A stretch of 64,000 nucleotides of DNA from a virus (taxonomy: Duplodnaviria; Caudoviricetes): positions 64,001 to 128,000 of IMG/VR virus record IMGVR_UViG_3300028591_000074; one strand, 5' to 3'. The position numbers and the translations under genes are program-made. The notes under the pieces were generated by a model. It saw only the letters and a program-made list of their open reading frames with translations, was not told the origin of the DNA and made no database searches. Of the stretch, positions 1 to 64,000 are shown piece by piece (within the stretch, counting starts at the first letter, position 1; every line of letters begins with the position of its first letter).

Positions 1-1061
1 AAGAAATTAAGGAACAGATTCAGGCATATTGTCAGTTACAGTTTACAGAAGATGAATTGGGATATCTAGATAGTATACCTTGGCTGAAAGGAAGTTACAT
101 TGATTTTCTTCGTTTGTGGAGACCAAGGTATGAAGATTTTGAAATTACTACAGATGCTGAATGCGGTCTTTCCATTGAAACAAGAGGTACATGGCTGAAC
201 ACATCTATGTACGAAATCCCTACACTTGCTATTGTAAATGAAGTATATTTCCGGATGGCTTACAATTATGATGAACTTCTAGCAAGTTTTAAGGAACGAT
301 TGGATGAAAAGTATAATAAGTTGCATAAGTCTATCTGGTATGCAGGTACCTTTTCGGAGTTTGGACTTCGGCGTAGACTTTCCGCAGAAGCACAGGAAAT
401 GGCTGTTGATAAGTTTTCACATCTGAATGACACTATGCACGCATCTTCTAAGTTCATCGGAACTTCTAATGTATACCTTGCAAAGAAATTTGGTGTAAAG
501 CCTGTAGGAACTATGGCACACGAATGGATCATGTGTACAGGTCAGGGAAATCACAAACATAATCCAGCATATTCTAACTGGTATGCACTGGATGCCTGGG
601 TTAAGGAATATGGTGTGCTAAATGGTATTGCGCTTACGGATACTATCACAACAGATTGCTTCCTTAAGGATTTCCAGCTTACATATGCTACTTTATTTTC
701 TGGTGTACGGCATGATTCTGGAGACCCATATGCTTGGGGTGATAAGATCATCAAGCATTATGAATCACTCGGTATTGATCCGAAGACTAAGACCCTTCTG
801 TTCTCTGACAGTCTTGATTTTGAACGTGCAGACAAACTCTTCCGCTACTTTAATCCGAAAACAAATGTAGCATTCGGCATTGGAACATATCTTGCAAATG
901 ATACGTGTGTTCCTCCGCTGAATATTGTTATGAAGACAACTCTGTGCAACGGACAGCCGATAGCTAAATTGTCCGATGTAGACGGAAAGGGTATGTGCAA
1001 AGATGCAGAATATGTAGATTATCTCAAAAGAACAATTCAGTGGCGTATTGATCATGAGTGA
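1..1061 (+). CDS. pncB: Nicotinate phosphoribosyltransferase (5'-partial; frame open from window start)
   Basis: EFGLRRR, GTSNV, GTMAHEW, GVRHDSGDP, FSDSL, FGIGT and KLSD motifs of the NAPRTase family. Confidence 0.9.
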   Translation, partial: EIKEQIQAYCQLQFTEDELGYLDSIPWLKGSYIDFLRLWRPRYEDFEITTDAECGLSIETRGTWLNTSMYEIPTLAIVNEVYFRMAYNYDELLASFKERLDEKYNKLHKSIWYAGTFSEFGLRRRLSAEAQEMAVDKFSHLNDTMHASSKFIGTSNVYLAKKFGVKPVGTMAHEWIMCTGQGNHKHNPAYSNWYALDAWVKEYGVLNGIALTDTITTDCFLKDFQLTYATLFSGVRHDSGDPYAWGDKIIKHYESLGIDPKTKTLLFSDSLDFERADKLFRYFNPKTNVAFGIGTYLANDTCVPPLNIVMKTTLCNGQPIAKLSDVDGKGMCKDAEYVDYLKRTIQWRIDHE

Positions 1062-1807
1062 GGTGCTATATGGAAGATTACAATAAACTGAAAGATGATA
1101 TAATTAAAAATATCAGAGATTGGTTTGATAAAAATGGTTCAACAGCAACCGCAGTTATCGGTATATCCGGTGGTAAAGATTCTACTGTGGCAGCGGCATT
1201 ACTGGAAGAAGCTCTTGGAAAAGATAGAGTATTAGGTGTTATGATGCCAAATGGTATTCAGCCGGATATATCGGATTCTGAACGAGTGATAAAGATTTTA
1301 GGTATTCGCAGTATAACAGAAAACATCAATACCATTTATGCCACCTTTATACAACAACTTATGATGACAGGAATCAATGTTAGTAAAGATACTACAATAA
1401 ATCTTCCACCTAGATTGCGAATGGCTACACTATATGCAATTGCACAAAGTTTACCTGAGGGTGGCAGAGTTATCAATACTTGCAACTACTCAGAGGACTA
1501 CGTGGGGTATAGTACAAAATATGGTGATTCCGCTGGGGATATTTCTATTCTTGGAAATTGCTTTGTCAGTGAAGTCATAGGAATTGGTGATGCACTTGGA
1601 CTTCCGTATGATCTTGTACATAAAGCACCATCGGATGGACTTTGTGGTAAAACAGATGAAGATAGGTTCGGATTCACCTATGATGACATAGAAACATATG
1701 TTCTAACCGGAACAACAGGAAATGCGGAAATTGATGCTAAAATCTTGAAAATGCACAAGGCATCCAGACATAAATATACTGAAATGTACAATTGCACACA
1801 GAGATAA
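1058..1807 (+). CDS. nadE: NH3-dependent NAD+ synthetase (start probably ATG 1070)
   Basis: GISGGKDS P-loop, RLRM, GYSTKYGD, KAPSDGL..TDE motifs; no glutaminase domain. Confidence 0.9.
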   Translation: MRCYMEDYNKLKDDIIKNIRDWFDKNGSTATAVIGISGGKDSTVAAALLEEALGKDRVLGVMMPNGIQPDISDSERVIKILGIRSITENINTIYATFIQQLMMTGINVSKDTTINLPPRLRMATLYAIAQSLPEGGRVINTCNYSEDYVGYSTKYGDSAGDISILGNCFVSEVIGIGDALGLPYDLVHKAPSDGLCGKTDEDRFGFTYDDIETYVLTGTTGNAEIDAKILKMHKASRHKYTEMYNCTQR

Positions 1808-1809
1808 TT

Positions 1810-1852
1810 TATGCGCAGTGGTAAAAATATCGACATTTTGCTACTGCGCATA
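1810..1852 (+). terminator. Stem-loop after nadE
   Basis: tatgcgcagtgg...ctactgcgcata inverted repeat. Confidence 0.6.
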
Positions 1853-1937
1853 TTCTATATCGTGTATCAGATTTTTGAACAATCACAAGATTGTGTGTGA
1901 TTTTTGTAGAAAATATATAAATTTTCTGACAATTTTA

Positions 1938-1967
1938 TTGACTTTTGGTAAAAATCGTTGCTATAAT
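1938..1967 (+). promoter_or_regulatory. Sigma70-type promoter for the sigma-factor gene, overlapping an AAATCGTT motif
   Basis: TTGACT-N18-TATAAT with TG extension. Confidence 0.6.
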
Positions 1968-2061
1968 GGAAATGTCTGATATAAGGTTAGATTTTTGTAT
2001 AACCACGCACAGGATTCCGAACAGGTGTGCGTGTCTTTACATTTTGGGGGATAAACCTTAA

Positions 2062-2826
2062 ATGACTAAGAACGAACAAATTAAGCAACGAACCAGAGAA
2101 TTATATCTTTCGTTGCCACAGGATAAAGCGGCTCGGATGGCAAGAACTGATGTACGAGATGAAGTTCTTCAACTGAATTATACTTTCTTTGGATTTGTGG
2201 CATCACATACATTCGTAAACAATTCTTCTATTTCTTATGAAGATAAATTCCAATCAGCATGTATGCATTTTTGTGAAATATGGTGGCAGTATCTTTGGCA
2301 GGGTGATGAAACCCATAGGGGATATCGTCAGGATCTTTCTTTTAGTGTGTTTTTCAAACCAAGAATAGGCGAAATGATAGGACGGGAGTTGAATACAGTC
2401 AAATATTCAATTCGCCGTTCTTTGTGTATGGAAGTAGGAAAAATGGTTGGAAAACATTGGGGTAAGGTTACTTATGAAGATTTATTTGATCCAAGGGTAC
2501 AACTTCCACCGGATAAGATGGCATCGCTAAAAACAATCTTCTGCACACTTTGTCCAGCAGACATTGAAGATTACATGATATTTATAGAATCACCCAAAGT
2601 AGATACTACTATGGATTCCCTACTCACAGATGATTATGATTCTATCGAAGAATTACTTATTCAGGAAATGTTAGAAACAGAAGAACGTATGACAGAAGAT
2701 AAATTGAAAGAGATGGCTGAAATATATCAGGTAAATATACAACAACTTCGTGATGCATTACCAGAAGCAGAAGCAACCCTGCATAAAAGATTACATGATA
2801 GTATGGATTTGCACTTTGATGAGTGA
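2062..2826 (+). CDS. Phage-encoded sigma70-family factor
   Basis: Region-2-like RDEVLQLNYTF...YEDKFQSA...SFSVFFKPRI and a C-terminal HTH-like segment. Confidence 0.7.
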   Translation: MTKNEQIKQRTRELYLSLPQDKAARMARTDVRDEVLQLNYTFFGFVASHTFVNNSSISYEDKFQSACMHFCEIWWQYLWQGDETHRGYRQDLSFSVFFKPRIGEMIGRELNTVKYSIRRSLCMEVGKMVGKHWGKVTYEDLFDPRVQLPPDKMASLKTIFCTLCPADIEDYMIFIESPKVDTTMDSLLTDDYDSIEELLIQEMLETEERMTEDKLKEMAEIYQVNIQQLRDALPEAEATLHKRLHDSMDLHFDE

Positions 2827-2831
2827 GAAAA

Positions 2832-2870
2832 TGCCCTGCAATCAGAAAGGGGGTGAACTGACTACAGGGC
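2832..2870. terminator. Hairpin between convergent genes
   Basis: gccctgcaatcag...ctgactacagggc. Confidence 0.5.
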
Positions 2871-2899
2871 GAAGGGTAAAATATGGAATAAGAAAAGCT

Positions 2900-3292
2900 C
2901 TAATTACTTAATGAATCATATAATTCCTGAGTTTCACATCTATCGTGGATTTGATATCCATTATGTTTTCTACCATCGTACATAGGATCTATGATTTTAT
3001 ATCCATCATCAATATAATCCTGTAATGCAAAATAAGTATCTACTGGACCATAATATGGCGCATAGATTGGATTTGATCGAATATACTTTTGAAACTTGCA
3101 CGGTATATAAACAGGATCGTCAAAAACGCCATATAAAACTATATAACCTCTGAAGGAATCAGATTCTACAGGATATTCTTTATAGTTTCTTGCTTCCCAA
3201 TCAATTTGCTCCCACAGATCGATGTCTTCCTGTGACCATCCATCAAATTCCTTATACATTGAACTTTTAATATATCTTTTCATAATAGACAT
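2900..3292 (-). CDS. Acidic hypothetical protein with MKRYIKSS leader
   Basis: ORF with SD; leader shared with neighbouring genes. Confidence 0.7.
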   Translation of the reverse strand: MSIMKRYIKSSMYKEFDGWSQEDIDLWEQIDWEARNYKEYPVESDSFRGYIVLYGVFDDPVYIPCKFQKYIRSNPIYAPYYGPVDTYFALQDYIDDGYKIIDPMYDGRKHNGYQIHDRCETQELYDSLSN

Positions 3293-3349
3293 CTCACTCC
3301 TATCTTGTTACATGTATATGTAATTCCATTATATGCATGTGAATCTTAA

Positions 3350-3556
3350 TTACCTAATAAGTTCCCCATCAACATAGTTTTCATCAGTAATTCCCCAATA
3401 TTCCAGAAGTTCACCACAACTATCCTGCCAGTTCCCAAGTTTCTCAATACACTCTTGTTCGGAATCTCCAGAAGCTAGACGAGTTCCGCCATTTGCATAT
3501 TTACCGCAGAAATAGTACGGAAATAAAAGTTCTGATGATTTAATATATCTTTTCAT
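3350..3556 (-). CDS. Small acidic protein with MKRYIKSS leader
   Basis: ORF with SD; identical leader. Confidence 0.7.
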   Translation of the reverse strand: MKRYIKSSELLFPYYFCGKYANGGTRLASGDSEQECIEKLGNWQDSCGELLEYWGITDENYVDGELIR

Positions 3557-3594
3557 AATAAATTCCTCACTATCTATCTTGATTAAAAACTACA

Positions 3595-3987
3595 TTATGG
3601 TGAATTAACTCCACCCTTCTGTTTAGTTCTCTTATCACCTGTCAGTTTTGCAAACGTATATTTTCCACGGATGTATTGCCAGAAAAAATGTCCTTTGGAT
3701 GGACTCGTATGCCACTTCTGATATATCTTTGTGGGAACGTCATAAAAAACATACACATCCCCGGGTCCACCCTTTCTCCCTTTAAATTGCACATATACAT
3801 CACCAACCCTATCTTGATTTCCTTTGACATTGATGTTATATGCCCAAATATTAGAAGATTTAACACGAACCATATTCTTCGTAATATCTCTGGAAGAAAT
3901 GGCAGCGGTGATAACTTCCCTACGATCCGTAGGGTGCATACACATTTGTATAATTGTTGTTGGAATTGTTCTGTGTATAATACGCAT
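3595..3987 (-). CDS. KTSC-domain protein
   Basis: VKSSNI...VYVQF...YVFYDVP...SPSKGHFFWQYIRGKY matches the KTSC pattern. Confidence 0.75.
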   Translation of the reverse strand: MRIIHRTIPTTIIQMCMHPTDRREVITAAISSRDITKNMVRVKSSNIWAYNINVKGNQDRVGDVYVQFKGRKGGPGDVYVFYDVPTKIYQKWHTSPSKGHFFWQYIRGKYTFAKLTGDKRTKQKGGVNSP

Positions 3988-4019
3988 TTAAATAAAACCC
4001 CATCTAAAGATAGTCTTAC

Positions 4020-4262
4020 TTATAGATAAGGTTTTAATTCTTTTCGATATTTCTTAGAATACTTTTTGAGTATAGCAGATACAATTTCTGTATTCGCTTG
4101 TGATTTTCCACAGGAGTATGAGATGTACCAATCCTTTGGAAGTAAGTAATCCGCAAGAAATTGAATCGCAGTATCACTATCCATCCCTGGTGGAAATATG
4201 TTATTAGAATCCTGATTTTTATTTAACCAGTCGGTAAAAGATGTAGTGTCTATATCTTTCAT
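4020..4262 (-). CDS. Hypothetical protein
   Basis: ORF with GGAGG SD. Confidence 0.65.
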   Translation of the reverse strand: MKDIDTTSFTDWLNKNQDSNNIFPPGMDSDTAIQFLADYLLPKDWYISYSCGKSQANTEIVSAILKKYSKKYRKELKPYL

Positions 4263-4290
4263 AGCAACACCTCCTGTAATAAGTATAAAA

Positions 4291-4371
4291 TGCGGATAGA
4301 GGGACTCGAACCCTCACGAGTTTCCCCAATAGATCCTAGGTCTATCATGTCTTCCGTTCCACCATATCCGT
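4291..4371 (-). tRNA. tRNA-Leu (anticodon TAG)
   Basis: Cloverleaf with ATAGA-CC TAG GA-TCTAT anticodon arm, variable arm and GGTTCGAGTCC T-arm; 1:72 mismatch. Confidence 0.8.
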
Positions 4372-4378
4372 GATTATA

Positions 4379-4807
4379 TTACATACCGTACTCAAAAGCA
4401 TCTATTTCAGGATTTCCTGTAATTTCTGCGATATGGTAATGATGATCTACAACAATATCGTATCTACTACTATATAGTTCAAATGCATCAATTATCTTCT
4501 TCAAAGTATCTAAATCTTTTGAAACAGTTTTGCTACAAACAATTTCGTAACACATAGTCCTAATATTATAGACAACTCTACCACGTTCAATGGACTTGTA
4601 TCCCTTTGGTATTTGATCTCCTGCACCAAAGTCATTCATCAGTCTTCGCCATTCTGTAAGATGATTCTTAAATGCATCATAATGAATGAACGATCCGTCA
4701 TTATATCCATTGTCAAGTGATACTAAATCTGCAATCACTTCTGAATTGTATATCCACCATATACCTACATATCCGGAAGTCATACCACCTTTTATGTATC
4801 TCTTCAA
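4379..4807 (-). CDS. Hypothetical protein with (M)KRYIKGG leader, inserted among tRNAs
   Basis: ORF; leader resembles those of 2900 and 3350. Confidence 0.7.
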   Translation of the reverse strand: MKRYIKGGMTSGYVGIWWIYNSEVIADLVSLDNGYNDGSFIHYDAFKNHLTEWRRLMNDFGAGDQIPKGYKSIERGRVVYNIRTMCYEIVCSKTVSKDLDTLKKIIDAFELYSSRYDIVVDHHYHIAEITGNPEIDAFEYGM

Positions 4808-4828
4808 TGTACATCACCTACCTTTCTT

Positions 4829-4878
4829 CAGGATATTGAACGCTCATCCTGCGTGTCTGCCAATTTCACCATATCCGC
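4829..4878 (-). pseudogene. 5' fragment of a tRNA-Leu-like gene
   Basis: GCGGATATGGTGAAATTGGCAGACACGCAGGA...TCCTG with no T-arm following. Confidence 0.6.
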
Positions 4879-4889
4879 AAACATATGAA

Positions 4890-5211
4890 TAATCTCGCCT
4901 TACGCAAATCTACTTTACGCCTAGACACTGTTAGTTGGTCTGCGTAGCCACTCCTAAACCTATCCCCTCAATCGCTGTAATTTGAGATTATTCATCTGTT
5001 ACCTACATTATCTCCTGAGATTCATGCTGACAGTTCACTAAGAGGGTACAGACTCTCTATCTCAGTAACTTCCTGTAGGGTTTTCAGTAGTATCTGCAGC
5101 AAGCAATTAGCCCACCCATCTGTACTTACCCCGATTTATCGTATCGGTAGGATCGAATAACGTATCTACTGTGACTCCTTGGTATATATCGTTTCAACCT
5201 TGGCAGTAGAT
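4890..5211 (-). ncRNA. Candidate structured ncRNA between tRNAs
   Basis: No ORF of 60 aa or more, raised GC, several stems such as ATCTACTG/CAGTAGAT. Confidence 0.4.
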
Positions 5212-5213
5212 AA

Positions 5214-5286
5214 TCGGAAGGGTGAGAGTCGAACTCACGGCAACAGGTTTATAAGACCTGCCCCATCACCGCTTGGGTACCTTCCG
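5214..5286 (-). tRNA. tRNA-Ile (anticodon TAT)
   Basis: CGGAAGG/CCTTCCG acceptor, CAGGT-CT TAT AA-ACCTG anticodon arm, A73. Confidence 0.8.
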
Positions 5287-5295
5287 TGCAATGAT

Positions 5296-5631
5296 TTATA
5301 TAGCATCTAAATCATCAATATTAGATTCGTTCAGCTCTATCAACATATTGATAGTCCTGTACAGTTTCTTTAACTTGCTATCTACGATCAATTTTCGAGC
5401 TTTCTCATCATCTCGTTCAAATGAAAATACATGCGACCCAATCTGTGACCACGTATCACGCAGTATGATTTCTTGGGAACCAAAATCAGAATGATGGAGT
5501 GTGCAGTAATCTCCTCTCCATTCAACCTCTCTAGTTTTATGTTCAATCTTCATGGGATGGCTGAACGAATTCAGATTATAATCATGTACGTGTGTAACAA
5601 CTTTCTGTACCATAATAGCCCCTCCTTCCAT
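5296..5631 (-). CDS. Hypothetical protein
   Basis: ORF just downstream of a sigma70 promoter. Confidence 0.6.
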   Translation of the reverse strand: MEGGAIMVQKVVTHVHDYNLNSFSHPMKIEHKTREVEWRGDYCTLHHSDFGSQEIILRDTWSQIGSHVFSFERDDEKARKLIVDSKLKKLYRTINMLIELNESNIDDLDAI

Positions 5632-5669
5632 GCTCTTGCACTATTGATACATGTTTCTATCTGTATATA

Positions 5670-5698
5670 AGTATATACTATATTGATAAGATTGTCAA
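5670..5698 (-). promoter_or_regulatory. Sigma70 promoter
   Basis: TTGACA-N17-TATACT. Confidence 0.7.
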
Positions 5699-5760
5699 TA
5701 AAAATTTTAGTAGGATTTTTCTTTATGTTATATAAATTTAACTCCTCTTATACTTCAATT

Positions 5761-5773
5761 ATTATAACGATTT
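5761..5773 (-). promoter_or_regulatory. Class-A phage promoter motif AAATCGTTATAAT (exact copies also at 16748, 20258, 29319, 37798, 42617, 51459)
   Basis: Seven identical 13-mers, all on the minus strand and at intergenic positions upstream of genes or RNAs. Confidence 0.75.
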
Positions 5774-6240
5774 ATCCATTTAGTATTTTATTACAAAATG
5801 CCTTAACTTCCTTAAAGGATTCAAATCTGGCACCTTCCGGTGTTACTACTGAGTATACATAATATGCATCCTTAAAACCAGAAGAATCAATTACAATATC
5901 AATTCCAAGTTCCTTATATTTCTTAATTACAGATTTCTCAAACAAACATATCACCTCAAATCAAAAATGTAAGTGCCGGATGATTATTCCGGCACTTAAT
6001 TGTATGTTACTCTGTTGGTTTTGTAAAGTGTCCTAAAATCTCTGTCAGAAGTTTCAACTTATACTCTTCAATAGATTCCAGGTGTTCAATTCCTTCATCA
6101 TCGAATACTAAGGAATTAAAACCCTTCATCCGATAAAGTCTTTTTGGTGTAAGATCATCATCTGCGGAAGATACATAGATTTCTTCAACTTCGACTATAA
6201 ACTTAGAACCTACCCGTGCTATTGGTTGCATACAATTCAC
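5772..6240 (-). CDS. Two small hypothetical proteins (5772-5954, 6007-6240) separated by a hairpin at about 5970-5999
   Basis: ORF track; taagtgccgga...tccggcactta inverted repeat. Confidence 0.55.
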
Positions 6241-6247
6241 TCACTTT

Positions 6248-7549
6248 CTAGAAGAAACTTTCCTCATTCGGATTGGATAAAATCTTTTGCTTATTTTCGA
6301 CAAATTCACGGTCTGTTACATAACCGTCCTTATCAAAGTGATAATCAATTCCACGAATCTTTACTGTACGGTTTTTAGCAATCCATCCATGATCGTCCTT
6401 GAACCACCACTTACTTCCATCTTTATTCTTATGCCAGCTTGCCGGATATTGATAATCAAATCTACCTGTCTTACCAACATGCCAATAGCCCTTATCCGGC
6501 TTTTCTGGATGGTCATCATATATCCAACCGTCCTTTGCTAAACTACCATCAGCAAAACACCAGTACCAATGCCCATTTGAATGCTTTGTCCATCCAGTAG
6601 TCATCTTACCACTCTTATCAAAATGATACTTCTCTTTCTTCCAAGTGATCCACTTATTAGATACCATTGCACCATTCTTTCCGAAGTAGTACCAATCTTT
6701 CTTAATCTGATACCAGTAGGTAGCCATCTTTCCATTGGACTTCAGATAGTAGCGGTTTCCATCATCCTTCAACCAGCCTGTTTGCATTGTGCCATTCTTA
6801 TTGAAGTAGTACCACTCTTTATCAATCTTCTTCCAACCTGTTGCAAGTTTGCCATTGGCAAGATAGTAGCACCAAGTACCATCATAATTTTTAACCCATC
6901 CACGTTTTGTCATAAGTTCATAAACATCGTTACGAACATCTGTCATATCTTTTCCAATCAGGGATGGGAACCAATCGTAAATATCATCGTGATTTGATCC
7001 AAGTCCGAGTTTGTAGGAATCATAATGACACAAAATATTTGGTACGATTACACCATTCTTTTTATGTGTACCCTTAGGATCAATTTTGTATTTTTCGCAC
7101 AACCAAGCGGTGCATTTCACGGCTTCGTCATAAACTTTCTGAGCATATACTTTATCATTCTTCGCATCTTGACAGATTTCGAATTGAATCGCACAATCAT
7201 TTTCAGATCCATATTTTCCGGATCCACACCCCCATGGTCGCATATCCCACGGAAGAACCTGACACGTCAGCACATTTCCATCCTTGTCAACCCCAATGAA
7301 AGCATTCACACCGGCTTGTCTGTCAGAATGATTCCAATCATTCCCATTTGGGTTTTTGCCAATGATATTGATAATTTTCTGATAGTCCTTATCGGAAGTC
7401 AACGGTTGTACGTATCGTCTGATATTTCTGTTATTGCATCCCGTATCATGCCAGAGAACGGATTTAGGGTCATCCTTCATCCTATAGCTCTTTTTGTAGC
7501 AGGTAGAGTTTGTCATAATACATTTTAAATATTTCCAATCAATTGCCAT
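6248..7549 (-). CDS. Endolysin: N-acetylmuramoyl-L-alanine amidase plus cell-wall (choline-binding-type) repeats
   Basis: WHDTG...IQFEIC...LCHYDS...NHDD zinc-amidase motifs; C-terminal GW..WYYF..NG.M repeats. Confidence 0.9.
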   Translation of the reverse strand: MAIDWKYLKCIMTNSTCYKKSYRMKDDPKSVLWHDTGCNNRNIRRYVQPLTSDKDYQKIINIIGKNPNGNDWNHSDRQAGVNAFIGVDKDGNVLTCQVLPWDMRPWGCGSGKYGSENDCAIQFEICQDAKNDKVYAQKVYDEAVKCTAWLCEKYKIDPKGTHKKNGVIVPNILCHYDSYKLGLGSNHDDIYDWFPSLIGKDMTDVRNDVYELMTKRGWVKNYDGTWCYYLANGKLATGWKKIDKEWYYFNKNGTMQTGWLKDDGNRYYLKSNGKMATYWYQIKKDWYYFGKNGAMVSNKWITWKKEKYHFDKSGKMTTGWTKHSNGHWYWCFADGSLAKDGWIYDDHPEKPDKGYWHVGKTGRFDYQYPASWHKNKDGSKWWFKDDHGWIAKNRTVKIRGIDYHFDKDGYVTDREFVENKQKILSNPNEESFF

Positions 7550-7567
7550 AATAAATTACCTCCGACA

Positions 7568-7954
7568 TTAGAATAAGAATTCGTAATCTTCAAATCTCTT
7601 TGTAATTCGTTTCCTAACCTTTGTCATGATAAGTTCAAGGGCTTTATTCAGATCCTGTAACTTTTCAGGTGGGAATAAATCAAACCCAAGAGTTTGTTCT
7701 TCCGGTGTAACTTCAATCGTATCAACACGAATCTTATTTTGATAAGTTGTAATATTGATATTGATAGTCATCTCATTTAACTTCGTAAATTCAGGTGCAG
7801 TAAGATTATATGTTTTTCTTATATGCTCTGGAATTTCATAAACAACAATAAAATATACATCATACATATTTGTTGTCTTTTTGAACTTAAATGCACCATC
7901 AATATGACGATATAAGTAATTTCCTACTTTGTTTACTAATTGATTTGCTTCCAT
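7568..7954 (-). CDS. Hypothetical protein
   Basis: ORF with SD, in an operon with the endolysin. Confidence 0.65.
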   Translation of the reverse strand: MEANQLVNKVGNYLYRHIDGAFKFKKTTNMYDVYFIVVYEIPEHIRKTYNLTAPEFTKLNEMTININITTYQNKIRVDTIEVTPEEQTLGFDLFPPEKLQDLNKALELIMTKVRKRITKRFEDYEFLF

Positions 7955-7979
7955 ATATCCCTCCGAAGTTTAAATGTAG

Positions 7980-10340
7980 TTATGTCGGTGATTCTAAATA
8001 TTCCGCAGATTCAACCTGTTGGCGAATTGGTTCGACATTAGTATATGCTGAATGGACGTTATCATATGGATCACCAAAATATCCAATAGCAATTATATCA
8101 AATGCAGTAGTTGAACATCTATTAAGGATTTGAATGTATTCAGTTCTTGTATCATTGGTTGAAACTGATCCAGAATAATGTGCACGAATAATCAATTTTC
8201 CCCCGCAATCATTTGGATTACTTATTGATGGATTTTCTGATAGAGAATGTAAAGTGCAGGCACCTGCCCACCTATCAATCAGCGCAACTAAATGAGCTTT
8301 TACATACTGAGATGTTTGATCACCGGGTACATCACTCCTATGAATAATTAAAATTCCATGTCGCATAAATATATCCTTACAATTATAAAGTAGTTCATCT
8401 GAATCCCCTGATCCAGCTATGGATGTAGTATACATTCTATACTGATTTGCAAAATGCCACCTACGTTTGCCATCCACAAGTTTTAAAACATATGAAATAT
8501 TATTATCGGCATTACCATCTACAATGGCATAATCAAATTGAGACGCATTTGAAGTATATGGAAGATTATACCCAAGATATAATTTGTTCTGAGTATTGGA
8601 TCCAAAAGAGATATATGCCCTTCCTACAGAACTATCATAGTCATCAGTATCAATCTCTTTCTGATTCATATTTGTTACAGGTTTAGTCAAACTGTATTTG
8701 AGTTGTTTTAGCTTATTTCCAAGCAAATTTATAGACTTATCTTCGATTAGCGCATTTAGTAATGTTGACCATGCTAAGTTATCATCAGGTGTGTATGTAG
8801 TAGAATCGTGAGTTGTTGAATGTGTAACATTCAGTGAACTTGAAGGTACTGCACTAATTGTATATGGTGTTGGGCTAGATGCGGCACCATTACTGCTAAG
8901 CATAAGTCCATACCCCTTTGTAGATCCTACCTGAACCTGCATCATCCTTGGGTGATTACTAGATGCATCATATGTTTTAAATGGTGTATCAAACACTGTA
9001 TTGTTGTTGGTTAACTTTACGCTTGATACAGACATATCCCCTTGATTAGCAAGTGTAACAAACTGAGGATTCTCTGGATCAGAATCATCAAGTATCTGAA
9101 TATGATTATCATTTGTATGATTCATAGCCCATGTTCCAGGAAATCCCATTTGATAATCTTGTAGTACCCCTTCATTCATGTTATTGAACATTTTAATTGT
9201 TCCAGGCGCAACTACGTCTAATGGATATAAAGAAGTATTACCTGTAGATGTAATACGTGTACCCCAAAGAGCGGGAGGATAGTAATCGTTTTTACTAAGT
9301 ACTGTAAGTGACGCAGACGCTGCTCCAGAAGGATGCACAAGTTCAGATACATAAATAGGATACTTAGGGTTCATTATTTCTACGTCACTAGACCCTGGAA
9401 TTGGATATGTAACCGGATGGTATATTGACCACTTAAATGTATTGTAATCTTCGTAGAAATCTTTCGGATCGGTATCAACCATGTCAATGATCGCGTTATC
9501 CTTAACTTCAGCGGAATCATGGATAGTCCGAACATATTTAGTATCTAGATTATATTGCAGAAAACTATTAGGTACCGAAAATACTATCTTAGCAGCCCAA
9601 GGAAACTCCGCAGGTCCAAGAAAATCACCATTTTCTGGATGTGCGGTATTTGTTGAACCTTCTGTACCAACACAACCGGAAAGTACACTGTTAAGTGTGA
9701 AACCTGTTAAAAGAACAAGCGGATTAGAGTTGATATTACCTCTAACTAGGAGACGAACACGAGGGTATGTATCAGTTAAGTCAGGTTTAAAATCTTTTGC
9801 AGGAGGATACGATGAATTTTCAGACCAATTTCCGGGTTGGATAACTACACCATCAATGATGTGCATATAATCTCGAATTTTGTCTAAGTTCCTATCATAT
9901 AGTACTTGAGTTGGCATACCCGTTGTATACGATGCTTCCGGTCCAACATATCCGGTATCTGGGCTGTCTATCGAGTTGTTAGATATTAGCACCCCATAAT
10001 CTGTGATCTTTGTAGCCCACATAGAATCACTTGAATGTTCTGGGTCATATGCTGGAAATTCTGCGAATCCCTCGAAATAACTTGCAACTATGGTATTTGC
10101 TGCGGCAAGATTTGAATTGCGAGGTAGCTTGATATCTAAACAGGTTAGACGAGTTTCTGGCATACCTCCGACAGAAGGAACCTTGAGCACCATAGACGCA
10201 CCCATAGCCAAACTAGATGCAAGCCATTCTTTTTCTGTTGCAGGAGGACTATTTGGATCTTCCGCAAGATGTTGTTTCACGTATATTTCGTAAGCACTTT
10301 CGCCTACAACTCGACCCTCATTCCATATTTCTCTAGGCAT
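7980..10340 (-). CDS. Large putative virion structural protein
   Basis: 786 aa, S/T/P/G-rich; SAYEIY...TEKEWLASL N-terminal motif typical of phage tail proteins. Confidence 0.5.
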   Translation of the reverse strand: MPREIWNEGRVVGESAYEIYVKQHLAEDPNSPPATEKEWLASSLAMGASMVLKVPSVGGMPETRLTCLDIKLPRNSNLAAANTIVASYFEGFAEFPAYDPEHSSDSMWATKITDYGVLISNNSIDSPDTGYVGPEASYTTGMPTQVLYDRNLDKIRDYMHIIDGVVIQPGNWSENSSYPPAKDFKPDLTDTYPRVRLLVRGNINSNPLVLLTGFTLNSVLSGCVGTEGSTNTAHPENGDFLGPAEFPWAAKIVFSVPNSFLQYNLDTKYVRTIHDSAEVKDNAIIDMVDTDPKDFYEDYNTFKWSIYHPVTYPIPGSSDVEIMNPKYPIYVSELVHPSGAASASLTVLSKNDYYPPALWGTRITSTGNTSLYPLDVVAPGTIKMFNNMNEGVLQDYQMGFPGTWAMNHTNDNHIQILDDSDPENPQFVTLANQGDMSVSSVKLTNNNTVFDTPFKTYDASSNHPRMMQVQVGSTKGYGLMLSSNGAASSPTPYTISAVPSSSLNVTHSTTHDSTTYTPDDNLAWSTLLNALIEDKSINLLGNKLKQLKYSLTKPVTNMNQKEIDTDDYDSSVGRAYISFGSNTQNKLYLGYNLPYTSNASQFDYAIVDGNADNNISYVLKLVDGKRRWHFANQYRMYTTSIAGSGDSDELLYNCKDIFMRHGILIIHRSDVPGDQTSQYVKAHLVALIDRWAGACTLHSLSENPSISNPNDCGGKLIIRAHYSGSVSTNDTRTEYIQILNRCSTTAFDIIAIGYFGDPYDNVHSAYTNVEPIRQQVESAEYLESPT

Positions 10341-10350
10341 GTACTATACC

Positions 10351-11268
10351 TCACTTTCCACCAAATTCAGAAATTAACCATTTAATAACATTTTGAATAC
10401 ACGTCTTTTTATTTGTACTTGAAGTAGCAGATGCCAACATATCATCTGCATAGGCATTAAATGATATCTGACCATCATCTGTATAAATAATCAATTTTAT
10501 TTTATCTAACGTATCATAATCGTTACTATCCATCTGTACTGAGATTGATCCACCCCAATATTGTTTTGCGTATTCGGATAATGCTATATCTAAAATCTCA
10601 TCTATTTCATCAGCAATCTCAGAATAAAATTCTATATCATAGGGGGATATTGACCATTCCGGATTTGATAATTCTGTATGAATTGTACCATGGAACTTCG
10701 AACTTTTCAAAGTAGATAACTTCCCAAGTCTACGTTCCGCTGCTTTCTGAACAGATGGATCTTCATCCTGTACCAATTTTTCTAAAACATCTTTATCTGT
10801 TGTTTTTTCAGCCACAATCTTTCTAACCTCAGGAGATTCATCATCCGATGCTAAGCTAATCATATCTCTATCATTTACACGGTTTATAATATTGATACGA
10901 ACTTGTTCATCATCATCAAATAGCATATTTTCAAGAACAGTTTGATCTTGACATTTTGTAGAAACAATTCTACGTATTCTAACATCTTCATCTTGAGATA
11001 ATACATCCCAAACCTTTGGATCAGAAGTTACTCTTGCTACTGCCATACGGATCCTAGGATCATCATCTTGTGCAAGTCTGCGCCTATCAGATTCCTTTGT
11101 AGCAAGATTTCTTGCAGTTGCTTGACGAACTAATTTTGAATCATCATAAGAAAATCTAGAAAGTTTTGATCGGTCATTAGAACTTCTTGCAAGTTTAGCA
11201 CGTTCAAAACTATCCATATGAGCTGCATAAATCAATTTCTTCATCAACATATCCCCATTATGATACAT
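10351..11268 (-). CDS. HEAT/LRV-repeat protein with MKKLIYAA leader
   Basis: Repeated LxxDEDxxVR units. Confidence 0.7.
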   Translation of the reverse strand: MYHNGDMLMKKLIYAAHMDSFERAKLARSSNDRSKLSRFSYDDSKLVRQATARNLATKESDRRRLAQDDDPRIRMAVARVTSDPKVWDVLSQDEDVRIRRIVSTKCQDQTVLENMLFDDDEQVRINIINRVNDRDMISLASDDESPEVRKIVAEKTTDKDVLEKLVQDEDPSVQKAAERRLGKLSTLKSSKFHGTIHTELSNPEWSISPYDIEFYSEIADEIDEILDIALSEYAKQYWGGSISVQMDSNDYDTLDKIKLIIYTDDGQISFNAYADDMLASATSSTNKKTCIQNVIKWLISEFGGK

Positions 11269-11476
11269 AAACTATATTTCCACAGGTTGCTCTAATCCAA
11301 CCTAATTCATTTCGTATCCATAAATCATTATTATCATCATGCGTGAATGATTTACAAAATACACCGCTACCGGGTGATAATGTAGATACAATCGTTGCAT
11401 CATCTAAAGTTTTTACTCTAATCTCCAAAGGTGTTAAGGATGTTACTAAATAGGTTTTACCTTTTTCGTAGCACAT
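11258..11476 (-). CDS. Small SH3-like protein
   Basis: LEIR...STLSPGS...LWIRNELGWI pattern; SD before ATG 11476. Confidence 0.45.
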   Translation of the reverse strand: MCYEKGKTYLVTSLTPLEIRVKTLDDATIVSTLSPGSGVFCKSFTHDDNNDLWIRNELGWIRATCGNIVYVS

Positions 11477-11546
11477 AATTTCCTTTCTGTAACCCCAAAA
11501 GAAAAGCACACCCCATATAAGATATATAAGGTGTGCTAAATTAAAT

Positions 11547-12719
11547 CTATTCCGAATCACTATCTGAATCTGGATCGATTACTGCCCATCTTGGGAGTTG
11601 AGATACTTTAGCAATTGTAGTATCATCTTCTACAACTTGTTGAATCTCAGCAGTCAAATCCCTATCAGATACACCAACGGTATGTCCAAACTTATCTACA
11701 AGAATCCCATCAATAACTGGAACACCTTGTGATGTAGGTGTATAAGTATGTTCCTCACCAGTTCCAGTATCACCATGATGTATTGTTACATCATCTGCAA
11801 GTGTTCCACCACCTTTGATACCTTCACCTGCAACAATGTTACGTTCCTCAAATACAAAGTTAACATCTACCCACTTATGTTCATTGATTGACCAAGCATA
11901 GTATTCCGGCTTTCCATCAACATCATTGACACGAACTAATTTACCATCTGGTGTTTGTCTTGGATTCAGCTTATCGCGTTCTTCAATTGTTGGGAATGTT
12001 ACAAATGCGCTTTTAACCTGATATGGTATAATTTCATCATCTGGTGCAACTGGTGGGAAGATTGGACCGTGCGGACCATCCGTGGAACTTGGTGCTACTA
12101 CATAATCAGATGATTGATAAGTTTCATTTGTAATATCTGTTTGAGTTACTTTAATAGGAAGTACATTCGGATAATTCTGATCAAGATTGTTCGTCTTAGT
12201 TGATACAACAACCATTCCATCAATTTCTTGCGGAATTACAGGTCTTACAGATTTATCTGTAAGCGATGTAAGATACCAACCATTAAATAGACGATTATCC
12301 CATGTATACCAACCTTTATGCAGAATCCAATTTGTGTTCGGTATTGTTTCAATAGAAACAATATTTCCATCTACAAGTTTTAGGGTATTCTTCTCAGATA
12401 CCGGAAAATAGGTATCATTCAAATATTCTGTTGGTTCATATGGTTCCGGTGGATTCTCAGGATCAACTGGTAATGTTGGTCCTTCCAGATCAGATGATGT
12501 AGATAATACTACAACTTCATCTAAATCTGATTCTATAGCAGGAACAAGTTCATCGCCCATTAAAGATGAAAAATACCAACCTTTATAGTATTTACTTTCA
12601 AAATTAAACCAACCGTATCTTACAATCCACTTCTTATCTGGAAACCGTTTTAATGCAATGATGTTCCCCTCATAGAGTTTAATACCAAGGCTGGCTATAA
12701 GTAAGTAATCATAATTCAT
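11547..12719 (-). CDS. Putative structural protein with a duplicated N-terminal domain
   Basis: Two copies of KL.(E/D)GNI....P...WI...GW......GWY; phage-tail-like AGEGIKGGGTL. Confidence 0.55.
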   Translation of the reverse strand: MNYDYLLIASLGIKLYEGNIIALKRFPDKKWIVRYGWFNFESKYYKGWYFSSLMGDELVPAIESDLDEVVVLSTSSDLEGPTLPVDPENPPEPYEPTEYLNDTYFPVSEKNTLKLVDGNIVSIETIPNTNWILHKGWYTWDNRLFNGWYLTSLTDKSVRPVIPQEIDGMVVVSTKTNNLDQNYPNVLPIKVTQTDITNETYQSSDYVVAPSSTDGPHGPIFPPVAPDDEIIPYQVKSAFVTFPTIEERDKLNPRQTPDGKLVRVNDVDGKPEYYAWSINEHKWVDVNFVFEERNIVAGEGIKGGGTLADDVTIHHGDTGTGEEHTYTPTSQGVPVIDGILVDKFGHTVGVSDRDLTAEIQQVVEDDTTIAKVSQLPRWAVIDPDSDSDSE

Positions 12720-12731
12720 AGCACCACCGCC

Positions 12732-12962
12732 TTAGGTTTCTATCAGATAAATATCATCAAGATCCGTTCTGTATAATGGTTTTAAATCACTGACATCTTT
12801 TATATTGGTAAGATACCATCCACAAACTTCACGATTTCCACCCCAAGAATACCAACCGTAGGAAAGAATCCATGTAATAATATCAAATCTTCCCAACTTT
12901 ACACGGCAACCTGGTGTAAGTGTTATATTAAATTCAGGTATTTCAATGAGTAAATCTGTCAC
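12732..12962 (-). CDS. Single-domain paralogue of the 11547 repeat
   Basis: WILSYGWY...CGWYLT motif. Confidence 0.6.
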   Translation of the reverse strand: MTDLLIEIPEFNITLTPGCRVKLGRFDIITWILSYGWYSWGGNREVCGWYLTNIKDVSDLKPLYRTDLDDIYLIET

Positions 12963-13001
12963 GATAACACCACCATTTCATCAACTATCAAGTATTACTA
13001 A

Positions 13002-13012
13002 TATAAAAGGTT
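13002..13012 (-). promoter_or_regulatory. Class-B (putative late) promoter motif AACCTTwTATA (also about 4023, 11529, 17088, 39943, 41093, 43088, 43208, 46009, 48006, 55496)
   Basis: Recurrent motif upstream of structural, holin and tail-fibre genes. Confidence 0.6.
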
Positions 13013-13048
13013 TTGGGTGCAGTTATAGATTAACCACACCCAAACGAA

Positions 13049-13764
13049 TTATGAGCCCATATTATTTGACTCCGCATCAGTTTCCCAATCTTCTTCTTCC
13101 TCACCGGAATCAAGTTCCAAAATCTCACTTTTCAGAAGTTGCAATTCTGATTTTATAGATTCCCGTCTTTTGTTGAGTTCCGGATTATCACCTACAGATG
13201 TAAGTAACTGATCACAAATGCTTCTAAACTCTGATTCCTTTTCAATGAGTTGCTTTTTAAGTGCTTCTAAATCTGCCATACACATCCACCATCCTTTACC
13301 ATTTTATTGATTTTATCACTACGATCTTAGGTTCACTATCTCCCCAATCGTAAAATGTGCCACAATTATCACAAGCATTATCAGATTTGTATCCACTGAT
13401 ACTTCTCCCACAAGTTGGGCAATAGTATTTAATAATATCCAAAGTTCTCCATCCGTCATCATTGTGCGCTTCTGAAATCATAGCCCTTGGCCGAATCTTC
13501 TCTACCACTATATTACACCCTTTCCATAATATAATCAATTAAATGATGCCTACCTATCCATGGTAGGCAATCCACATATCTTTTCGTAACAACGTGGACA
13601 ACATATCCACGTGTCTGCATTTCAGACCACCCATACTTATTTCTCTGCCACTTAATGTCAGGAATAATATCAGTCAAGGCTTCTGTATATATGTCATTCA
13701 GTTCTTTTGGACTAATCTTCATACATAATCTCCAGTCCATAGAATTCTGCTGTCTGATGTTCAA
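13049..13764 (-). CDS. Three small proteins (13049-13285 coiled-coil; 13296-13538 Zn-ribbon CxxC..CxxC; 13513-13764)
   Basis: ORF track, coupled starts and stops. Confidence 0.55.
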
Positions 13765-14038
13765 TTACGCAACCACGTGCCTGATCCCATCCTTTGCAAC
13801 AGTAGATAGCATCACACATACTCATAACTTTCAGGGATTCAGACAGGTAGAAGATACCGAGATTACTGTATCCAAAACTCTTAAGTTTATCCTCAGAATA
13901 GTCGAAAAATGAATTCATCACAGAATATCCTTTTGACTCCAAAACCTGCTTAACTTCTTCCCGCTTTGTCTTAATCTCATCATCAGACAATCCATTCATC
14001 GGCTGAACAATCATTGCTTTCTTCATAAATGGCACCAC
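13712..14038 (-). CDS. DUF4406-like (nucleoside deoxyribosyltransferase-fold) protein
   Basis: QPMNG...MSMCDAIY..KGW..ARGC.IEH motif. Confidence 0.65.
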   Translation of the reverse strand: MVPFMKKAMIVQPMNGLSDDEIKTKREEVKQVLESKGYSVMNSFFDYSEDKLKSFGYSNLGIFYLSESLKVMSMCDAIYCCKGWDQARGCVIEHQTAEFYGLEIMYED

Positions 14039-14658
14039 ACATCCTTTCTAAGTTTATCTAATTCAGAATCTTGTAAAAACCAATCGCTAAAATTTGGTTT
14101 ATATGCAAGATTTAAATTGTGCATTTCAGTTTTTGTAGTTATGACAGGGACAGAAATTCCACAACATTTATTAGTTCCTAAAGGGTAGATGTTAAATTCC
14201 CTACAAATGTATGCACTTAATGCAACCATAGAGTTGTATACTCCACGGCAATATGATTGGTAATAGTAATCAAGTTCTACATATGGGTGTAAAACCATAA
14301 TCTGAATCCACCCATCATTTCCAGATCCTACACGACCCTGACCGCATCCCCATCCACGATAATTTAGTGGAAGTGTCTGTATGACACCTACAGAATCATG
14401 TTCAAATCGACCAATCCAAAATGTATAACCTTCCTGTTTATTTGTATGATTATAGTCATCATCACATTGGTTCTTACCAATGATATGCATAAGGTTTTCG
14501 TAATTCGGATCATCCTCTGAGGGCTGAACAAATCTACGCAGCCTAGAATGACCGATAGTAGTTGTACAAAAACAAATGCCTTTAACTTCCATAGGCTTAC
14601 TATTTTTATAACATGTGCTATTTTCCATAATGCACTGTAAAGGATTATAATCTCCCAT
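14023..14658 (-). CDS. Degenerate paralogue of the endolysin amidase domain
   Basis: Aligns to the 6248-7549 N-terminus (NSTCYK, LRRFVQP, IIGKN, WGCG) but lacks the His/Glu catalytic residues. Confidence 0.65.
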   Translation of the reverse strand: MGDYNPLQCIMENSTCYKNSKPMEVKGICFCTTTIGHSRLRRFVQPSEDDPNYENLMHIIGKNQCDDDYNHTNKQEGYTFWIGRFEHDSVGVIQTLPLNYRGWGCGQGRVGSGNDGWIQIMVLHPYVELDYYYQSYCRGVYNSMVALSAYICREFNIYPLGTNKCCGISVPVITTKTEMHNLNLAYKPNFSDWFLQDSELDKLRKDVWCHL

Positions 14659-14905
14659 ATTATCTACTCCACCGATTTATATGATATCTGTTAGAAATAT
14701 GTATCTTAGACTTCCGCTTATTCTGTTTTGCCAAAAGTTCTGATGTCTTAGTGAATTCATCTTTAAGTTCTTTGAATCTATCAATGATTTCATAATTACT
14801 ATGCTCTTTTACCTTGTGAATAATCTGCATACCGATCTATCTCCCATATAACCGTATAATCTGACAACTTTCATCATCTGTAGTCTTATGCAGCATAAAA
14901 TCATC

Positions 14906-16618
14906 TCAATTCCACATATCTTGATATTCTTCTTGCCCCCTCATACGGAGTTCCATGTTGCTTGGCTTTTCATCCGCAGGATCATAACCATAGCACTCAC
15001 CGTTATCAATCTTCTTTCCTTTGTAATGACAGTATGGTGAATTTGAACCGGCATATCCACCGTACTCCATAGTATAGAAATATTTACATGATTCGCATTT
15101 CCTACGATCAAATTTCATTCTCACCATATCACAATCCCACCCACTAATATCCGTAATGTAGAACTACCAGATCACTCCATTCATTCGGATTAAATCCCTT
15201 CAGAAGTCCCAGGAATGGGTAGTATCTACGATAGTAATCTTCGTTGTGAATTACCTTGTCCATAATATTCACCATATCAGCAATCGGAATTTCTATCATA
15301 TCAGCACCATATGCATCTTTATTGATTACTGTATTACCATCATCTGCATAGATATACACATCTGTTTTAGGATATTCACGTATCCGGTCATACACCATTG
15401 GAGCCTTGCAAAGATCAAACATTGCTATTACTTGCCCCCAATATCTCTTACCATCAAGACTCTTCTGCGTAGTCTTATTCACCACATAAAATCTGCTTTC
15501 GTATCCCATAATTTTCTCCTTTCTGGATTATTGATATTATTTATAATCATCTGGATTATAGTTATTCATCCAATCAGAAACAATCTCACATGCATCATTA
15601 TCAGTAAGATCAAATGCATCTTTCAAGTATGATGCAGAACCAAACATATTAACGGCTCCAGATCTGCGCAACTGCTCAAGGTAAAGCCAATACTTATTGT
15701 CCGTCATACTATTACCTCCTATATAATCCACAAGTCTAATATCCAACTTCTTTCAGAAGTCCACGCATTTCATAATACAAGGAGGTATTGCTTCCTGCTT
15801 CTTCCCTAACCTTGTCCATAATGGAATCTACGGAAGATTTTACATAATCGTAAAGTGCGTCCAACTTAGCCAACTGTTCCTGATACTCAACAATCTTTTC
15901 TTTGTACCTATCAATAGTAATCTGGATGTATTCCATAACCTGTGCAGGAGTCATATAGAAATACGGTTCATAGAAGGATTCCTTAATAATCTGATCTTCC
16001 GCAGGAATAATTCTACTATATTTCACAACTTGCTTAATGCTTATACTATCGCACACATACTTTCCATCAATACGGATGGAATAGTCACTCACACAGATTT
16101 CAAAATCATCTGAACAGATGCGTCCACGTTCGATCTTAGCATTCGCAAAATTTTTAGCAAAACTCTGAAAATCTGAACCGTCCTTCTTAGTAACCCTCTT
16201 TACATTCGACCAAAGACGAATCTTCGCCTCGTAGTCAAGGATATAGTCTTCAAACTTATTTCTGATATCTTCTTTCTTTTTCATAACTGATCCTCCGATT
16301 CTTAATCCATATCCTGTGATTGCACCTACAAGGCTATGATGCCTTGTAGGTAAACTTCTTATAGCTGCTTTCCTTGCTGTACTTTGCATATACATCCGGA
16401 AGATCTGACTTCAGAGAAGTGCTATCCAGTCGCTTCTGAGAAACAAGTTTGTAGCGGATTACATAGGAACCAGTGTTATACTCATCCTCATTCTTTTCTT
16501 CCAGATCGGCCTTGACTTCATCCTTTACAGATTCAAGCTGTTTCTCAAGAGCCTTGATCTGAGCCTCAAGTTCCTCTAACTTCTTCATTCTGTTATCAAG
16601 CTGTCTGTTTGTCATCAT
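14906..16618 (-). CDS. Run of small early-type hypothetical genes (14906-15127, 15144-15509, 15537-15746, 15736-16395, 16334-16618)
   Basis: ORFs with SDs downstream of the sigma70 promoter at 16661-16689. Confidence 0.6.
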
Positions 16619-16660
16619 AGTGATTCTCCTTTCTGGATAATTGATGTTCTCTATGGTTTA

Positions 16661-16689
16661 ATATTATCACATATAAGATAACATGTCAA
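16661..16689 (-). promoter_or_regulatory. Sigma70 promoter
   Basis: TTGACA-N17-TAATAT. Confidence 0.65.
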
Positions 16690-16761
16690 TACATATTTGA
16701 TAATTTTTATAATAAAATTATCTTTATATAAATTATACCTTACACATATTATAACGATTTA

Positions 16762-17085
16762 CAAAACAAAAGTCCGACATATAGGATAACAGGAAACCTA
16801 TATGCCGGACAGTGCTTTGGGTTTGTGAGCCAAAGAAGAGGTATATATTGCAAACTGAGAAAATGGGTAACTCAGTAATGCTCATATGTGTAATCTGTAG
16901 GTAAGAACTTCTGTCGCGGAGAAGAGACCCTTGCAGTTGTCTTTTCCATGGAGGTTCATCAGTGTCAAGCACCGACTTATGAAAAAATATGACGATAACC
17001 TGTGTACAAAACCATTTCTGGGAGACTTCCACAGGAAGTCTTTAATTAGGAGAAAAAACGATGCCAAAAATGACAATGTATTTAT
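16762..17085 (-). ncRNA. Candidate sRNA of about 320 nt, from a class-B promoter to a terminator
   Basis: Several hairpins; terminal gtccggcatatagg/cctatatgtcggac stem followed by a U-tract; no convincing ORF. Confidence 0.45.
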
Positions 17086-17184
17086 TATATTAAAGGTTGA
17101 TGTACAAGAACTCGTTTCTGAGAGACTTCCACCATAGTCTTTTATGATTTGTGAAAAGGGAAAGGTATCCTAAAAGACACCAAA

Positions 17185-17257
17185 TCGGAGTGACACGACT
17201 TGAACGTGCGCCCTCTTCGGCCCAAACGAAGCGGTCTACCAACTGACCTACACCCCG
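17185..17257 (-). tRNA. tRNA-Pro (TGG)
   Basis: CGGGGTG/CACTCCG acceptor; CTTCG-TT TGG GC-CGAAG anticodon arm. Confidence 0.9.
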
Positions 17258-17538
17258 GTTATACTGCAATTACCACTATCATCCCCACATACTACTTACA
17301 AGTATAATTCCACCGATCAAATGTATTCTCTACATGCTTTCTATATGGTCTTAGGCTTATTGCAGGGTTGCAGAGTTTTACAAGAATCACAACCGTACTT
17401 GGCTTTTTCAGTTGTCCGTACAGAGGTGGTAGAATCAACTACATTCAACATGATAACGTCAGAGCTGGAGTTTCGCATCTCATATGGAAATTCACATATT
17501 CTGCAGCATATGTTAGGTATCCAATTATTACCTATAGA

Positions 17539-17603
17539 CGCTATCGTGGGAATCGAACCCACCCCTTCCCGCCGGATGTGCTTGCCCAGGACACCTGATA
17601 GCT
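17539..17603 (-). ncRNA. tRNA-like RNA with a collapsed anticodon arm
   Basis: GCTATC/GATAGC acceptor, D-arm, TCC-GGCG-GGA mini-hairpin, GTGGG-TTCGATT-CCCAC T-arm. Confidence 0.6.
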
Positions 17604-17824
17604 CATACATTCGTAATAGTACATTTACCTGTCCAGATTATTATGCTTTTGCATAAATCCTACCACCTACCACTAAATGTTTTCCACTCAGTAAGACTAT
17701 CCTTGATGTATGCCAGTGGCATTTCATGCTATGCCACAAGTGAATACAACGGTAGGTACTCCATAGAAGGTGTGCAGTCACCATTAATGTCACTATAGAA
17801 TATCTGCATCCTACCAATTGCATA

Positions 17825-17894
17825 ACCCCACATTCGGTTACGATCCGAATCTTCCTCGCTCTATCAGGTGTGCTGCCATTAACACTATGCAGGG
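17825..17894 (-). ncRNA. Degenerate tRNA-like RNA
   Basis: CCCTGCA/TGTGGGG acceptor, GTGT/GCAC D-arm, TTCGG-ATCGTAA-CCGAA T-arm; irregular anticodon arm. Confidence 0.5.
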
Positions 17895-17963
17895 TGTCAT
17901 CACATGTTATTACAGAAGTTGATCCGACTTCATGCAGTGGCGAGCTCTTACCACACATGTAAG

Positions 17964-18037
17964 TAGCGGAGGCAGGATTTGAACCTGCGACCTTCAGGTT
18001 ATGAGCCTGACGAGCTTCCGGGCTGCTCTACTCCGCG
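17964..18037 (-). tRNA. Initiator tRNA-Met (CAT)
   Basis: CGCGGAG 5' end with unpaired C1, CT CAT AA loop, GGTTCAAATCC T-arm. Confidence 0.9.
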
Positions 18038-18042
18038 TTAGT

Positions 18043-18080
18043 GTTACGCAGATATTTGATCTTAAAAATATCTGCGTAAC
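18043..18080 (-). terminator. Long hairpin after the DUF2828 gene
   Basis: gttacgcagatattt...aaatatctgcgtaac. Confidence 0.55.
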
Positions 18081-18090
18081 TATGTTAGGT

Positions 18091-19596
18091 TTACTCAACA
18101 GTTATAGCTTCATATCGTTCAGAGTTGATGACTTTCATCATCATCTCTACTGGTGTCATTCCGATACACTTCATCAGCTGCTTGAACGTTGTTGCTGAAC
18201 TACCAGATACGAGCTGAACACCTTTACGATCCTTATCAGCATGGAATACATCATGTCTTGAATTGACATTCCAGAATACTACGTTCGGGATCTTGTATCC
18301 TGCTTTCTTAAACTCGTGTCGCATCTCTTCGTAGAATGACCACTTATCCTTCCGATATCCCCAATCAGATGTTGCTTGATCAATCTCCATATCTGAAATC
18401 ACGATAATGGACTTAACCATATCCTCATCTGCAATATGATTCTTTACAGCAACATCAAGAATTGTCTGGAACGCAGATTCAAGATTTGTGGAACCACAGT
18501 AGCCATTACCAGATTTAACAACAGAACGGATTTTCTGAGCAAGTGTGTCACCCTTAATCTCAACGATATGAGATTCACTTGAGAATGGGATAAACATATT
18601 ATGGAAATCACCATGATTTCTTTCAGCGAAGTAAATTGCAAGTCCAATCGAATTCGCCATAGGAAGTCCATTATTGCATGTCATAGATCCGGAAAGATCA
18701 GATACAACAATTGCATTAGTGTTTTCTTCCACGTAATTCGGAAGCTGTCTCCACTGGGCTTCTACAGTATCATCATTACCTACAGAAATACCAAATCCCA
18801 TATGGCAGATTTTACGAATAAGATCATAAGGATATAGAGTAGATGAGTTGATCTTCTCTTCTCCAGTAAGTGCTTTTGCTGTGAACTCTTCGAATCTAAC
18901 TGTATCATGACGCGTAAAAGCATTTCTGTAGATCATCATGGCTCTGGATGGAACTGCTGAATACTTAATCTTATCCCATTCTCCGGCAGACATGAGACTT
19001 TCAACAACACCAATCTGCTTACGAAGTTTACGAAGAATTCTCTTGAAATTGTAAACAGGATATCCAAGTTTCTGTGCAGTAAGAATACCAAGTTTTCTTG
19101 TATTCTCCGATGATGCATCCGGTGTCTTGATCCATTTAGCGAGAAGAGATACTGCATTATCTTTATGAAGATTCTGTACATCCTCTTCAAACTGATCCTT
19201 CATCACTTTCCACATATCATCTTCAAGTGGTGTTCCAATAAGAGAATACAGATCATCATATCTTCCATATACGCCAATCAGATCAATGTTTGGTCTGATG
19301 GATTCCGGATGATATTTAGCAAGATACTTGATCAAGTCTCTGAAGACTTTACGTTCACCACAGCCTTCTCGGATGTCACGGCTATAGAAAAGTATCTTAG
19401 TTGCAAGCAACGGATCTTCTGCATATGCTTCTTCAAACAATCGCTGAACATCGACTTCATCTCTTGAACGAAGTGCTCCGATTGTTCCGAAAAGATCGAG
19501 ACATGCATCGCCGGAAGTATTCTTTGCTCTTGCACCATTCTCAGTAAAAGTTTTAGTAGCTTCGTTTCTCATTGCATCTGAAAGTTTCATTTGCAT
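18091..19596 (-). CDS. DUF2828-family, Ro60/TROVE-like protein (helical repeats plus vWA with MIDAS)
   Basis: TENGA, RDIREGCGER, SLLAKW, VPSRAM, LYPYDL, DLSGSM (DxSxS), STNL, ISDME and FWNV motifs. Confidence 0.85.
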   Translation of the reverse strand: MQMKLSDAMRNEATKTFTENGARAKNTSGDACLDLFGTIGALRSRDEVDVQRLFEEAYAEDPLLATKILFYSRDIREGCGERKVFRDLIKYLAKYHPESIRPNIDLIGVYGRYDDLYSLIGTPLEDDMWKVMKDQFEEDVQNLHKDNAVSLLAKWIKTPDASSENTRKLGILTAQKLGYPVYNFKRILRKLRKQIGVVESLMSAGEWDKIKYSAVPSRAMMIYRNAFTRHDTVRFEEFTAKALTGEEKINSSTLYPYDLIRKICHMGFGISVGNDDTVEAQWRQLPNYVEENTNAIVVSDLSGSMTCNNGLPMANSIGLAIYFAERNHGDFHNMFIPFSSESHIVEIKGDTLAQKIRSVVKSGNGYCGSTNLESAFQTILDVAVKNHIADEDMVKSIIVISDMEIDQATSDWGYRKDKWSFYEEMRHEFKKAGYKIPNVVFWNVNSRHDVFHADKDRKGVQLVSGSSATTFKQLMKCIGMTPVEMMMKVINSERYEAITVE

Positions 19597-19644
19597 TTAC
19601 CACCTTTCGTAAAATTTTGATTTTCTTTGATACCGAAAGGGTAT

Positions 19645-19705
19645 CAGGACACCAAATATAGAAATGAGTGGAAGTCATTTGTTTTATATTTGCTGTAGGT
19701 GTCCC
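19645..19705 (-). ncRNA. Y-RNA-like hairpin H3
   Basis: GGGACACC-UACAGC-AAAUAUA...UAUAUUU-GGUGUCCUG. Confidence 0.7.
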
Positions 19706-19709
19706 ATAA

Positions 19710-19823
19710 CGACAAGAACAGGAGTCGAACCTATACCACGCCTTGAACAGAGGAAAAAGAATCGCTGTTAACACCACAGGCATGATGTATTGAATTCGTG
19801 TGCTACCGTTACACCATCTTGTC
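19710..19823 (-). ncRNA. tRNA scaffold T3 with the ACAGC module in place of the anticodon
   Basis: GACAAGA/UCUUGUC acceptor, D- and T-arms; insert ACAUCAUG-CCU-GUGGUGU-UAACAGCG. Confidence 0.75.
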
Positions 19824-19830
19824 AAAAGTT

Positions 19831-19899
19831 CAGGACGCATTCTTTGTTGGGTTACAGATTACAATTCTATTCCAAAAGATGTTTTGCTGTATGCGTCCC
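19831..19899 (-). ncRNA. Y-RNA-like hairpin H2
   Basis: GGGACGCA-UACAGCAA...UGCGUCCUG. Confidence 0.7.
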
Positions 19900-19903
19900 T
19901 TAG

Positions 19904-20021
19904 TCGGCAAGGATGGACTTGAACCACCAACCCTCAGATCCCATTCAAAGTAAGTTGCGGTTTATATCCCAAACAGGATACAATAAAAAATTCTGATGCT
20001 CTACCGTTGAGCTACCTGCCG
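19904..20021 (-). ncRNA. tRNA scaffold T2 with an ACCGC module insert
   Basis: CGGCAGG/CUUGCCG acceptor, canonical D- and T-arms; insert UAUCCUG-UUU-GGGAUA-UAAACCGCAA. Confidence 0.75.
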
Positions 20022-20037
20022 AAATATTAAATTGATT

Positions 20038-20118
20038 CATGACACTGCGAAATGGTGGATAATCGTGCAAAATTCATTGCTTGATTGCCTAACATATTGA
20101 TATTGCTGCTAGTGTCAC
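20038..20118 (-). ncRNA. Y-RNA-like hairpin H1
   Basis: GUGACACU-AGCAGCAA...AGUGUCAUG. Confidence 0.65.
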
Positions 20119-20122
20119 GTAG

Positions 20123-20240
20123 TGGACGGGACTGGATTCGAACCAGTGACCTAAGATTTTACAGATCTTCGCAAAAATTGGCTGTAAGAATCACATACAT
20201 GATTCATTTGCATTACGCTCTACCACTGAGCTACCCGCCC
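20123..20240 (-). ncRNA. tRNA scaffold T1 with the ACAGC module insert
   Basis: GGGCGGG/CCCGUCC acceptor, GCUCAGUGGUAGAGC D-arm, GGUUCGAAUCC T-arm; insert GAAUCAUG-UAU-GUGAUUC-UUACAGCCAA. Confidence 0.75.
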
Positions 20241-20399
20241 TTATTTTCATTTCATATATTATAACGATTTACAGTTTCAAAAATATCCGATCTCTAACCA
20301 ACCTACTCAATCAGATCCGTACCTAGTCTGAAAAAAATTGGCATTAAAAAGAACTAGGCTTGCAGAGCATCCAAAACATCTCTGCTAGTTCCAATATAG

Positions 20400-20765
20400 T
20401 TAATGTTCACGTATCATGAATCCCGCGATTCCTTTTTGATACTTATAATCGTCCGTTAATTCACGAATGATCTTAACATTTGTAAGTAAAGGTTCTCCAC
20501 AGGATCCTACTTCCTCAAGTTCTTCACCTGTGACAAGATACACACGTTTATTTCCCCATAAGTAGCTGATATAATCTTGTACCGCGCACTCATTAGGATT
20601 TTCAGGTAGAATAGGATAGTAAACATTGTTAGCAATAGCAGAGTTCCATACAGATAAACCTTTTTCTTGTTTTACAATTTCATCACCACGATGAACACTA
20701 GACACTCCGCTCTCTGGAATTCTGCCGAACCGTATGTAGTATTTAGTTGATGAACAACTTTCCAT
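20400..20765 (-). CDS. Hypothetical protein (start probably MESCSS)
   Basis: SD AAGGA before ATG 20765; YIRFG...EKGLSV...GSCGEPLL. Confidence 0.6.
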   Translation of the reverse strand: MESCSSTKYYIRFGRIPESGVSSVHRGDEIVKQEKGLSVWNSAIANNVYYPILPENPNECAVQDYISYLWGNKRVYLVTGEELEEVGSCGEPLLTNVKIIRELTDDYKYQKGIAGFMIREH

Positions 20766-20798
20766 ATGATTTTCCTTCGTGTACAAGATATGCGAAGA

Positions 20799-20884
20799 GA
20801 GCCAAAGGAGGGCTCGAACCTCCATCTCCTGTCTCATACTAACAGGTATTTTACCACACCAACAAGGCTTTAAACTACTAGGCT
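20799..20884 (-). ncRNA. Aberrant tRNA (expanded D-loop, 9-nt anticodon loop)
   Basis: AGCCTAG/TTTGGCT acceptor, CCTGT-TAGTATGAG-ACAGG, GGAGG-TTCGAGC-CCTCC. Confidence 0.6.
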
Positions 20885-21121
20885 AAATGTGTTTCCTTGA
20901 ACCAACCTACTCAGGAAACGGTAGTAGCCCAAATCCGGTGCTACAAGTTCCATCTAATTTGCCCATGTACAATGCTTTCTTAATCACAGATCGTTGTGAT
21001 AAGGTTGATTGTACGCTCCTGTCGATGTAGGGCCGACACCCGCTATCGCTAACCGGGACAGCTACGGCTCCATATATGTATAGCAGTTCTGCTATCGGTA
21101 CCGTAACATATATGAAGACTG

Positions 21122-21204
21122 TCATCAACTGAAGATTCGAACTTCAGACAGCTACCATTTTGCAGATGGTATTATTGCATCGCAGAAGTCTGCAAACTTG
21201 ATGG
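21122..21204 (-). tRNA. Atypical tRNA-Cys-like (GCA) RNA
   Basis: TACCAT-CT GCA AA-ATGGTA anticodon arm, 6-bp T-stem CTGAAG-TTCGAAT-CTTCAG, non-canonical D-arm. Confidence 0.5.
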
Positions 21205-21393
21205 TCATTCTCCATCTTGCTGCGAATACACTTGCCTCGTGCGTATTGATGATAATACATGCCGCTGCTCCCTCAACCTAGCTTCATACTCTTGGGAGGT
21301 TGAACCCGCTAAGATTCTTCTTGATGTGCCGGAAGGGACTTAGCGTAGGATGGCATACCCTTCTATCATTATTCACATCAACAGAAGCATGAT

Positions 21394-21465
21394 CAGAGGT
21401 ACTAGGACTCGAACCTAGTCATTCGGGATCAAAACCCGATGCGCTACCGAATACGCTATACCCCT
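21394..21465 (-). tRNA. tRNA-Gln (TTG)
   Basis: AGGGGTA/TACCTCT acceptor, TCGGG-TT TTG AT-CCCGA anticodon arm, G73. Confidence 0.9.
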
Positions 21466-21500
21466 GTGTTACTTAACAATCTCATAACTGATGATAAGCG

Positions 21501-21564
21501 ATGCTAAGGTAGGACTCGAACCTACAACAACCCGTCGGCATTCTTCCAATTGAATTACTTAGCA
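21501..21564 (-). ncRNA. Anticodon-less tRNA-like RNA
   Basis: TGCTAAG/CTTAGCA acceptor, ATTC/GAAT D-arm, CC-GACG-GG stub, GTAGG-TTCGAGT-CCTAC T-arm. Confidence 0.65.
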
Positions 21565-21789
21565 CCTGGCAACCTTTCTAAAACACTCAACCAACTTCTC
21601 TACTCCGTGTAGTTATCTCTGTTCCGCTCTTCCTCAGTAACAGCTTCAAGTAAATCGAATTCAAAACTCTATTTGCCTGTTGTAGTTTTGATAGGAACTA
21701 TAGATGATACACTTTTGCGGCCAAGCAAGAATATCAAGTTCCGTCTGCTTTCACCGCTTGGCGAAAGCGATATTTACCTTACATAACCA

Positions 21790-21818
21790 ATTATATACTA
21801 CAAAATCATAATTGTCAA
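21790..21818 (-). promoter_or_regulatory. Consensus sigma70 promoter driving the RNA cluster
   Basis: TTGACA-N17-TATAAT with an A/T-rich UP element. Confidence 0.8.
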
Positions 21819-21855
21819 TAACTTTTTGATAATTTTTTTAATATATTTATCTTAA

Positions 21856-21998
21856 TGGTACGAATTGGATTCGAACCAATTCATTATGACCAATATTTTA
21901 TGGCGGTTTTAGGTAAGCCGCCAAACCGCACATAGCCACCAATGACCTGATTTTCAGCCAATAATGTAAATACTATATCTCAGGTCTGTCCGGTACAG
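21856..21998 (-). ncRNA. Enlarged tRNA-like RNA with T-arm and 3' ACCA
   Basis: AATTGG-TTCGAAT-CCAATT-CGTACCA; upstream stems GACCTGA/TCAGGTC and TGGCGG/CCGCCA; 5' end uncertain. Confidence 0.45.
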
Positions 21999-22059
21999 TA
22001 ATTACACTACCAACTTACTCAGCATTGAGCCTGTGGTCCATTTGCTACATCGGCTCGCA

Positions 22060-22127
22060 TGGCAGGTAGGGAATCGAACCACTACGAAAGTTCCACACAA
22101 TAAGGAGGTTTGTGTTAACTTCTACCA
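22060..22127 (-). ncRNA. Mini tRNA-like RNA displaying an ACCUCCUUA loop
   Basis: UGGUAG/CUGCCA stem, ACACAA-ACCUCCUUA-UUGUGU hairpin, GG-UUCGAUU-CC T-loop. Confidence 0.55.
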
Positions 22128-22169
22128 CCTTTGTTTGAGAAAGGACAATCTATATGAAATAGACAACAG

Positions 22170-22463
22170 TTATGAAACCCTGTCGATTTCATTCACAAGA
22201 ATGGCCATAGCCATCTTCAGGCGCACTTCATATTTATCTCTTAGTGCATCTAATTGTGCATTATACTCACTACGGACTACATCTACCAAATCTAATGCTT
22301 TCTGAACGTCTTTCGGAATTTCAACGTCTGGATTAAATCCATATTCCATACACTTATCACGAACAGATTCATTCGCATTTGCTAATACGGAATCAAACAT
22401 AGACATTAAAAATTCCTTCTTGTATTCAGATTCAATAGATTTATAGTCAGCCATAAGTACCAC
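22170..22463 (-). CDS. Hypothetical protein
   Basis: ORF translationally coupled to the upstream gene. Confidence 0.6.
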   Translation of the reverse strand: MVLMADYKSIESEYKKEFLMSMFDSVLANANESVRDKCMEYGFNPDVEIPKDVQKALDLVDVVRSEYNAQLDALRDKYEVRLKMAMAILVNEIDRVS

Positions 22464-22829
22464 CTATTTGTGTTTCTTTTTCTTTTTGGAATACTTACCA
22501 CTACTAATCCGATCTTTGTACCGAATATCTTTCTCATTCGGTGGATAATCATTTAAAAGTTCTTCAAACGATTTTCCATCACAAGATTCATATCGGTCAA
22601 TTTCAGATTGACGGATAGTAAGTTCCACAGATTTAACTTTTCCTGGAATAGCATATACTTCAATCTGTTCACCAACATTCATAAATTCTTCAATGTTTTG
22701 AACAAATGTATCAGATATATGTGAGATATGTAGCATCTGTGTAGATTCATCCTTAAATTGGATCACTGCACCAAATGGCTTTATCTCAGTAATTGTACCA
22801 ATATATTTCTCACCTATGTTTAAACGCAT
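22464..22829 (-). CDS. S1 RNA-binding domain protein
   Basis: GEKYIGTITEIKPFGAVI...MLHISHIS...VGEQIEV. Confidence 0.85.
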   Translation of the reverse strand: MRLNIGEKYIGTITEIKPFGAVIQFKDESTQMLHISHISDTFVQNIEEFMNVGEQIEVYAIPGKVKSVELTIRQSEIDRYESCDGKSFEELLNDYPPNEKDIRYKDRISSGKYSKKKKKHK

Positions 22830-22851
22830 TTTATTACTACACCCCCAGCAA

Positions 22852-23280
22852 CTACTCTTCTATAAGATCAAATATAGCCAAAAGTGCATCAGATGGAATC
22901 CCTGCGTTCATGATATCCTCTGCCTTGAACTTTGTGAGTTCGATATTTGCATCATCATTCAAAATAGAATTAACATCCTTTTGGAAAGATTCAACAGTAC
23001 CTTGAAACTTCTTTAAAGCTGCATCATAATCCTTGTCAGATTCAAAAGACTTTCTTTCTGGTTCGAAAATACCCATTGAACCATCTTCTCTCTTCTCTGC
23101 ATATTTCTGAAGAATCTCTTCACGCATCTGCTGAAAATTCTGTACTACAGGTTCAAACTGCTTGCGCATATTCAAAAACCGGAATTTAATCTTGACATCC
23201 ATATTAGTGTTATCAATCAGATTCTTCATTGTGTCATCATACTGCAAAATTTCATTAACCTTCATTTTCATTCTCCTCAT
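22852..23280 (-). CDS. Hypothetical phage protein
   Basis: ORF with SD. Confidence 0.6.
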   Translation of the reverse strand: MRRMKMKVNEILQYDDTMKNLIDNTNMDVKIKFRFLNMRKQFEPVVQNFQQMREEILQKYAEKREDGSMGIFEPERKSFESDKDYDAALKKFQGTVESFQKDVNSILNDDANIELTKFKAEDIMNAGIPSDALLAIFDLIEE

Positions 23281-23361
23281 ACATTAAAGTTTAGAACAAG
23301 TTACCATAAATCAATAGTAGCACATAGGTTCGAAAATGTCTATTGTAGGTTTTAGATAATT

Positions 23362-23769
23362 TTACAAATTGGATGGATCAAATGCAACTTCTGACCAATC
23401 AATTCCATATTTCTGAATAATAACCTTAAAATCTTCAAGATCATGTGGTCGAATTACAAACTTATCCTCTTCAATTCCAATATGAAGTAATTCGTGAAAA
23501 ATTAGAATCTTCAACTGTTCATCATTGAAATCAACAATATTTGGTTCAAAAATTGTAATTGTGAAGTCACATGGGATTCCCCATTTATATTTCTCAGGAA
23601 TTTTCTCACACTGACCAAATACAAGTTTCCCACCACTTTGCTTCGTATGTTCAGATGCAAGATATACAATCTGCACATCTGCAAGTTTAAGTTCCTGCAA
23701 TTCAGGCATTTCTTCAATCAGTTGTCTACCTATTTCTGTATATTCTTCCGATATTCGTCTCGAATCCAT
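23362..23769 (-). CDS. Putative phage metallopeptidase
   Basis: LIFHELLHI (HExxH) and PHDLEDF. Confidence 0.8.
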   Translation of the reverse strand: MDSRRISEEYTEIGRQLIEEMPELQELKLADVQIVYLASEHTKQSGGKLVFGQCEKIPEKYKWGIPCDFTITIFEPNIVDFNDEQLKILIFHELLHIGIEEDKFVIRPHDLEDFKVIIQKYGIDWSEVAFDPSNL

Positions 23770-23782
23770 CTTTATAACCTAC

Positions 23783-25303
23783 CTAACAAATAATATTTCC
23801 ATCATGCAAATGTTTCTGAATAATATATAGTGCAGCATCCATACCCTGTGCATAATCTTTTGCTCCGCATTTTCTGAAAAACTCAATCTTATCTGACAAT
23901 TCGGAAATAACACCATCCCATGCAATCAAACTATCTAATGCAATGGATGTAGCACTATCCAATGAATCCACACATTGCAATTGGTCTATTGCTTCTTTTC
24001 TGTCCATAAGAACATCCTCCTACTTATATATATATTATATATAAAGTGGAAGATATGAATGAAGTTAACCAATCCTTCTCTGATTGGATTTATTCTGAAA
24101 CTTACGTTCCCTTTCCTGAAGCAGTTTAAGAATATCTTCATCTAAACCCTTAATCTTAATCAGACGATTTTCAATCTGTTCCAGAATGTAATTTGTAGAT
24201 TTCTGATATGCAATCTGATCATTCAGAAGTTTATTCTGTGTAATCAAAAGATCTACAACTGGACCAAGGTCGATTTCCGGAAGTTCAGCAATAACTTTAA
24301 TCGGTTCAGCCGATTTCGAAGATTCAACAGGATCTACAGATTCTGTTGACGATTCATTCTGTGTATCTGTGGAATCTTCCAACACAGTATCTGACGGAAC
24401 AGGTTTTACAGTTTCTTCCACAGCTTCAGGCTCTTCAACCTTAATCGGTTCAGGAAGAATATAGTCCTTTGCCTTAAGTCTATAGAATTTACATACCCTG
24501 CGAAGTGCATCTTCTGAAATCGTATTCTTCTTAAGGCAATTGAAATAATAAGTATTTCCCTTGCCCATAACGATGGCACCTACATTTGTACCACTGTACC
24601 TATCCCCATCAATTTCGCGGATAATATCATCTAATTTCTTTGCATCATAAAATACATTTGGTTTCCTTGCCATAATAACTCCTTCCTTTTTAGAATATTG
24701 ATTAGTGATTAGTTTTGGCTCTTACTATTTTTATCATCATCTTTAAACATGTAGTCTGCTAGTTTTGTTACTTTATCAGATGTTTCAGTACCACTTTACA
24801 TCATGATTTATAAATTTACTTCTTAATGACTTCTTCTATAGTATCTAAAGTATCGCGAACACCTTTCCAATACAATGTATCTTTACTATTAGATTTAAAA
24901 GATTTTTCGATATCCATTATTTTTGAAAGTAATTTTATATATTTACACGAAATATTATTTGCAGCATCTAACTCAGAAATGAGTTCTTTCCCATCAATAC
25001 CATAAGACATTACAATTCACCTCGCATCTTCTTGACTTCAATAGTGTTATCAAGTCCATTGTATTTAACATATGTGTACTTTGCATAAGCTGCATCTGCA
25101 CCATATCTTGTCTTGGTATTACACATCACGGTACGGATATCATATCCTCGCTTACGTAACCGAAAGATAATCGATGAAAGTCTTGTAGCACCGAACTTGT
25201 TAATCGCTTCCAGACTTGTAATACTACGATGCTTTTTGAGATGCTTCAAAACTTCGTTTGTCTGTGTCTGAATAGAATCATTTGACTTCATGTAACCCTC
25301 CAA
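23783..25303 (-). CDS. Hypothetical proteins (23783-24007, 24065-24673, 24816-25010) and a winged-HTH protein (25010-25303)
   Basis: ORFs; SITSLEAI..FGATRLSSIIFRLRKRG HTH pattern. Confidence 0.6.
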
Positions 25304-25365
25304 TCGAAAACAAATACTTTATCTATGTAACCTTACAGTTATAATAACGATTTACAAATTGAAAA

Positions 25366-25959
25366 CTATTCAATTTGAGAACTATCTTCATCCCATTCCG
25401 GCAACATAAATGCAAGTTCACACATCCATGCATCTACTTCTTCTGCCGTATCTTTAAGTAATTTACGAATAGATTCACACTTTTCATTTACACCGGAAAA
25501 TGTAAGTGGATACTTCAAATTATCAATCATTTTATCAAGTGAATAATGAATTGACTTTATAGGTATGCTTGGAATCGGATCATCCATCAAATCTTGAATA
25601 TTCTGATCAAACATTTCTTCTGCATTTCTCCATGCCTTATAGTCCTTGTCCAGCCCAGTGATTGTATATCGATCATGCAATTTTGTTATCCAAGCACCCT
25701 TTAAAGATAATGCGGGGTGGATGATATACACATCTTCAGTAGAATCTTTCAAGGCTTCCCTGACTACTTTATGACTCGAAGTGAATACTACATATCCCTG
25801 TTTAGAAAGGTGTTCTGCAATATTTGCATAAATGGACGCCCAATTATCGTCACGTTTTCCGTCTACCCAAAAGTTACCAGATTCCAAATCAATATATCTT
25901 CCGGAACCCTTATTACAAAGTGTACTTTTACCAATTCCCTGATAGCCGATAATAATCAT
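25366..25959 (-). CDS. P-loop kinase-like protein
   Basis: N-terminal IIIGYQGIGKST Walker A motif. Confidence 0.7.
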   Translation of the reverse strand: MIIIGYQGIGKSTLCNKGSGRYIDLESGNFWVDGKRDDNWASIYANIAEHLSKQGYVVFTSSHKVVREALKDSTEDVYIIHPALSLKGAWITKLHDRYTITGLDKDYKAWRNAEEMFDQNIQDLMDDPIPSIPIKSIHYSLDKMIDNLKYPLTFSGVNEKCESIRKLLKDTAEEVDAWMCELAFMLPEWDEDSSQIE

Positions 25960-26654
25960 TTGAATACCTCCGTATTATGAATGGTCTCTGTAATAAATTC
26001 ATGTACCCAACTAAGATATTTTAATAAGGAATCTGCATCGTTCTCCGGTAATTCTACAACACCATGATCATGAATGCATCCTGCAATCTTATCAAGATGA
26101 TCCAGACATTCGCTTTGTTTGTCAAATAGTTCACTTATCTTCATTTTCCTTCTCCTTTTCTGCAAGTTTCCTTAAATATTCAATCTGCTCTTCATCATCT
26201 TTTTGTCTTTCCTGTGGGCTTTTATTTGCAAATAAACTTGCAAGTAGTACCCCAAAAGCAACTCCACAAAAAGCTACACCAATGTATCCCAACATAATCT
26301 CACCATCCTAAATAATTTATTTTTTAATATTTAATGTTCCTTATTGCTAATCCATCTCAATGTTTCTATCAGCTCATCCACATCCTCTTCCGGATCATAT
26401 TTAGCAATAGACTTACGAAGATAGGATTCATCTTCTTCAGTCATCTTTTGATGTCTTTCAACAATATCCTGCATAAGCATTTTGTATTTTACAGTATCTA
26501 TAGTTTCAGCCATAACACCAGTTGTGATAGATTCCAAAGATGTGTTAAATTCATCTTCAGTGATTAACTTCTTATGCAAAAGCAATACATATAGCGCATT
26601 AAACTTTGCATCTACTTCAACAATTGCGTTCAACAATCGAAAATCTACATCCAT
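25956..26654 (-). CDS. Small hypothetical proteins (25956-26165, 26331-26654)
   Basis: ORF track. Confidence 0.55.
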
Positions 26655-26714
26655 CGCATTTATTACCTCCTATATAAATTGTTATCATTTATGTATAAAT
26701 ATACTTAAATGTGT

Positions 26715-27965
26715 TTATGTTACATTATCTAACCAATATATCTTTGAATATTTCCAAAGTAGCTTACACTTTTTAGCATTTACTTTCTTACAATGCTTTG
26801 TTAGACTTTGGAAATTCAATGCATTTAATTCTGGATAAAGAGCTGTTACATAACCTCTATGTGTTTCTCCATTCCTAAACGTATATTCAACTAAATCTCT
26901 ATGCTTTATTCCAAGTACATTATCTGTTTTTGCTTTACTCTGTCTACGCATAGGTTTAATAGTCCATTCTTTTACTTCCGTAGTATCCGGTTTCAAATCT
27001 GTAATACAAATTGCATCATTTGAATGAGATTTTTCTATATCCCAGTCAATACGTTTATTTGATGTATCACCACCAGAAGTTAAATGCAAGATGCCCAATT
27101 CTGATAATTGCTCTCTTAACCAATGTTTTCCTATCATTACATGACTTGCGTAGTTAAGGTTTTTGGTATCAGAAGAATTGAGCAGATCAAAATAGTGCTG
27201 CATATATTGTTCTTCTTTGCCTTCGGTCTTTTGATGGCATTTTTTGCAAAGACTTATCAAATTCCCTAACGTATTAGAGCCATTCCTTCTGCGTGGGTTT
27301 ATATGATGTACTTCTAATTTTGTATTTGTCTTTCCGCATTCCATACATTTACATCCATCACGCAGAATTACAGCTTTACGTATGTTCTCATCTAAACGAT
27401 TTGATTTTTGATACTGCCAATTATAAGGCTTATAGTCATCCGTTAAGGCCCTTATATCTATTGCAACATCTTCAAGCCAATAATTTGTAGTGTTAATCCA
27501 CTTGTTTAAGTGATATATTACTCGCATAGTGGCTTGTCGTTTTTGTAAGATACTTGGTGCTATTCTGCCTTTTCGCATAGATGAAGATCGGTTATTAAAC
27601 CTTGCTTTACGATGTCTCTTTTGTTGTCTGTGGTATCTGCGATAACTTTTACGAACATCCATAAGATACTTTATGTCATTACGCTGCTCTATTGTTCCTT
27701 TGAAAAGCACTTTATTTTTGGTCTGACATTTTTGTACAAGGGCAATACCCGTATGTAAACCTCCATCATCAATGCCACATCTTACTTCATCTTTACACAA
27801 TTCATCATCTGAAATTACTCGGTTAAGCTGTATCACCATTGGGTATTTTGCTACAAGTTTGGCTTTACCCTTGCGTATCATATACCACGCTTTTGTTTCT
27901 TTCGTTGGACTTAACGGTTTACCGTTAGCATCCAACACAAATGAATAATTTGTCATTTCTGACAC
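26715..27965 (-). CDS. iscB: IscB RNA-guided endonuclease (RRXRR/RuvC/HNH)
   Basis: PLSP N-terminal motif, GIDDG RuvC-I, Arg-rich bridge helix, LEDV, HH...N...CKKCH HNH, SHSNDA RuvC-III. Confidence 0.92.
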
Positions 27966-27969
27966 CTTC

Positions 27970-28235
27970 CTTTTGGAGAATTGCTCCTCGTGCCAATGAC
28001 AGAGAGAAGTATATATGTTTCGCTGTTTTCACCGCAGGACATTAGCGGTGTTTCTTGCTTGGCAATCACAGAGCAACGGACTGAGAATACATCCGATGGT
28101 GTGTCTTTAACTTATCTCTCTATCGTAGTTCATCGTGCAGAATAACTTTCGTCATCAGCACTCACTTAGGCTCGAAACCTGCTGTTAAGTCCATACTTAA
28201 AAGGCTAATGTGTCCACTTTTTAGTATGTTTGAAC
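27970..28235 (-). ncRNA. omegaRNA (HEARO-type)
   Basis: Structured non-coding region directly upstream of iscB with gagcctaag, ctacg, acacc..cggatg...cagtccg..gctctg and cattggc.cgagg elements. Confidence 0.8.
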
Positions 28236-28259
28236 ATATATAACTATGTTTTTAGTTAC

Positions 28260-29297
28260 TTAACAGTGAGTCCCCCAACTTATATCAAATATTGCAACTT
28301 GTCGGTTATTTTCATAAAAACGATCTAAATTTACTTCTTCGCACTTTCTAATAAATTCTGCGTTATAACCATCATCACACAATTTATCTATTACATCTTG
28401 ATAATGGATATATGTACGAATTTTATATTTTCCATGATTTATAGCTTCATGAATCTGTCCATAAATGTGATTTAACTCATCCATTGCATCTTTATTGTCA
28501 ATAACACCATTTGTATTATCTGTAAGTTGTTTAGCTTCATCTGCCTTAATTGGTCTAAACGTCATTTTATTCATAATTACTTCTCCAATTCTTCTGAAAT
28601 TTCATCAACTGTAATAGTTCCAGTGGTGTAATAGATTATATGTCTTTTTCCACTTTCATCATCGAATAAAACTTTATCTGCATCATGTTCAACATCAAAT
28701 TTTCCACGGTAAGTAACTATTACATCACCATTCATATCATATACATTTACTTCCCGTGTAATACCACCATTGAAATTAGATTCTTGTGACTTCATTGCAC
28801 GTTTGCCACGTTCTGTGTGATTGTAGTACCAATTCCCACCAATCCATACGCCAACAATACCAACAATAAAAATTATGATTATTGACAACCCCTTTAACAT
28901 ATCGCCATCATCAATTATACACGCAAATCCATATACAATACATATTGCAAATATTAACGTCAATGACACACATAGAATTATTCCACCAACTGTCATTTCA
29001 TAAATCCTCCAACTGTACTATTTATCTTAGTGACTACAAAACGCTTTAAATCCAGTAAATAACTGTTTTCACCACCAAAGCATGACTGGAATCAAATTTT
29101 GATATATTATCAACTTTAAATCCTAAACTTCTGAAATGCTCTATTGATTTAGATGATATCTGATCCAGCTCAACAAAATTTTCACCGTGTTTCGCTGCCG
29201 ACATAATTTCAGATTCGATATGTTCTACTTCAACATTACACCAATAGTCTTTATTTTCTTCGGTCACTTTTCCAACAGTAGTTGATATATCAAACAA
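28260..29297 (-). CDS. Three hypothetical genes (28260-28574; membrane protein 28577-28996; 29046-29297)
   Basis: ORFs; two hydrophobic helices in 28577-28996. Confidence 0.6.
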
Positions 29298-29390
29298 AAA
29301 ATACCACCCCCAACATAAATTATAACGATTTTAATTGCAAAAACAGATTGCATAGATTCAATTTGGAACGTATGCAATCTGTTTTAATCA

Positions 29391-31262
29391 TTACGCAAGT
29401 TCGACAACAAAATCACCGGATATATCTTTTACACCAGCAAAAATCATCTGAACATTATCAATAGTCATCAGTTGTTTAAATAGCTTAATCATATTTACAT
29501 TATCCAAGTGATCCATTAAATCGTCCACCATAACAATCTTCAATGGTGAATTTGATTTATCAACCAAACTAATCATCAGTGACAATGTATAGAGACATTT
29601 TTCACCACTTGAAAGAAGATTAAACGGAATATAAGAACCGCCTCTCTCAATGCCAAAACTGAAACTATTTGCTTTTGCTTCCAGATTAAATTTAGATTTT
29701 ACAGATTCACCAAACACAGTTTGAATATACGTATTCATCTGTTCTGAAAGATCTGTAAACGGCTTTGTTGCTGAATCATCATTCTGTAATCCATTAACAC
29801 CTGTAAGGTTGATCCAAGATTTATATGCAGCAATCTCACCCTCAGCCTTAAACTTTTCAGATGTCAAAGAATCAATAAGTTCATTGTATCTCTTATTGGC
29901 TTCAATCTTTATAAGGATATCTCGTTTCTCCTTAATCAATGAGTCATAATCTGCATCCGGTTCTTCCACAACAGGTTCTAATCCAACGGATTCCTTTAAT
30001 GTATTGAATTTTTCGTACCTTACACGAATCTTTGCCTGATCTTCCTGCGCACTATAAATATTTTGTTTTATTTTTGTAATATCATCCGAAATCTTACGTG
30101 ATTCCTCTGCAAAAGAATTTAACTCCTTAGTAAGGTCAATTATGGATTCCTCTGCTTCTTTGATATGTTTATTATACTCATCTAATTGCTCTTTATATGA
30201 TTTCAATTTAGATGATATTGTATCACAGGATGTAGATGTAAATGGACACATGCCGTTACTATCAACAATGTCCTGAATGACTTTTTTGGATGCAGTAAGT
30301 TCACTAATATATGACTTCTTTTCTGAAATATCATCTTTGTATGCATCTGAATTGGTTGCAATATTGTGCAACTGGTCTATCTGATTGTCATAGTCCGATT
30401 TAAGCTTATCAACAATATTACTAAATTCAATAAACTTTGGATCGGCTTCTGCACAGCCATGGGAACAATCAGAATATTCATCCAATTTATGTTTTGCAGA
30501 TTCATATTTTTCCAATCGATCAATAGCATCCAAATGGAATTTCCGTTTTTGTTCCAGATCATCAATCTGACTACGAACTTCTGATTCATCCATAGCAACA
30601 TCAATATCGTCATAAAATACTAAAGACTGAACTGTAGATTGCAGACGCTCTAATTCCTTCTTCTTGAAAGATAAGGCATTTTTGAAATATTCATTTGCTT
30701 TCCGAACTTCATCAACACCCGATAACCCATACGAAGTAATTTCCTCTGCACAGGTCTCAATCAAATCTTCATCAATATTATGCAATCCGGACTTAATCAA
30801 ATCTTCTTTAAGCACGATTTTCCAATCAATTTCCATTTCGGAAGATGGAAGAAAATTGATAAACCAATCCTTCAGTTTATTTGCAGTCATATCTACAAAT
30901 TCACTGAAATTAAATATTGGAAGTTCGAGTTCTGATATGATTTCTGCAATATCGTACCCATCCGGTGTAATTTCTACAATGGAATTGATCGTAGATCCAG
31001 ATCCTGTCCAGATTCTGCGAATGGATACACCATCACTTAAATTAAGAGTAACTGCCATAGTATGATTATTCGCATGACGGAATAATTCCGCTTTCGTTTT
31101 AGCAGTACCGGGGATATATCCAAGTAGTGCAAGCTGAATTGCTTGCATAACTGTAGACTTACCAACACCATTTGGACCATGCAAATATGTAAGATTAGAA
31201 ATATCATATGTCTTACGAACTACATTATGCATCCCTTCGATTGTAACAGATACTATTTTCAT
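29391..31262 (-). CDS. SMC/SbcC(Rad50)-like ATPase
   Basis: GPNGVGKST Walker A, coiled coil with CPFT hook-like motif, LSSGEK signature, VMVDD Walker B. Confidence 0.85.
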   Translation of the reverse strand: MKIVSVTIEGMHNVVRKTYDISNLTYLHGPNGVGKSTVMQAIQLALLGYIPGTAKTKAELFRHANNHTMAVTLNLSDGVSIRRIWTGSGSTINSIVEITPDGYDIAEIISELELPIFNFSEFVDMTANKLKDWFINFLPSSEMEIDWKIVLKEDLIKSGLHNIDEDLIETCAEEITSYGLSGVDEVRKANEYFKNALSFKKKELERLQSTVQSLVFYDDIDVAMDESEVRSQIDDLEQKRKFHLDAIDRLEKYESAKHKLDEYSDCSHGCAEADPKFIEFSNIVDKLKSDYDNQIDQLHNIATNSDAYKDDISEKKSYISELTASKKVIQDIVDSNGMCPFTSTSCDTISSKLKSYKEQLDEYNKHIKEAEESIIDLTKELNSFAEESRKISDDITKIKQNIYSAQEDQAKIRVRYEKFNTLKESVGLEPVVEEPDADYDSLIKEKRDILIKIEANKRYNELIDSLTSEKFKAEGEIAAYKSWINLTGVNGLQNDDSATKPFTDLSEQMNTYIQTVFGESVKSKFNLEAKANSFSFGIERGGSYIPFNLLSSGEKCLYTLSLMISLVDKSNSPLKIVMVDDLMDHLDNVNMIKLFKQLMTIDNVQMIFAGVKDISGDFVVELA

Positions 31263-31284
31263 AAAATCTCCCCCAATCTGTAAA

Positions 31285-31569
31285 TTAGTCATCTTCTGAC
31301 GTAGAATCTGATTCATCAGTTCTTAATGATTCTGTCGAATCATTATCAGTTTCCTCAGAAATTCTCTGCGCAAGTTCTCCATCATCTAAAAATAGTGCAA
31401 CATATTTTTCTTTCGTAATAGTAATCAGATATTTATTGTCTGTATCAGATTCAAGGCATCTATGCACCATACCAGTAGGAATCTTGTTATTATTGAATAG
31501 CGCAACCTTTTCAATAACCTTATCACCTACCTGTAAATTAAATGGTAAAACTTCAATGTGGCTTCTCAT
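31285..31569 (-). CDS. Hypothetical protein
   Basis: ORF with SD. Confidence 0.55.
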   Translation of the reverse strand: MRSHIEVLPFNLQVGDKVIEKVALFNNNKIPTGMVHRCLESDTDNKYLITITKEKYVALFLDDGELAQRISEETDNDSTESLRTDESDSTSEDD

Positions 31570-31591
31570 AATATATATACTCCTTTATAAA

Positions 31592-33979
31592 TTATTGTTC
31601 ACCAAATAGATTGAATGTCTTTGGTTTCGTTTTATCTGGTTTACTTAATTTTACAGAATTATCATCTTCAATACTAATATCCGCAGTCATAGCATAGTCA
31701 ATTCTCGCTTTAGAAATCTCAAGATATTCTTCCGACAAATCAATACCAATATATTTATAATTTTTATGTTTTGTACGGTTTTCTAACATAATAGCCTTTC
31801 CGGTACTACCGGAACCGTTGAATGGGTCTAAAATGGTACTTCCTTTGGGCGATACAAGACGAACTAAGTAAGTCATAAGCGAAGTCGGCTTAACTGTAGG
31901 ATGTGTATTCTTTCGTGCTTTTGAACTTCTATTAAATGGAACATCCGCAGAATAACAATCTGGGTTTCTATCACAATCGATTCTTGGGTCAAATACATCC
32001 AACCCTTCATCCCTATCTAACTTACTTGCTTTAGCACAATAGAAGTATCTTGATGCTGAACCACCATTATCGTCATAACCTACCATCTCCCCATGTTTCT
32101 GAGTAATATTTCCCCAACCGTCGTATTTATCAACACTTGAATAGATTCTATGTGGCTTACATCCATCGCTGTCCGGAAATCCACCGCATACTTCATCAAA
32201 ATCAGAATCATCATATGTTAATATTACATTAGCAGGGAAACGGCCATTTGGATTTTGAACAAATGTATTCTCTGTACCATCTTGGAACATACCCAATGAT
32301 TTACCTGTACGATCATCACCGGAGTTTGTTCTAAGTACACCGCCATGTACTAATGTATCATCTGTTGGCACTCTACATTCATCAATATTTATCCCACCAA
32401 CACCATACTTTAATACATTGTCAGTTGTACTACCTTCACATGGTTTACGTGCGACTATCACAGGTTCGAATGCCGGTTTGAGCGCAGTACCCCACCCATT
32501 CCAACGCTTACCTTCTTCTGTTGTATAGTTTACTTTAGTTGTATATCCTTCGCAGCTATCATCATAATTACTACTACGGCATCCTTGATCGAATTGTCGT
32601 TTATTCATCCCCCAACTACCGGATTCAGATTTCTCACCATCAAGATTCTTAAACTCTTGCGTGTTTGCACTACCTGTGGTCAGTTTTGCTTCAACCGCTT
32701 TGCCTATATTCATTGATTTTGGGAATCCACTATTCCCGGAAATAAACGCTTTGCCATTCCGTCTAACCACAAATGCCCCTGTTTCTGTTTGAAGGCAGTA
32801 CACCATCCCTTTATATGGAATATTTGGTTTACAATGTCTTGATTCAGTTTCAGTGCTATTGTGAGCAACATTGAATTCTACACATGACTTAGTTCCATTA
32901 CTTATATATGCACGATAGTTCAAAGATATGCATAATGCTTGAAATATATCAAGCCGTTCTTTATTCGTACTCCAAAAAACCCTAGCATACTGACCATTTC
33001 TATAACTACCATCACCGTCCATAAGACCTTCAAGTAATGCTTTACGTGAACTTATGTCCCAATTTAATACATCCCAAGTCAATACCCTATCATAATAGTT
33101 AGATAATAGTTTATCTGCTAATTCACCAGTAACGTAAAACGTATGTTCATCATTATGTTTTGGGTTGTTGGATTTCTTTATATATTCACTATATTTAATA
33201 TTATGTTCATCGAACCAATTACGGAGTTTATTAAGCGTCTTTGGTTTACTTTGGCTAAACATACATGCTTTTCCATCTTGGTGTCTCCAAGCATCTGTTA
33301 ACCACCATCCTATTATATAAGCATCATCCTCATGGACTGATCCATCAAGTTCACCTGCTAATGGATATGATACAATCCAACTTTTCTTAAAATCTTCTGC
33401 AAGCACAAATTCATAAGGAGTAAACTGTTTCCTGCGTTTCTTGATCTTCGCAACAACCCTATGATTCTTAGTAACTAATTGAGATACATGCCTATTCTCA
33501 AACAAACATAATTCATCATCAATATCATACTCAAAGTAATTCAAAGGGTGTATCCAAGATAATTTGTTCGTATCCTTATCCCATTGCAAAATTTTTTCAG
33601 TATGGTCAAGATCATAAAAATATTTCCAACCGCTATCAGTTAATACCTGTGTATCTTCAGAATAACACCCCAACAGCCACATAATAGTATCTCTAATTTC
33701 AAATCCAGCATCTTCGATTGCACATGCAATTCTGTGGAACGTCCTCGAACCGCCGAATGATAAAATATATCCACCCGGCTTTAATACTTTCAGACATTTC
33801 TCCCAGGTCTCTTTCTGAAATGCAATACCACTTCTGTCCCAACCCTTATTCATAAAATTTAATTCATACGGAGGATCAGTTACTATTGCATCAATAGAAT
33901 TCTCCGGTATTACATCAAGCATATCTAACATGCTACCTTCGTATAATTTATATTGATCTGTTTCTGTGTAAAGTTTCAT
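31592..33979 (-). CDS. Beta-class amino DNA methyltransferase containing an intein
   Basis: TDPPY, HPTVKP and LDPFNGSGST motifs. Confidence 0.9.
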   Translation of the reverse strand: MKLYTETDQYKLYEGSMLDMLDVIPENSIDAIVTDPPYELNFMNKGWDRSGIAFQKETWEKCLKVLKPGGYILSFGGSRTFHRIACAIEDAGFEIRDTIMWLLGCYSEDTQVLTDSGWKYFYDLDHTEKILQWDKDTNKLSWIHPLNYFEYDIDDELCLFENRHVSQLVTKNHRVVAKIKKRRKQFTPYEFVLAEDFKKSWIVSYPLAGELDGSVHEDDAYIIGWWLTDAWRHQDGKACMFSQSKPKTLNKLRNWFDEHNIKYSEYIKKSNNPKHNDEHTFYVTGELADKLLSNYYDRVLTWDVLNWDISSRKALLEGLMDGDGSYRNGQYARVFWSTNKERLDIFQALCISLNYRAYISNGTKSCVEFNVAHNSTETESRHCKPNIPYKGMVYCLQTETGAFVVRRNGKAFISGNSGFPKSMNIGKAVEAKLTTGSANTQEFKNLDGEKSESGSWGMNKRQFDQGCRSSNYDDSCEGYTTKVNYTTEEGKRWNGWGTALKPAFEPVIVARKPCEGSTTDNVLKYGVGGINIDECRVPTDDTLVHGGVLRTNSGDDRTGKSLGMFQDGTENTFVQNPNGRFPANVILTYDDSDFDEVCGGFPDSDGCKPHRIYSSVDKYDGWGNITQKHGEMVGYDDNGGSASRYFYCAKASKLDRDEGLDVFDPRIDCDRNPDCYSADVPFNRSSKARKNTHPTVKPTSLMTYLVRLVSPKGSTILDPFNGSGSTGKAIMLENRTKHKNYKYIGIDLSEEYLEISKARIDYAMTADISIEDDNSVKLSKPDKTKPKTFNLFGEQ
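32732..33667 (-). mobile_element. Intein with LAGLIDADG homing endonuclease (312 aa)
   Basis: G|CYSEDTQVLT ... VYCLQTETGAFVVRRNGKAFISGN|S; LLEGLMDGDG motif. Confidence 0.9.
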
Positions 33980-33990
33980 TAGTTATTACC

Positions 33991-34765
33991 TCAATCAAAC
34001 AATTTATATGGTGGATGTGTATTGTCTATCCTATTTTTGGCTATCTCAAAGTAATCTTTGTCAAGTTCTATACCTATGAAGTTTCTATACAGATTTTTAC
34101 AAGCTACTCCGGTAGTTCCTGATCCCATAAACGGATCTAATACTACATCATCAATATATGTATTCATTTTTATACATCTTTTTGGAAGTTCTTCTGGAAA
34201 TGGGGCAGGATGTCTAAGTATTTGCAAATTATTTTCAGGAGGAAACTCCCAAAGCGCATACGCATATTTGATAAATTTTGATTTTGTAATATCAGTTTTA
34301 CCATCATGTAGTAATTTAGTTTCTTTGTTTGAAAAAAAATAAGTATATGTTCAAACGGTGTAGGGTAACTTGGACTACTTGGGGACATAAAGCTACCCCA
34401 TGCAGTCCTTGCGCTTGTTGTCATCTTGTTCCATATTATGTGTGTAATCGGTATGTATTTAAGATCAACCATTAGTCTTATTATATCGCTACTCGTTGGT
34501 ATAGCACCATTTTTCCATCCCCTATATTTATACAAACTCTACCATCGTCCGACAATTTATTTTTTAATTTACAGAAAATTTCTTTAATCCGTCTTATATA
34601 ACCATAATGATTCTTGTTATCAACATAGCAATTATAACCAAATGTATTATATTTGTTATTACCTAAGTCAACATTGTATGGTGGGCTTGTTATTACGCAG
34701 TTTACTAAGTTATCTTGGATATTATCTACAAGATCAAAACAATCACCTTGCCACAACTCAATCAT
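33991..34765 (-). pseudogene. DNA methyltransferase broken by two homopolymer frameshifts
   Basis: TSPPY, IIWNK and HPAPFP/LDPFMGSGTT motifs lie in three frames; shifts at an A5 run (about 34512) and a T8 run (34332-34339). Confidence 0.8.
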
Positions 34766-34903
34766 TTAACCATAACCCACTTTCCTGTGCCATAATCTCT
34801 AAGACCATAATACGGTGGAGAAGTTACACACATATTTACAGATTCAGAATCTAATGTTATCAATACATCTAAACAATCACCTTGAAGTATTTTCCAGTGA
34901 TAT
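34763..34903 (-). pseudogene. N-terminal remnant of a further methyltransferase
   Basis: Translates WKILQGDCLDVL...CVTSPPYYGLRDYG then stops; no in-frame start. Confidence 0.75.
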
Positions 34904-34922
34904 AATCACAAAATTGACTAAA

Positions 34923-35723
34923 CTATTCAAATAAATTATAATTTGGATAAGTGCTATCCAATCTACTTTTTGCAATATTGCAGTATTCTTCACTTACATC
35001 AAATCCAATATAGTTTCTATGAAGAAGTTTTGCTTCTATAGCAGTTGTTCCAGATCCTAAAAATGGATCAAGCACTAAATCACCACTGTTACTCCATGTT
35101 ATTATATGATCATGTGCAAGTTTTGATGGAAACACAGCAGGATGCCCTGTACGATTATTTTTTTCAGATGGCACATCCCAAACATTAAACCTATTGCCAA
35201 ATTCTCCACATATAGTATTAGTCAAACTCTCAGAACGCCTAACTGTATCCCCATTAGTAGTACGATATGTACCATGTACCTTTGTACCATACCACTTATT
35301 ACGCCTATCAGATATTAGATTAACTGTTTTCGGTTTACCGTTACTAAAAACAAACATGTACTCAAAATTTTGATAATACCGTGTTGCATCTGGTAAGGAT
35401 CCAGAATCCTTAACCCATATCATAGTATCATGAAGATTAAGTCCAATATCTCTGAAATAGATGGCTTGTTTAAAACTTGTACATGTCTCACTTCCGTTTA
35501 CTGTACTATCATTAACTATCCAAACAATAACTCCACCTTGTTTCAGAACACGATATAGTTGTTCCGCAATGGTTTCGAAATCAAATGAATATCCATTATA
35601 TCGACGTAAGTTATCATATGGTGGAGAAGTTACAACAAGATCAATACAATCAGAGGGTAATTGTTTTAATAATTCCGCAGAATCTCCGCATCGTACATAG
35701 TTCATTTCTAACATAGACATCAC
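34923..35723 (-). CDS. N4/N6 DNA methyltransferase
   Basis: TSPPY, HPAVFP and LDPFLGSGTT motifs. Confidence 0.9.
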   Translation of the reverse strand: MMSMLEMNYVRCGDSAELLKQLPSDCIDLVVTSPPYDNLRRYNGYSFDFETIAEQLYRVLKQGGVIVWIVNDSTVNGSETCTSFKQAIYFRDIGLNLHDTMIWVKDSGSLPDATRYYQNFEYMFVFSNGKPKTVNLISDRRNKWYGTKVHGTYRTTNGDTVRRSESLTNTICGEFGNRFNVWDVPSEKNNRTGHPAVFPSKLAHDHIITWSNSGDLVLDPFLGSGTTAIEAKLLHRNYIGFDVSEEYCNIAKSRLDSTYPNYNLFE

Positions 35724-36122
35724 CTATTTAATCCTAACCCACTTTCTTCTTTTCTTCGTAGCCGAAAGAATATATTTATATACACCAGGAACAAGTGTTC
35801 CATGGTTAAAATGTATTTGTCCAATATTATCTACATACGAAAATGCAGTATTCTTGAACTGCGTCATAATTACACAAGATACTATATCTATTAAATCTGT
35901 AGATCTTCTATGATGTGTGTCTGGGAATACTTCCCGTTCTGGATAGAATAGAATTATATCATCAGCATTTGAATATTCCTGTATCCGTTTTTGTTGGTCA
36001 GGGACATCGTATTCTACACCTATGCAAACAACATATTCTATTCTTTTACAATTCTTCCGGCTTGATAATCTTTTTGATATAGCACGAAGTAATTGCATCG
36101 TTAATTTACTATCATTCACCAT
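35724..36122 (-). CDS. Hypothetical protein
   Basis: ORF in an operon. Confidence 0.55.
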   Translation of the reverse strand: MVNDSKLTMQLLRAISKRLSSRKNCKRIEYVVCIGVEYDVPDQQKRIQEYSNADDIILFYPEREVFPDTHHRRSTDLIDIVSCVIMTQFKNTAFSYVDNIGQIHFNHGTLVPGVYKYILSATKKRRKWVRIK

Positions 36123-36133
36123 AAGTCACCATC

Positions 36134-37747
36134 CTACGAATAGATGATTAGATTTTCTTTTGCCCTAGTAATTGCCACATAGTAGCAGTTTTTGTTATCT
36201 TCAGAATCGAGTTTGAACTTTCTGCCATTCACACCGATAACATATACCGTGTCATATTCAAGTCCTTTTACAGAATGAATTGTTCCAACATATACAGAAG
36301 ATTCCTGTTCCGGTCTATGTTCTACTGCAAGTATTATTTGATTTAATAAATCGGATACAGTAGATACTTCTGATAAATCTACAGCAAGATTCGGAAATCC
36401 AAGTACATTTAAAATTGCTTTGCATTTGTTGTCTTTATCCTTATCGCTATTCAAAATACCACGAATCTTATAGATAGATTCGGATCGTACTTTGATTTCA
36501 CGATTTGTATTAAATTGATTTAAGAATAATCGTTCTGTGTATTCCTTCCCCTCAGAAGTAAATATGGTTGACATTCGAATAAACTCTGAATACTGTTCCG
36601 ATGGTAAAAATGTTGCAAGCCAGTTTATCATATATTTACTATCGGATACACTTGGCAACATGAATCTTGCATCAACTTCTTTATGGCTTGTGGAATAAGC
36701 AACACCATTTTTATCCAATTCGTCACGGATGATAGAACACTCAGAATTAGTCCTAGAAATAATGGCAACAGATCCGGTTAGACATTTACATTCCAATGCA
36801 ATCCTCTTATAAATGTCCTTAAACTTAGGGGAATCAGTTAGATAAAAATACTGCCTATGTTCTACAGGTCGTCCAAGTCGTTCTGATTCAATAGGAATAC
36901 GATACGATTCATCTGCGTATCCTGCACTAAATTCATTTGCAAAGTTACAGATTTCTTTAGTTGATCGATAGTTTTCAGACAACCGGATGACTGTCCAATC
37001 CTTATCTACTGCAAGAGATTTTATAATTTCAGGCACTGCACCCCTAAATCGATAAAGACTTTGCAGAGAATCACCTACTACAAAGATATTAGCGGAATCC
37101 GAAAAGGACATAACAAAGTTATGTTGCACCTTATCTGTATCCTGATATTCATCCACATGCAGATATTTTATCATATTTCTATACTTATCTACAATCGGAT
37201 CTTTTGAAATAAATAATTTACATACACCCTGACAAAGTTCATCAAACGTAATGAGATTTTCCTTAACCATCAACCGTTTCCGAAACTTCATAAGAATCTC
37301 ATAATCTTTCTTTTCTTTCATAGATAAAGAAGCTGGATCAGATATTTTTGTTTTTGACAATCGAATACCGGACTGAGTAAGTGCTTCACTTTCAATCCGT
37401 TTCTGCTTATAATCATCTGCAATTGATGGCATAGATGTATAGCCAAGTGCATTACGGACTTTAATATCTTTGGACATTAAATCATAACAATAGCTATGAA
37501 ATGTACGAAACTCAGGTGATTCACCGCTATCGACATATTCCCTATATCGTTCTTTCATCTCAAATGCAGCGGCATTTGTAAATGTCAATGCAAGTATAGA
37601 AGATGGTTCCACACCTCTGTTCACCAATCCGACAATGCGTTCGATAAGTGTTCTGGTTTTTCCAGTTCCTGCACCTGCTAAACACAGAATCTTCGGTGAT
37701 TCTGAATCAACTGCAATCTGTTGTGCTTTGTTAAGAGCATATCGCAT
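36134..37747 (-). CDS. UvrD/PcrA-like SF1 helicase
   Basis: AGAGTGKT, TFTNAAA, VDEYQD, GDSLQSLYRFRGA, NYRS, TIHSVKGLE and YVAITRAK motifs. Confidence 0.92.
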   Translation of the reverse strand: MRYALNKAQQIAVDSESPKILCLAGAGTGKTRTLIERIVGLVNRGVEPSSILALTFTNAAAFEMKERYREYVDSGESPEFRTFHSYCYDLMSKDIKVRNALGYTSMPSIADDYKQKRIESEALTQSGIRLSKTKISDPASLSMKEKKDYEILMKFRKRLMVKENLITFDELCQGVCKLFISKDPIVDKYRNMIKYLHVDEYQDTDKVQHNFVMSFSDSANIFVVGDSLQSLYRFRGAVPEIIKSLAVDKDWTVIRLSENYRSTKEICNFANEFSAGYADESYRIPIESERLGRPVEHRQYFYLTDSPKFKDIYKRIALECKCLTGSVAIISRTNSECSIIRDELDKNGVAYSTSHKEVDARFMLPSVSDSKYMINWLATFLPSEQYSEFIRMSTIFTSEGKEYTERLFLNQFNTNREIKVRSESIYKIRGILNSDKDKDNKCKAILNVLGFPNLAVDLSEVSTVSDLLNQIILAVEHRPEQESSVYVGTIHSVKGLEYDTVYVIGVNGRKFKLDSEDNKNCYYVAITRAKENLIIYS

Positions 37748-37824
37748 ACATCTTACTCCTCATAAAATAAATAGGTGTAGGGAACGAGCCTACACCTATT
37801 ATAACGATTTAAAAAGATAAAATC

Positions 37825-38997
37825 TTATTCACTGATCGGTTCAAGTTTCATATTCTTAATTGATGATTTTCTGAAGTCTAATTTGTATTCTACATCACTT
37901 GTATCATACTCTGTATTTACTTGACCATCTTCTTCACTGTATTCATCTACTGATGTTACACCGGAAATTGTGTAAACTAAAGTTATATCACCGGATAATT
38001 TGTAATTTCCAGTAGGTGCATCAATCTCAAATGCAATCACATCTAAAGTGTCATTTAATATTATATCAGATGGAACTTCACGAATTTGTCCTATGTTGGA
38101 AGATAAATTAGAATCAACATCATTCAGCCAATCTGTATCTTTAAACTGAACATCTGTTCCCCATTCTGTATAGATTTCTACATCAGATAATGTGAATTCA
38201 ATTTCGTCTGTGATTCCATCTTCAATCACAAGATCTGCATTTTCTTCTGGTGGATCAATCGGTTGTTCGCTTTCCGCAGTAATATCTACATTCACTTTAG
38301 CAGGAATACCACAAGTATTTGTAGCAGCGGCAATATTATCATCATATACCCATGCTTCGATAATTCCGCTTGTTACAGGTTCAAAGTAAGAATCTGCATC
38401 ATACTTTTGAACAATTGGATCCAATGCTTCACACAGATCCATTAATCCACCATAGGAAAGTTCTGCACGGACTTGAATCTTAGTTGCATTATATTCTTCA
38501 GAATATTCCTTAGAAATATGCAGATAATCATCAACATCTGACTCTGAAAAACCATATTCCTGAATCATGCACATCCTTGCGGTGGCTTGAACTTCTTCAA
38601 CAACAGAATCTAAATCGGCATCAAAATTTATTGATTTCTCACACTCAATTGATTTGGAAGAATCTATAGAATCAGCATCCTTCTGAATCTGTTCATTGAA
38701 GTCTTTGGCAATCGGTTCAACATATTTAAACAAATCAGATGGCTTTTTAATCTTTCTAAAATCAATCTTTGTGTCATTAGAATAGTTATACCAATCCTTT
38801 GTTTCGATTTCTATATGGATTACGTTATCTTCAATCCAACTATCAATTACATGTGTATCCGGTGGTAATTGATCTTCAACTAAATTGCATAGTTCCACTA
38901 ATTCTTCCTTTGTGAAGAATTCATCGTAGTCAATCCCATATAGACCTCTGGATGTATATACTTTCTTTTGTATCTTCATATCAAATCTGCTCCTCAA
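37825..38997 (-). CDS. Highly acidic multi-module protein with basic leader
   Basis: MKIQKKVYTS start; internal IDSS, IAAA and ITAE linkers. Confidence 0.6.
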   Translation of the reverse strand: MRSRFDMKIQKKVYTSRGLYGIDYDEFFTKEELVELCNLVEDQLPPDTHVIDSWIEDNVIHIEIETKDWYNYSNDTKIDFRKIKKPSDLFKYVEPIAKDFNEQIQKDADSIDSSKSIECEKSINFDADLDSVVEEVQATARMCMIQEYGFSESDVDDYLHISKEYSEEYNATKIQVRAELSYGGLMDLCEALDPIVQKYDADSYFEPVTSGIIEAWVYDDNIAAATNTCGIPAKVNVDITAESEQPIDPPEENADLVIEDGITDEIEFTLSDVEIYTEWGTDVQFKDTDWLNDVDSNLSSNIGQIREVPSDIILNDTLDVIAFEIDAPTGNYKLSGDITLVYTISGVTSVDEYSEEDGQVNTEYDTSDVEYKLDFRKSSIKNMKLEPISE

Positions 38998-39975
38998 TTA
39001 GTCCACATTCACCGGACTTTGCATAGAATCTATAATCTGCTTGATTGCATCATGTTGTCTTTGTTCCTTTAATCTAATCACGTGCATATAGCAATTGTGA
39101 CCACAAAAGTACAAAGTATTGTTCTTATAATTCAACTTAAAAATATTACAAGGTCTGCGTGTATGTTTTCTACCGCAAACACAGCAAGTATATATCTTCA
39201 TATCACTCGATAGCCTTTACTACCCACTTAATATATTGATCGGTTTCTTTCTCACACAGTGGACAGATACCAGAAATCTTATCAACTTCCTGATCAGATT
39301 CAATCATAGCAGAAATGAAAATTCCATGACACTTATCACATTCAGCAATCAGATGACCATCAATATTGTTGTCAACCTCAATATCAACATCATCTTCCTG
39401 AACTTCATCCAGAGTGTCCTGCATATCTTCAATGTTATCTGCCATTTCATCTAATGTGTCGTCAAACGCATCATCTTCGACATCTGCATCATCAACAGGC
39501 ATATCAAGATCTTCGAATTCATCTTCTCCGGCAGCCATAATTGGATCACTTGCAGCATCAACGCTACGTGTTCTTTTTTCAATTCTCATTGTATAAATCT
39601 CCTCCGTGCCTCTATTCTATTTCTAAGTTCATTTGCCACTGTATTTATATCATCATGGTTCCAGAACTTAACTACATCACCATCTACAAAGTAGTCCCAA
39701 TCAAATTCTATGTGTTGCCTTGGATCATATCCGAAACTGATAGTGGAGTAGACAGATACATCAAATATCCCATCTTCACCATCCTCCAATTCCAATCGTA
39801 ACCCAAGTAACTCTGCATCCAAATCTTCATCCATATTAACGATTTGCAACATATAATCTATATCAGATTTAGCGGAATTTTGAACATGTAGTGGTATTGT
39901 AGTCATCATAATTGAAAATCTCCAATCATTTATACTTAATAGTATAAAAGGTTTGGAAAGAAATTGCCGGAGCAT
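38998..39975 (-). CDS. Small proteins: 38998-39201 (Cys-rich), 39203-39589 (acidic plus Zn ribbon, with leader), 39586-about 39910
   Basis: ORFs downstream of the class-B motif at 39943. Confidence 0.6.
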
Positions 39976-39999
39976 TTAAACTCCGGCAAATGCAATAAA

Positions 40000-40794
40000 T
40001 TACCAACAAGTATAAACATCGATTGTCCCATGAGAGCATCCACAGTCATAAACTTTTGCAGGTCCAACTGAAGTAAGTATTACAGTATAGAACTTATAAT
40101 CAGAAGAGGCTACACAAACATATCCGTCTGCATCACGAATAGTACCATCATCAGCAACATGCTTACCTGGAATATTGACCGCAGTAGCTTGACCACAACC
40201 TTCATTTGTAGAATACCAAGTTTCTCTATGTCCGTTAAATCGTATAGAACCGTTACTTCGAGTTAAATGGTTTCCAGTAACATTGTAGGTATCACTGTAT
40301 TTCAAAGTATATCCACATGCAGTTTTCGATGTAGATTTGGAATCAGTATTCTTTTTAGAAGATTTCTTTGATTTGGAATTAGATTTTTTAGATTTTAGTT
40401 TCATAGACTTATTTGAATTTTTAGATTTTGTGACTTCTTCCGGTTGCTTCGGATCTGACTTTTGCTCTGTAGCAATCTGCTTTGGTGAATCTTCTGTAGT
40501 AGGTGTAACAACCTTTTTCGTATCCTGCGTACCTTCCACAGGTGTTGTCTTTGTCTGATTTGTATTGAAATTCCGTTGTTTACTATCGGTAGATTTTTCT
40601 GTTGATGTTTCCGTAGTTGCCGGAGATACATTAACTTTAGAATCTGTAGAAGGTTTTACGGAATAAATCTGCTTCGGGTTCACTGTCCTTGCTTCGCTTT
40701 CTGTGACTGCATTAGGCTTTTCCTGCTCGACATTAGATGTACCGCAACCACACAAACAGACTGCCAAACCAGCCACAATGATAAGTTTCTTCAA
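40000..40794 (-). CDS. Lipoprotein with low-complexity linker and a C-terminal 3D/DPBB-like cell-wall domain
   Basis: Signal peptide with lipobox-like LCGC; ETWYS...DGTIRDADGYVCVAS...VYDCG...IDVYT. Confidence 0.6.
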   Translation of the reverse strand: MKKLIIVAGLAVCLCGCGTSNVEQEKPNAVTESEARTVNPKQIYSVKPSTDSKVNVSPATTETSTEKSTDSKQRNFNTNQTKTTPVEGTQDTKKVVTPTTEDSPKQIATEQKSDPKQPEEVTKSKNSNKSMKLKSKKSNSKSKKSSKKNTDSKSTSKTACGYTLKYSDTYNVTGNHLTRSNGSIRFNGHRETWYSTNEGCGQATAVNIPGKHVADDGTIRDADGYVCVASSDYKFYTVILTSVGPAKVYDCGCSHGTIDVYTCW

Positions 40795-40814
40795 AATAGT
40801 CCTCCTTAAAAATT

Positions 40815-41420
40815 TTAAAAATTTTGATCACTTTGACGTTTTCCTTTTTCGAACAACTTACAATTATTGTAGTCAGAACCACGTAAATCTACTAATTCTT
40901 TCCCAACTAAACGCAAGCAGGTTGTTTTATTACACTTTGCGTATTCACACATAACATGATTTAGTGCAGCTTCATTGGAACTATACGCATTTTGTGATTT
41001 CGATCCAAAATATCCATGATACTTGCACTGTTCACATTTCTTCTTATTAAATTTACTTTTCAATATTAACCACCACCAACGTATTATACACCTATATAAG
41101 GTTAAATGTTACAATTATTTTACAGAACTTTTAATTTTTGTAATCTTTTCATAAAGATTGAGGTTATTTGCTTCCCCTTCAGGATCGATTAACCGTTTTG
41201 CATAAGCAGCAAGAATGTCAATATAGAGTTTCTGAATCTCAATATCACTATATCCGGATTCTGCTAACTTTACCATTTCCATCACAACTACAGTAGCAGC
41301 ATCTACTTTAAGTCTTGCTTCTTCCGCACTGTCTAAATGCATTTCGAAAGATTCTAAGTTTTCACTAATTTCTTTTGTAACCGTGTTAAGTTTGATAACC
41401 ATACTATCACCACCAATCAT
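40815..41420 (-). CDS. Two hypothetical proteins (40815-41063 Cys-rich; 41115-41420)
   Basis: ORF track. Confidence 0.55.
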
Positions 41421-42278
41421 TTAATAATCTACACAAGAAAGTCTATCTGCAAATTGTAACAGATATACCATAGGATACTGTCTGCAAGCCTGACTAAACT
41501 CAGGCATTTCACTATCTGCCACATTATATTCCCCCATATGCCACCGGATAGCCAATGCTTCTTCATAAGATAGTTTGAAAAACTTAGATGCGATAAACAT
41601 GGATGAAGCACCATGACCAAGGCATACAGACCGATTCTTTTTGTATTTATAAGATGCAACTGTATCCCATGAATCAGTAACCTCATCCTTTACATTCCTA
41701 TTGAATGATTCATAAAGCCCTATCTTACACCAGTCATGTACAAGACAAGCACGGATGGCTCTTGCAACACTTACTTCATTACCAAATAATTTAGCACCAC
41801 AAAGGTCTATGCATCTATTTGCAACTTTCAGTGTATGCAGTAAGAGTCCACCAACAAAGTTATCATGGTACTGTGTAGATGCTGGACAGTTATAAAAATC
41901 AGTAGTTCTAAGCCAATCTAAGCACCTAAACACAGAATCCATCATTGAATCTGGATTCTTATCATCTTCTTCAGCAATAATCATTGTGGTTGCTAGTAAA
42001 AGCCGTTCATACCGATCAATCATATCAACCTGATTTTCAAAGGAATCTTTCCACACATAGAATTGAAATTCTGGACGTTTTTCAAACTTACTCCAATCAT
42101 CTGCGTACCCATTTTCATCCGCAAATTTTACTGTAAATGCGGACTTTGGAATACTTGTCATATGCTTTTTATCTGCAATCGGAATCACAACAATATTTCT
42201 CGTAGGAATATGAATGCGAAACCAATTTGTAAAGGTTTCATATTTAGCCATGTCTGAATAATCTTCCCGTTTTATCAT
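41421..42278 (-). CDS. HD-domain phosphohydrolase
   Basis: PASTQYH...GGLLLHTL...HDWCKI...GHG...IRWHMG...AD motifs. Confidence 0.85.
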   Translation of the reverse strand: MIKREDYSDMAKYETFTNWFRIHIPTRNIVVIPIADKKHMTSIPKSAFTVKFADENGYADDWSKFEKRPEFQFYVWKDSFENQVDMIDRYERLLLATTMIIAEEDDKNPDSMMDSVFRCLDWLRTTDFYNCPASTQYHDNFVGGLLLHTLKVANRCIDLCGAKLFGNEVSVARAIRACLVHDWCKIGLYESFNRNVKDEVTDSWDTVASYKYKKNRSVCLGHGASSMFIASKFFKLSYEEALAIRWHMGEYNVADSEMPEFSQACRQYPMVYLLQFADRLSCVDY

Positions 42279-42592
42279 TTATCAACACCATCCTTCATAA
42301 TATTCTTGAATGTTTTGATACAATCATCTATGGTAGAATTGATTAATGCACTTCTGGATGTTTTATCTTTACGTTTCAAGCATTCCATAGATGCAATAAC
42401 CTGTTTTGTTGGACACATCTGATAATCAACCTGTAATGCAGCTTCTAATGTAGCCAAAGCCTTTAATGTTTCCAACGGTAATCGTTTTTTAGCCTTGAGT
42501 GGGAACTTTTCCAAATCTTGATACTTTAAATATTTTTGTGCATCAAGTAGAGTTTTATAGGCTTCTGATCTTGTCATAGTAGTGAACTCCAA
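42275..42592 (-). CDS. Hypothetical protein
   Basis: ORF after a class-A promoter. Confidence 0.55.
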   Translation of the reverse strand: MEFTTMTRSEAYKTLLDAQKYLKYQDLEKFPLKAKKRLPLETLKALATLEAALQVDYQMCPTKQVIASMECLKRKDKTSRSALINSTIDDCIKTFKNIMKDGVDK

Positions 42593-42702
42593 TCATCCAA
42601 TCGGTTATATACATAAATTATAACGATTTCCATACACAAAATGGATGAGCCTACCAAAACGGTAAACCCATCCACTCCTCATGATGCCATTATATGTATG
42701 TT

Positions 42703-43065
42703 TTACTGAGGTCCATCCTCATCATCAGATTCATCTTCTTCAACAGGTTCATCTTCCTCTGGATCATCAGAATCGTCTGATGATGAATTGGAACCTTTCA
42801 GAAGTTGCTTTGGAATCTGATGTATTCCTGTTGCAGCAAAACCGGATACAACACCGACTGCTGCGGCTGTAATAATATCTTCTGCTGGGAAATCTGGAAT
42901 CTTGATAAGATATGCAACTATACCAAGGATAAGTCCAAGGGTTCCACATACACATGGAATCCACTTATCGTCCAATACAGTAACATTCTTCCAAATGTAT
43001 CCAGCTAAAAATGCTATTACAGTTATACTTGCTACACTAGCAATACCAAAACCCATAACAAACAC
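42703..43065 (-). CDS. Phage holin
   Basis: Three hydrophobic segments; KWIP, GVVSGFAATGIHQ holin pattern. Confidence 0.8.
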   Translation of the reverse strand: MFVMGFGIASVASITVIAFLAGYIWKNVTVLDDKWIPCVCGTLGLILGIVAYLIKIPDFPAEDIITAAAVGVVSGFAATGIHQIPKQLLKGSNSSSDDSDDPEEDEPVEEDESDDEDGPQ

Positions 43066-43107
43066 CTCCGCTACTATATTTTGATAATATAAAAGGTTTT
43101 ACATACA

Positions 43108-43205
43108 AAAAATAAGGAAGAGCCTAACACCTTGCAGGGGGAGAGTGGTGTTAGACCCTTCCTAGTTGGAGAAGGACACAGATGATGAAATTAATCCCAT
43201 CCAAT
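43108..43205 (-). ncRNA. Candidate sRNA of about 95 nt
   Basis: Class-B motif at 43208, C-rich segments, GGAAGGGUCUAACACC/GGUGUUAGGCUCUUCC stem followed by a U-tract. Confidence 0.45.
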
Positions 43206-43360
43206 AGTATATAAGGTTAATCTTCCTGTTCAGACATTTGTTTCAATGCCTCTACTGCTAAATCTAAGGCTGTATTTATCTTAACAGTTCCATCGAAGTC
43301 CATAGGATTGAATCTATAACATTCTGATTTTATAACTGTTATTGCTTCAGAATATGTCAT

Positions 43361-43834
43361 TTAAATTAATTCCTCCAGTTCTCCAGTATAATCTAATAAG
43401 TCTTTTCTGCTTGGTATTGTCCGTATCTCTTTGTATGGAATGCCCCACTTATGTACCTTTAGCACATTTAATGATTTATGTCCACTGTTTTCTAAATCAA
43501 CAATATCCTGTATCTTTAATACGAACGCACGTTTGTATGTAGAAAATAGTACAATAACCAGCCCATAGCATCCTTTAATTTTTGAAACTTTTAAAAGTCC
43601 ATCGTGCTGATGCGGTTGAATCATATCAAAATCAAATCTATCGTGACTTGTTTCTTTAGATTCTATGTAGTAGCAATTAGGATATTTATAGCAGATGAAA
43701 TCACAAATGTTCCGGCTAGTCTTATAATAGCCTGACATCTGATCATAAAGTCGAGTAAAAGAGTAGCCATCCTCAGGTCGATTTAGCCACTCTTTTATCT
43801 TCGCTTCTGCTTTTTTACCTAATAGATTATCCAT
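43361..43834 (-). CDS. RecU-like Holliday junction resolvase
   Basis: CDF...YIESKET...IQPHQ PD-(D/E)xK motif. Confidence 0.75.
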   Translation of the reverse strand: MDNLLGKKAEAKIKEWLNRPEDGYSFTRLYDQMSGYYKTSRNICDFICYKYPNCYYIESKETSHDRFDFDMIQPHQHDGLLKVSKIKGCYGLVIVLFSTYKRAFVLKIQDIVDLENSGHKSLNVLKVHKWGIPYKEIRTIPSRKDLLDYTGELEELI

Positions 43835-43835
43835 A

Positions 43836-45600
43836 TTACATATTCTTTTCTGCCCACTTATCAAGGAACTCAGATGTTTTCATAACTTGACCGGATAAAC
43901 CATTTTCAGATTGTTCTTTATAATCGTTATCCATATCTCTATATGTTTCATAGAAAGTAACAACATCGTTATCCCAAATAATTACATACAGGTTGTTGAA
44001 TAACTTCTCAGTAAGTTCCTTTGTCATACCTTTAGGTGCTTGCTCTTTGATTTCATAGTCATTTAGAGCCTTAGTAGTAAGAAGTTTATCCGTAAGGAAG
44101 TACTCACCACCATCGGCTTCAAGTGTATAATACACTTGTGCACCCTTCGGAATTGATCCGATACCAACACCATGTCTTGTAAAATACCAATAGCAGTCAT
44201 ACGGTTGATTGTCATACAGATATTCAGATGCAGTAATAGTTCTCTTTGTAATCTTCATTCAATATACCTACCTATTCTAAGTCTAAGAAATCATCCATTT
44301 CCCCGATAATATATTTCATATCATCTAATGGATTATACTCTAAATCATCTCTTGGTACTTCATACACCGTAATGTCAGAGTATCCAAGATCATCTGTAGC
44401 GGTTAATGTGAAGTACAAATTCTTCTCATCAGAATCAAATTGTACTATAATATCTTCACGTAGTTCTACAATCTTATCAATCACCGCATCACGAAGTTCA
44501 AGTATATATGGATCATTTTCCTCATCTTCATCAGGTCGTTCAATATCAATCACTTCCATATTAGATGGGGAATCTTCTACCAATTCTTCATCAGCAGCTA
44601 TTTTTGTAGATGCAGCAAGTGGATGATTAAATGCATCCAATGGTATTTCAAGATGTTCAATCATAAGATGCTTTGCTTCATCCATAGATACGCCAAGTTC
44701 ATCAGCAATTGCTTTCTGTTCATGTTCAAGTTCTGTAGCCCAACTACCGGATAATGGTGTATCACCTGTATATCTATCGGATATTTCCCAAAGTTTATCC
44801 CAATCAATTTTATGATTGTCTGATGCAGTGATGGTTCTATGAGATATTTTCATACCATCACCGCCTAATCAAAATAATTCGGATCAATATCCGTTACACT
44901 GACCGGAAACTCACCATTGAAATCCTCAAAGTACTCATCTGGATCTAATCGAACTTCTCCACCAGTCTTTGTATCGAAGATCAGTGTATAATCACCATTA
45001 GATAGGAACTCATGTGCCATATCTGTAGCTTCTGACCAATCATCCGTTTCAAAACTATCGGCAAGTCCTACATATCTGGCATCATAATATCCTTCTACAT
45101 GGAATCTACCTTCTGCATCATCCGTAAATCCTTCATAGGAATTAAACCATTCCAGTGCTTCTGATTCGTTATCAAATTCCATATCATATTCACCATCTTC
45201 CGGCTTATAGATATCAGAATCACCGAATACTGTGACATAGAAATCACCATCTTCATTATAATACAGACTGTAATCTGTATAAAAACCATCAGAATCTTGA
45301 ACAGATTTCTTATCTACAAGTTCCCATGAAGAACCATCATATTCATCTGGTTCTCTCCAATCATCATAAGAATTCAGTTTCATAATTCACCACCTAAACT
45401 TGCTCTGTAATTGCAGAAATTACGGATTGAAGGGTATCGGAAAGGGCTTGTGCCTGTTCCATAGCAATACCATCATTACCATCACGATGCAACTTCTCAA
45501 TACCTGCAATTGCATAATCAAAATCATCACCAATAGAATCAATCAGTTCTTTCAGTTGATCTTCTTTTGCACCATCTGCGGCATAAATAAATTTCTTCAT
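43836..45600 (-). CDS. Four acidic proteins (43836-44258, 44272-44853, 44865-45383, 45394-45600), three with the basic leader
   Basis: MKITKRTITAS, MKISHRTITAS and MKKFIYAA starts. Confidence 0.7.
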
Positions 45601-45601
45601 T

Positions 45602-47437
45602 TTATTTTCCTCCGGCTAATAATAAGTCAAACAGTTCTGGGTTTCTACTTAAATCTATTCTACCATCTACGATATACTTTGATATGCCTGACTTAGTAGA
45701 TAGAATCTGCTCCACTTTATCGTCAATTGTGTCTTTTGCTACAAGAGTAAATATATTTACAGATTGCGTTGTTCCTGCCCGGTGGCAGCGATCTTCTGCC
45801 TGTTCCTTATCCGAAGGATTCCAAGGCACGTCATAGAAAATTACATTCCTTGCGACTGTAAAAGTATGTGCTGTACCTGCCGCACCAATGGTCCCAAGAA
45901 GAACTGTATAATTGGGATTTTCGATAAAGGTTTTCTTATGCTTTTCTCTATCCTGCGCAGACATTGTACCTGTAAATACACACGTCTTGTATTTCTTACT
46001 TATAAAAGTATATAAGGTTCGGAGTGGTTCTACCCAATTTGAGAATACAACTGTCTTTTCACCACGTTCGTGTGCCTCTTCAAGAAGTTCCAATAACCGT
46101 ACAAGCCTTGCATTTTTCTTAAGATAATCAGAGTCATTCGGACTAATTTCTGTATCAACCAATTCCGGTGAACCATTTACCTGACGAAGTTTAAGTAACT
46201 TAGTCATTGGATTTACTGCAAGCATAATTTCATCTTTATTATTGATGATATCATTTGCAACCTGTGTATAAAGTTTCCGCTGATACGGAGTATTTTCCAC
46301 ATACTCCGTATAATGAATCTTTGGTGGAAGATCTAACACATCATCTTTTAATCTACGAATCATATTGTGTTGAAGTATATTTTTAAGTCTTGGAATATTC
46401 CTATACCCAAGTACAACATGATCGCCAAAGCCGCCATAGATACAAAAATATTGACACCACTTATAATAACTTTCCACAGTATGTCCTTCACAAAGCCGAA
46501 GTGGTACAAATACATCCATAGGTTGCTTTGTAATTGGTGTACCTGTCATAGGTATCCACATACAGTTCTGCTTTGTATATTTCTTAATGCGAAGCAATTG
46601 CTTTCCCTGCTGAGATTTTGCAGACGCATTTTTATGGATTTCATCCAATGCAATCATATTTATCTCACCGGAATTGATTTTATTGATAATAGCATCTGCG
46701 ATTGCGTACTGCCTACCTTCTGTATATCTCAAGGCTTCTATATTCATTATAATAAAATATGGAAGTTCCTGTTCACAATCTTTACTATATTTTTTCCAAG
46801 TGATTAAATCTTTACATTTATCTTTACCTGTTGTATCAAACTTTACATCACCAGACTTCTTCAGTCGGCTACCAATAAGATATGGCTCGTATTCACCATT
46901 TGTATGTTTCCTGATTTCGTCCATCCAGTTATACTTAGCAGAATTTGTACAACATATAATTAGACAGTGCTTAAATCCATAATGTTCTTTATTATAAATC
47001 GCAAGATTTATAAGTTCTATGGATTTCCCACATCCCATCTCATCGGCCAGAAGAAACCCATTCAAGTTATCTGACTGTTCTCTTGCAATACACCACTTCA
47101 TAAAATCTAACTGATGGGAAAATGGCTTTGAACCTTCCTGAACGTAAAATGGAACATCTGTAAGATCAATATCCGGTATTTCAGTTGTCTTATCAATATC
47201 TGCGTTTTCATTGATATGTTCATCAGAAACAATATTGATAAGTGGTTCATACCTTGTACCTTTCAATTCATTTAAAAGAAAACCAAGATGTTCCTTTGGA
47301 ATTGTCCACATCTTAGCATTTGGCAGCCAGCATTTCCCAGGAACAGACTTAACAATATCAACAATCCCTGCATCATACGGAAATGATACTTCATAAACAT
47401 TATTGTTTTGCTTTATATTTATCATAGAAATCACCAC
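45602..47437 (-). CDS. SNF2-family helicase with HARP-like N-terminus
   Basis: LLADEMGCGKS, DEIH, TGTP, LRQ, WNP..EQAEDRCHR motifs. Confidence 0.9.
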   Translation of the reverse strand: MVISMINIKQNNNVYEVSFPYDAGIVDIVKSVPGKCWLPNAKMWTIPKEHLGFLLNELKGTRYEPLINIVSDEHINENADIDKTTEIPDIDLTDVPFYVQEGSKPFSHQLDFMKWCIAREQSDNLNGFLLADEMGCGKSIELINLAIYNKEHYGFKHCLIICCTNSAKYNWMDEIRKHTNGEYEPYLIGSRLKKSGDVKFDTTGKDKCKDLITWKKYSKDCEQELPYFIIMNIEALRYTEGRQYAIADAIINKINSGEINMIALDEIHKNASAKSQQGKQLLRIKKYTKQNCMWIPMTGTPITKQPMDVFVPLRLCEGHTVESYYKWCQYFCIYGGFGDHVVLGYRNIPRLKNILQHNMIRRLKDDVLDLPPKIHYTEYVENTPYQRKLYTQVANDIINNKDEIMLAVNPMTKLLKLRQVNGSPELVDTEISPNDSDYLKKNARLVRLLELLEEAHERGEKTVVFSNWVEPLRTLYTFISKKYKTCVFTGTMSAQDREKHKKTFIENPNYTVLLGTIGAAGTAHTFTVARNVIFYDVPWNPSDKEQAEDRCHRAGTTQSVNIFTLVAKDTIDDKVEQILSTKSGISKYIVDGRIDLSRNPELFDLLLAGGK

Positions 47438-47497
47438 CTAACAAAATAAATAGAATTACAGTATTTTCCTATATATAGTAACGATTCTGATAATCAA

Positions 47498-47526
47498 AAA
47501 AGTCCTGCATAAATATGCAGGACTTT
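47498..47526 (-). terminator. Rho-independent terminator
   Basis: aaagtcctgcat-aaat-atgcaggacttt followed by a U-tract. Confidence 0.7.
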
Positions 47527-47540
47527 GTATAGTTGCACAA

Positions 47541-48586
47541 TTAGATGTACTGTTCCAACAAATCAAAATCAATTGCGGCTTCCAAAACCTCTATAAATGT
47601 ATATCCTTCAGATTCCACCAAATCAGTAAGCACACGATCCACATTGATGTCAGCAACTTCATACTTAGATAAATTCCGCTTAATGATGTTATCTGTAATC
47701 GGTCTGATGAATCCATTATCTGCTAAAGTTTTAATCGGATAGTCAACCAATATATCCTCTACAAATTCAACAGGTTCGCCATCAATCGTAATCGGATTAT
47801 AATCTGTAATCAATAGATATAATGTTCCATCACCATCAATAAGACTTCCTTCGAATTCTTTCCCAATATTGAAAGTATCAAACCCATAATTGTCAAGTAA
47901 GTAGGACATTATAATGTCGTCTTTATAAAAATCTTTTAAATCCTTTAATGTTGTTTTATAGATATTTGTTGCCATATGATTTACCTCAAAAATATTTTAT
48001 ATTCATAGATAAGGTTGATTTTTATAAGGCGCTATTTAGTCATAATATCTATCCACCGAACAACTTCAGAATCTATATATTTAAACGCTTCTTCATAGGA
48101 ATTAAACTCTGTCGAGTTAACAATTATAGATTTTGGATATGCCTTAGGTATTGGTCTGCCATTCAATAAATTTAGTAACTTTTCGGATTCTTTTTCTTCT
48201 TTCTTATGTTTCTGTGACTCTTTAGAACGTCTAGGGTTATGGTTGGATATTCGCAATCGAAGTCTGATTTTGAATAAAGCATTTCCAGATTCATCACAGG
48301 CAAGAAAATTATAATATTTGGAATAATCAACAGATTTCGACTTATATACAAGAATCAATCCATAATAATCTTGTAGTAAGTCTTCAACTGCTTCGATAAA
48401 ATCTTCATAATCTGCAACCATCTGCTCAGATGGAATATCCCCCTTTATACCTGACATCAATTCACCGTCAGGTATATGGATCCCATGAAATTCTGATGCC
48501 GCAATATATGGTGCATATGGGTCAATTATACAATCAATATTGAATACATAAACACCATCAGAAATAAACTTTTTCATACTAATCAC
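47541..48586 (-). CDS. Two hypothetical proteins (47541-47975, 48032-48586)
   Basis: ORFs with SD. Confidence 0.6.
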
Positions 48587-48867
48587 CCCTTAGAAGTGGT
48601 TTGAGATGCAGATTCGTGTAAATTTTCCATAACAACAGTTTCGATTGCTGAGAGCTTTTCGGCATCAGATATTGTGGACTTAAGGAGACCATATATTACA
48701 CTAAGAACCCCATCTGTATTTTTTAAATAATATTGATCTTCTGTGTAATACCTGCGATTTGTAGGTGTCCGGTATGCGATTAAAGTTCCATTTCTATCCC
48801 AACGCTGTAAAGTATTAACGGACACACCGAGCAATTTTGCAAAATCTTTAGGTTTATACGTAATCAT
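48583..48867 (-). CDS. MerR-type HTH protein derived from an IS607 TnpA N-terminus (no catalytic domain)
   Basis: YKPKDFAKLLGVSVNTLQRWDRNG.L.AYRTPTNRRYYT. Confidence 0.75.
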   Translation of the reverse strand: MITYKPKDFAKLLGVSVNTLQRWDRNGTLIAYRTPTNRRYYTEDQYYLKNTDGVLSVIYGLLKSTISDAEKLSAIETVVMENLHESASQTTSKG

Positions 48868-48920
48868 AATATCTCCTTAAGTACAATTTAACACATTTAA
48901 ATATATTTTGTCAATACATT

Positions 48921-51426
48921 TTACAATTTTCCGAATTTCTTCAGAATTAAAATAGTAACTACAAGTACAACACACAATATCGTACTTATCCAAATTGGTG
49001 AAAGCACCCACCACCATGACCAATCTATTACTTTACAGAGTTTTAAAGCAATGAATAATAATTGTAATCCACCGACAAATCCAATTCCGGCATTATTCGA
49101 TGTAGTATGCATTATTACTTCTCCTCAATTATATAAATCAATACACAGATGCAGACATCCCAGATGTATCATGGATATTATTTGGAACATCACCATGATA
49201 AATTCCAGCTGAACTAAGTTCTTTAAGCGTATTAATCTGATTAGCATTCATAGTGTACCATTGGACATAACTATTCCACACAGCAATAGCCTTTGTTTCT
49301 TTACAAAGCCAAGTAATCACGTCAAAATAGAAATCATCTGGACAAGATGCAAATACTTCATCTCGTGTTTGATTTCGCATAGACATTAGAAGTTGTATAA
49401 GATACTCTTGATGAGATGGAACCGCATAATGCACAACACCATCTTCAGTTATAATTACTTCGAGGTAGTTAACATATGTCTGTTTGTGTTTTTCAATATC
49501 AAAATCAGAATAGAGATCATAGGTCATGGTTATTCTCCAAAAATCTTATCAACACGAATACAGAATTCACCGTCATAGAATCCAAATGACTTTACAGTAA
49601 GTCCGTTTACAACTTTATTATGATAAGTTTCTAAGCCTGTGCCATAGGCAATTCGGCAAAAGTTCATATCATTTACAACTACACCAATGTTCCAATTATC
49701 GTACAATTCTAAAACTTCTTTTACAGTCATGTTTACATCCCCCATGTTCTCCATAGTATATTAAGTTTCTTCGTGCAACTTGCTCACAAGAGGACAATTA
49801 TCAATGCTACAAGGAATGTTTACTTCTCGCATCATGCAGATGTTCTCTACTTGGTTATCTGAAAATCTGGAAGTACGATATTTGCAGACACTTTCAAGAT
49901 TAGTATGTTCTATTATACACATCATTTTGACTTACCCCTTCCGGTTATAACCATATCCACTTCATCATCTGAAAATGATGAAACATCGTACTTATAACCA
50001 TATACTGATAGTAACCATGTTTCAAATAGTGCAGCAGATACCGGATCTTTGCACGATTCGTTAGCACAGGCTTTATAGTACTCCCGCTTAAAATTACGCA
50101 TCGCTTCTTCAGAATTCATCTATGTCATCCTCCAAAGGTAGATTATGGATAAAATTAAACAATTTCCTCCAAAGGTAAATTGTGGACAAAATTAAACAAT
50201 TTATACTGACAAGATTCACATAAATCTAATGTAACATCCGGTAATCTTGAACCATCTTGTATACGCCATATTTTGAATTGGAATGCAGCTTTCTGATATT
50301 TGCCATAATTCTTATCTTTTTCAAATAGTTTTCCACATCTATCACACTTATATGCCATTGCCATAATTTTATACCATCCCTATAATTTCCACAACAGATT
50401 CATCAACATCTACAGTATTTCCACCAGACAGCTTAATTCTTGTCTTAAAAATACTATTATCAAGCCTAAATATATATTCAATACGATTTACATTTAAGTA
50501 AAATGATTTTTTCGTACGATGCACTTCTATAAAATCTGACAGATTCTTAGGAATCTTTGGAGTTTTATCTTCTGCTTCCAACACAAATACAGGATCGATA
50601 TAACTGGTTGTACATGTAGAACCATCACTATTCTTAGTGACAAACTCTTTTGTATGTGATAACAACTCATCAGCATCAATAAGTTTACCCATTTTATCAA
50701 ATTTATATTCAACATTATCTGACCTAATCATCATATTTATTCCTCCCCAATTCAATATTAACACGATCAACAAAACTTATAATCACACCGGAAATAGGTT
50801 TCCGATATTGCGGATACCATCTTCCATCACAAGTATATTGATCATTCTGCAAACTATTCGGAATGTTTGAATCAATTTGTATCTCCATAATAATCACCAT
50901 CATCTAATATATCATCAGAAACATCTAATTTTGATTCAAAATCTTCTGTAGTTAAGATATGTTTTTCTATTGGCGTAAACTCATTATAGAATGTATGTTT
51001 CTTATACACATTACGATATAATATGTTTAGAGCACTACATAGAATACCAAAACATATACCTACACCCATAGCAATATTACAGACTATGCGAGGTACTTGT
51101 GCATCAATTGCAAGCATAACAACACCAGATGCAAAACTAGTAATACCAGTTAATCCTGTAATGATAGACATTATGTATGTATCTTTTGGCTTGGAATCAA
51201 AATCATATGGATCACTTTCAAATTCGCATCCACATTTACGGCATGTGAATTCCATAACTTCCCAAGTTTCTTTCCAAAAGAAATGTGTATTTGTATAGGT
51301 ATATTGTTGGGAATCCAAATGACTTCGATTACTTCCGCAACAAGGACATTTTTCGCACTCACCCAAAGCTAATTTTCTTTGAATGATTTTTGGATTTTCT
51401 GAATTAGCGGGTTTTGTTATCTTCAT
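48921..51426 (-). CDS. Run of small hypothetical genes (membrane and Zn-finger proteins)
   Basis: Tandem ORFs downstream of the class-A promoter at 51459. Confidence 0.55.
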
Positions 51427-51481
51427 TTAATCTCCTTAGCAAATAAGTTATTACATCTATTATAACGATTTTCCAAAATAA

Positions 51482-51518
51482 AAAGTCCACTGAATCGTAC
51501 ATTGACTCAGTGGACTTT
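51482..51518 (-). terminator. Terminator of the tail-fibre operon
   Basis: aaagtccactga...tcagtggacttt followed by a U-tract. Confidence 0.7.
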
Positions 51519-51522
51519 GACA

Positions 51523-51627
51523 CTATTCTCCATCAAGTATTCTTTTTACATCATCATATAGTTCCGGTGGAACATCATCTAAGGACATCAACCCCTTCTT
51601 TATTAGTGATGCATATATTTCTGCCAT
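51523..51627 (-). CDS. 34-aa CD1375/XkdX-like protein (below the ORF-track cutoff)
   Basis: MAEIYASLIKKGLMSLDDVPPELYDDVKRILDGE, in the usual position after tail-fibre genes. Confidence 0.7.
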   Translation of the reverse strand: MAEIYASLIKKGLMSLDDVPPELYDDVKRILDGE

Positions 51628-52004
51628 TATTTCATCCCCCTTATCATGCCGTATAATTCTACAAGTGCTAGTTGAATATTTGTAATATCGTTGTTGTCTG
51701 ATGATATTGACTGAATAATATTTTTAAATTGCATTTCAGCTTGTTGATCTTCTGTAGGGTAGTAGAATTGGAATTTGGTTTTATATCCTTGCTCGATCTC
51801 TTCATCTGCAAATAATAATGTTTCGCACATTGTACCTTGTCGTTCATCAATGATATCATTAGTATCTTCATCATAGATTTTAATATCATCAAAAAATTTG
51901 TCATTGATTAAGTTGGTATTAAACTCTTCTGTAGAATAGTACATACTTCCCTGTTTAATACAATGACTAATATATAAGTCATTTGTAAAGTATATTGTAT
52001 ACAT
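51627..52004 (-). CDS. Tail-fibre-associated protein
   Basis: C-terminal ITNIQLALVELY motif; position in the operon. Confidence 0.6.
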   Translation of the reverse strand: MYTIYFTNDLYISHCIKQGSMYYSTEEFNTNLINDKFFDDIKIYDEDTNDIIDERQGTMCETLLFADEEIEQGYKTKFQFYYPTEDQQAEMQFKNIIQSISSDNNDITNIQLALVELYGMIRGMK

Positions 52005-52018
52005 GCAATTCTCCTTAT

Positions 52019-55000
52019 TTATGCGTCACGGAATCTACCAATCATAATTACTTGTATATTGCCATTGGTGTTATTTTGTACCTGAATAGAAGTTCCTCCA
52101 GTATAAATAGATACATTTATAGTGTTTACATGGTGTTGATATATCACATTGTCACTGGATCCATCTGTCCATTGAGATACATAAGCAACAGTAGCAGTTG
52201 TAGCGGATGCAGTATATCTGTAACCAATTATTATTCCACAAGCTAAATTATATGTAGTAGTTCCTTTAGCTTGAGGGCGTACTTGTACAGCATATCCATT
52301 TGGACCTATTCTATAATATCCATCTGCATCTTTCCAAAAAGCCCATTGACCAGCCATCATATCATAAATGCCTGAACGAGGAGTATCTGTTGCGGTAAAG
52401 CGCATTTTATGCCCCATTTCAGTTATCTCCCAAGAAGGACTATATACTTCAAAGTTAGCCCCACTTGTTTGACTATAAAGTGTGCCAGTTATTTCATCAC
52501 CAGACTTATTGAGTTTAGCACCTAAAGTAGTATTTAAAGATTTATTGATACCATCCCATTTATGAGTGCCAGTAAATAATATGTCGCTTGAAGAACCACT
52601 AAGTGTTAAATTACCTGCTATTGTTTCATTACCTGACCAATCTAATGTACGAGCATTAGATAATGCGTTAGATGCTGTTCCATTACCGACTACTTCAATA
52701 TAATTTCCACGGCTAGTAGATGCAGCAGATGAGTTATCAACAATATTATATTGTCCAAAGACATGTTGGTATGCATGATTTGCAGTTGTGCCATAGCCCT
52801 CTGCATGAGATGCCCAATCACTTGCAGTTGTATTAGAACCTTCGGAATGTGCTGCCGATCCGCTTGCAGTTGTTTCAGTTCCTTCTGCATGAGATGCCCA
52901 ATCACTTGCAGTACAAAGAGTTCCTAATATAGTTGCAAAATTGCCAACTGTGCTGCCAATAGCGGCAGAACCGACAACAAAAGACATAGTTTTTGGATTA
53001 AATTTAACAGTGTATGCCTTATACACAGAATATGTTTCAGTCGAGCCTCCAGCAGATTTACTGATAAGTAATTCGTGAAATTCATCTGTAGCATATGAAT
53101 ATTCAAGTGGATCTTGAGTTACTTTAGTGTCTGTATATGTTGGAGTAACCCAAGTGCCATCATTCCGAAGGAACGTAGTAGTATCAGATCCTAATTGCGG
53201 GCCTTTTGTAATAGAACTAGTACCATTCCACTTAGCAAGATATCCACTTGTTCCAGTACCAGTTACAGTTCCCGTATTTGCAGTAAATGTTGCCCAGGTA
53301 CCTTTCTTTGTAAGACATTGATTAGTAGTAGAATTATCAAATGTAATAGGAGACCTTGCTACTTTTGGATTAGTAGAAGTATCTGTAATTACAATCTTAG
53401 CACCATTTGCTATTGCCGTATCAGAAGTTATCTATCCACCATTAGTAATATTTCCGTGAGTATGTGAAAAATCGCTTACTTGAGATTTTGTTATGCTTAT
53501 GTTACTAAATGTAGCAGTGACTCTACCGCCTGTTTGATAAAATACAGTAAGTGTTCTATTTGCCGCAGCAGATCCAGATATAGATCCGGCAAGAGTCCCT
53601 AATGCGTCAGTTATAGCCTTACCAGTTGTAACATCAGTTCCACCAGAAGCGTAGACATCTGTAACGTCTCTTGTTGCAGCACTACCAAGTCCTAGATTTG
53701 TTCTAGCATTTGCAGCAGTCGTAGCTCCCGTACCGCCATTTGCTACAGCAACAGTACCTGTTACATTTGCGGAAGTACCAGAAACACTTCCATTGATAGT
53801 ATTTAAGAATCTGGCTGCACCTGTTACAATTAAGTTTCCAACATTATCTTCGGTAATGTTTGCGGTATCTGCGTTAACTGTACCAGATGTTAAAATTGTA
53901 GATGTGAGTGTTCCTGTAGATGGATTAAATGTAAGATTAGAATATTTTCTTGCACCCTCTGTTCTGGTTGTGTTATCAGCAGTTGCAGAGAACAAAACTT
54001 CGTAGTTTGCGTTTGTGCTAGTTGCAGTTTGGGTTACTGCGTTATTGTTATCCGACCAAGGAATATTTACGGATAAATACCCAGATTTATCAAGTCCAAC
54101 TGCATATTGTCTACTACTTGTGGAACCCATCGCAGTAGAATCCAATGTAGAAGCTGTATCTGATTTCAGTTTCAACCCAATACTAACTTGATGATCCCCA
54201 CCAGTGCTTTCTACATCAGCCGATTCTATACCCTTACCACTAGCGGAAACCGATGTAATGCAGTTAATATTAGCACTTGCTGCACTACTTTGATTTGCAG
54301 TAAATGTACCTACACTTACACCATTTCTACTTATTGTAAGTGTACCGTTATTTACCGTAGGGTAACTTGGTACAGCCCACGATCCATCATTCCTAAGAAA
54401 TGTTGTTGTGGATGACCCTAACTGTGGGCCGTTTGTTACTGTATTTGCTGCACTAAATTTTGCTAAGTATCCACTTGTACTCGTCCCATTGCTTACTACG
54501 TTGTTTGTAATTGATGGTGTAACTGTTACAGTTTGTTTTGAACCCCCAGATGGTGTTACATAGAAGCAATTTGTTCCGTTTTCAAATGTGTAGGTTGTGT
54601 TAGTATTTGTTGTATAGCTTGGTGCAGCCCAGCTACCATCTTCTCTCAGAAATTTAGTGCTTTGGGATTGAGATGATACTGCTGCGCTAAATGCTAATGA
54701 TGACCTAGCAACCTTACTACTGTCTGAGCTATCCGTAATAACTAACTTATCTCCGCTTGCTATTGCAACATCTGTTGTCTGTAATGTACCACCATTTTGT
54801 ATATTACCATGAGTATGTGAAGTTGGTGTAGCAGATCCGGCTGTTGTAGCATATGGAACAGTAATAGGTGTCTGTGCTGTTCCATTCTTAGACAACACAA
54901 TTTGCTGAGTTCCGCTTATACCTAATGTAAATTGATCATTTGGAGGAACTTGCCAAGTACCATCTTGGCGCATATATTTTGTTGTTCCGTTAGTTCCATC

Positions 55001-55072
55001 GGTACAAGCACCATATATTTTATTTAGAAACTTTGCTCCGCCTGTGCACAAAATTGAATTAACCTGAGCCAT
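52019..55072 (-). CDS. Tail fibre / receptor-binding protein, 1017 codons with one in-frame TAG at 53432-53434
   Basis: FLRNDG.W, HTHGNI, VANGGTGATTAANARTNLGL and ASHAEG (YadA-like) repeats; ORFs 53432-55072 and 52019-53026 share a frame and the gap is open. Confidence 0.85.
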
Positions 55073-55243
55073 GTATACTTCCTCACTTACCCTCTATCGT
55101 ATCTAAATCATCGGATGATTCAGTATAATTTATTACTTTGTAATCTTCTAAATTTTTGTGTTGTCTATGAATATACCATAGGATAAACAGAAATGCTATG
55201 GAAGTAATTGCAACTAATCCAAGGATTACGCATAAGATTATTT

Positions 55244-58200
55244 TCATTCATCATTGTCCTCATTAGGATCGAACTTTACAAGTTTTACAGTCCAATCAGC
55301 CGAAGTTGTTTTATTCTTCGGCTCTTCCTCTTTCTCAAGTAATTTCTTGATCTCATCTAATTTTCTGAAAATCTTCTGGTTACTTCTAATTCTATATGCA
55401 GTTGATAGTACAATCCATGTCAGGATTGTAGATGCCATGATAAGTTCTGGTAGTGTCATTTGCATTATTATTCCCCAATATCCTGATTATAGTAATATAA
55501 AAGGTGTTAGTTAACTACGTGCCTATAATGATCTATGTCGTATGAATCATCCTTACATTCAGCTGCATGTTTTGATCTTAGAACACATATTGGGTGTTCA
55601 TTATCTGGTGAAGATATGAATGCGCATGTTTGACATTTCTCTTCATCTGCTGTAATCTGAACAGGCTTCCATTCTTTATTAAGAAATTCTGTTGTCACGT
55701 TATCATCATCAAACCACCCACCTGGATCAAAGAACATGCTATATTCTTCTAACCATTCTAAAAATTTATCTTTATCACCACACTTGATTGCATTGCATAA
55801 GTATTCGTAATTTGTCATAGTCGCCTCCAACATGTATAAAACCATCTTTGGAGATGTATGAAGATTCCGGAATTGGATATCCAAAATACAATGCCCAATT
55901 CTCCATAGTCATGCCATGTTTCAGATTATCCGGTAATTTCACAATCTCTGGTTGATTCGATTTTTCTAAGATACTTTGCCAATTTGTCATTTACTTCCAC
56001 CTCATATACAAACAACTCACTTATGTCAATGCAATCAGTTAATTCATCAACATTCAGTGAGTACCAGTAGTCTTCGTCTATAAACATGCAGCATCAACTT
56101 CTTTCTCGCCTATATAGATAAATAAGGTGATGTTGATGCCTAAATTGTAGTTGTGGTCAAATAGTATCGTGAAAACTGCACTCATCGCAGTCACGGCATT
56201 CGCAGAAATGCTCATTGTAGCATATCATATCTTCTCGGCAATCAAGGAATTCGTCGGCATCCTTGATTCCTATGACATTATGTTCTTCTGAAATATGTAA
56301 TTCCACAGTACCCCTCCATCAAAAGTTACTTTTATTTAATCTACATAGTCAGTACATTATGGACAAATCTGACACATTAACTGGCAATATTGTACTTAAT
56401 GTGTCAGTTTTGGCTAGTTATTAACATCTTTCCACTCTCCATCTTCACACATTTCTGATAGCGCTTTTGGCAGATTGTGGTAATGTTTTGCACACGCCAA
56501 ACCCCAGTCACTACCGCCAAGGAAATATTTACAGTTAAAGCAGATACGTTCTTCACTCATATCTTTGTTATAGAACCCGCAGCTTTTGGCGCTTTCATTT
56601 ACCATGATAGTATTTGTCAGCTCACAGGTTACACAATCCTTTCCATAGAACTTCATTGTTCCTCTGTAATGACTACAATTTTCACACAATTGTTCCATAA
56701 GCTCTCCAATCAAACTATTCTTCTATTCTATTTTTTCGTTTTCTTTCAACTTGTTCTTTTGTTTTAATAATTCTCATATACTTTTTTAATTTCATCTTCT
56801 TTCCATTTTACTTGGTTTTTTAAATGCTCAAGTTCATTTTGTAATCTTTCTAATAAAATCTCTTTATTTTTCTTTGCATCTTTCCGCACATAATAATATT
56901 TACTGAATTGATATCCACCACTATCTAACGCAACATGCCATCTATCTTCTTCATTGTAGTCATAAAAATCAGGTGGACTTACTTTACGAACATCATTCAT
57001 ATCAAATAATAACTTGAATTTATCAAAATTATCGTCTGTTAATTCAATACTAAGACCGCTACCACCAGACCAATATGTGTCATGCATGTAATATTTATTA
57101 TGATCCTCATATGCCGCAATTTTAAAAGTCCAATTGATACAATGATATGGATCGTTTCTTCTCCAAGATTCTATCCAACTGAGTACAGGTTTACACTCAT
57201 ATATTCCGGTCATACAGAGTTTATTTATATTTTCTTTGGATAACATATACACCCCCATCAAACTTTGTTCTATAATATTTTATAAACAAGCGCAATCCAA
57301 GTAACTACAATTTGAAGAATATGACAACTTTGATCTACGACTAAGTTAATTGTTTTTTTATTAGCTTTTAAATGATCTATTACTGTATGTAATATCCAAT
57401 TCATAATAAAATATGTTATATAAATTGTGTTAATATAATTGTTCTGTATAATCATTGTTACGGTAATTGGCAGCATAATCATAAATGTCCAACTAAAAGC
57501 GTGCTCTATCAATGCGACGATATAATCATGCTTGTACAACGGATCTGGTGCATTTTCTTTCCACCAATCTTTTTGTTTCATGCTGGCCAATATACCTTGT
57601 AAATAGTAGTCATCTACAATATGTAGAAATATCATAGATAGAAGTATTAAAACATTCATATGTCCCTCCAATAAAATATTTTATCCGTATCTTCATCTAT
57701 CCGCTTATAGAATTCCTAGGAGGATGGATAGGGAGACCATGGGTCTTGTTTGCATAGATAGTATTACCAATAGGAACAGGGATAGATTCATGTTTCTCTG
57801 GCGGATATATCGCTACGTTCCATGATCCGTCAGCATCGCAACTAATATCAACATTAGCACCTGCTGCTATAGAATCATTTACTAGCTTTCTAACTTTCTT
57901 CCAAGGGATACTGGATACGGAAGATACGAATGTAGTTGGTACTATTATTGACGGATCAACTAATGTCAATTCTGGCTGATTATCAATAATTTCATGCATC
58001 TTAATATTATCAAATGCATTATTTAGTAAATCTCGTTTAAGATAATCTGCATCAATCAGTTTCATGATTTTCCTCCTTGAATCGTATTAGCCATGTACCA
58101 TAATCGTGTTCGTATTCAATGTAGTCACACTGTTCTGATAATTCTTGAACTGTATATGTATCATTAAATATCACCCGAAATGTATGACTGTTTCTAAGTT

Positions 58201-61200
58201 GTGCGAGTCCTACTGCAAATGCAACAGCACCGACTGCTAATATGGGAATACCAATCGTAGAGAGCCAACCATAATCTTTTATAATATCTATTATTAGTAG
58301 CACGAGTCCGATGATAAGTAGAATCAATCCAACTTTCCACACCCAATCGTAGTTAATTTCTTTAATTATTTCCATTCTTCTTCCCCTGTTCTATCATAGA
58401 ATTGTATAATTCTATCGTATCTTTAAGGATCTTAATCGTTTCATCGTAGTATTCCCACTTCTGTTTCTGATACCTGCGTTCTTCCTTAATCAACAGATAG
58501 ACAGGGAAACATAGTAGAAAAATCAATCCAACTATACCTATGACGAGCAATGTAACTAAAATAACTTCATACATTATTATCCGCATTTCCTTTCGCAATC
58601 AATCCATCATTATATCCACTTAAATAAGCCAAGTCATATAACCGATCTGCATAACTTCCCCAGTCATCTGTAGGTGGTTGTAGTTCAGAGATAGCTTTCT
58701 GTTTTTCAAGCCGATTAATTACTTCGTTAAGCGTCTCATGCCAATTAGTATGTGGTCTACCATATCTTGACAACCAGCCTTGTATCTCAATGATGGTCAA
58801 TATGAGTTCGTCATTTGTTGCATTTTCTCTTCTTGGAAACATCATCCGTCCACCTCACATTTCCTGTTTTATCTGTTCGATCATTCGTAAAAATGCTATG
58901 GTGTCAGCTTCACCACCTATCGGTATTCCACGGTTTAGGTTATCATAATTTTCACAGAACTCCGATACATACTCATCACCTAGATTCTTACTAACCCATT
59001 TGACACCTTCTTTTCGTAAATCGTACAAACCTAATTTCTTCCTAATCTTCAGCATTACAATTAACACCACCTTTCATAGTTGCACCACAATTCGTACAAT
59101 AATGCAATTCAATTATTCGCTCCGGGAAGTCCGGCTCATGCCATCCACATTCTGAACACATAAAATCATGGGCTTCTGTATTTCCAATAATACCCTTATC
59201 AATCCACTTCCCCGGCTTTCGCTCTGACTCAACAGATGGCATATGTTTCGCATAATCAGCAATAAAATCAAGAGCCATGATAAATCCAGTATTCATTTCT
59301 CCAATATCACTTGTTGCCTTAGCTGTATCCTCACACTTGCCGATGATTGCTCTGCGACTGATACAATCTTCGCACCTCTCCGGCTGTGGTGTGATGGATG
59401 GAGCATTTTTGATATTTGATAATAATGACAATATATGTTCATCACTGTTTACACAGATATTTTCCAACTCCTCGACAATCGACTCTATGTATGCTCTGCT
59501 GATACAATCGCTACACTTCTCTGGCTTGACAGATGATAACTTTTTAACCTCTTGCCATACTTCGTGATATGGTCTTACTGCATCACATTTCTCTGCGAAT
59601 AAGTCAAGCACAGCCTGTCTGCTTATACAATCTTCACAAGGCTCTTGCTCCAATGCCTTTAGATTGTTGCAGATTGCCTTGTTGACTTCTAACAGAAGTT
59701 TGTCCTTATCAGATAGAGGCGCTTCTTCATCATCCTCGCAAACATCGAAGAATTGATATATTGTTTTGTGGATTATATTTAGTATTTCATCCATGACTTA
59801 TTCCTCGCTTCCTGCCTTGTACTTGTTGATAATCTCAATAATGTCTGATATATCACCTACTGACCGATACTCTGATATATCATTTTCCTCATAATCATAA
59901 TCCTCAAACCAATCGCAGATACTACAATTTCCAAACTTCTCTATTATCTCGGCGCTTATCTTGTCAAGCACATCTTTAGACTCAAGTGCTTTGATTGCCA
60001 TATCAAGTGCATTTAACGTGCTAACATCCCATCCATGTTCTCCTCGGTGCAGTATAATGAAATCTTTTAATTGATTTATTGCTTCTTCTCTTGTCATTCA
60101 CTATCCCTTCCTTCTGACTTCAATTCATCACACCACGATAAAAACGCCCTTCTTAACGGATTCAAGTTTCCATCATCTGCCCAACCTGCAAATCCGATAA
60201 ACCCATCTGTGTTAAACGAAATAGCTTCTCTTCTTGTGAAATAATGGGAATTAAGGTACAGATAACAATTCAAAATTGTTCCGTTCGTATTCTTCCTCAT
60301 ATCAATCTTCTTACTTAAAGACATTGTATTTACAGATGTTTCGCCAACCTTGTTTGACTTCTTTAATTCCCTGTTAATCATCAATACAAGTGACAGGATA
60401 TCACCCTCAGTAATATCGTTATATGTTAAACCACACCTTTTGAAATAGTCTCGTGCTTCGTCATTGGTACATACTGGATCAAAACCCCTTGTCATTCCTT
60501 ATCCTCGCTTTCCGGAAATTCAACCTTGCACCCTTGCTTTTCCAATAATTCCAACTTGGCAAGTGCTAAACTGATAGATGTTGCCGTTCCGTATGGTAGG
60601 TTTTTCTGGATCATGGAAAAGTCCTCTTGTGCTATTTCTGACATATTGTCATTCCAATCAAATGGCTTTGATACTATCTCAGTCATGTCTTATCCTCACT
60701 TTTCTTCGTAATTTAATAAGCACTTATTTATTGCCCCTATCAATTCAATTCCTTTTATTGTATATCGTTTTCCTTCAACTTCCAATTCAACCATTGTATC
60801 TGAATAACACCACGCATTGTGTACTTTGATTTTTGGTTGTGCTGGATTAGAATAATCATTTACTTCACAAGTTACATTCATCAGCGTTATCCTCACTTTC
60901 ATAGGTAAGTTTTATGACATATCCTACATGTGTTTCACTGTAAACCAATTCATCATCGGATCTAAGCAAAGTTTCTATTGCTTTTTCAATTTTAGGACTT
61001 GTGCAATAGTGCCGAACTGTATGTGTTTTACTATCTTCGATATAGATTCCCATTTTATTCCTCGCTCCTGTTTATTCATACTTCATCTGCCACGTATCGG
61101 GTTCATTCATCCCATCATCCTCATGCTTTACAATAGGTTTCCACTTTGATATAAAATCTGAATATGCCTGTTTTGTATTCTCTTTAGGCAGCTCGACACA

Positions 61201-61254
61201 CATCCTTTGTGCTAAATACTTGGCATATTTAACTTGTCTTTCTGTTGGATGCAT
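55244..61254 (-). CDS. Dense array of small hypothetical genes, including a DUF3307-like membrane protein (57270-57671) and a DCISR-repeat/Zn-ribbon protein (59042-59794)
   Basis: Overlapping ATGA-coupled ORFs; HIVDDYYLQ..H..H..IDH..DQ..H motif. Confidence 0.55.
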
Positions 61255-63410
61255 ACTTCCTCACTTTCTGTCTTATCTGCTTCTATGATTGTGTCAGCAC
61301 ATTCTATTTGTGTAATCCCTATAGCAGTAAATACATTATGCTCATCGTCATCATAATACACAGAATCTATTCGACAATCGGGTACTAATTTGTCTGCGTC
61401 AATCAATCTTCCATGACCTTTAGGTAGTGGTGTGCCGAATGCTATACAAGACTCTGGTATAGAACCTCTTCTTTTTTGCCATATTCTTTTATAATGCTGA
61501 TATATTTCCTCGGGTATTTTAATAACCAACTCTATATTTGCCATAATTTACAATTCTATTCCTCCTTTATCTGCTTCTATAATTGCCGGAACTTCTGGCA
61601 AATTATGTCGTTTAACACATTTCTCTCTATTACAATCTTCACAATTTCCCCAAGTACAAGTTTCATATTCTTCACACTGCAAAATACATAATAAGTAGTT
61701 TTCATCAATCAATCTGCCGTGACCTTTTGGGAGGGGTATGCCTTGAGTAACACTTCCACAAATAAACATAGATTGAATCTCATTAAGCATCCCATCTTTT
61801 GCGATATTAAATAACTTTTCCGGTATATCAATTACTATGTGCATCTTCCTCTCCCCTCTTGTATGGTGTGTTCCACCAATCCTTTGGATAACAAGTGCTA
61901 TCGTGTTCATCAATAATTACATCGACATATGGATAATCTTTATTATCTCGATTGTCATATATCGTTAAATCAGAAAACATTGCTTTAAATATATCTCCGT
62001 TAGTTGCATCTCTTGGGAATGATGTACCGTTCTTAATCCCTTGCACTACATTCTCAACATCTGGTGGCAACATACATCCGTTACAAGTTGCTTTATAAGT
62101 TTCTTCCGGTATGTCAATTACAATCTGCATCCTGCACCTCGCTTTCTGTTTATGATTTTACTTCACATAAGTATCATATCTTTGCATAGTAATTCTTCGT
62201 ATTTAAAGTATTTATTTTCAGTAAATTTACCGTAAATATTATCCCATTTCCAATAAGTGAGTATTCCGCTTTTACATATTTTAATTACATTATAGGCTAT
62301 TCCTGCTGATTGGTCATAAATCACGTCTTTTTCTTTTATTTGTGACAATTCCTTTGTACTCATCCCTTATCACTCGCTTTCTGTATCTTCTTCTATGATT
62401 TTTACTGTGGCATTAGATAAACCAACTTCACTTATCCATTTTTGACAAGACCAATCTAAATTTATTTGATTTTCCTTTAACTTATCTTCGGACAATATTA
62501 TCAATCTCCCATGCCAATTTTGAAGTGGTGTACCATTTCTTATGACTGAATATGTTCTTGATGTAAGACTATTAAATACATCAGGAATGTCTTGTATTCG
62601 CTTATAATCTTCTTCGTCTATATCAATTACTATCCGCATACTTCTACACCCCATTATTTTGTAAAAACAAACCTGCACTTTGGAGTTCTGCAAACAATTT
62701 TGATGGCTGCGCATAGTAATCTGTTCCAAAATCCCCATTAGGACAATAAACACAGGATTGATAGGTCTTTACGCCTATTGGTGGCATATTCCTATATGAT
62801 TCGCTTTCCAATTCCGCCCCACATATCGGACATTTCATTGATCTACTTCCTCACTTTCTGTATCTGCTTCTATAATTGTTGTAAATTCATCGAGGCTTTC
62901 AACATTGTGGCCATTACACTCTAATTCTCTAAATGCTGTTATCTCATTTGTATCAATCAATCTTCCGTGTCCTTTTGGAAGTGGTGTGCCAACACTAATT
63001 ACTTCATGTAAAAATGGTATATGCTCAAAAGTGTTGACTTTTGTTCTAACCTCTTCTTTTATATCAATATACATTTCTTCCGGTATATCAATTATCATCT
63101 GCATTTATTTCTCACCGCCCTCTTCTGCTTCTATGATTGCTGGTAAATCATTAAGATAGTCAAGACTAATTGCTTCTATGTATTGTCCATCTATTGTTAG
63201 ATATATTATAGGGTTATCCTGTTCCATCCTATCTTCATCTATCTTACTGATGTCTACTAATCTGCCGTGACATTTTGGCAGTGGTGTGCCATTATAGATT
63301 GCTCTGTGAATAGTTGGGTCCATTCCGACAACACCGCACCTTTTGGATGCTTCTATTCCTTCACATATGGACTTATACTTCCATTCCGGTATATCAATTA
63401 CCAATCTCAT
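61212..63410 (-). repeat. Six paralogous small genes (MxIVIDIPE...TPLPKGHGRLID...IIEAD family)
   Basis: Conserved protein and DNA boxes at start, middle and end. Confidence 0.8.
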
Positions 63411-63958
63411 TCCCGTTCTCCCCTATAAATATACTTGCTTCAACTATATCGCCATATGTAGTAAAATGAATCATCGGTTTAATCTGATTCAACATTGTAT
63501 GTTCAAGATCGGCCTTACAGTATTCGATAGCTTCATCCCTTGGGCAAAAATCAAGTACATCATGTATATTCCGTTTGCATCTAAACTCTTGAAAGTGCAT
63601 AGTTGTATGAACAGCATTCCGGATCTGAGAATTGTAAGCATCATACAGTTGTTTCATTCTCTCTGAATTAGTTATGATATTATACATGAATTCATTTGCA
63701 CGTTTTAACTTCTTTAGTTTCTGCCGGTTATTCATGAAAATCCTCCTCCCCTCCAGCAAACATACAAAATAGATTATCACTTACTATATCCAATGACTCC
63801 ATATTCATATTGGATAGTATACTGAACCAATGTCTATTACAATTTGCCTTACTGCTATTACATGTTGTCTCACATGGATATGGACAGGATTCACAAGGCA
63901 TAACTGCTGTTATAGAATCTATTATCTTTGCCATATCGGTTCTCATCGCATCTCCCAA
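63394..63958 (-). CDS. Two hypothetical proteins (63394-63780, 63728-63958)
   Basis: ORF track. Confidence 0.5.
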
Positions 63959-64000
63959 AGATCCATATTCTTTACTACGTCAACTATCTTCATTTCATAC

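Follow-up and report, generated by a model that had tools for sequence, protein, structure and literature searches.

Short basic N-terminal leaders on unrelated phage proteins: candidate signals for prohead loading and cleavage

Introduction

Why should a series of otherwise unrelated, mostly acidic proteins all begin with the same few basic residues? The question is raised by a window of 64,000 nt (the whole stretch of DNA analysed here), which comes from a giant uncultured phage with a genome of 253.5 kb and a GC content of 33–40%. A sequence-only reading of this DNA had listed nine such N-termini and proposed that the leader is a capsid-targeting and cleavage signal; all nine are present where they had been placed, on the minus strand. 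A megablast search of cultured phages gave no match, and among capsid proteins of cultured phages even the nearest share no more than 27% identity with that of this phage.

Our counts rest on 387 predicted proteins from our own heuristic gene calls. A wide motif ([IV]-x-[AS]-small) was counted within the first 15 positions of each protein, a strict motif ([IV][KTY][AS][ASGNT]) had to start within the first 13 positions, and a strict leader pattern ([KR][KR][YFL][IV][KY][ASG][ASGN]) was sought in all six translated frames of the genome.

Leaders and tagged proteins in the window

Genome-wide, the wide motif is found near the N-terminus of 42 of the 387 proteins, compared with 11.1 expected, and its position peaks sharply at residue 5 (21 of the 42). 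The strict motif is present in 24 of the 387 gene calls, with 5.5 expected from the internal rate, and the proposal of a shared N-terminal motif above background is therefore sound. Single sites are uncertain because the motif holds little information (its background rate is 0.001–0.002 per residue). The 32 tagged proteins, with the capsid protein and protease counted, fall into 27 BLAST clusters, and the mean net charge per residue of the tagged bodies is −0.092 vs −0.046 for the proteome; the bodies are thus unrelated and acidic, as had been described.

The leaders are basic, 5–16 aa long and lack Glu, and although their lengths differ they all close with the same motif. They form at least two classes. 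Class 1 has the form MK(R/K)Y(I/V)(K/R)(A/S)↓S (arrows mark the presumed cut) and class 2 the form M-x-I-x-(K/H)-(R/T)-T...ITA↓S, a copy of the way in which the major capsid protein of this phage begins. The six frames contain six instances of a class-2 pattern (M-x-I-x-[KH]-[RKT]-[TI]): in the capsid protein, in four window proteins and at one internal Met without the motif. The division into two classes and the extent of the tagged set are additions of the present analysis; the nine N-termini had been listed as a single leader, and the list does have the motif in common but mixes both classes and takes in a few marginal members.

The window proteins described below are all encoded on the minus strand. 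The class-1 leader MKRYIKS↓S begins an acidic orphan of 127 aa (2900..3283; leader codons 3263–3283) and an orphan of 68 aa (3350..3556) for which Pfam and PHROG searches gave no family at threshold. The listed open reading frame of the first (2900–3292) adds MSIM; the tag begins at an internal ATG, and the true start is at 3283. Its orthologue in one relative (G002) keeps the leader, as MKRYIRA↓A, despite an extra domain of ~50 aa. A HEAT/LRV-repeat protein of 297 aa (10351..11244) has the leader MKKLIYA↓A, again at an internal ATG of the listed frame (10351–11268), with the true start at 11244; G002 also has tagged LRV-repeat proteins. An acidic protein of 68 aa (45394..45600, MKKFIYA↓A) is, of all the tagged bodies, the one with the widest spread over the genomes, with BLASTP matches at E≤1e-4 in three of the four relatives compared (G001, G002 and G005), where the leaders are MKRVIMS↓A, ...GIKA↓S and MKRLSKVTA↓A; its single-linkage cluster includes tagged proteins of G002, G004 and G005.

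Class-2 leaders are found on four proteins. The KTSC-domain protein of 130 aa (3595..3987) has a long one, MRIIHRTIPTT...REVITA↓A, ahead of the Pfam KTSC domain, which bears out the internal ITAA reported for it, and its orthologues in all four of four relatives have other N-terminal extensions, some closing with KITA or IQA↓A. Motif scans also flagged MVRVKSS at 3595–3873, a site missing from the earlier list, which lies inside the KTSC domain. A very acidic protein of 128 aa with a C-terminal Cys-rich motif (39203..39589) begins MRIEKRTRSVDAA↓SDPIMA↓A, and its orthologues begin MNLKHTKIMA↓A, MKIVRHDSSAINA↓S and MKLSRHHRAIFA↓A. The remaining two are orphans: one of 140 aa (43836..44258) with MKITKRTITA↓S, which is similar to the capsid protein N-terminus, and one of 193 aa and net charge −40 (44272..44853) with MKISHRTITA↓S, for which an Atlas search gave no usable match.

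Two listed proteins are weak members. The 142-aa protein at 4379..4807 uses a TTG start and has the Gly-Gly variant (M)KRYIKG↓G, with orthologues that begin MKRYIRT↓V and MKLYVRT↓A, and the 384-aa orphan at 37825..38979 (MKIQKKVYT↓S), for which cultured phages gave no match, carries Thr in the putative P1 position (VYT↓S). In addition, a 181-aa protein (48032..48577) has a degenerate leader, MKKFISDG; its G004 orthologue begins MKRYIKS↓N.

The capsid protein and the protease-scaffold

Looking for the same motif in the capsid and scaffold propeptides had been suggested as a check, and the outcome is positive. The protease-scaffold (T4 gp21-type; genome 168897–170420) and the major capsid protein (gp23-type; genome 167311–168849) rank first and second of the 387 proteins for motif density, and both are at or near the top in four relatives too. 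The capsid protein matches Pfam Gp23 (1.6e-16), and a check for the gp21-family protease and gp23-family capsid gave a PHROG 207 match (3.4e-21). The AF2 model of the protease (pLDDT 71.6) matches 5jbl in Foldseek (probability 1.00, TM 0.62 normalised to target), its Pfam S77 (PF03420) match is under the gathering score (23.1 vs 27 bits, E 5.9e-5), and, at the sequence level, the full-length protease found nothing in the PDB beyond chance coiled-coil matches. Residues H66, S121 and D144 do not vary among the 20 sequences compared and lie in the same columns as the T4 residues. Model and alignment together indicate that the protease has a gp21 fold with conserved His/Ser/Asp columns.

Within these two proteins the motif clusters in the propeptide of the capsid protein and the scaffold tail of the protease. 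Among 45 distinct proteases there is one motif per 6383 residues of catalytic domain and 212 per 13786 residues of the C-terminal part, and the domain junction has [IVL]-A-A-[STA] in all 45. The capsid propeptide of ~68 aa has a median of four motifs (43 distinct sequences), and all 43 distinct capsid N-termini of the relatives close with [IV]-[TMN]-[AG] immediately before a conserved ATNT. Seventeen of the 43 propeptides have no Glu or Asp, and therefore could not be processed by a Glu rule.

T4 gp21 is reported to remove its own first nine residues (PMC9958956), which makes LLIE↓T its self-cleavage site; this aligns with TIKA↓T here. Likewise EITE↓S of T4 gp21 aligns with AIAA↓S, and ALLE↓TT of Listeria phage LIS04, an expected site, with AVTA↓AT. 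Among the aligned T4 gp21 Glu sites two are documented and one is inferred by us. In these alignments Ala sites of this phage stand where Glu cut sites are known or expected in T4 and LIS04.

The explanation that we favour, and consider somewhat more probable than not, is that the leaders are N-terminal propeptides like the T4 capsid-targeting sequence (CTS), which load unrelated proteins into the prohead and are clipped off after Ala or Ser. The leaders would bring these proteins into the assembling prohead, the T4 gp21-type protease would then remove them after the Ala/Ser of (I/V)-x-(A/S)↓(S/A/N/G/T), and the cargo would travel with the DNA into the host. The ~30 unrelated small proteins are thus probably loaded into the head and trimmed there by a cut-after-Ala/Ser rule. 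From the sequence, the cleavage half of the original proposal (a prohead-protease signal) finds support and a T4-CTS-like role is the best reading of the targeting half; cutting by this protease at the motif, the leader as loading element, entry of the cargo into the host and the DNA-mimic or anti-defence functions first suggested for it are conjectural.

The same leaders could be cleaved without packaging, as removable pro-sequences cut in the cytoplasm by a phage or other protease, for example to time activation. A shared motif points only to a common protease and says nothing of location, the tagged proteins are many and their genes lie outside the head module, and a preprint reports a host immune protein as a target of phage proteases (PMC12991175). 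However, T4 gp21 is described as becoming active after completion of the prohead (PMC9958956), the class-2 leaders copy the capsid protein N-terminus, which points to co-assembly, and the M-K start is fixed outside P4–P1′, which suggests more than a cut site. We regard cytoplasmic cleavage as unlikely, although it is the alternative that fares best.

Enrichment and codon usage of the leaders

A second alternative is that the leader stays in place as a favoured N-terminus (an A/U-rich translation start), a degron or an interaction tag, and that its likeness to the head motifs is a coincidence of composition. The MK- starts and the AAA/AGA/TAT/ATT codons are A/T-rich, as fits the GC content of this genome, and the core motif is short. 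Yet in 2000 N-terminal shuffles that keep composition the strict motifs averaged 4.8 and never exceeded 13, vs the 24 observed. The strict leader pattern occurs 17 times in the six frames, 16 of them directly after a start codon, and once in the reversed genome, while 20 triplet-shuffled genomes average 0.5 and never have more than 3; of a DNA pattern, ATGAARNNNTAYRTNAAR, the coding strand has 21 copies and the other strand none. Leader codons for Lys, Arg and Ser differ synonymously (including Ser AGT vs TCN), with Ser and Arg changing codon family while the residues stay, so selection acts at the protein level. Motifs at positions homologous to T4 cut sites, and leaders of varied length that close identically, also speak against coincidence, and an uncleaved leader seems to us quite improbable. 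A DNA- or RNA-level signal is ruled out by the codon variation.

Leaders in related phages

Four of the five complete relatives have 34–47 tagged proteins each, with up to 47 of 299 in G001; in G005 the capsid and protease motifs are the same, yet N-terminal enrichment is absent (9 vs 6.4 expected). Orthologues keep the leader but exchange its class, variant and length, and some have Thr or Gly at P1. The tagged proteins could in principle share their leaders through ancestry or cassette shuffling, as paralogues or by recombination at a common 5′ end, with the peptide itself functionless. Part of the set does lie in sequence that is duplicated between the ends of the genome and has diverged (72–98% identity), and there are paralogue families (9 in G004; in G001, the MKIYA family). 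Against this, the number of clusters in this genome is nearly that of the tagged proteins, the 117 tagged proteins of five genomes form 92 clusters of which 78 are singletons, the leader DNA is not conserved, and among the matches listed 105 of 120 homologues of the ferritin-like cargo keep the strict leader (59–97% identity). Ancestry alone is thus very improbable as an explanation.

Sorting elsewhere (secretion, a membrane or another phage-made compartment) would suit a basic, portable N-terminal tag but is the least credible reading, as inspection finds no hydrophobic core after the basic residues and the capsid and scaffold match would stay unexplained. The lack of any hydrophobic stretch on inspection also rules out a signal peptide or lipoprotein. 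Processing by a host Prp, of the ribosomal protein L27 type, requires Phe at P1 and was set aside.

Comparison with known systems

The closest parallel to the proposed propeptides is the T4 CTS, a sequence of ~10 aa reported to load GFP (PMC9958956, PMC3012670). As in T4 IPII, IPIII, IPI and Alt, a short N-terminal leader is carried by unrelated, fast-evolving, non-essential proteins (so described for T4) and closes with the motif at which the gp21-type protease of the phage itself cuts or, here, is predicted to cut. IPII and IPIII begin MKTYQEFIAE↓A, so that they share M-K-x-Y followed by I-x-(P1) with class 1 (e.g. MKRYIKA↓S), and in both systems the capsid protein is of the gp23 type and begins with a propeptide. 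There are also clear departures from T4. The presumed P1 is Ala or Ser rather than Glu and the (L/I)-x-E rule is not followed; ~30 proteins are tagged (up to 47 in a relative) vs a handful; one leader class mimics the capsid protein's own N-terminus; basic leaders precede acidic bodies; and the protease is fused to the scaffold.

The fold (5jbl) and the His/Ser/Asp columns are shared with T4 gp21, phiKZ gp175 and SPN3US gp245 (MEROPS S77/S80), as are a putative N-terminal self-cleavage site at the same aligned position and, for gp21-type proteases, a C-terminal extension bearing further putative sites. The characterised proteases of these types are all described as cutting C-terminal to Glu, at L/I-x-E, S/A/G-x-E and A-x-E (PMC5694885). 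Our literature searches on prohead protease cleavage motifs returned only Glu-specific cases, although an Ala/Ser case may be in print, and a full-text search for the string MKRYIK found no paper.

A protease-scaffold fusion is also a feature of the herpesvirus assemblin-scaffold proteins (pUL26/pUL80a, MEROPS S21), and the junction motif here would be a putative counterpart of their release site. PrV is reported to cut YLQA-T and VQA-S, after Ala and before Ser/Thr (PMC4498786), and an HCMV substrate is given as ...Asn-Ala-Ser-Ser... (PMC13486704). To judge from these reported sites, Y-[IV]-K-[AS]↓S and I-T-A↓S would be equivalents of the herpesvirus sites, with Tyr at P4 as in the PrV release site. 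Unlike the herpesvirus Ser-His-His triad, the third column here is Asp, as in T4, rather than a second His, and Foldseek matches of the protease to herpes proteases are weak (E 0.3–1.1).

Cargo functions and gene setting

The bodies are mostly orphans. Pfam and PHROGs searches with 22 tag-bearing proteins of this genome gave only HEAT/LRV and KTSC, plus sub-threshold ferritin/rubrerythrin and zinc-ribbon matches, a Pfam family was found for six of 78 tagged proteins of the relatives, and two cargo proteins of the window, compared by tblastn with cultured phages, had no match. One tagged protein of G002 is an ART-PolyVal ADP-ribosyltransferase, which parallels the packaged Alt protein of T4.

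Tagged genes sit among replication and other non-structural genes, a setting at odds with head loading. Cargo of ~30 species (8% of genes) is likewise many for one head. T4 internal proteins are basic, and the acidic bodies here run counter to a T4-like reading. There are two promoter-like motifs in the genome, AAATCGTTATAAT and AACCTTTWATA. The sequence-only reading held that most of the listed genes follow a class-B motif, a term it left undefined; the best candidate, AACCTTTWATA, precedes only one of the nine, which leaves the link unconfirmed. No upstream k-mer of the tagged genes is clearly enriched, and k-mer and motif scans found no promoter signal tying them to late genes.

Implications

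We offer a broader picture only tentatively, and think it doubtful as a whole. A whole clade of large phages, all uncultured and with Gram-positive hosts, may use a transplantable head address of 5–7 residues, MK+(Y)-I/V-K-A↓S, on 30–45 fast-turnover proteins per phage (ADP-ribosyltransferase, HEAT/LRV, LRR and ferritin-like among them) that are injected with the DNA; its T4-family protease would have moved from Glu to the herpesvirus release-site rule Tyr-phi-Lys-Ala↓Ser, linking both branches of the assemblin fold by their substrate code. Should the leaders function as we propose, the proteins that uncultured phages inject could be read from their genomes by a sequence rule, the capsids of Gram-positive phages might be loaded with foreign proteins through a very short candidate tag, and there would be a natural instance of P1 specificity re-aimed from Glu to Ala/Ser within the gp21/assemblin fold.

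N-terminal leaders

The signal at the N-terminus of these proteins is real, strongly non-random and acts at the protein level. The sequence-only reading had described a basic leader shared by unrelated acidic proteins as a candidate capsid-targeting and cleavage signal, and all nine of the N-termini it listed are in place. The leader ends in (I/V)-x-(A/S)↓(S/A/N/G/T), where the arrow is the presumed cut and P1 the residue before it. A six-frame translation of the genome contains 17 matches to the strict class 1 pattern, every one on the coding strand and 16 of them immediately after a start codon, compared with one match in the reversed genome and a mean of 0.5 in triplet-shuffled genomes. Among the 387 predicted proteins of the genome (called with our own heuristic), 24 have [IV][KTY][AS][ASGNT] starting within the first 13 positions, where the internal rate predicts 5.5 and shuffled N-termini give a mean of 4.8 (maximum 13 in 2000). 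With a wider P2 set there are 42 proteins against 11.1 expected, and in 21 of the 42 the motif is at residue 5. The Lys, Arg, Tyr, Ile and Ser codons of the leader vary freely, AGT versus TCN included, and the constraint therefore acts on the peptide. Restricting the set to basic leaders free of Asp and Glu leaves 32 proteins, the capsid protein and protease counted in; these form 27 BLAST clusters, and the acidity of tagged proteins is double that of the proteome, so that the bodies are indeed unrelated and acidic.

There are two classes of leader. Class 1 is M-K-(R/K/I/L)-Y-(I/V)-(K/R)-(A/S) followed by S/A/N, and is present in the window at 2900, 3350 and perhaps 4379, with an MKK(L/F)IYA↓A form at 10351 and 45394. 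Class 2 has the form M-x-I-x-(K/H)-(R/K/T)-(T/I)..., ending ITA↓S or similar. Of the six matches to its pattern in a six-frame translation, one is the capsid protein (MAIKKTIHRATPSSRKITA↓S) and four are window proteins (43836, 44272, 39203 and the KTSC protein at 3595-3987); the sixth, an internal Met, has no motif. The T4 gp23 N-terminus likewise reads M-T-I-K-T-K.

Within a 319-aa open frame (genome 217635-218594; L009:14635-15594, - strand) there is a full leader at an internal position (..NIKA↓SSNIRRDSNMKKYVKA↓S..), with KYAVKS↓S as a third site. The frame represents either read-through of two genes or a small polyprotein processed into modules; its neighbor (genome 216672-217607) has an internal DKYVNS↓S. 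Separately, five or six adjacent small genes (window 61212-63410, - strand) are paralogues that have in common a different N-terminus, M-(R/Q/H)-(I/L)-V-I-D-I-P-E, unrelated to the leader; a protein of the relative G001 starts MKIVIDIPEKYLNS.

Leaders in related phages

The DNA pattern for M-K-x-Y-(I/V)-K has 11, 8, 5, 21 and 0 matches in five relatives, with 45 of 45 on each record's matching strand and none opposite, and two in all in the controls. By our gene calls, the N-terminal motif is present in 47 of 299, 38 of 240 and 34 of 203 proteins of three relatives where 8–10 are expected, although in a fourth (G005) it is not enriched (9 of 221). The forms differ: in G001 a large paralogue family carries the five-residue MKIYA↓S, and in G002 some leaders are longer, for example MK-x-FTK-x-P...(I/V)KA↓S. 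The 117 tagged proteins of five genomes fall into 92 clusters, 78 of them singletons. Orthologues of window tagged proteins retain a leader but differ in which class it belongs to and how long it is. In one the retained leader precedes an added domain, and window protein 48032, in which the leader is decayed, has an orthologue with MKRYIKS↓N. A ferritin-like mini-protein (genome 215392-215658; Pfam Ferritin 6e-4, below cutoff) has 246 database relatives, and among the 120 listed, 105 start with a strict leader and two lack one.

Genome and host

The single virus record is 253,527 bp, with the window at bases 64001-128000, and 362 of the 387 heuristic gene calls for the whole genome are on the - strand. 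The endolysin (window 6248-7549) has Amidase_2 and choline-binding repeats, and because of these domains a Gram-positive host is suggested. No close cultured phage was matched by megablast, and the best capsid matches to cultured phages are at most 27% identical. The two termini of the record, which lie outside the window (genome 1-16000 and 236021-252609; L001, L010, L011), are diverged copies with 72-98% identity and the same gene order. Several tagged genes are among their contents, as are a nucleotidyltransferase, a Thg1-like guanylyltransferase and a 741-aa Pnkp/RNA-ligase; the duplication is extensive and old, and is not a clean terminal repeat. PHROG 506 'transposase' genes (IS605/TnpB-like by name) are dispersed over the genome, at four scanned places (L005:1653-2915, L006:5955-7289, L009:9519-11129, L009:18672-19922) and a putative fifth at window 26715-27956. 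A LAGLIDADG-type domain, probably representing an intein or homing endonuclease insertion, splits a 795-aa N6/N4 DNA methylase (window 31592-33979, - strand), and parts of other methylases lie at window 33991-35720. A 501-aa protein (window 18091-19596, - strand) combines DUF2828 and DUF7788 (E 1e-41 to 1e-43), two domains not commonly paired in phages.

Capsid protein and protease

The head genes are T4-like and lie outside the window, as do the portal, terminase and sheath genes. They include a gp23-type major capsid protein (genome 167311-168849; Pfam Gp23 1.6e-16, PHROG 138) and, directly upstream, a 507-aa 'head maturation protease', or protease-scaffold (genome 168897-170420; PHROG 207 3.4e-21, and Pfam Peptidase_S77 5.9e-5, below its cutoff). 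When the motif was sought in capsid and scaffold propeptides, these two had the most copies per length of all 387 proteins, and they rank first or nearly so in four relatives too (whole contigs); four of the five capsid copies are within the first 95 residues. The 50 related IMG/VR loci compared (capsid identity 58-81%) give 43 distinct N-termini of the capsid protein. Their propeptides drift freely in sequence, yet all 43 end with [IV]-[TMN]-[AG] immediately ahead of an invariant ATNT; the propeptides have a median of four motifs in about 68 residues, and 17 of 43 lack any Glu or Asp. Across 45 distinct protease sequences, the catalytic domain has one motif per 6383 residues and the C-terminal part 212 per 13786, and [IVL]-A-A-[STA] is at the domain junction in all 45.

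An AlphaFold model of protease residues 1-205 (pLDDT 71.6) matches T4 gp21 (5jbl; probability 1.00, TM 0.62 by target) and, weakly, herpesvirus proteases. H66, S121 and D144 show no variation among 20 relatives and align with the His, Ser and Asp of T4 gp21. The HCMV release site is Tyr-Val-Lys-Ala↓Ser. In T4, according to PMC9958956, gp21 self-activates by removing nine residues from its own N-terminus, and gp23 is shortened by 65 residues. The T4 sequences at these cuts are LLIE↓T and FLTE↓A; the former aligns over TIKA↓T of this protease, and the MAFFT alignment of the gp23 N-terminal region is too unreliable to place the latter. EITE↓S at the end of the gp21 catalytic domain, a putative cut judging from its motif, aligns over AIAA↓S, and the expected L-x-E site of the Listeria phage LIS04 capsid protein, ALLE↓TT, aligns over AVTA↓AT. 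The characterized T4- and phiKZ-type proteases all cut after Glu (PMC5694885), whereas herpesvirus proteases of shared fold cut after Ala, as in PrV YLQA-T and VQA-S (PMC4498786) and an HCMV substrate with ...Asn-Ala-Ser-Ser (PMC13486704).

Tagged proteins and their possible role

The main alternative is that tagged proteins are cleavage substrates without being packaged. Several observations count against a targeting propeptide. Replication-type genes surround the tagged genes, and upstream motif analysis of this genome demonstrated no late promoter tied to the latter. The cargo is large in number and acidic, the core motif is short, P1 is Thr or Gly in some orthologues, and one relative keeps the head-protein motifs yet has few tags. 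Genome-wide there are two promoter-like upstream motifs: motif A, AAATCGTTATAAT, of which the coding strand has some 25 well-formed copies at 25-75 nt ahead of starts (e.g. window 37806, 42625, 51467), and motif B, AACCTTTWATA, which lies roughly 40-55 nt ahead of starts, those of certain structural and tagged genes among them (e.g. window 39953, 43098, 13012).

The putative cargo proteins are almost all orphans. Domains in this genome are HEAT/LRV repeats (10351), KTSC (3595), and sub-threshold ferritin-like and zinc-ribbon matches, and 6 of 78 tagged proteins of relatives have a Pfam family (two LRR_5, two LRV, one phosphoribosyltransferase and one ART-PolyVal). The last is a 143-aa ADP-ribosyltransferase with leader MKRYINS↓S (G002 153586-154017; L129:13586-14017, - strand), which recalls T4 Alt, a packaged and processed enzyme. 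On balance, and with moderate confidence, the most likely explanation is a propeptide system like the T4 capsid targeting sequence, in which the leader would ride on cargo and a gp21-type protease would remove it by cutting after Ala/Ser; a role of such cargo in DNA mimicry or anti-defence is possible.

Follow-up and report, generated by a model that had tools for sequence, protein, structure and literature searches.

A D-arm-less tRNA-like element with a variable anti-Shine-Dalgarno-like loop in a gut phage: a possible punctuation module in front of a structured RNA family

In the phage DNA analyzed here (the window: a 64-kb stretch, bases 64001-128000 of a 253.5-kb gut phage record), a short RNA with the ends of a tRNA carries a hairpin loop which reads like the anti-Shine-Dalgarno (anti-SD) core of the 16S rRNA 3' tail, and the question is whether this loop, or rather the tRNA-like body around it, gives the RNA its role. 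The earlier note on this DNA described an acceptor-like stem with CUGCCA, a T-arm and a single hairpin with a 9-nt loop, with an S1-domain gene just upstream in the same direction. All these parts are present in the sequence, on the minus strand, and the S1-domain gene is confirmed, with a further gene (ORF94) lying between it and the tRNA-like RNA, here called element A. A second RNA, element B, follows. The features are collected in Table 1.

Table 1. Features of the locus, in window coordinates and in the order of transcription of the minus strand.
Feature	Position	Strand	Remarks
S1-domain protein gene	22829-22464	minus	PF00575, E 8e-8
ORF94, 94-aa conserved protein	22454-22170	minus	directly upstream of A; homologues 58-99% identical
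Element A, tRNA-like, 71 nt including discriminator G22058	22128-22058	minus	fold and covariance model
A, acceptor stem, 5' strand GUGGUAG	22128-22122	minus	pairs with 22065-22059
A, lower hairpin stem	22121-22117 with 22092-22088	minus	predicted fold and alignment
A, upper hairpin stem ACACAA/UUGUGU	22115-22110 with 22100-22095	minus	closes the 9-nt loop
A, 9-nt loop ACCUCCUUA, anti-SD-like	22109-22101	minus	variable among relatives
A, T-arm	22085-22066	minus	6-bp stem, bulged U22081, loop UUCGAUU (22078-22072)
A, acceptor stem, 3' strand CUGCCAU	22065-22059	minus	includes CUGCCA (22065-22060)
Element B, ~160-nt structured RNA	22057-21897	minus	begins one base past the acceptor stem of A
Isolated T-arm-like hairpin GAAUUGG-UUCGAAU-CCAAUUC	21876-21856	minus	3' of B
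Perfect sigma-70-type promoter TTGACA-17-TATAAT	21818-21790	minus	starts the downstream tRNA-like cluster
Island of odd tRNA-type genes	downstream of the 21818-21790 promoter	minus
DUF2828/DUF7788 (Ro60-like) gene	19596-18091	minus	2.5 kb downstream of A

Most open reading frames of at least 150 aa in the window lie on the minus strand, and so do all those near element A. The gene order S1 gene, ORF94, (tRNA-like), B is common to all the ORF94 relatives examined; PHROGs gives no function for ORF94 or for the S1-domain protein. The promoter 3' of B, which has an equivalent at the same place in relatives, marks the end of the ORF94-A-B unit. The tRNA-type genes of the window form a remodelled island, separate from the main tRNA bank of the phage (26 genes, at 16-20 kb of the genome). 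At 19710-20240 and 21501-21564 (minus strand) the island contains Rfam tRNA matches with insertions of 49-59 nt in the anticodon region, plus one anticodon-less tRNA. Elsewhere in the genome five tRNA genes (Ser, Tyr, Ser, His, Glu) recur as one and the same block near both ends of the record (C1:16354-16804 and C1:252961-253411), which points to terminally redundant ends or, for a circularly permuted genome, to an overlap in the assembly. The segment just upstream of the DUF2828 gene (19644-19709, minus strand) shows ~71% identity to the same site in two IMG/VR relatives (L003 and L005; blastn E 0.18, not significant); its first ~20 nt are matched at 95% in six further IMG/VR relatives, and it gives a weak, sub-threshold Rfam match to an unrelated family.

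RNAfold predicts for element A a three-way junction, in which the acceptor-like stem meets the T-arm and a two-part hairpin that carries the 9-nt loop. A second, lower stem lengthens the hairpin (6+5 bp), and the loop is predicted to be unpaired in both the MFE and the centroid structures. Comparison with the relatives revised two of the helices: the acceptor stem has 7 bp (GUGGUAG/CUGCCAU), and the T-stem has 6 bp with one bulged base, instead of 2 bp. The apparent CCA of element A is base-paired inside the acceptor stem, and since relatives read CUACCAU or CUACUAC at this place, it is not a free CCA end. The stem is followed by a single discriminator base (G22058) and then by B, the following bases being CGA, with no CCA.

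Among the features typical of tRNA, the 7-bp acceptor stem and the UUCRANY T-loop are found in A, both helices being 100% paired in the eight sequences compared, and the T-arm motif GGTTCRANYCC is present as GGTTCGATTCC at 22080-22070. The D-arm is absent, and the acceptor stem passes straight into the hairpin. The hairpin loop has 9 nt on a 6-bp stem (8 nt in the relatives L012 and L015), in contrast to the 7-nt anticodon loop on a 5-bp stem of tRNA. The combined acceptor and T helix is 13 bp long with a bulge, compared with the canonical 12 bp, and a D-loop, with which the tRNA elbow would form, is absent.

Known families do not account for element A. It is not called by ARAGORN in the standard, intron, pseudogene or metazoan-mitochondrial modes, and no match to it was obtained with the Rfam tRNA model (RF00005), run over 3.1 kb with E values up to 10 allowed. 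No tmRNA was found by ARAGORN in the window or the genome, or by Rfam; a two-piece tmRNA was also considered and rejected, since the 5' strand with which A pairs is its own and ARAGORN gave no call. The YrlA model (RF02553) does not match A; its sole weak hit (20.8 bits versus a gathering score of 69, at 21452-21530) covers two adjacent tRNA-type genes. DNA similarity to GenBank phages was limited to a tRNA-Gln match, and IMG/VR searches with the S1 protein and with the ORF94 alignment returned nothing. A degenerate pattern of A also found nothing in IMG/VR, and one additional homologue (L032) in the JGI metagenomes. The IMG/VR relatives found via the DUF2828 protein (L002-L011) have no detectable homologue of A, B, ORF94 or the S1 gene.

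The single-sequence fold energy of A is unremarkable (z from -1.3 to -1.9), and the support for the fold is therefore taken from comparison. Seven distinct versions of A lie directly 3' of ORF94 and, together with L032 from the pattern scan, give eight homologues, which represent only about five independent lineages. The covariance model built for A (R1) matches the eight with E from 1e-27 to 3e-7, and the phage's own genome contains just one match. In the alignment (A3) 98.4% of the pair cells are standard pairs, versus 38-49% with slid partners; these counts are flattered, as A3 had been fitted to the model. Both sides are changed in five pairs. In the acceptor stem, all seven pairs are standard in all eight sequences, and three of them vary on one side only (GU/GC/AU, UA/UG); its 5' strand GUGGUAG is invariant in the seven phage relatives and reads AUGGUAG in L032. 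In the T-arm, two pairs are changed on both sides (UA to CG, AU to GC), with 100% of the cells paired. The upper hairpin stem shows compensatory changes in L015 (CACAUA/UAUGUG) and L024 (CAUA/UAUG), and the lower stem is kept in L015, in a shifted register, and in L024 (AGUC/GACU). The acceptor stem and the T-arm are unbroken in every homologue. The earlier note had proposed a search for homologues with a covarying stem; the fold is kept in eight homologues with five compensatory pairs, and the structure of A is real and conserved. The distant homologue L032 (L032:4086-4156, JAEEGL013600498.1) has a D-arm and a short GGAG (SD-like) hairpin in place of the CCUCC loop; a hairpin ~150 nt further downstream resembles the 3' hairpin of B, though the B model scores nothing there.

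The loop behaves differently from the scaffold. Taking the window loop (ACCUCCUUA) as the reference, L013 and L012, whose ORF94 is 99% identical to that of the window, read ACCUCCUAA and ACAUCCUA, respectively. The L014-type and L041-type loop is ACCUCCUGA (11 contigs; ORF94 is 95% identical in L014, and L033-L042 fall in the window's 90% cluster), the L015 group (ORF94 73% identical) has UCUCCUGC, and L024 (66%) has a GUCAUG-type loop; in L032, which is not an ORF94 locus, GGAG sits on a short stem. The nearest loops share the form ACCUCCU(U/G/A)A, and the CCUCC core is found only in the window, L013, and the L014-type and L041-type sequences. In L012 the core is broken (CAUCCU plus a 1-nt deletion) despite the 99% identical ORF94; L015 reads UCUCC, L024 has no core. 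On the other side, every variant in the two nearest groups (the window group and L015) retains UCCU despite altered stems.

Among seven close relatives, the loop is variable at 2 of 9 sites (22%), versus 14 of 73 four-fold degenerate sites (19%) in the two upstream genes, a comparison of small numbers (9 loop sites, 7 close relatives). The rest of A is variable at 2 of 62 sites (3%; p = 0.006 versus the four-fold sites), both changes being pair-preserving. The four varying positions comprise two in the loop, one in the loop-closing pair (A-U to G-U) and one in the acceptor stem (U-G to U-A). As the loop changes at the neutral rate and the scaffold is constrained, the substitution pattern indicates that selection maintains the scaffold of A and not the sequence of the loop. 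The loop motif by itself does not exceed what chance can give: on the minus strand of the 64-kb window CCUCCU is found 7 times, where 2.8 occurrences are expected, and ACCUCCUU is found there twice. Internal partners for the loop were also considered. A pseudoknot with the SD-like 5' flank AAGGUGG would form 6 of 7 pairs in the window, but it was rejected, as it shows no covariation with the loop changes of L013, L014 and L015; inspection of B and of the ORF94 ribosome-binding site revealed no convincing complement to the loop.

The surroundings of B show what else can occupy the place of A. In every lineage that has A, it ends one base before B; in the comparison, the start of the B model falls 0-3 nt from the 3' end of A, and true tRNAs stand in the same place at other loci. 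The 5' neighbours of B are almost always tRNAs, odd tRNA-likes or acceptor-like minihelices. True tRNAs are found in L058 (Asn), L074 (Ala), L052 (Gly) and L091 (Thr), and anticodon-less mini-tRNAs, of the same kind as the anticodon-less tRNA of the window, in L078 and L063. Other tRNA-likes precede B in L068, L089, L088, L076 and L092 and at its second copies in L024 and L015, and acceptor-like minihelices ending in ACC in L069, L071, L080 and L093. The 3' end of B usually adjoins a tRNA as well (Gln, Glu, Pro, Ile, Tyr or Phe). Genuine decoding tRNAs must be excised, and B would consequently be released by tRNA processing at those loci.

In L018-L023 the position of A is held by a larger tRNA-like with the acceptor stem GCAGCAG/CUGCUGC, a D-arm and an insert of 60-100 nt, and B comes next; in L021 the T-stem of this tRNA-like (GUAGGG/CCCUAC) is the same as in A. 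The middle module is exchanged between lineages (a 38-nt hairpin in the window, a D-arm with the short GGAG hairpin in L032, a D-arm with inserts of 60-100 nt in L018 and L021), with the acceptor, the T-arm and the position kept. In two further loci (L025:4289-4320 and L029:696-727) a plain 12-bp hairpin with an 8-nt loop stands before B instead of a tRNA-like, and the two hairpins differ by pair-preserving changes. The tRNA-like leader is thus not obligatory. On the 3' side of B in the window, the isolated T-arm-like hairpin has a stem mismatch in L012 and L014, and the CGUACCA which follows it is not conserved; it is probably what remains of the tRNA found on this side of B in other phages. 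In one group of relatives, B and the DUF2828 gene are separated by an inserted IS605 OrfB/TnpB (Cas12f-like) gene (L018:4808-6076, L019:2886-4154 and L020:1968-3236).

Element B itself folds, according to RNAalifold, into a nested structure of ~160 nt with 31 pairs, 19 of which show compensatory changes. The words CAAAU, AGUA(A/G)GU.GG, GC.GAA and GAUGYGYGGU hardly vary among the copies of B, and it has no match in Rfam. The covariance model of B (R2) matches every ORF94 relative and 16 further phage or MAG loci, with one copy in the phage's own genome and second copies in two relatives (L024:6033-6201 and L015:5808-5982); about 26 copies are known in all from this analysis. The 16 further copies comprise 13 in unrelated IMG/VR contigs and 3 in contigs binned as Eubacterium, Lachnospiraceae and Eubacteriales; B is found at L068, L078, L089, L088, L058, L074, L080, L069, L076, L052, L063, L071 and L091-L093. 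The distribution covers gut and rumen phages and MAG contigs of Clostridia. The idea that B is a Y-like partner RNA of Ro60 was rejected, since no DUF2828 gene is found near the 16 other B loci in the sequence examined, and the DUF2828 loci L002-L011 are without B. Element B is an undescribed structured RNA family, and a more promising experimental target than the loop of A.

With a probability of roughly one half, element A is RNA punctuation of tRNA origin: a D-arm-less module at which RNase P and RNase Z cut, so that the ORF94 mRNA is separated from B. The starting points are the fold, the selection pattern and the abutment described above, and from them we infer the transcription, the two cleavages and the enzymes. 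Element A would be co-transcribed with the S1-ORF94 message and the downstream B, and its acceptor/T-arm helix (7 + 6 bp, T-loop UUCGAUU) would be recognized by the tRNA-processing enzymes of the host. RNase P would cut on the 5' side of A, detaching the ORF94 mRNA, and RNase Z would cut after the discriminator G22058, generating the 5' end of B, with the long hairpin acting as a structural spacer in place of the D and anticodon arms. The absence of CCA after the discriminator suits RNase Z. The efficiency of the cleavage and the exact cut site are uncertain, given the 13-bp bulged helix and the missing elbow. The earlier note had proposed a stable, tRNA-processed RNA with an anti-SD role, and one part of this proposal stands: the RNA is tRNA-like and probably tRNA-processed, in view of the compensatory changes in the acceptor/T-arm and of the position of A where genuine tRNAs sit in related arrangements. 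The other part, an anti-SD sponge or mimic of the 16S tail, fails on the variation of the loop in relatives, which the note itself had named as a ground for refutation.

In favour of the anti-SD role, the phage and its likely Clostridia hosts are both SD users: an SD match of at least 5 nt to AAGGAGGUGA is found upstream of 50% of the phage genes, versus 7% at random positions. A mini tRNA-like released from the transcript could pair with the SDs of host or phage mRNAs, or titrate a binding factor of the 16S 3' tail. Among the sRNAs of Firmicutes, targeting of SDs by C-rich loops is an established design. The loop of A is predicted to be single-stranded on its 6+5-bp stem, and CCUCCU is present in 12 of the 13 contigs of the closest group, with CUCCU in the L015 group even though the stems have changed there. 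A precedent for a functional anti-SD mimic is given by OLE RNA (PMC12054373). All the same, L012 has a broken core, L024 has none, and L032 has GGAG in its place; changes in the loop accumulate at the neutral rate, CCUCCU is no rarity on the minus strand, and no CCUCC loop is seen in any other tRNA-like found upstream of the B copies. The phage's own genes rely on SD pairing, so that a generic sponge would strike them too, and no bS21 gene was found in the phage. An anti-SD function of A is not supported, and as a general explanation it is unlikely.

The persistence of UCCU in the two nearest groups may leave room for a function of the loop within that sub-lineage, and a lineage-specific role in SD pairing is likewise judged unlikely. 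In its fuller form, the excised 71-nt RNA would be stable and act in trans, the loop (with its UCCU core; ACCUCCUUA here) pairing with GGAG-type ribosome-binding sites or occupying a factor that reads the 16S 3' tail; this we regard as distinctly doubtful. If it were true, a tRNA scaffold would have been recruited to deliver an anti-SD seed in the sub-lineage of the window, and the fast loop changes among near-identical phages would represent retargeting and not drift.

The same loop can also be read as an anticodon. In this improbable explanation, A would be a tRNA-mimic bait or handle, whose U-CCU-purine loop, comparable to that of tRNA-Arg(CCU), engages an anticodon nuclease of the host defence or a modification enzyme. 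A loop of the form C31-C32-U33-CCU automatically reads CCUCCU, and the likeness to an anti-SD would then be a by-product. Five loop variants read (C/A)U-CCU-(U/G/A), U-CAU-G is one possible reading in L024, and the 37 tRNAs called by ARAGORN in the whole phage genome include Arg(UCU) and Arg(ACG) and no Arg(CCU). The geometry does not agree with such a role: the loop has 8-9 nt, with no way of closing it to 7 nt, the window has a U at position '37', and without a D-loop there is no elbow. The variation does not fit either, the 'anticodon' being fixed while the neighbouring base varies, and L032, L018 and L021 are without such a loop.

That only one base separates A from B, in a conserved S1-ORF94-A-B order, could also mean that A remains uncut, as the 5' tRNA-like domain of a larger A+B RNA (comparable to tmRNA or to a YrlA Y RNA) which serves as a docking module for a protein partner. 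This has little probability, however, since copies of B elsewhere adjoin genuine decoding tRNAs, which must be released, B occurs without A in L025 and L029, and the tmRNA and YrlA searches were negative for A, as given above.

It is very improbable that A is a decaying tRNA pseudogene, or an attachment-site copy of the 3' end of a host tRNA, with no function of its own. The failure of the tRNA finders to call A and the decaying T-arm remnant nearby would be in line with decay, but the stems show compensatory changes across lineages in which ORF94 is only 66-73% identical, and the scaffold is under purifying selection. Neither 185,579 species genomes nor IMG/VR contain an exact copy of the 21-nt 3' end of A, which argues against an attP site or a copy of a host tRNA. 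The alternative of the earlier note, that TAAGGAGG on the plus strand (22101-22108) truly serves a small plus-strand ORF as its ribosome-binding site, can practically be discarded: the 8-mer is a perfect SD, but only TTG 1 nt and GTG 3 nt downstream are available, opening frames of 2 and 8 codons, the ORFs of at least 150 aa near A are all on the minus strand, and the motif is not kept in relatives.

If element A is the punctuation element proposed here, the remodelled, non-decoding tRNA-likes in phage tRNA islands become explicable as punctuation that hands neighbouring RNAs to the tRNA-processing enzymes of the host. Dropping the anti-SD idea removes an attractive but misleading reading. Element A would be best filed as a phage form of tRNA-like punctuation, and the RNA family that it precedes is the more interesting object.

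Several known systems combine a tRNA-like module with another RNA. In MALAT1-mascRNA and in the TMER units of murine gammaherpesvirus 68, a tRNA-like module is fused to a non-coding RNA, and tRNA-processing enzymes set the end of the partner. Element A has in common with them the fusion of a tRNA-like to another non-coding RNA; they are eukaryotic nuclear systems transcribed by pol III or pol II, whereas A would use bacterial RNase P and RNase Z. The tRNA cluster of phage T4 contains the species 1 and 2 RNAs, stable RNAs inside tRNA arrays, which are freed by tRNA-processing enzymes. These resemble B in arrangement, as phage small RNAs within tRNA arrays; what flanks B in the window is not a working tRNA but a remodelled, non-decoding tRNA-like.

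The likeness to OLE RNA concerns the loop. The P6 element of OLE RNA is an anti-SD mimic bound by the ribosomal protein bS21 (PMC12054373), and both RNAs are Bacillota-world non-coding RNAs with a CCUCCU identical to the 16S 3' tail. The mimic of OLE RNA is base-paired to an SD-like strand, conserved, and needed for the binding of bS21, whereas that of A lies in a loop predicted to be unpaired, is not conserved, and is found in a phage without a bS21 gene. The YrlA-type bacterial Y RNAs are tRNA mimics bound by Ro60 (PMC4201824; Rfam RF02553). With them A shares a tRNA-like module in a non-decoding RNA and the vicinity of a Ro60-like DUF2828/DUF7788 gene; its topology is reversed, as both its ends lie at the acceptor stem and not at a Ro-binding stem, and A and B occur without DUF2828 at other loci, as DUF2828 loci (L002-L011) do without A and B.

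The closest described system to A appears, by analogy, to be the t-element of plant mitochondria. The t-elements are non-canonical tRNA-likes with the GGTTCRANYCC motif which direct RNase P and RNase Z cuts at mRNA ends (Forner et al. 2007, PMC1920247), and an excised t-element can persist as a small stable RNA (PMC1920247). Element A differs in belonging to a bacteriophage and not to an organelle, in preceding a structured non-coding RNA and not the coding region of an mRNA, and in its one long two-part hairpin, which replaces the D and anticodon arms; its cleavage is predicted only. What the two have in common is an acceptor stem and a GGTTCRANYCC T-arm within a non-canonical tRNA-like fold; a position between functional RNAs, with ends at the termini of the neighbours where RNase P and RNase Z cut, is described for t-elements and proposed, from comparison, for A.
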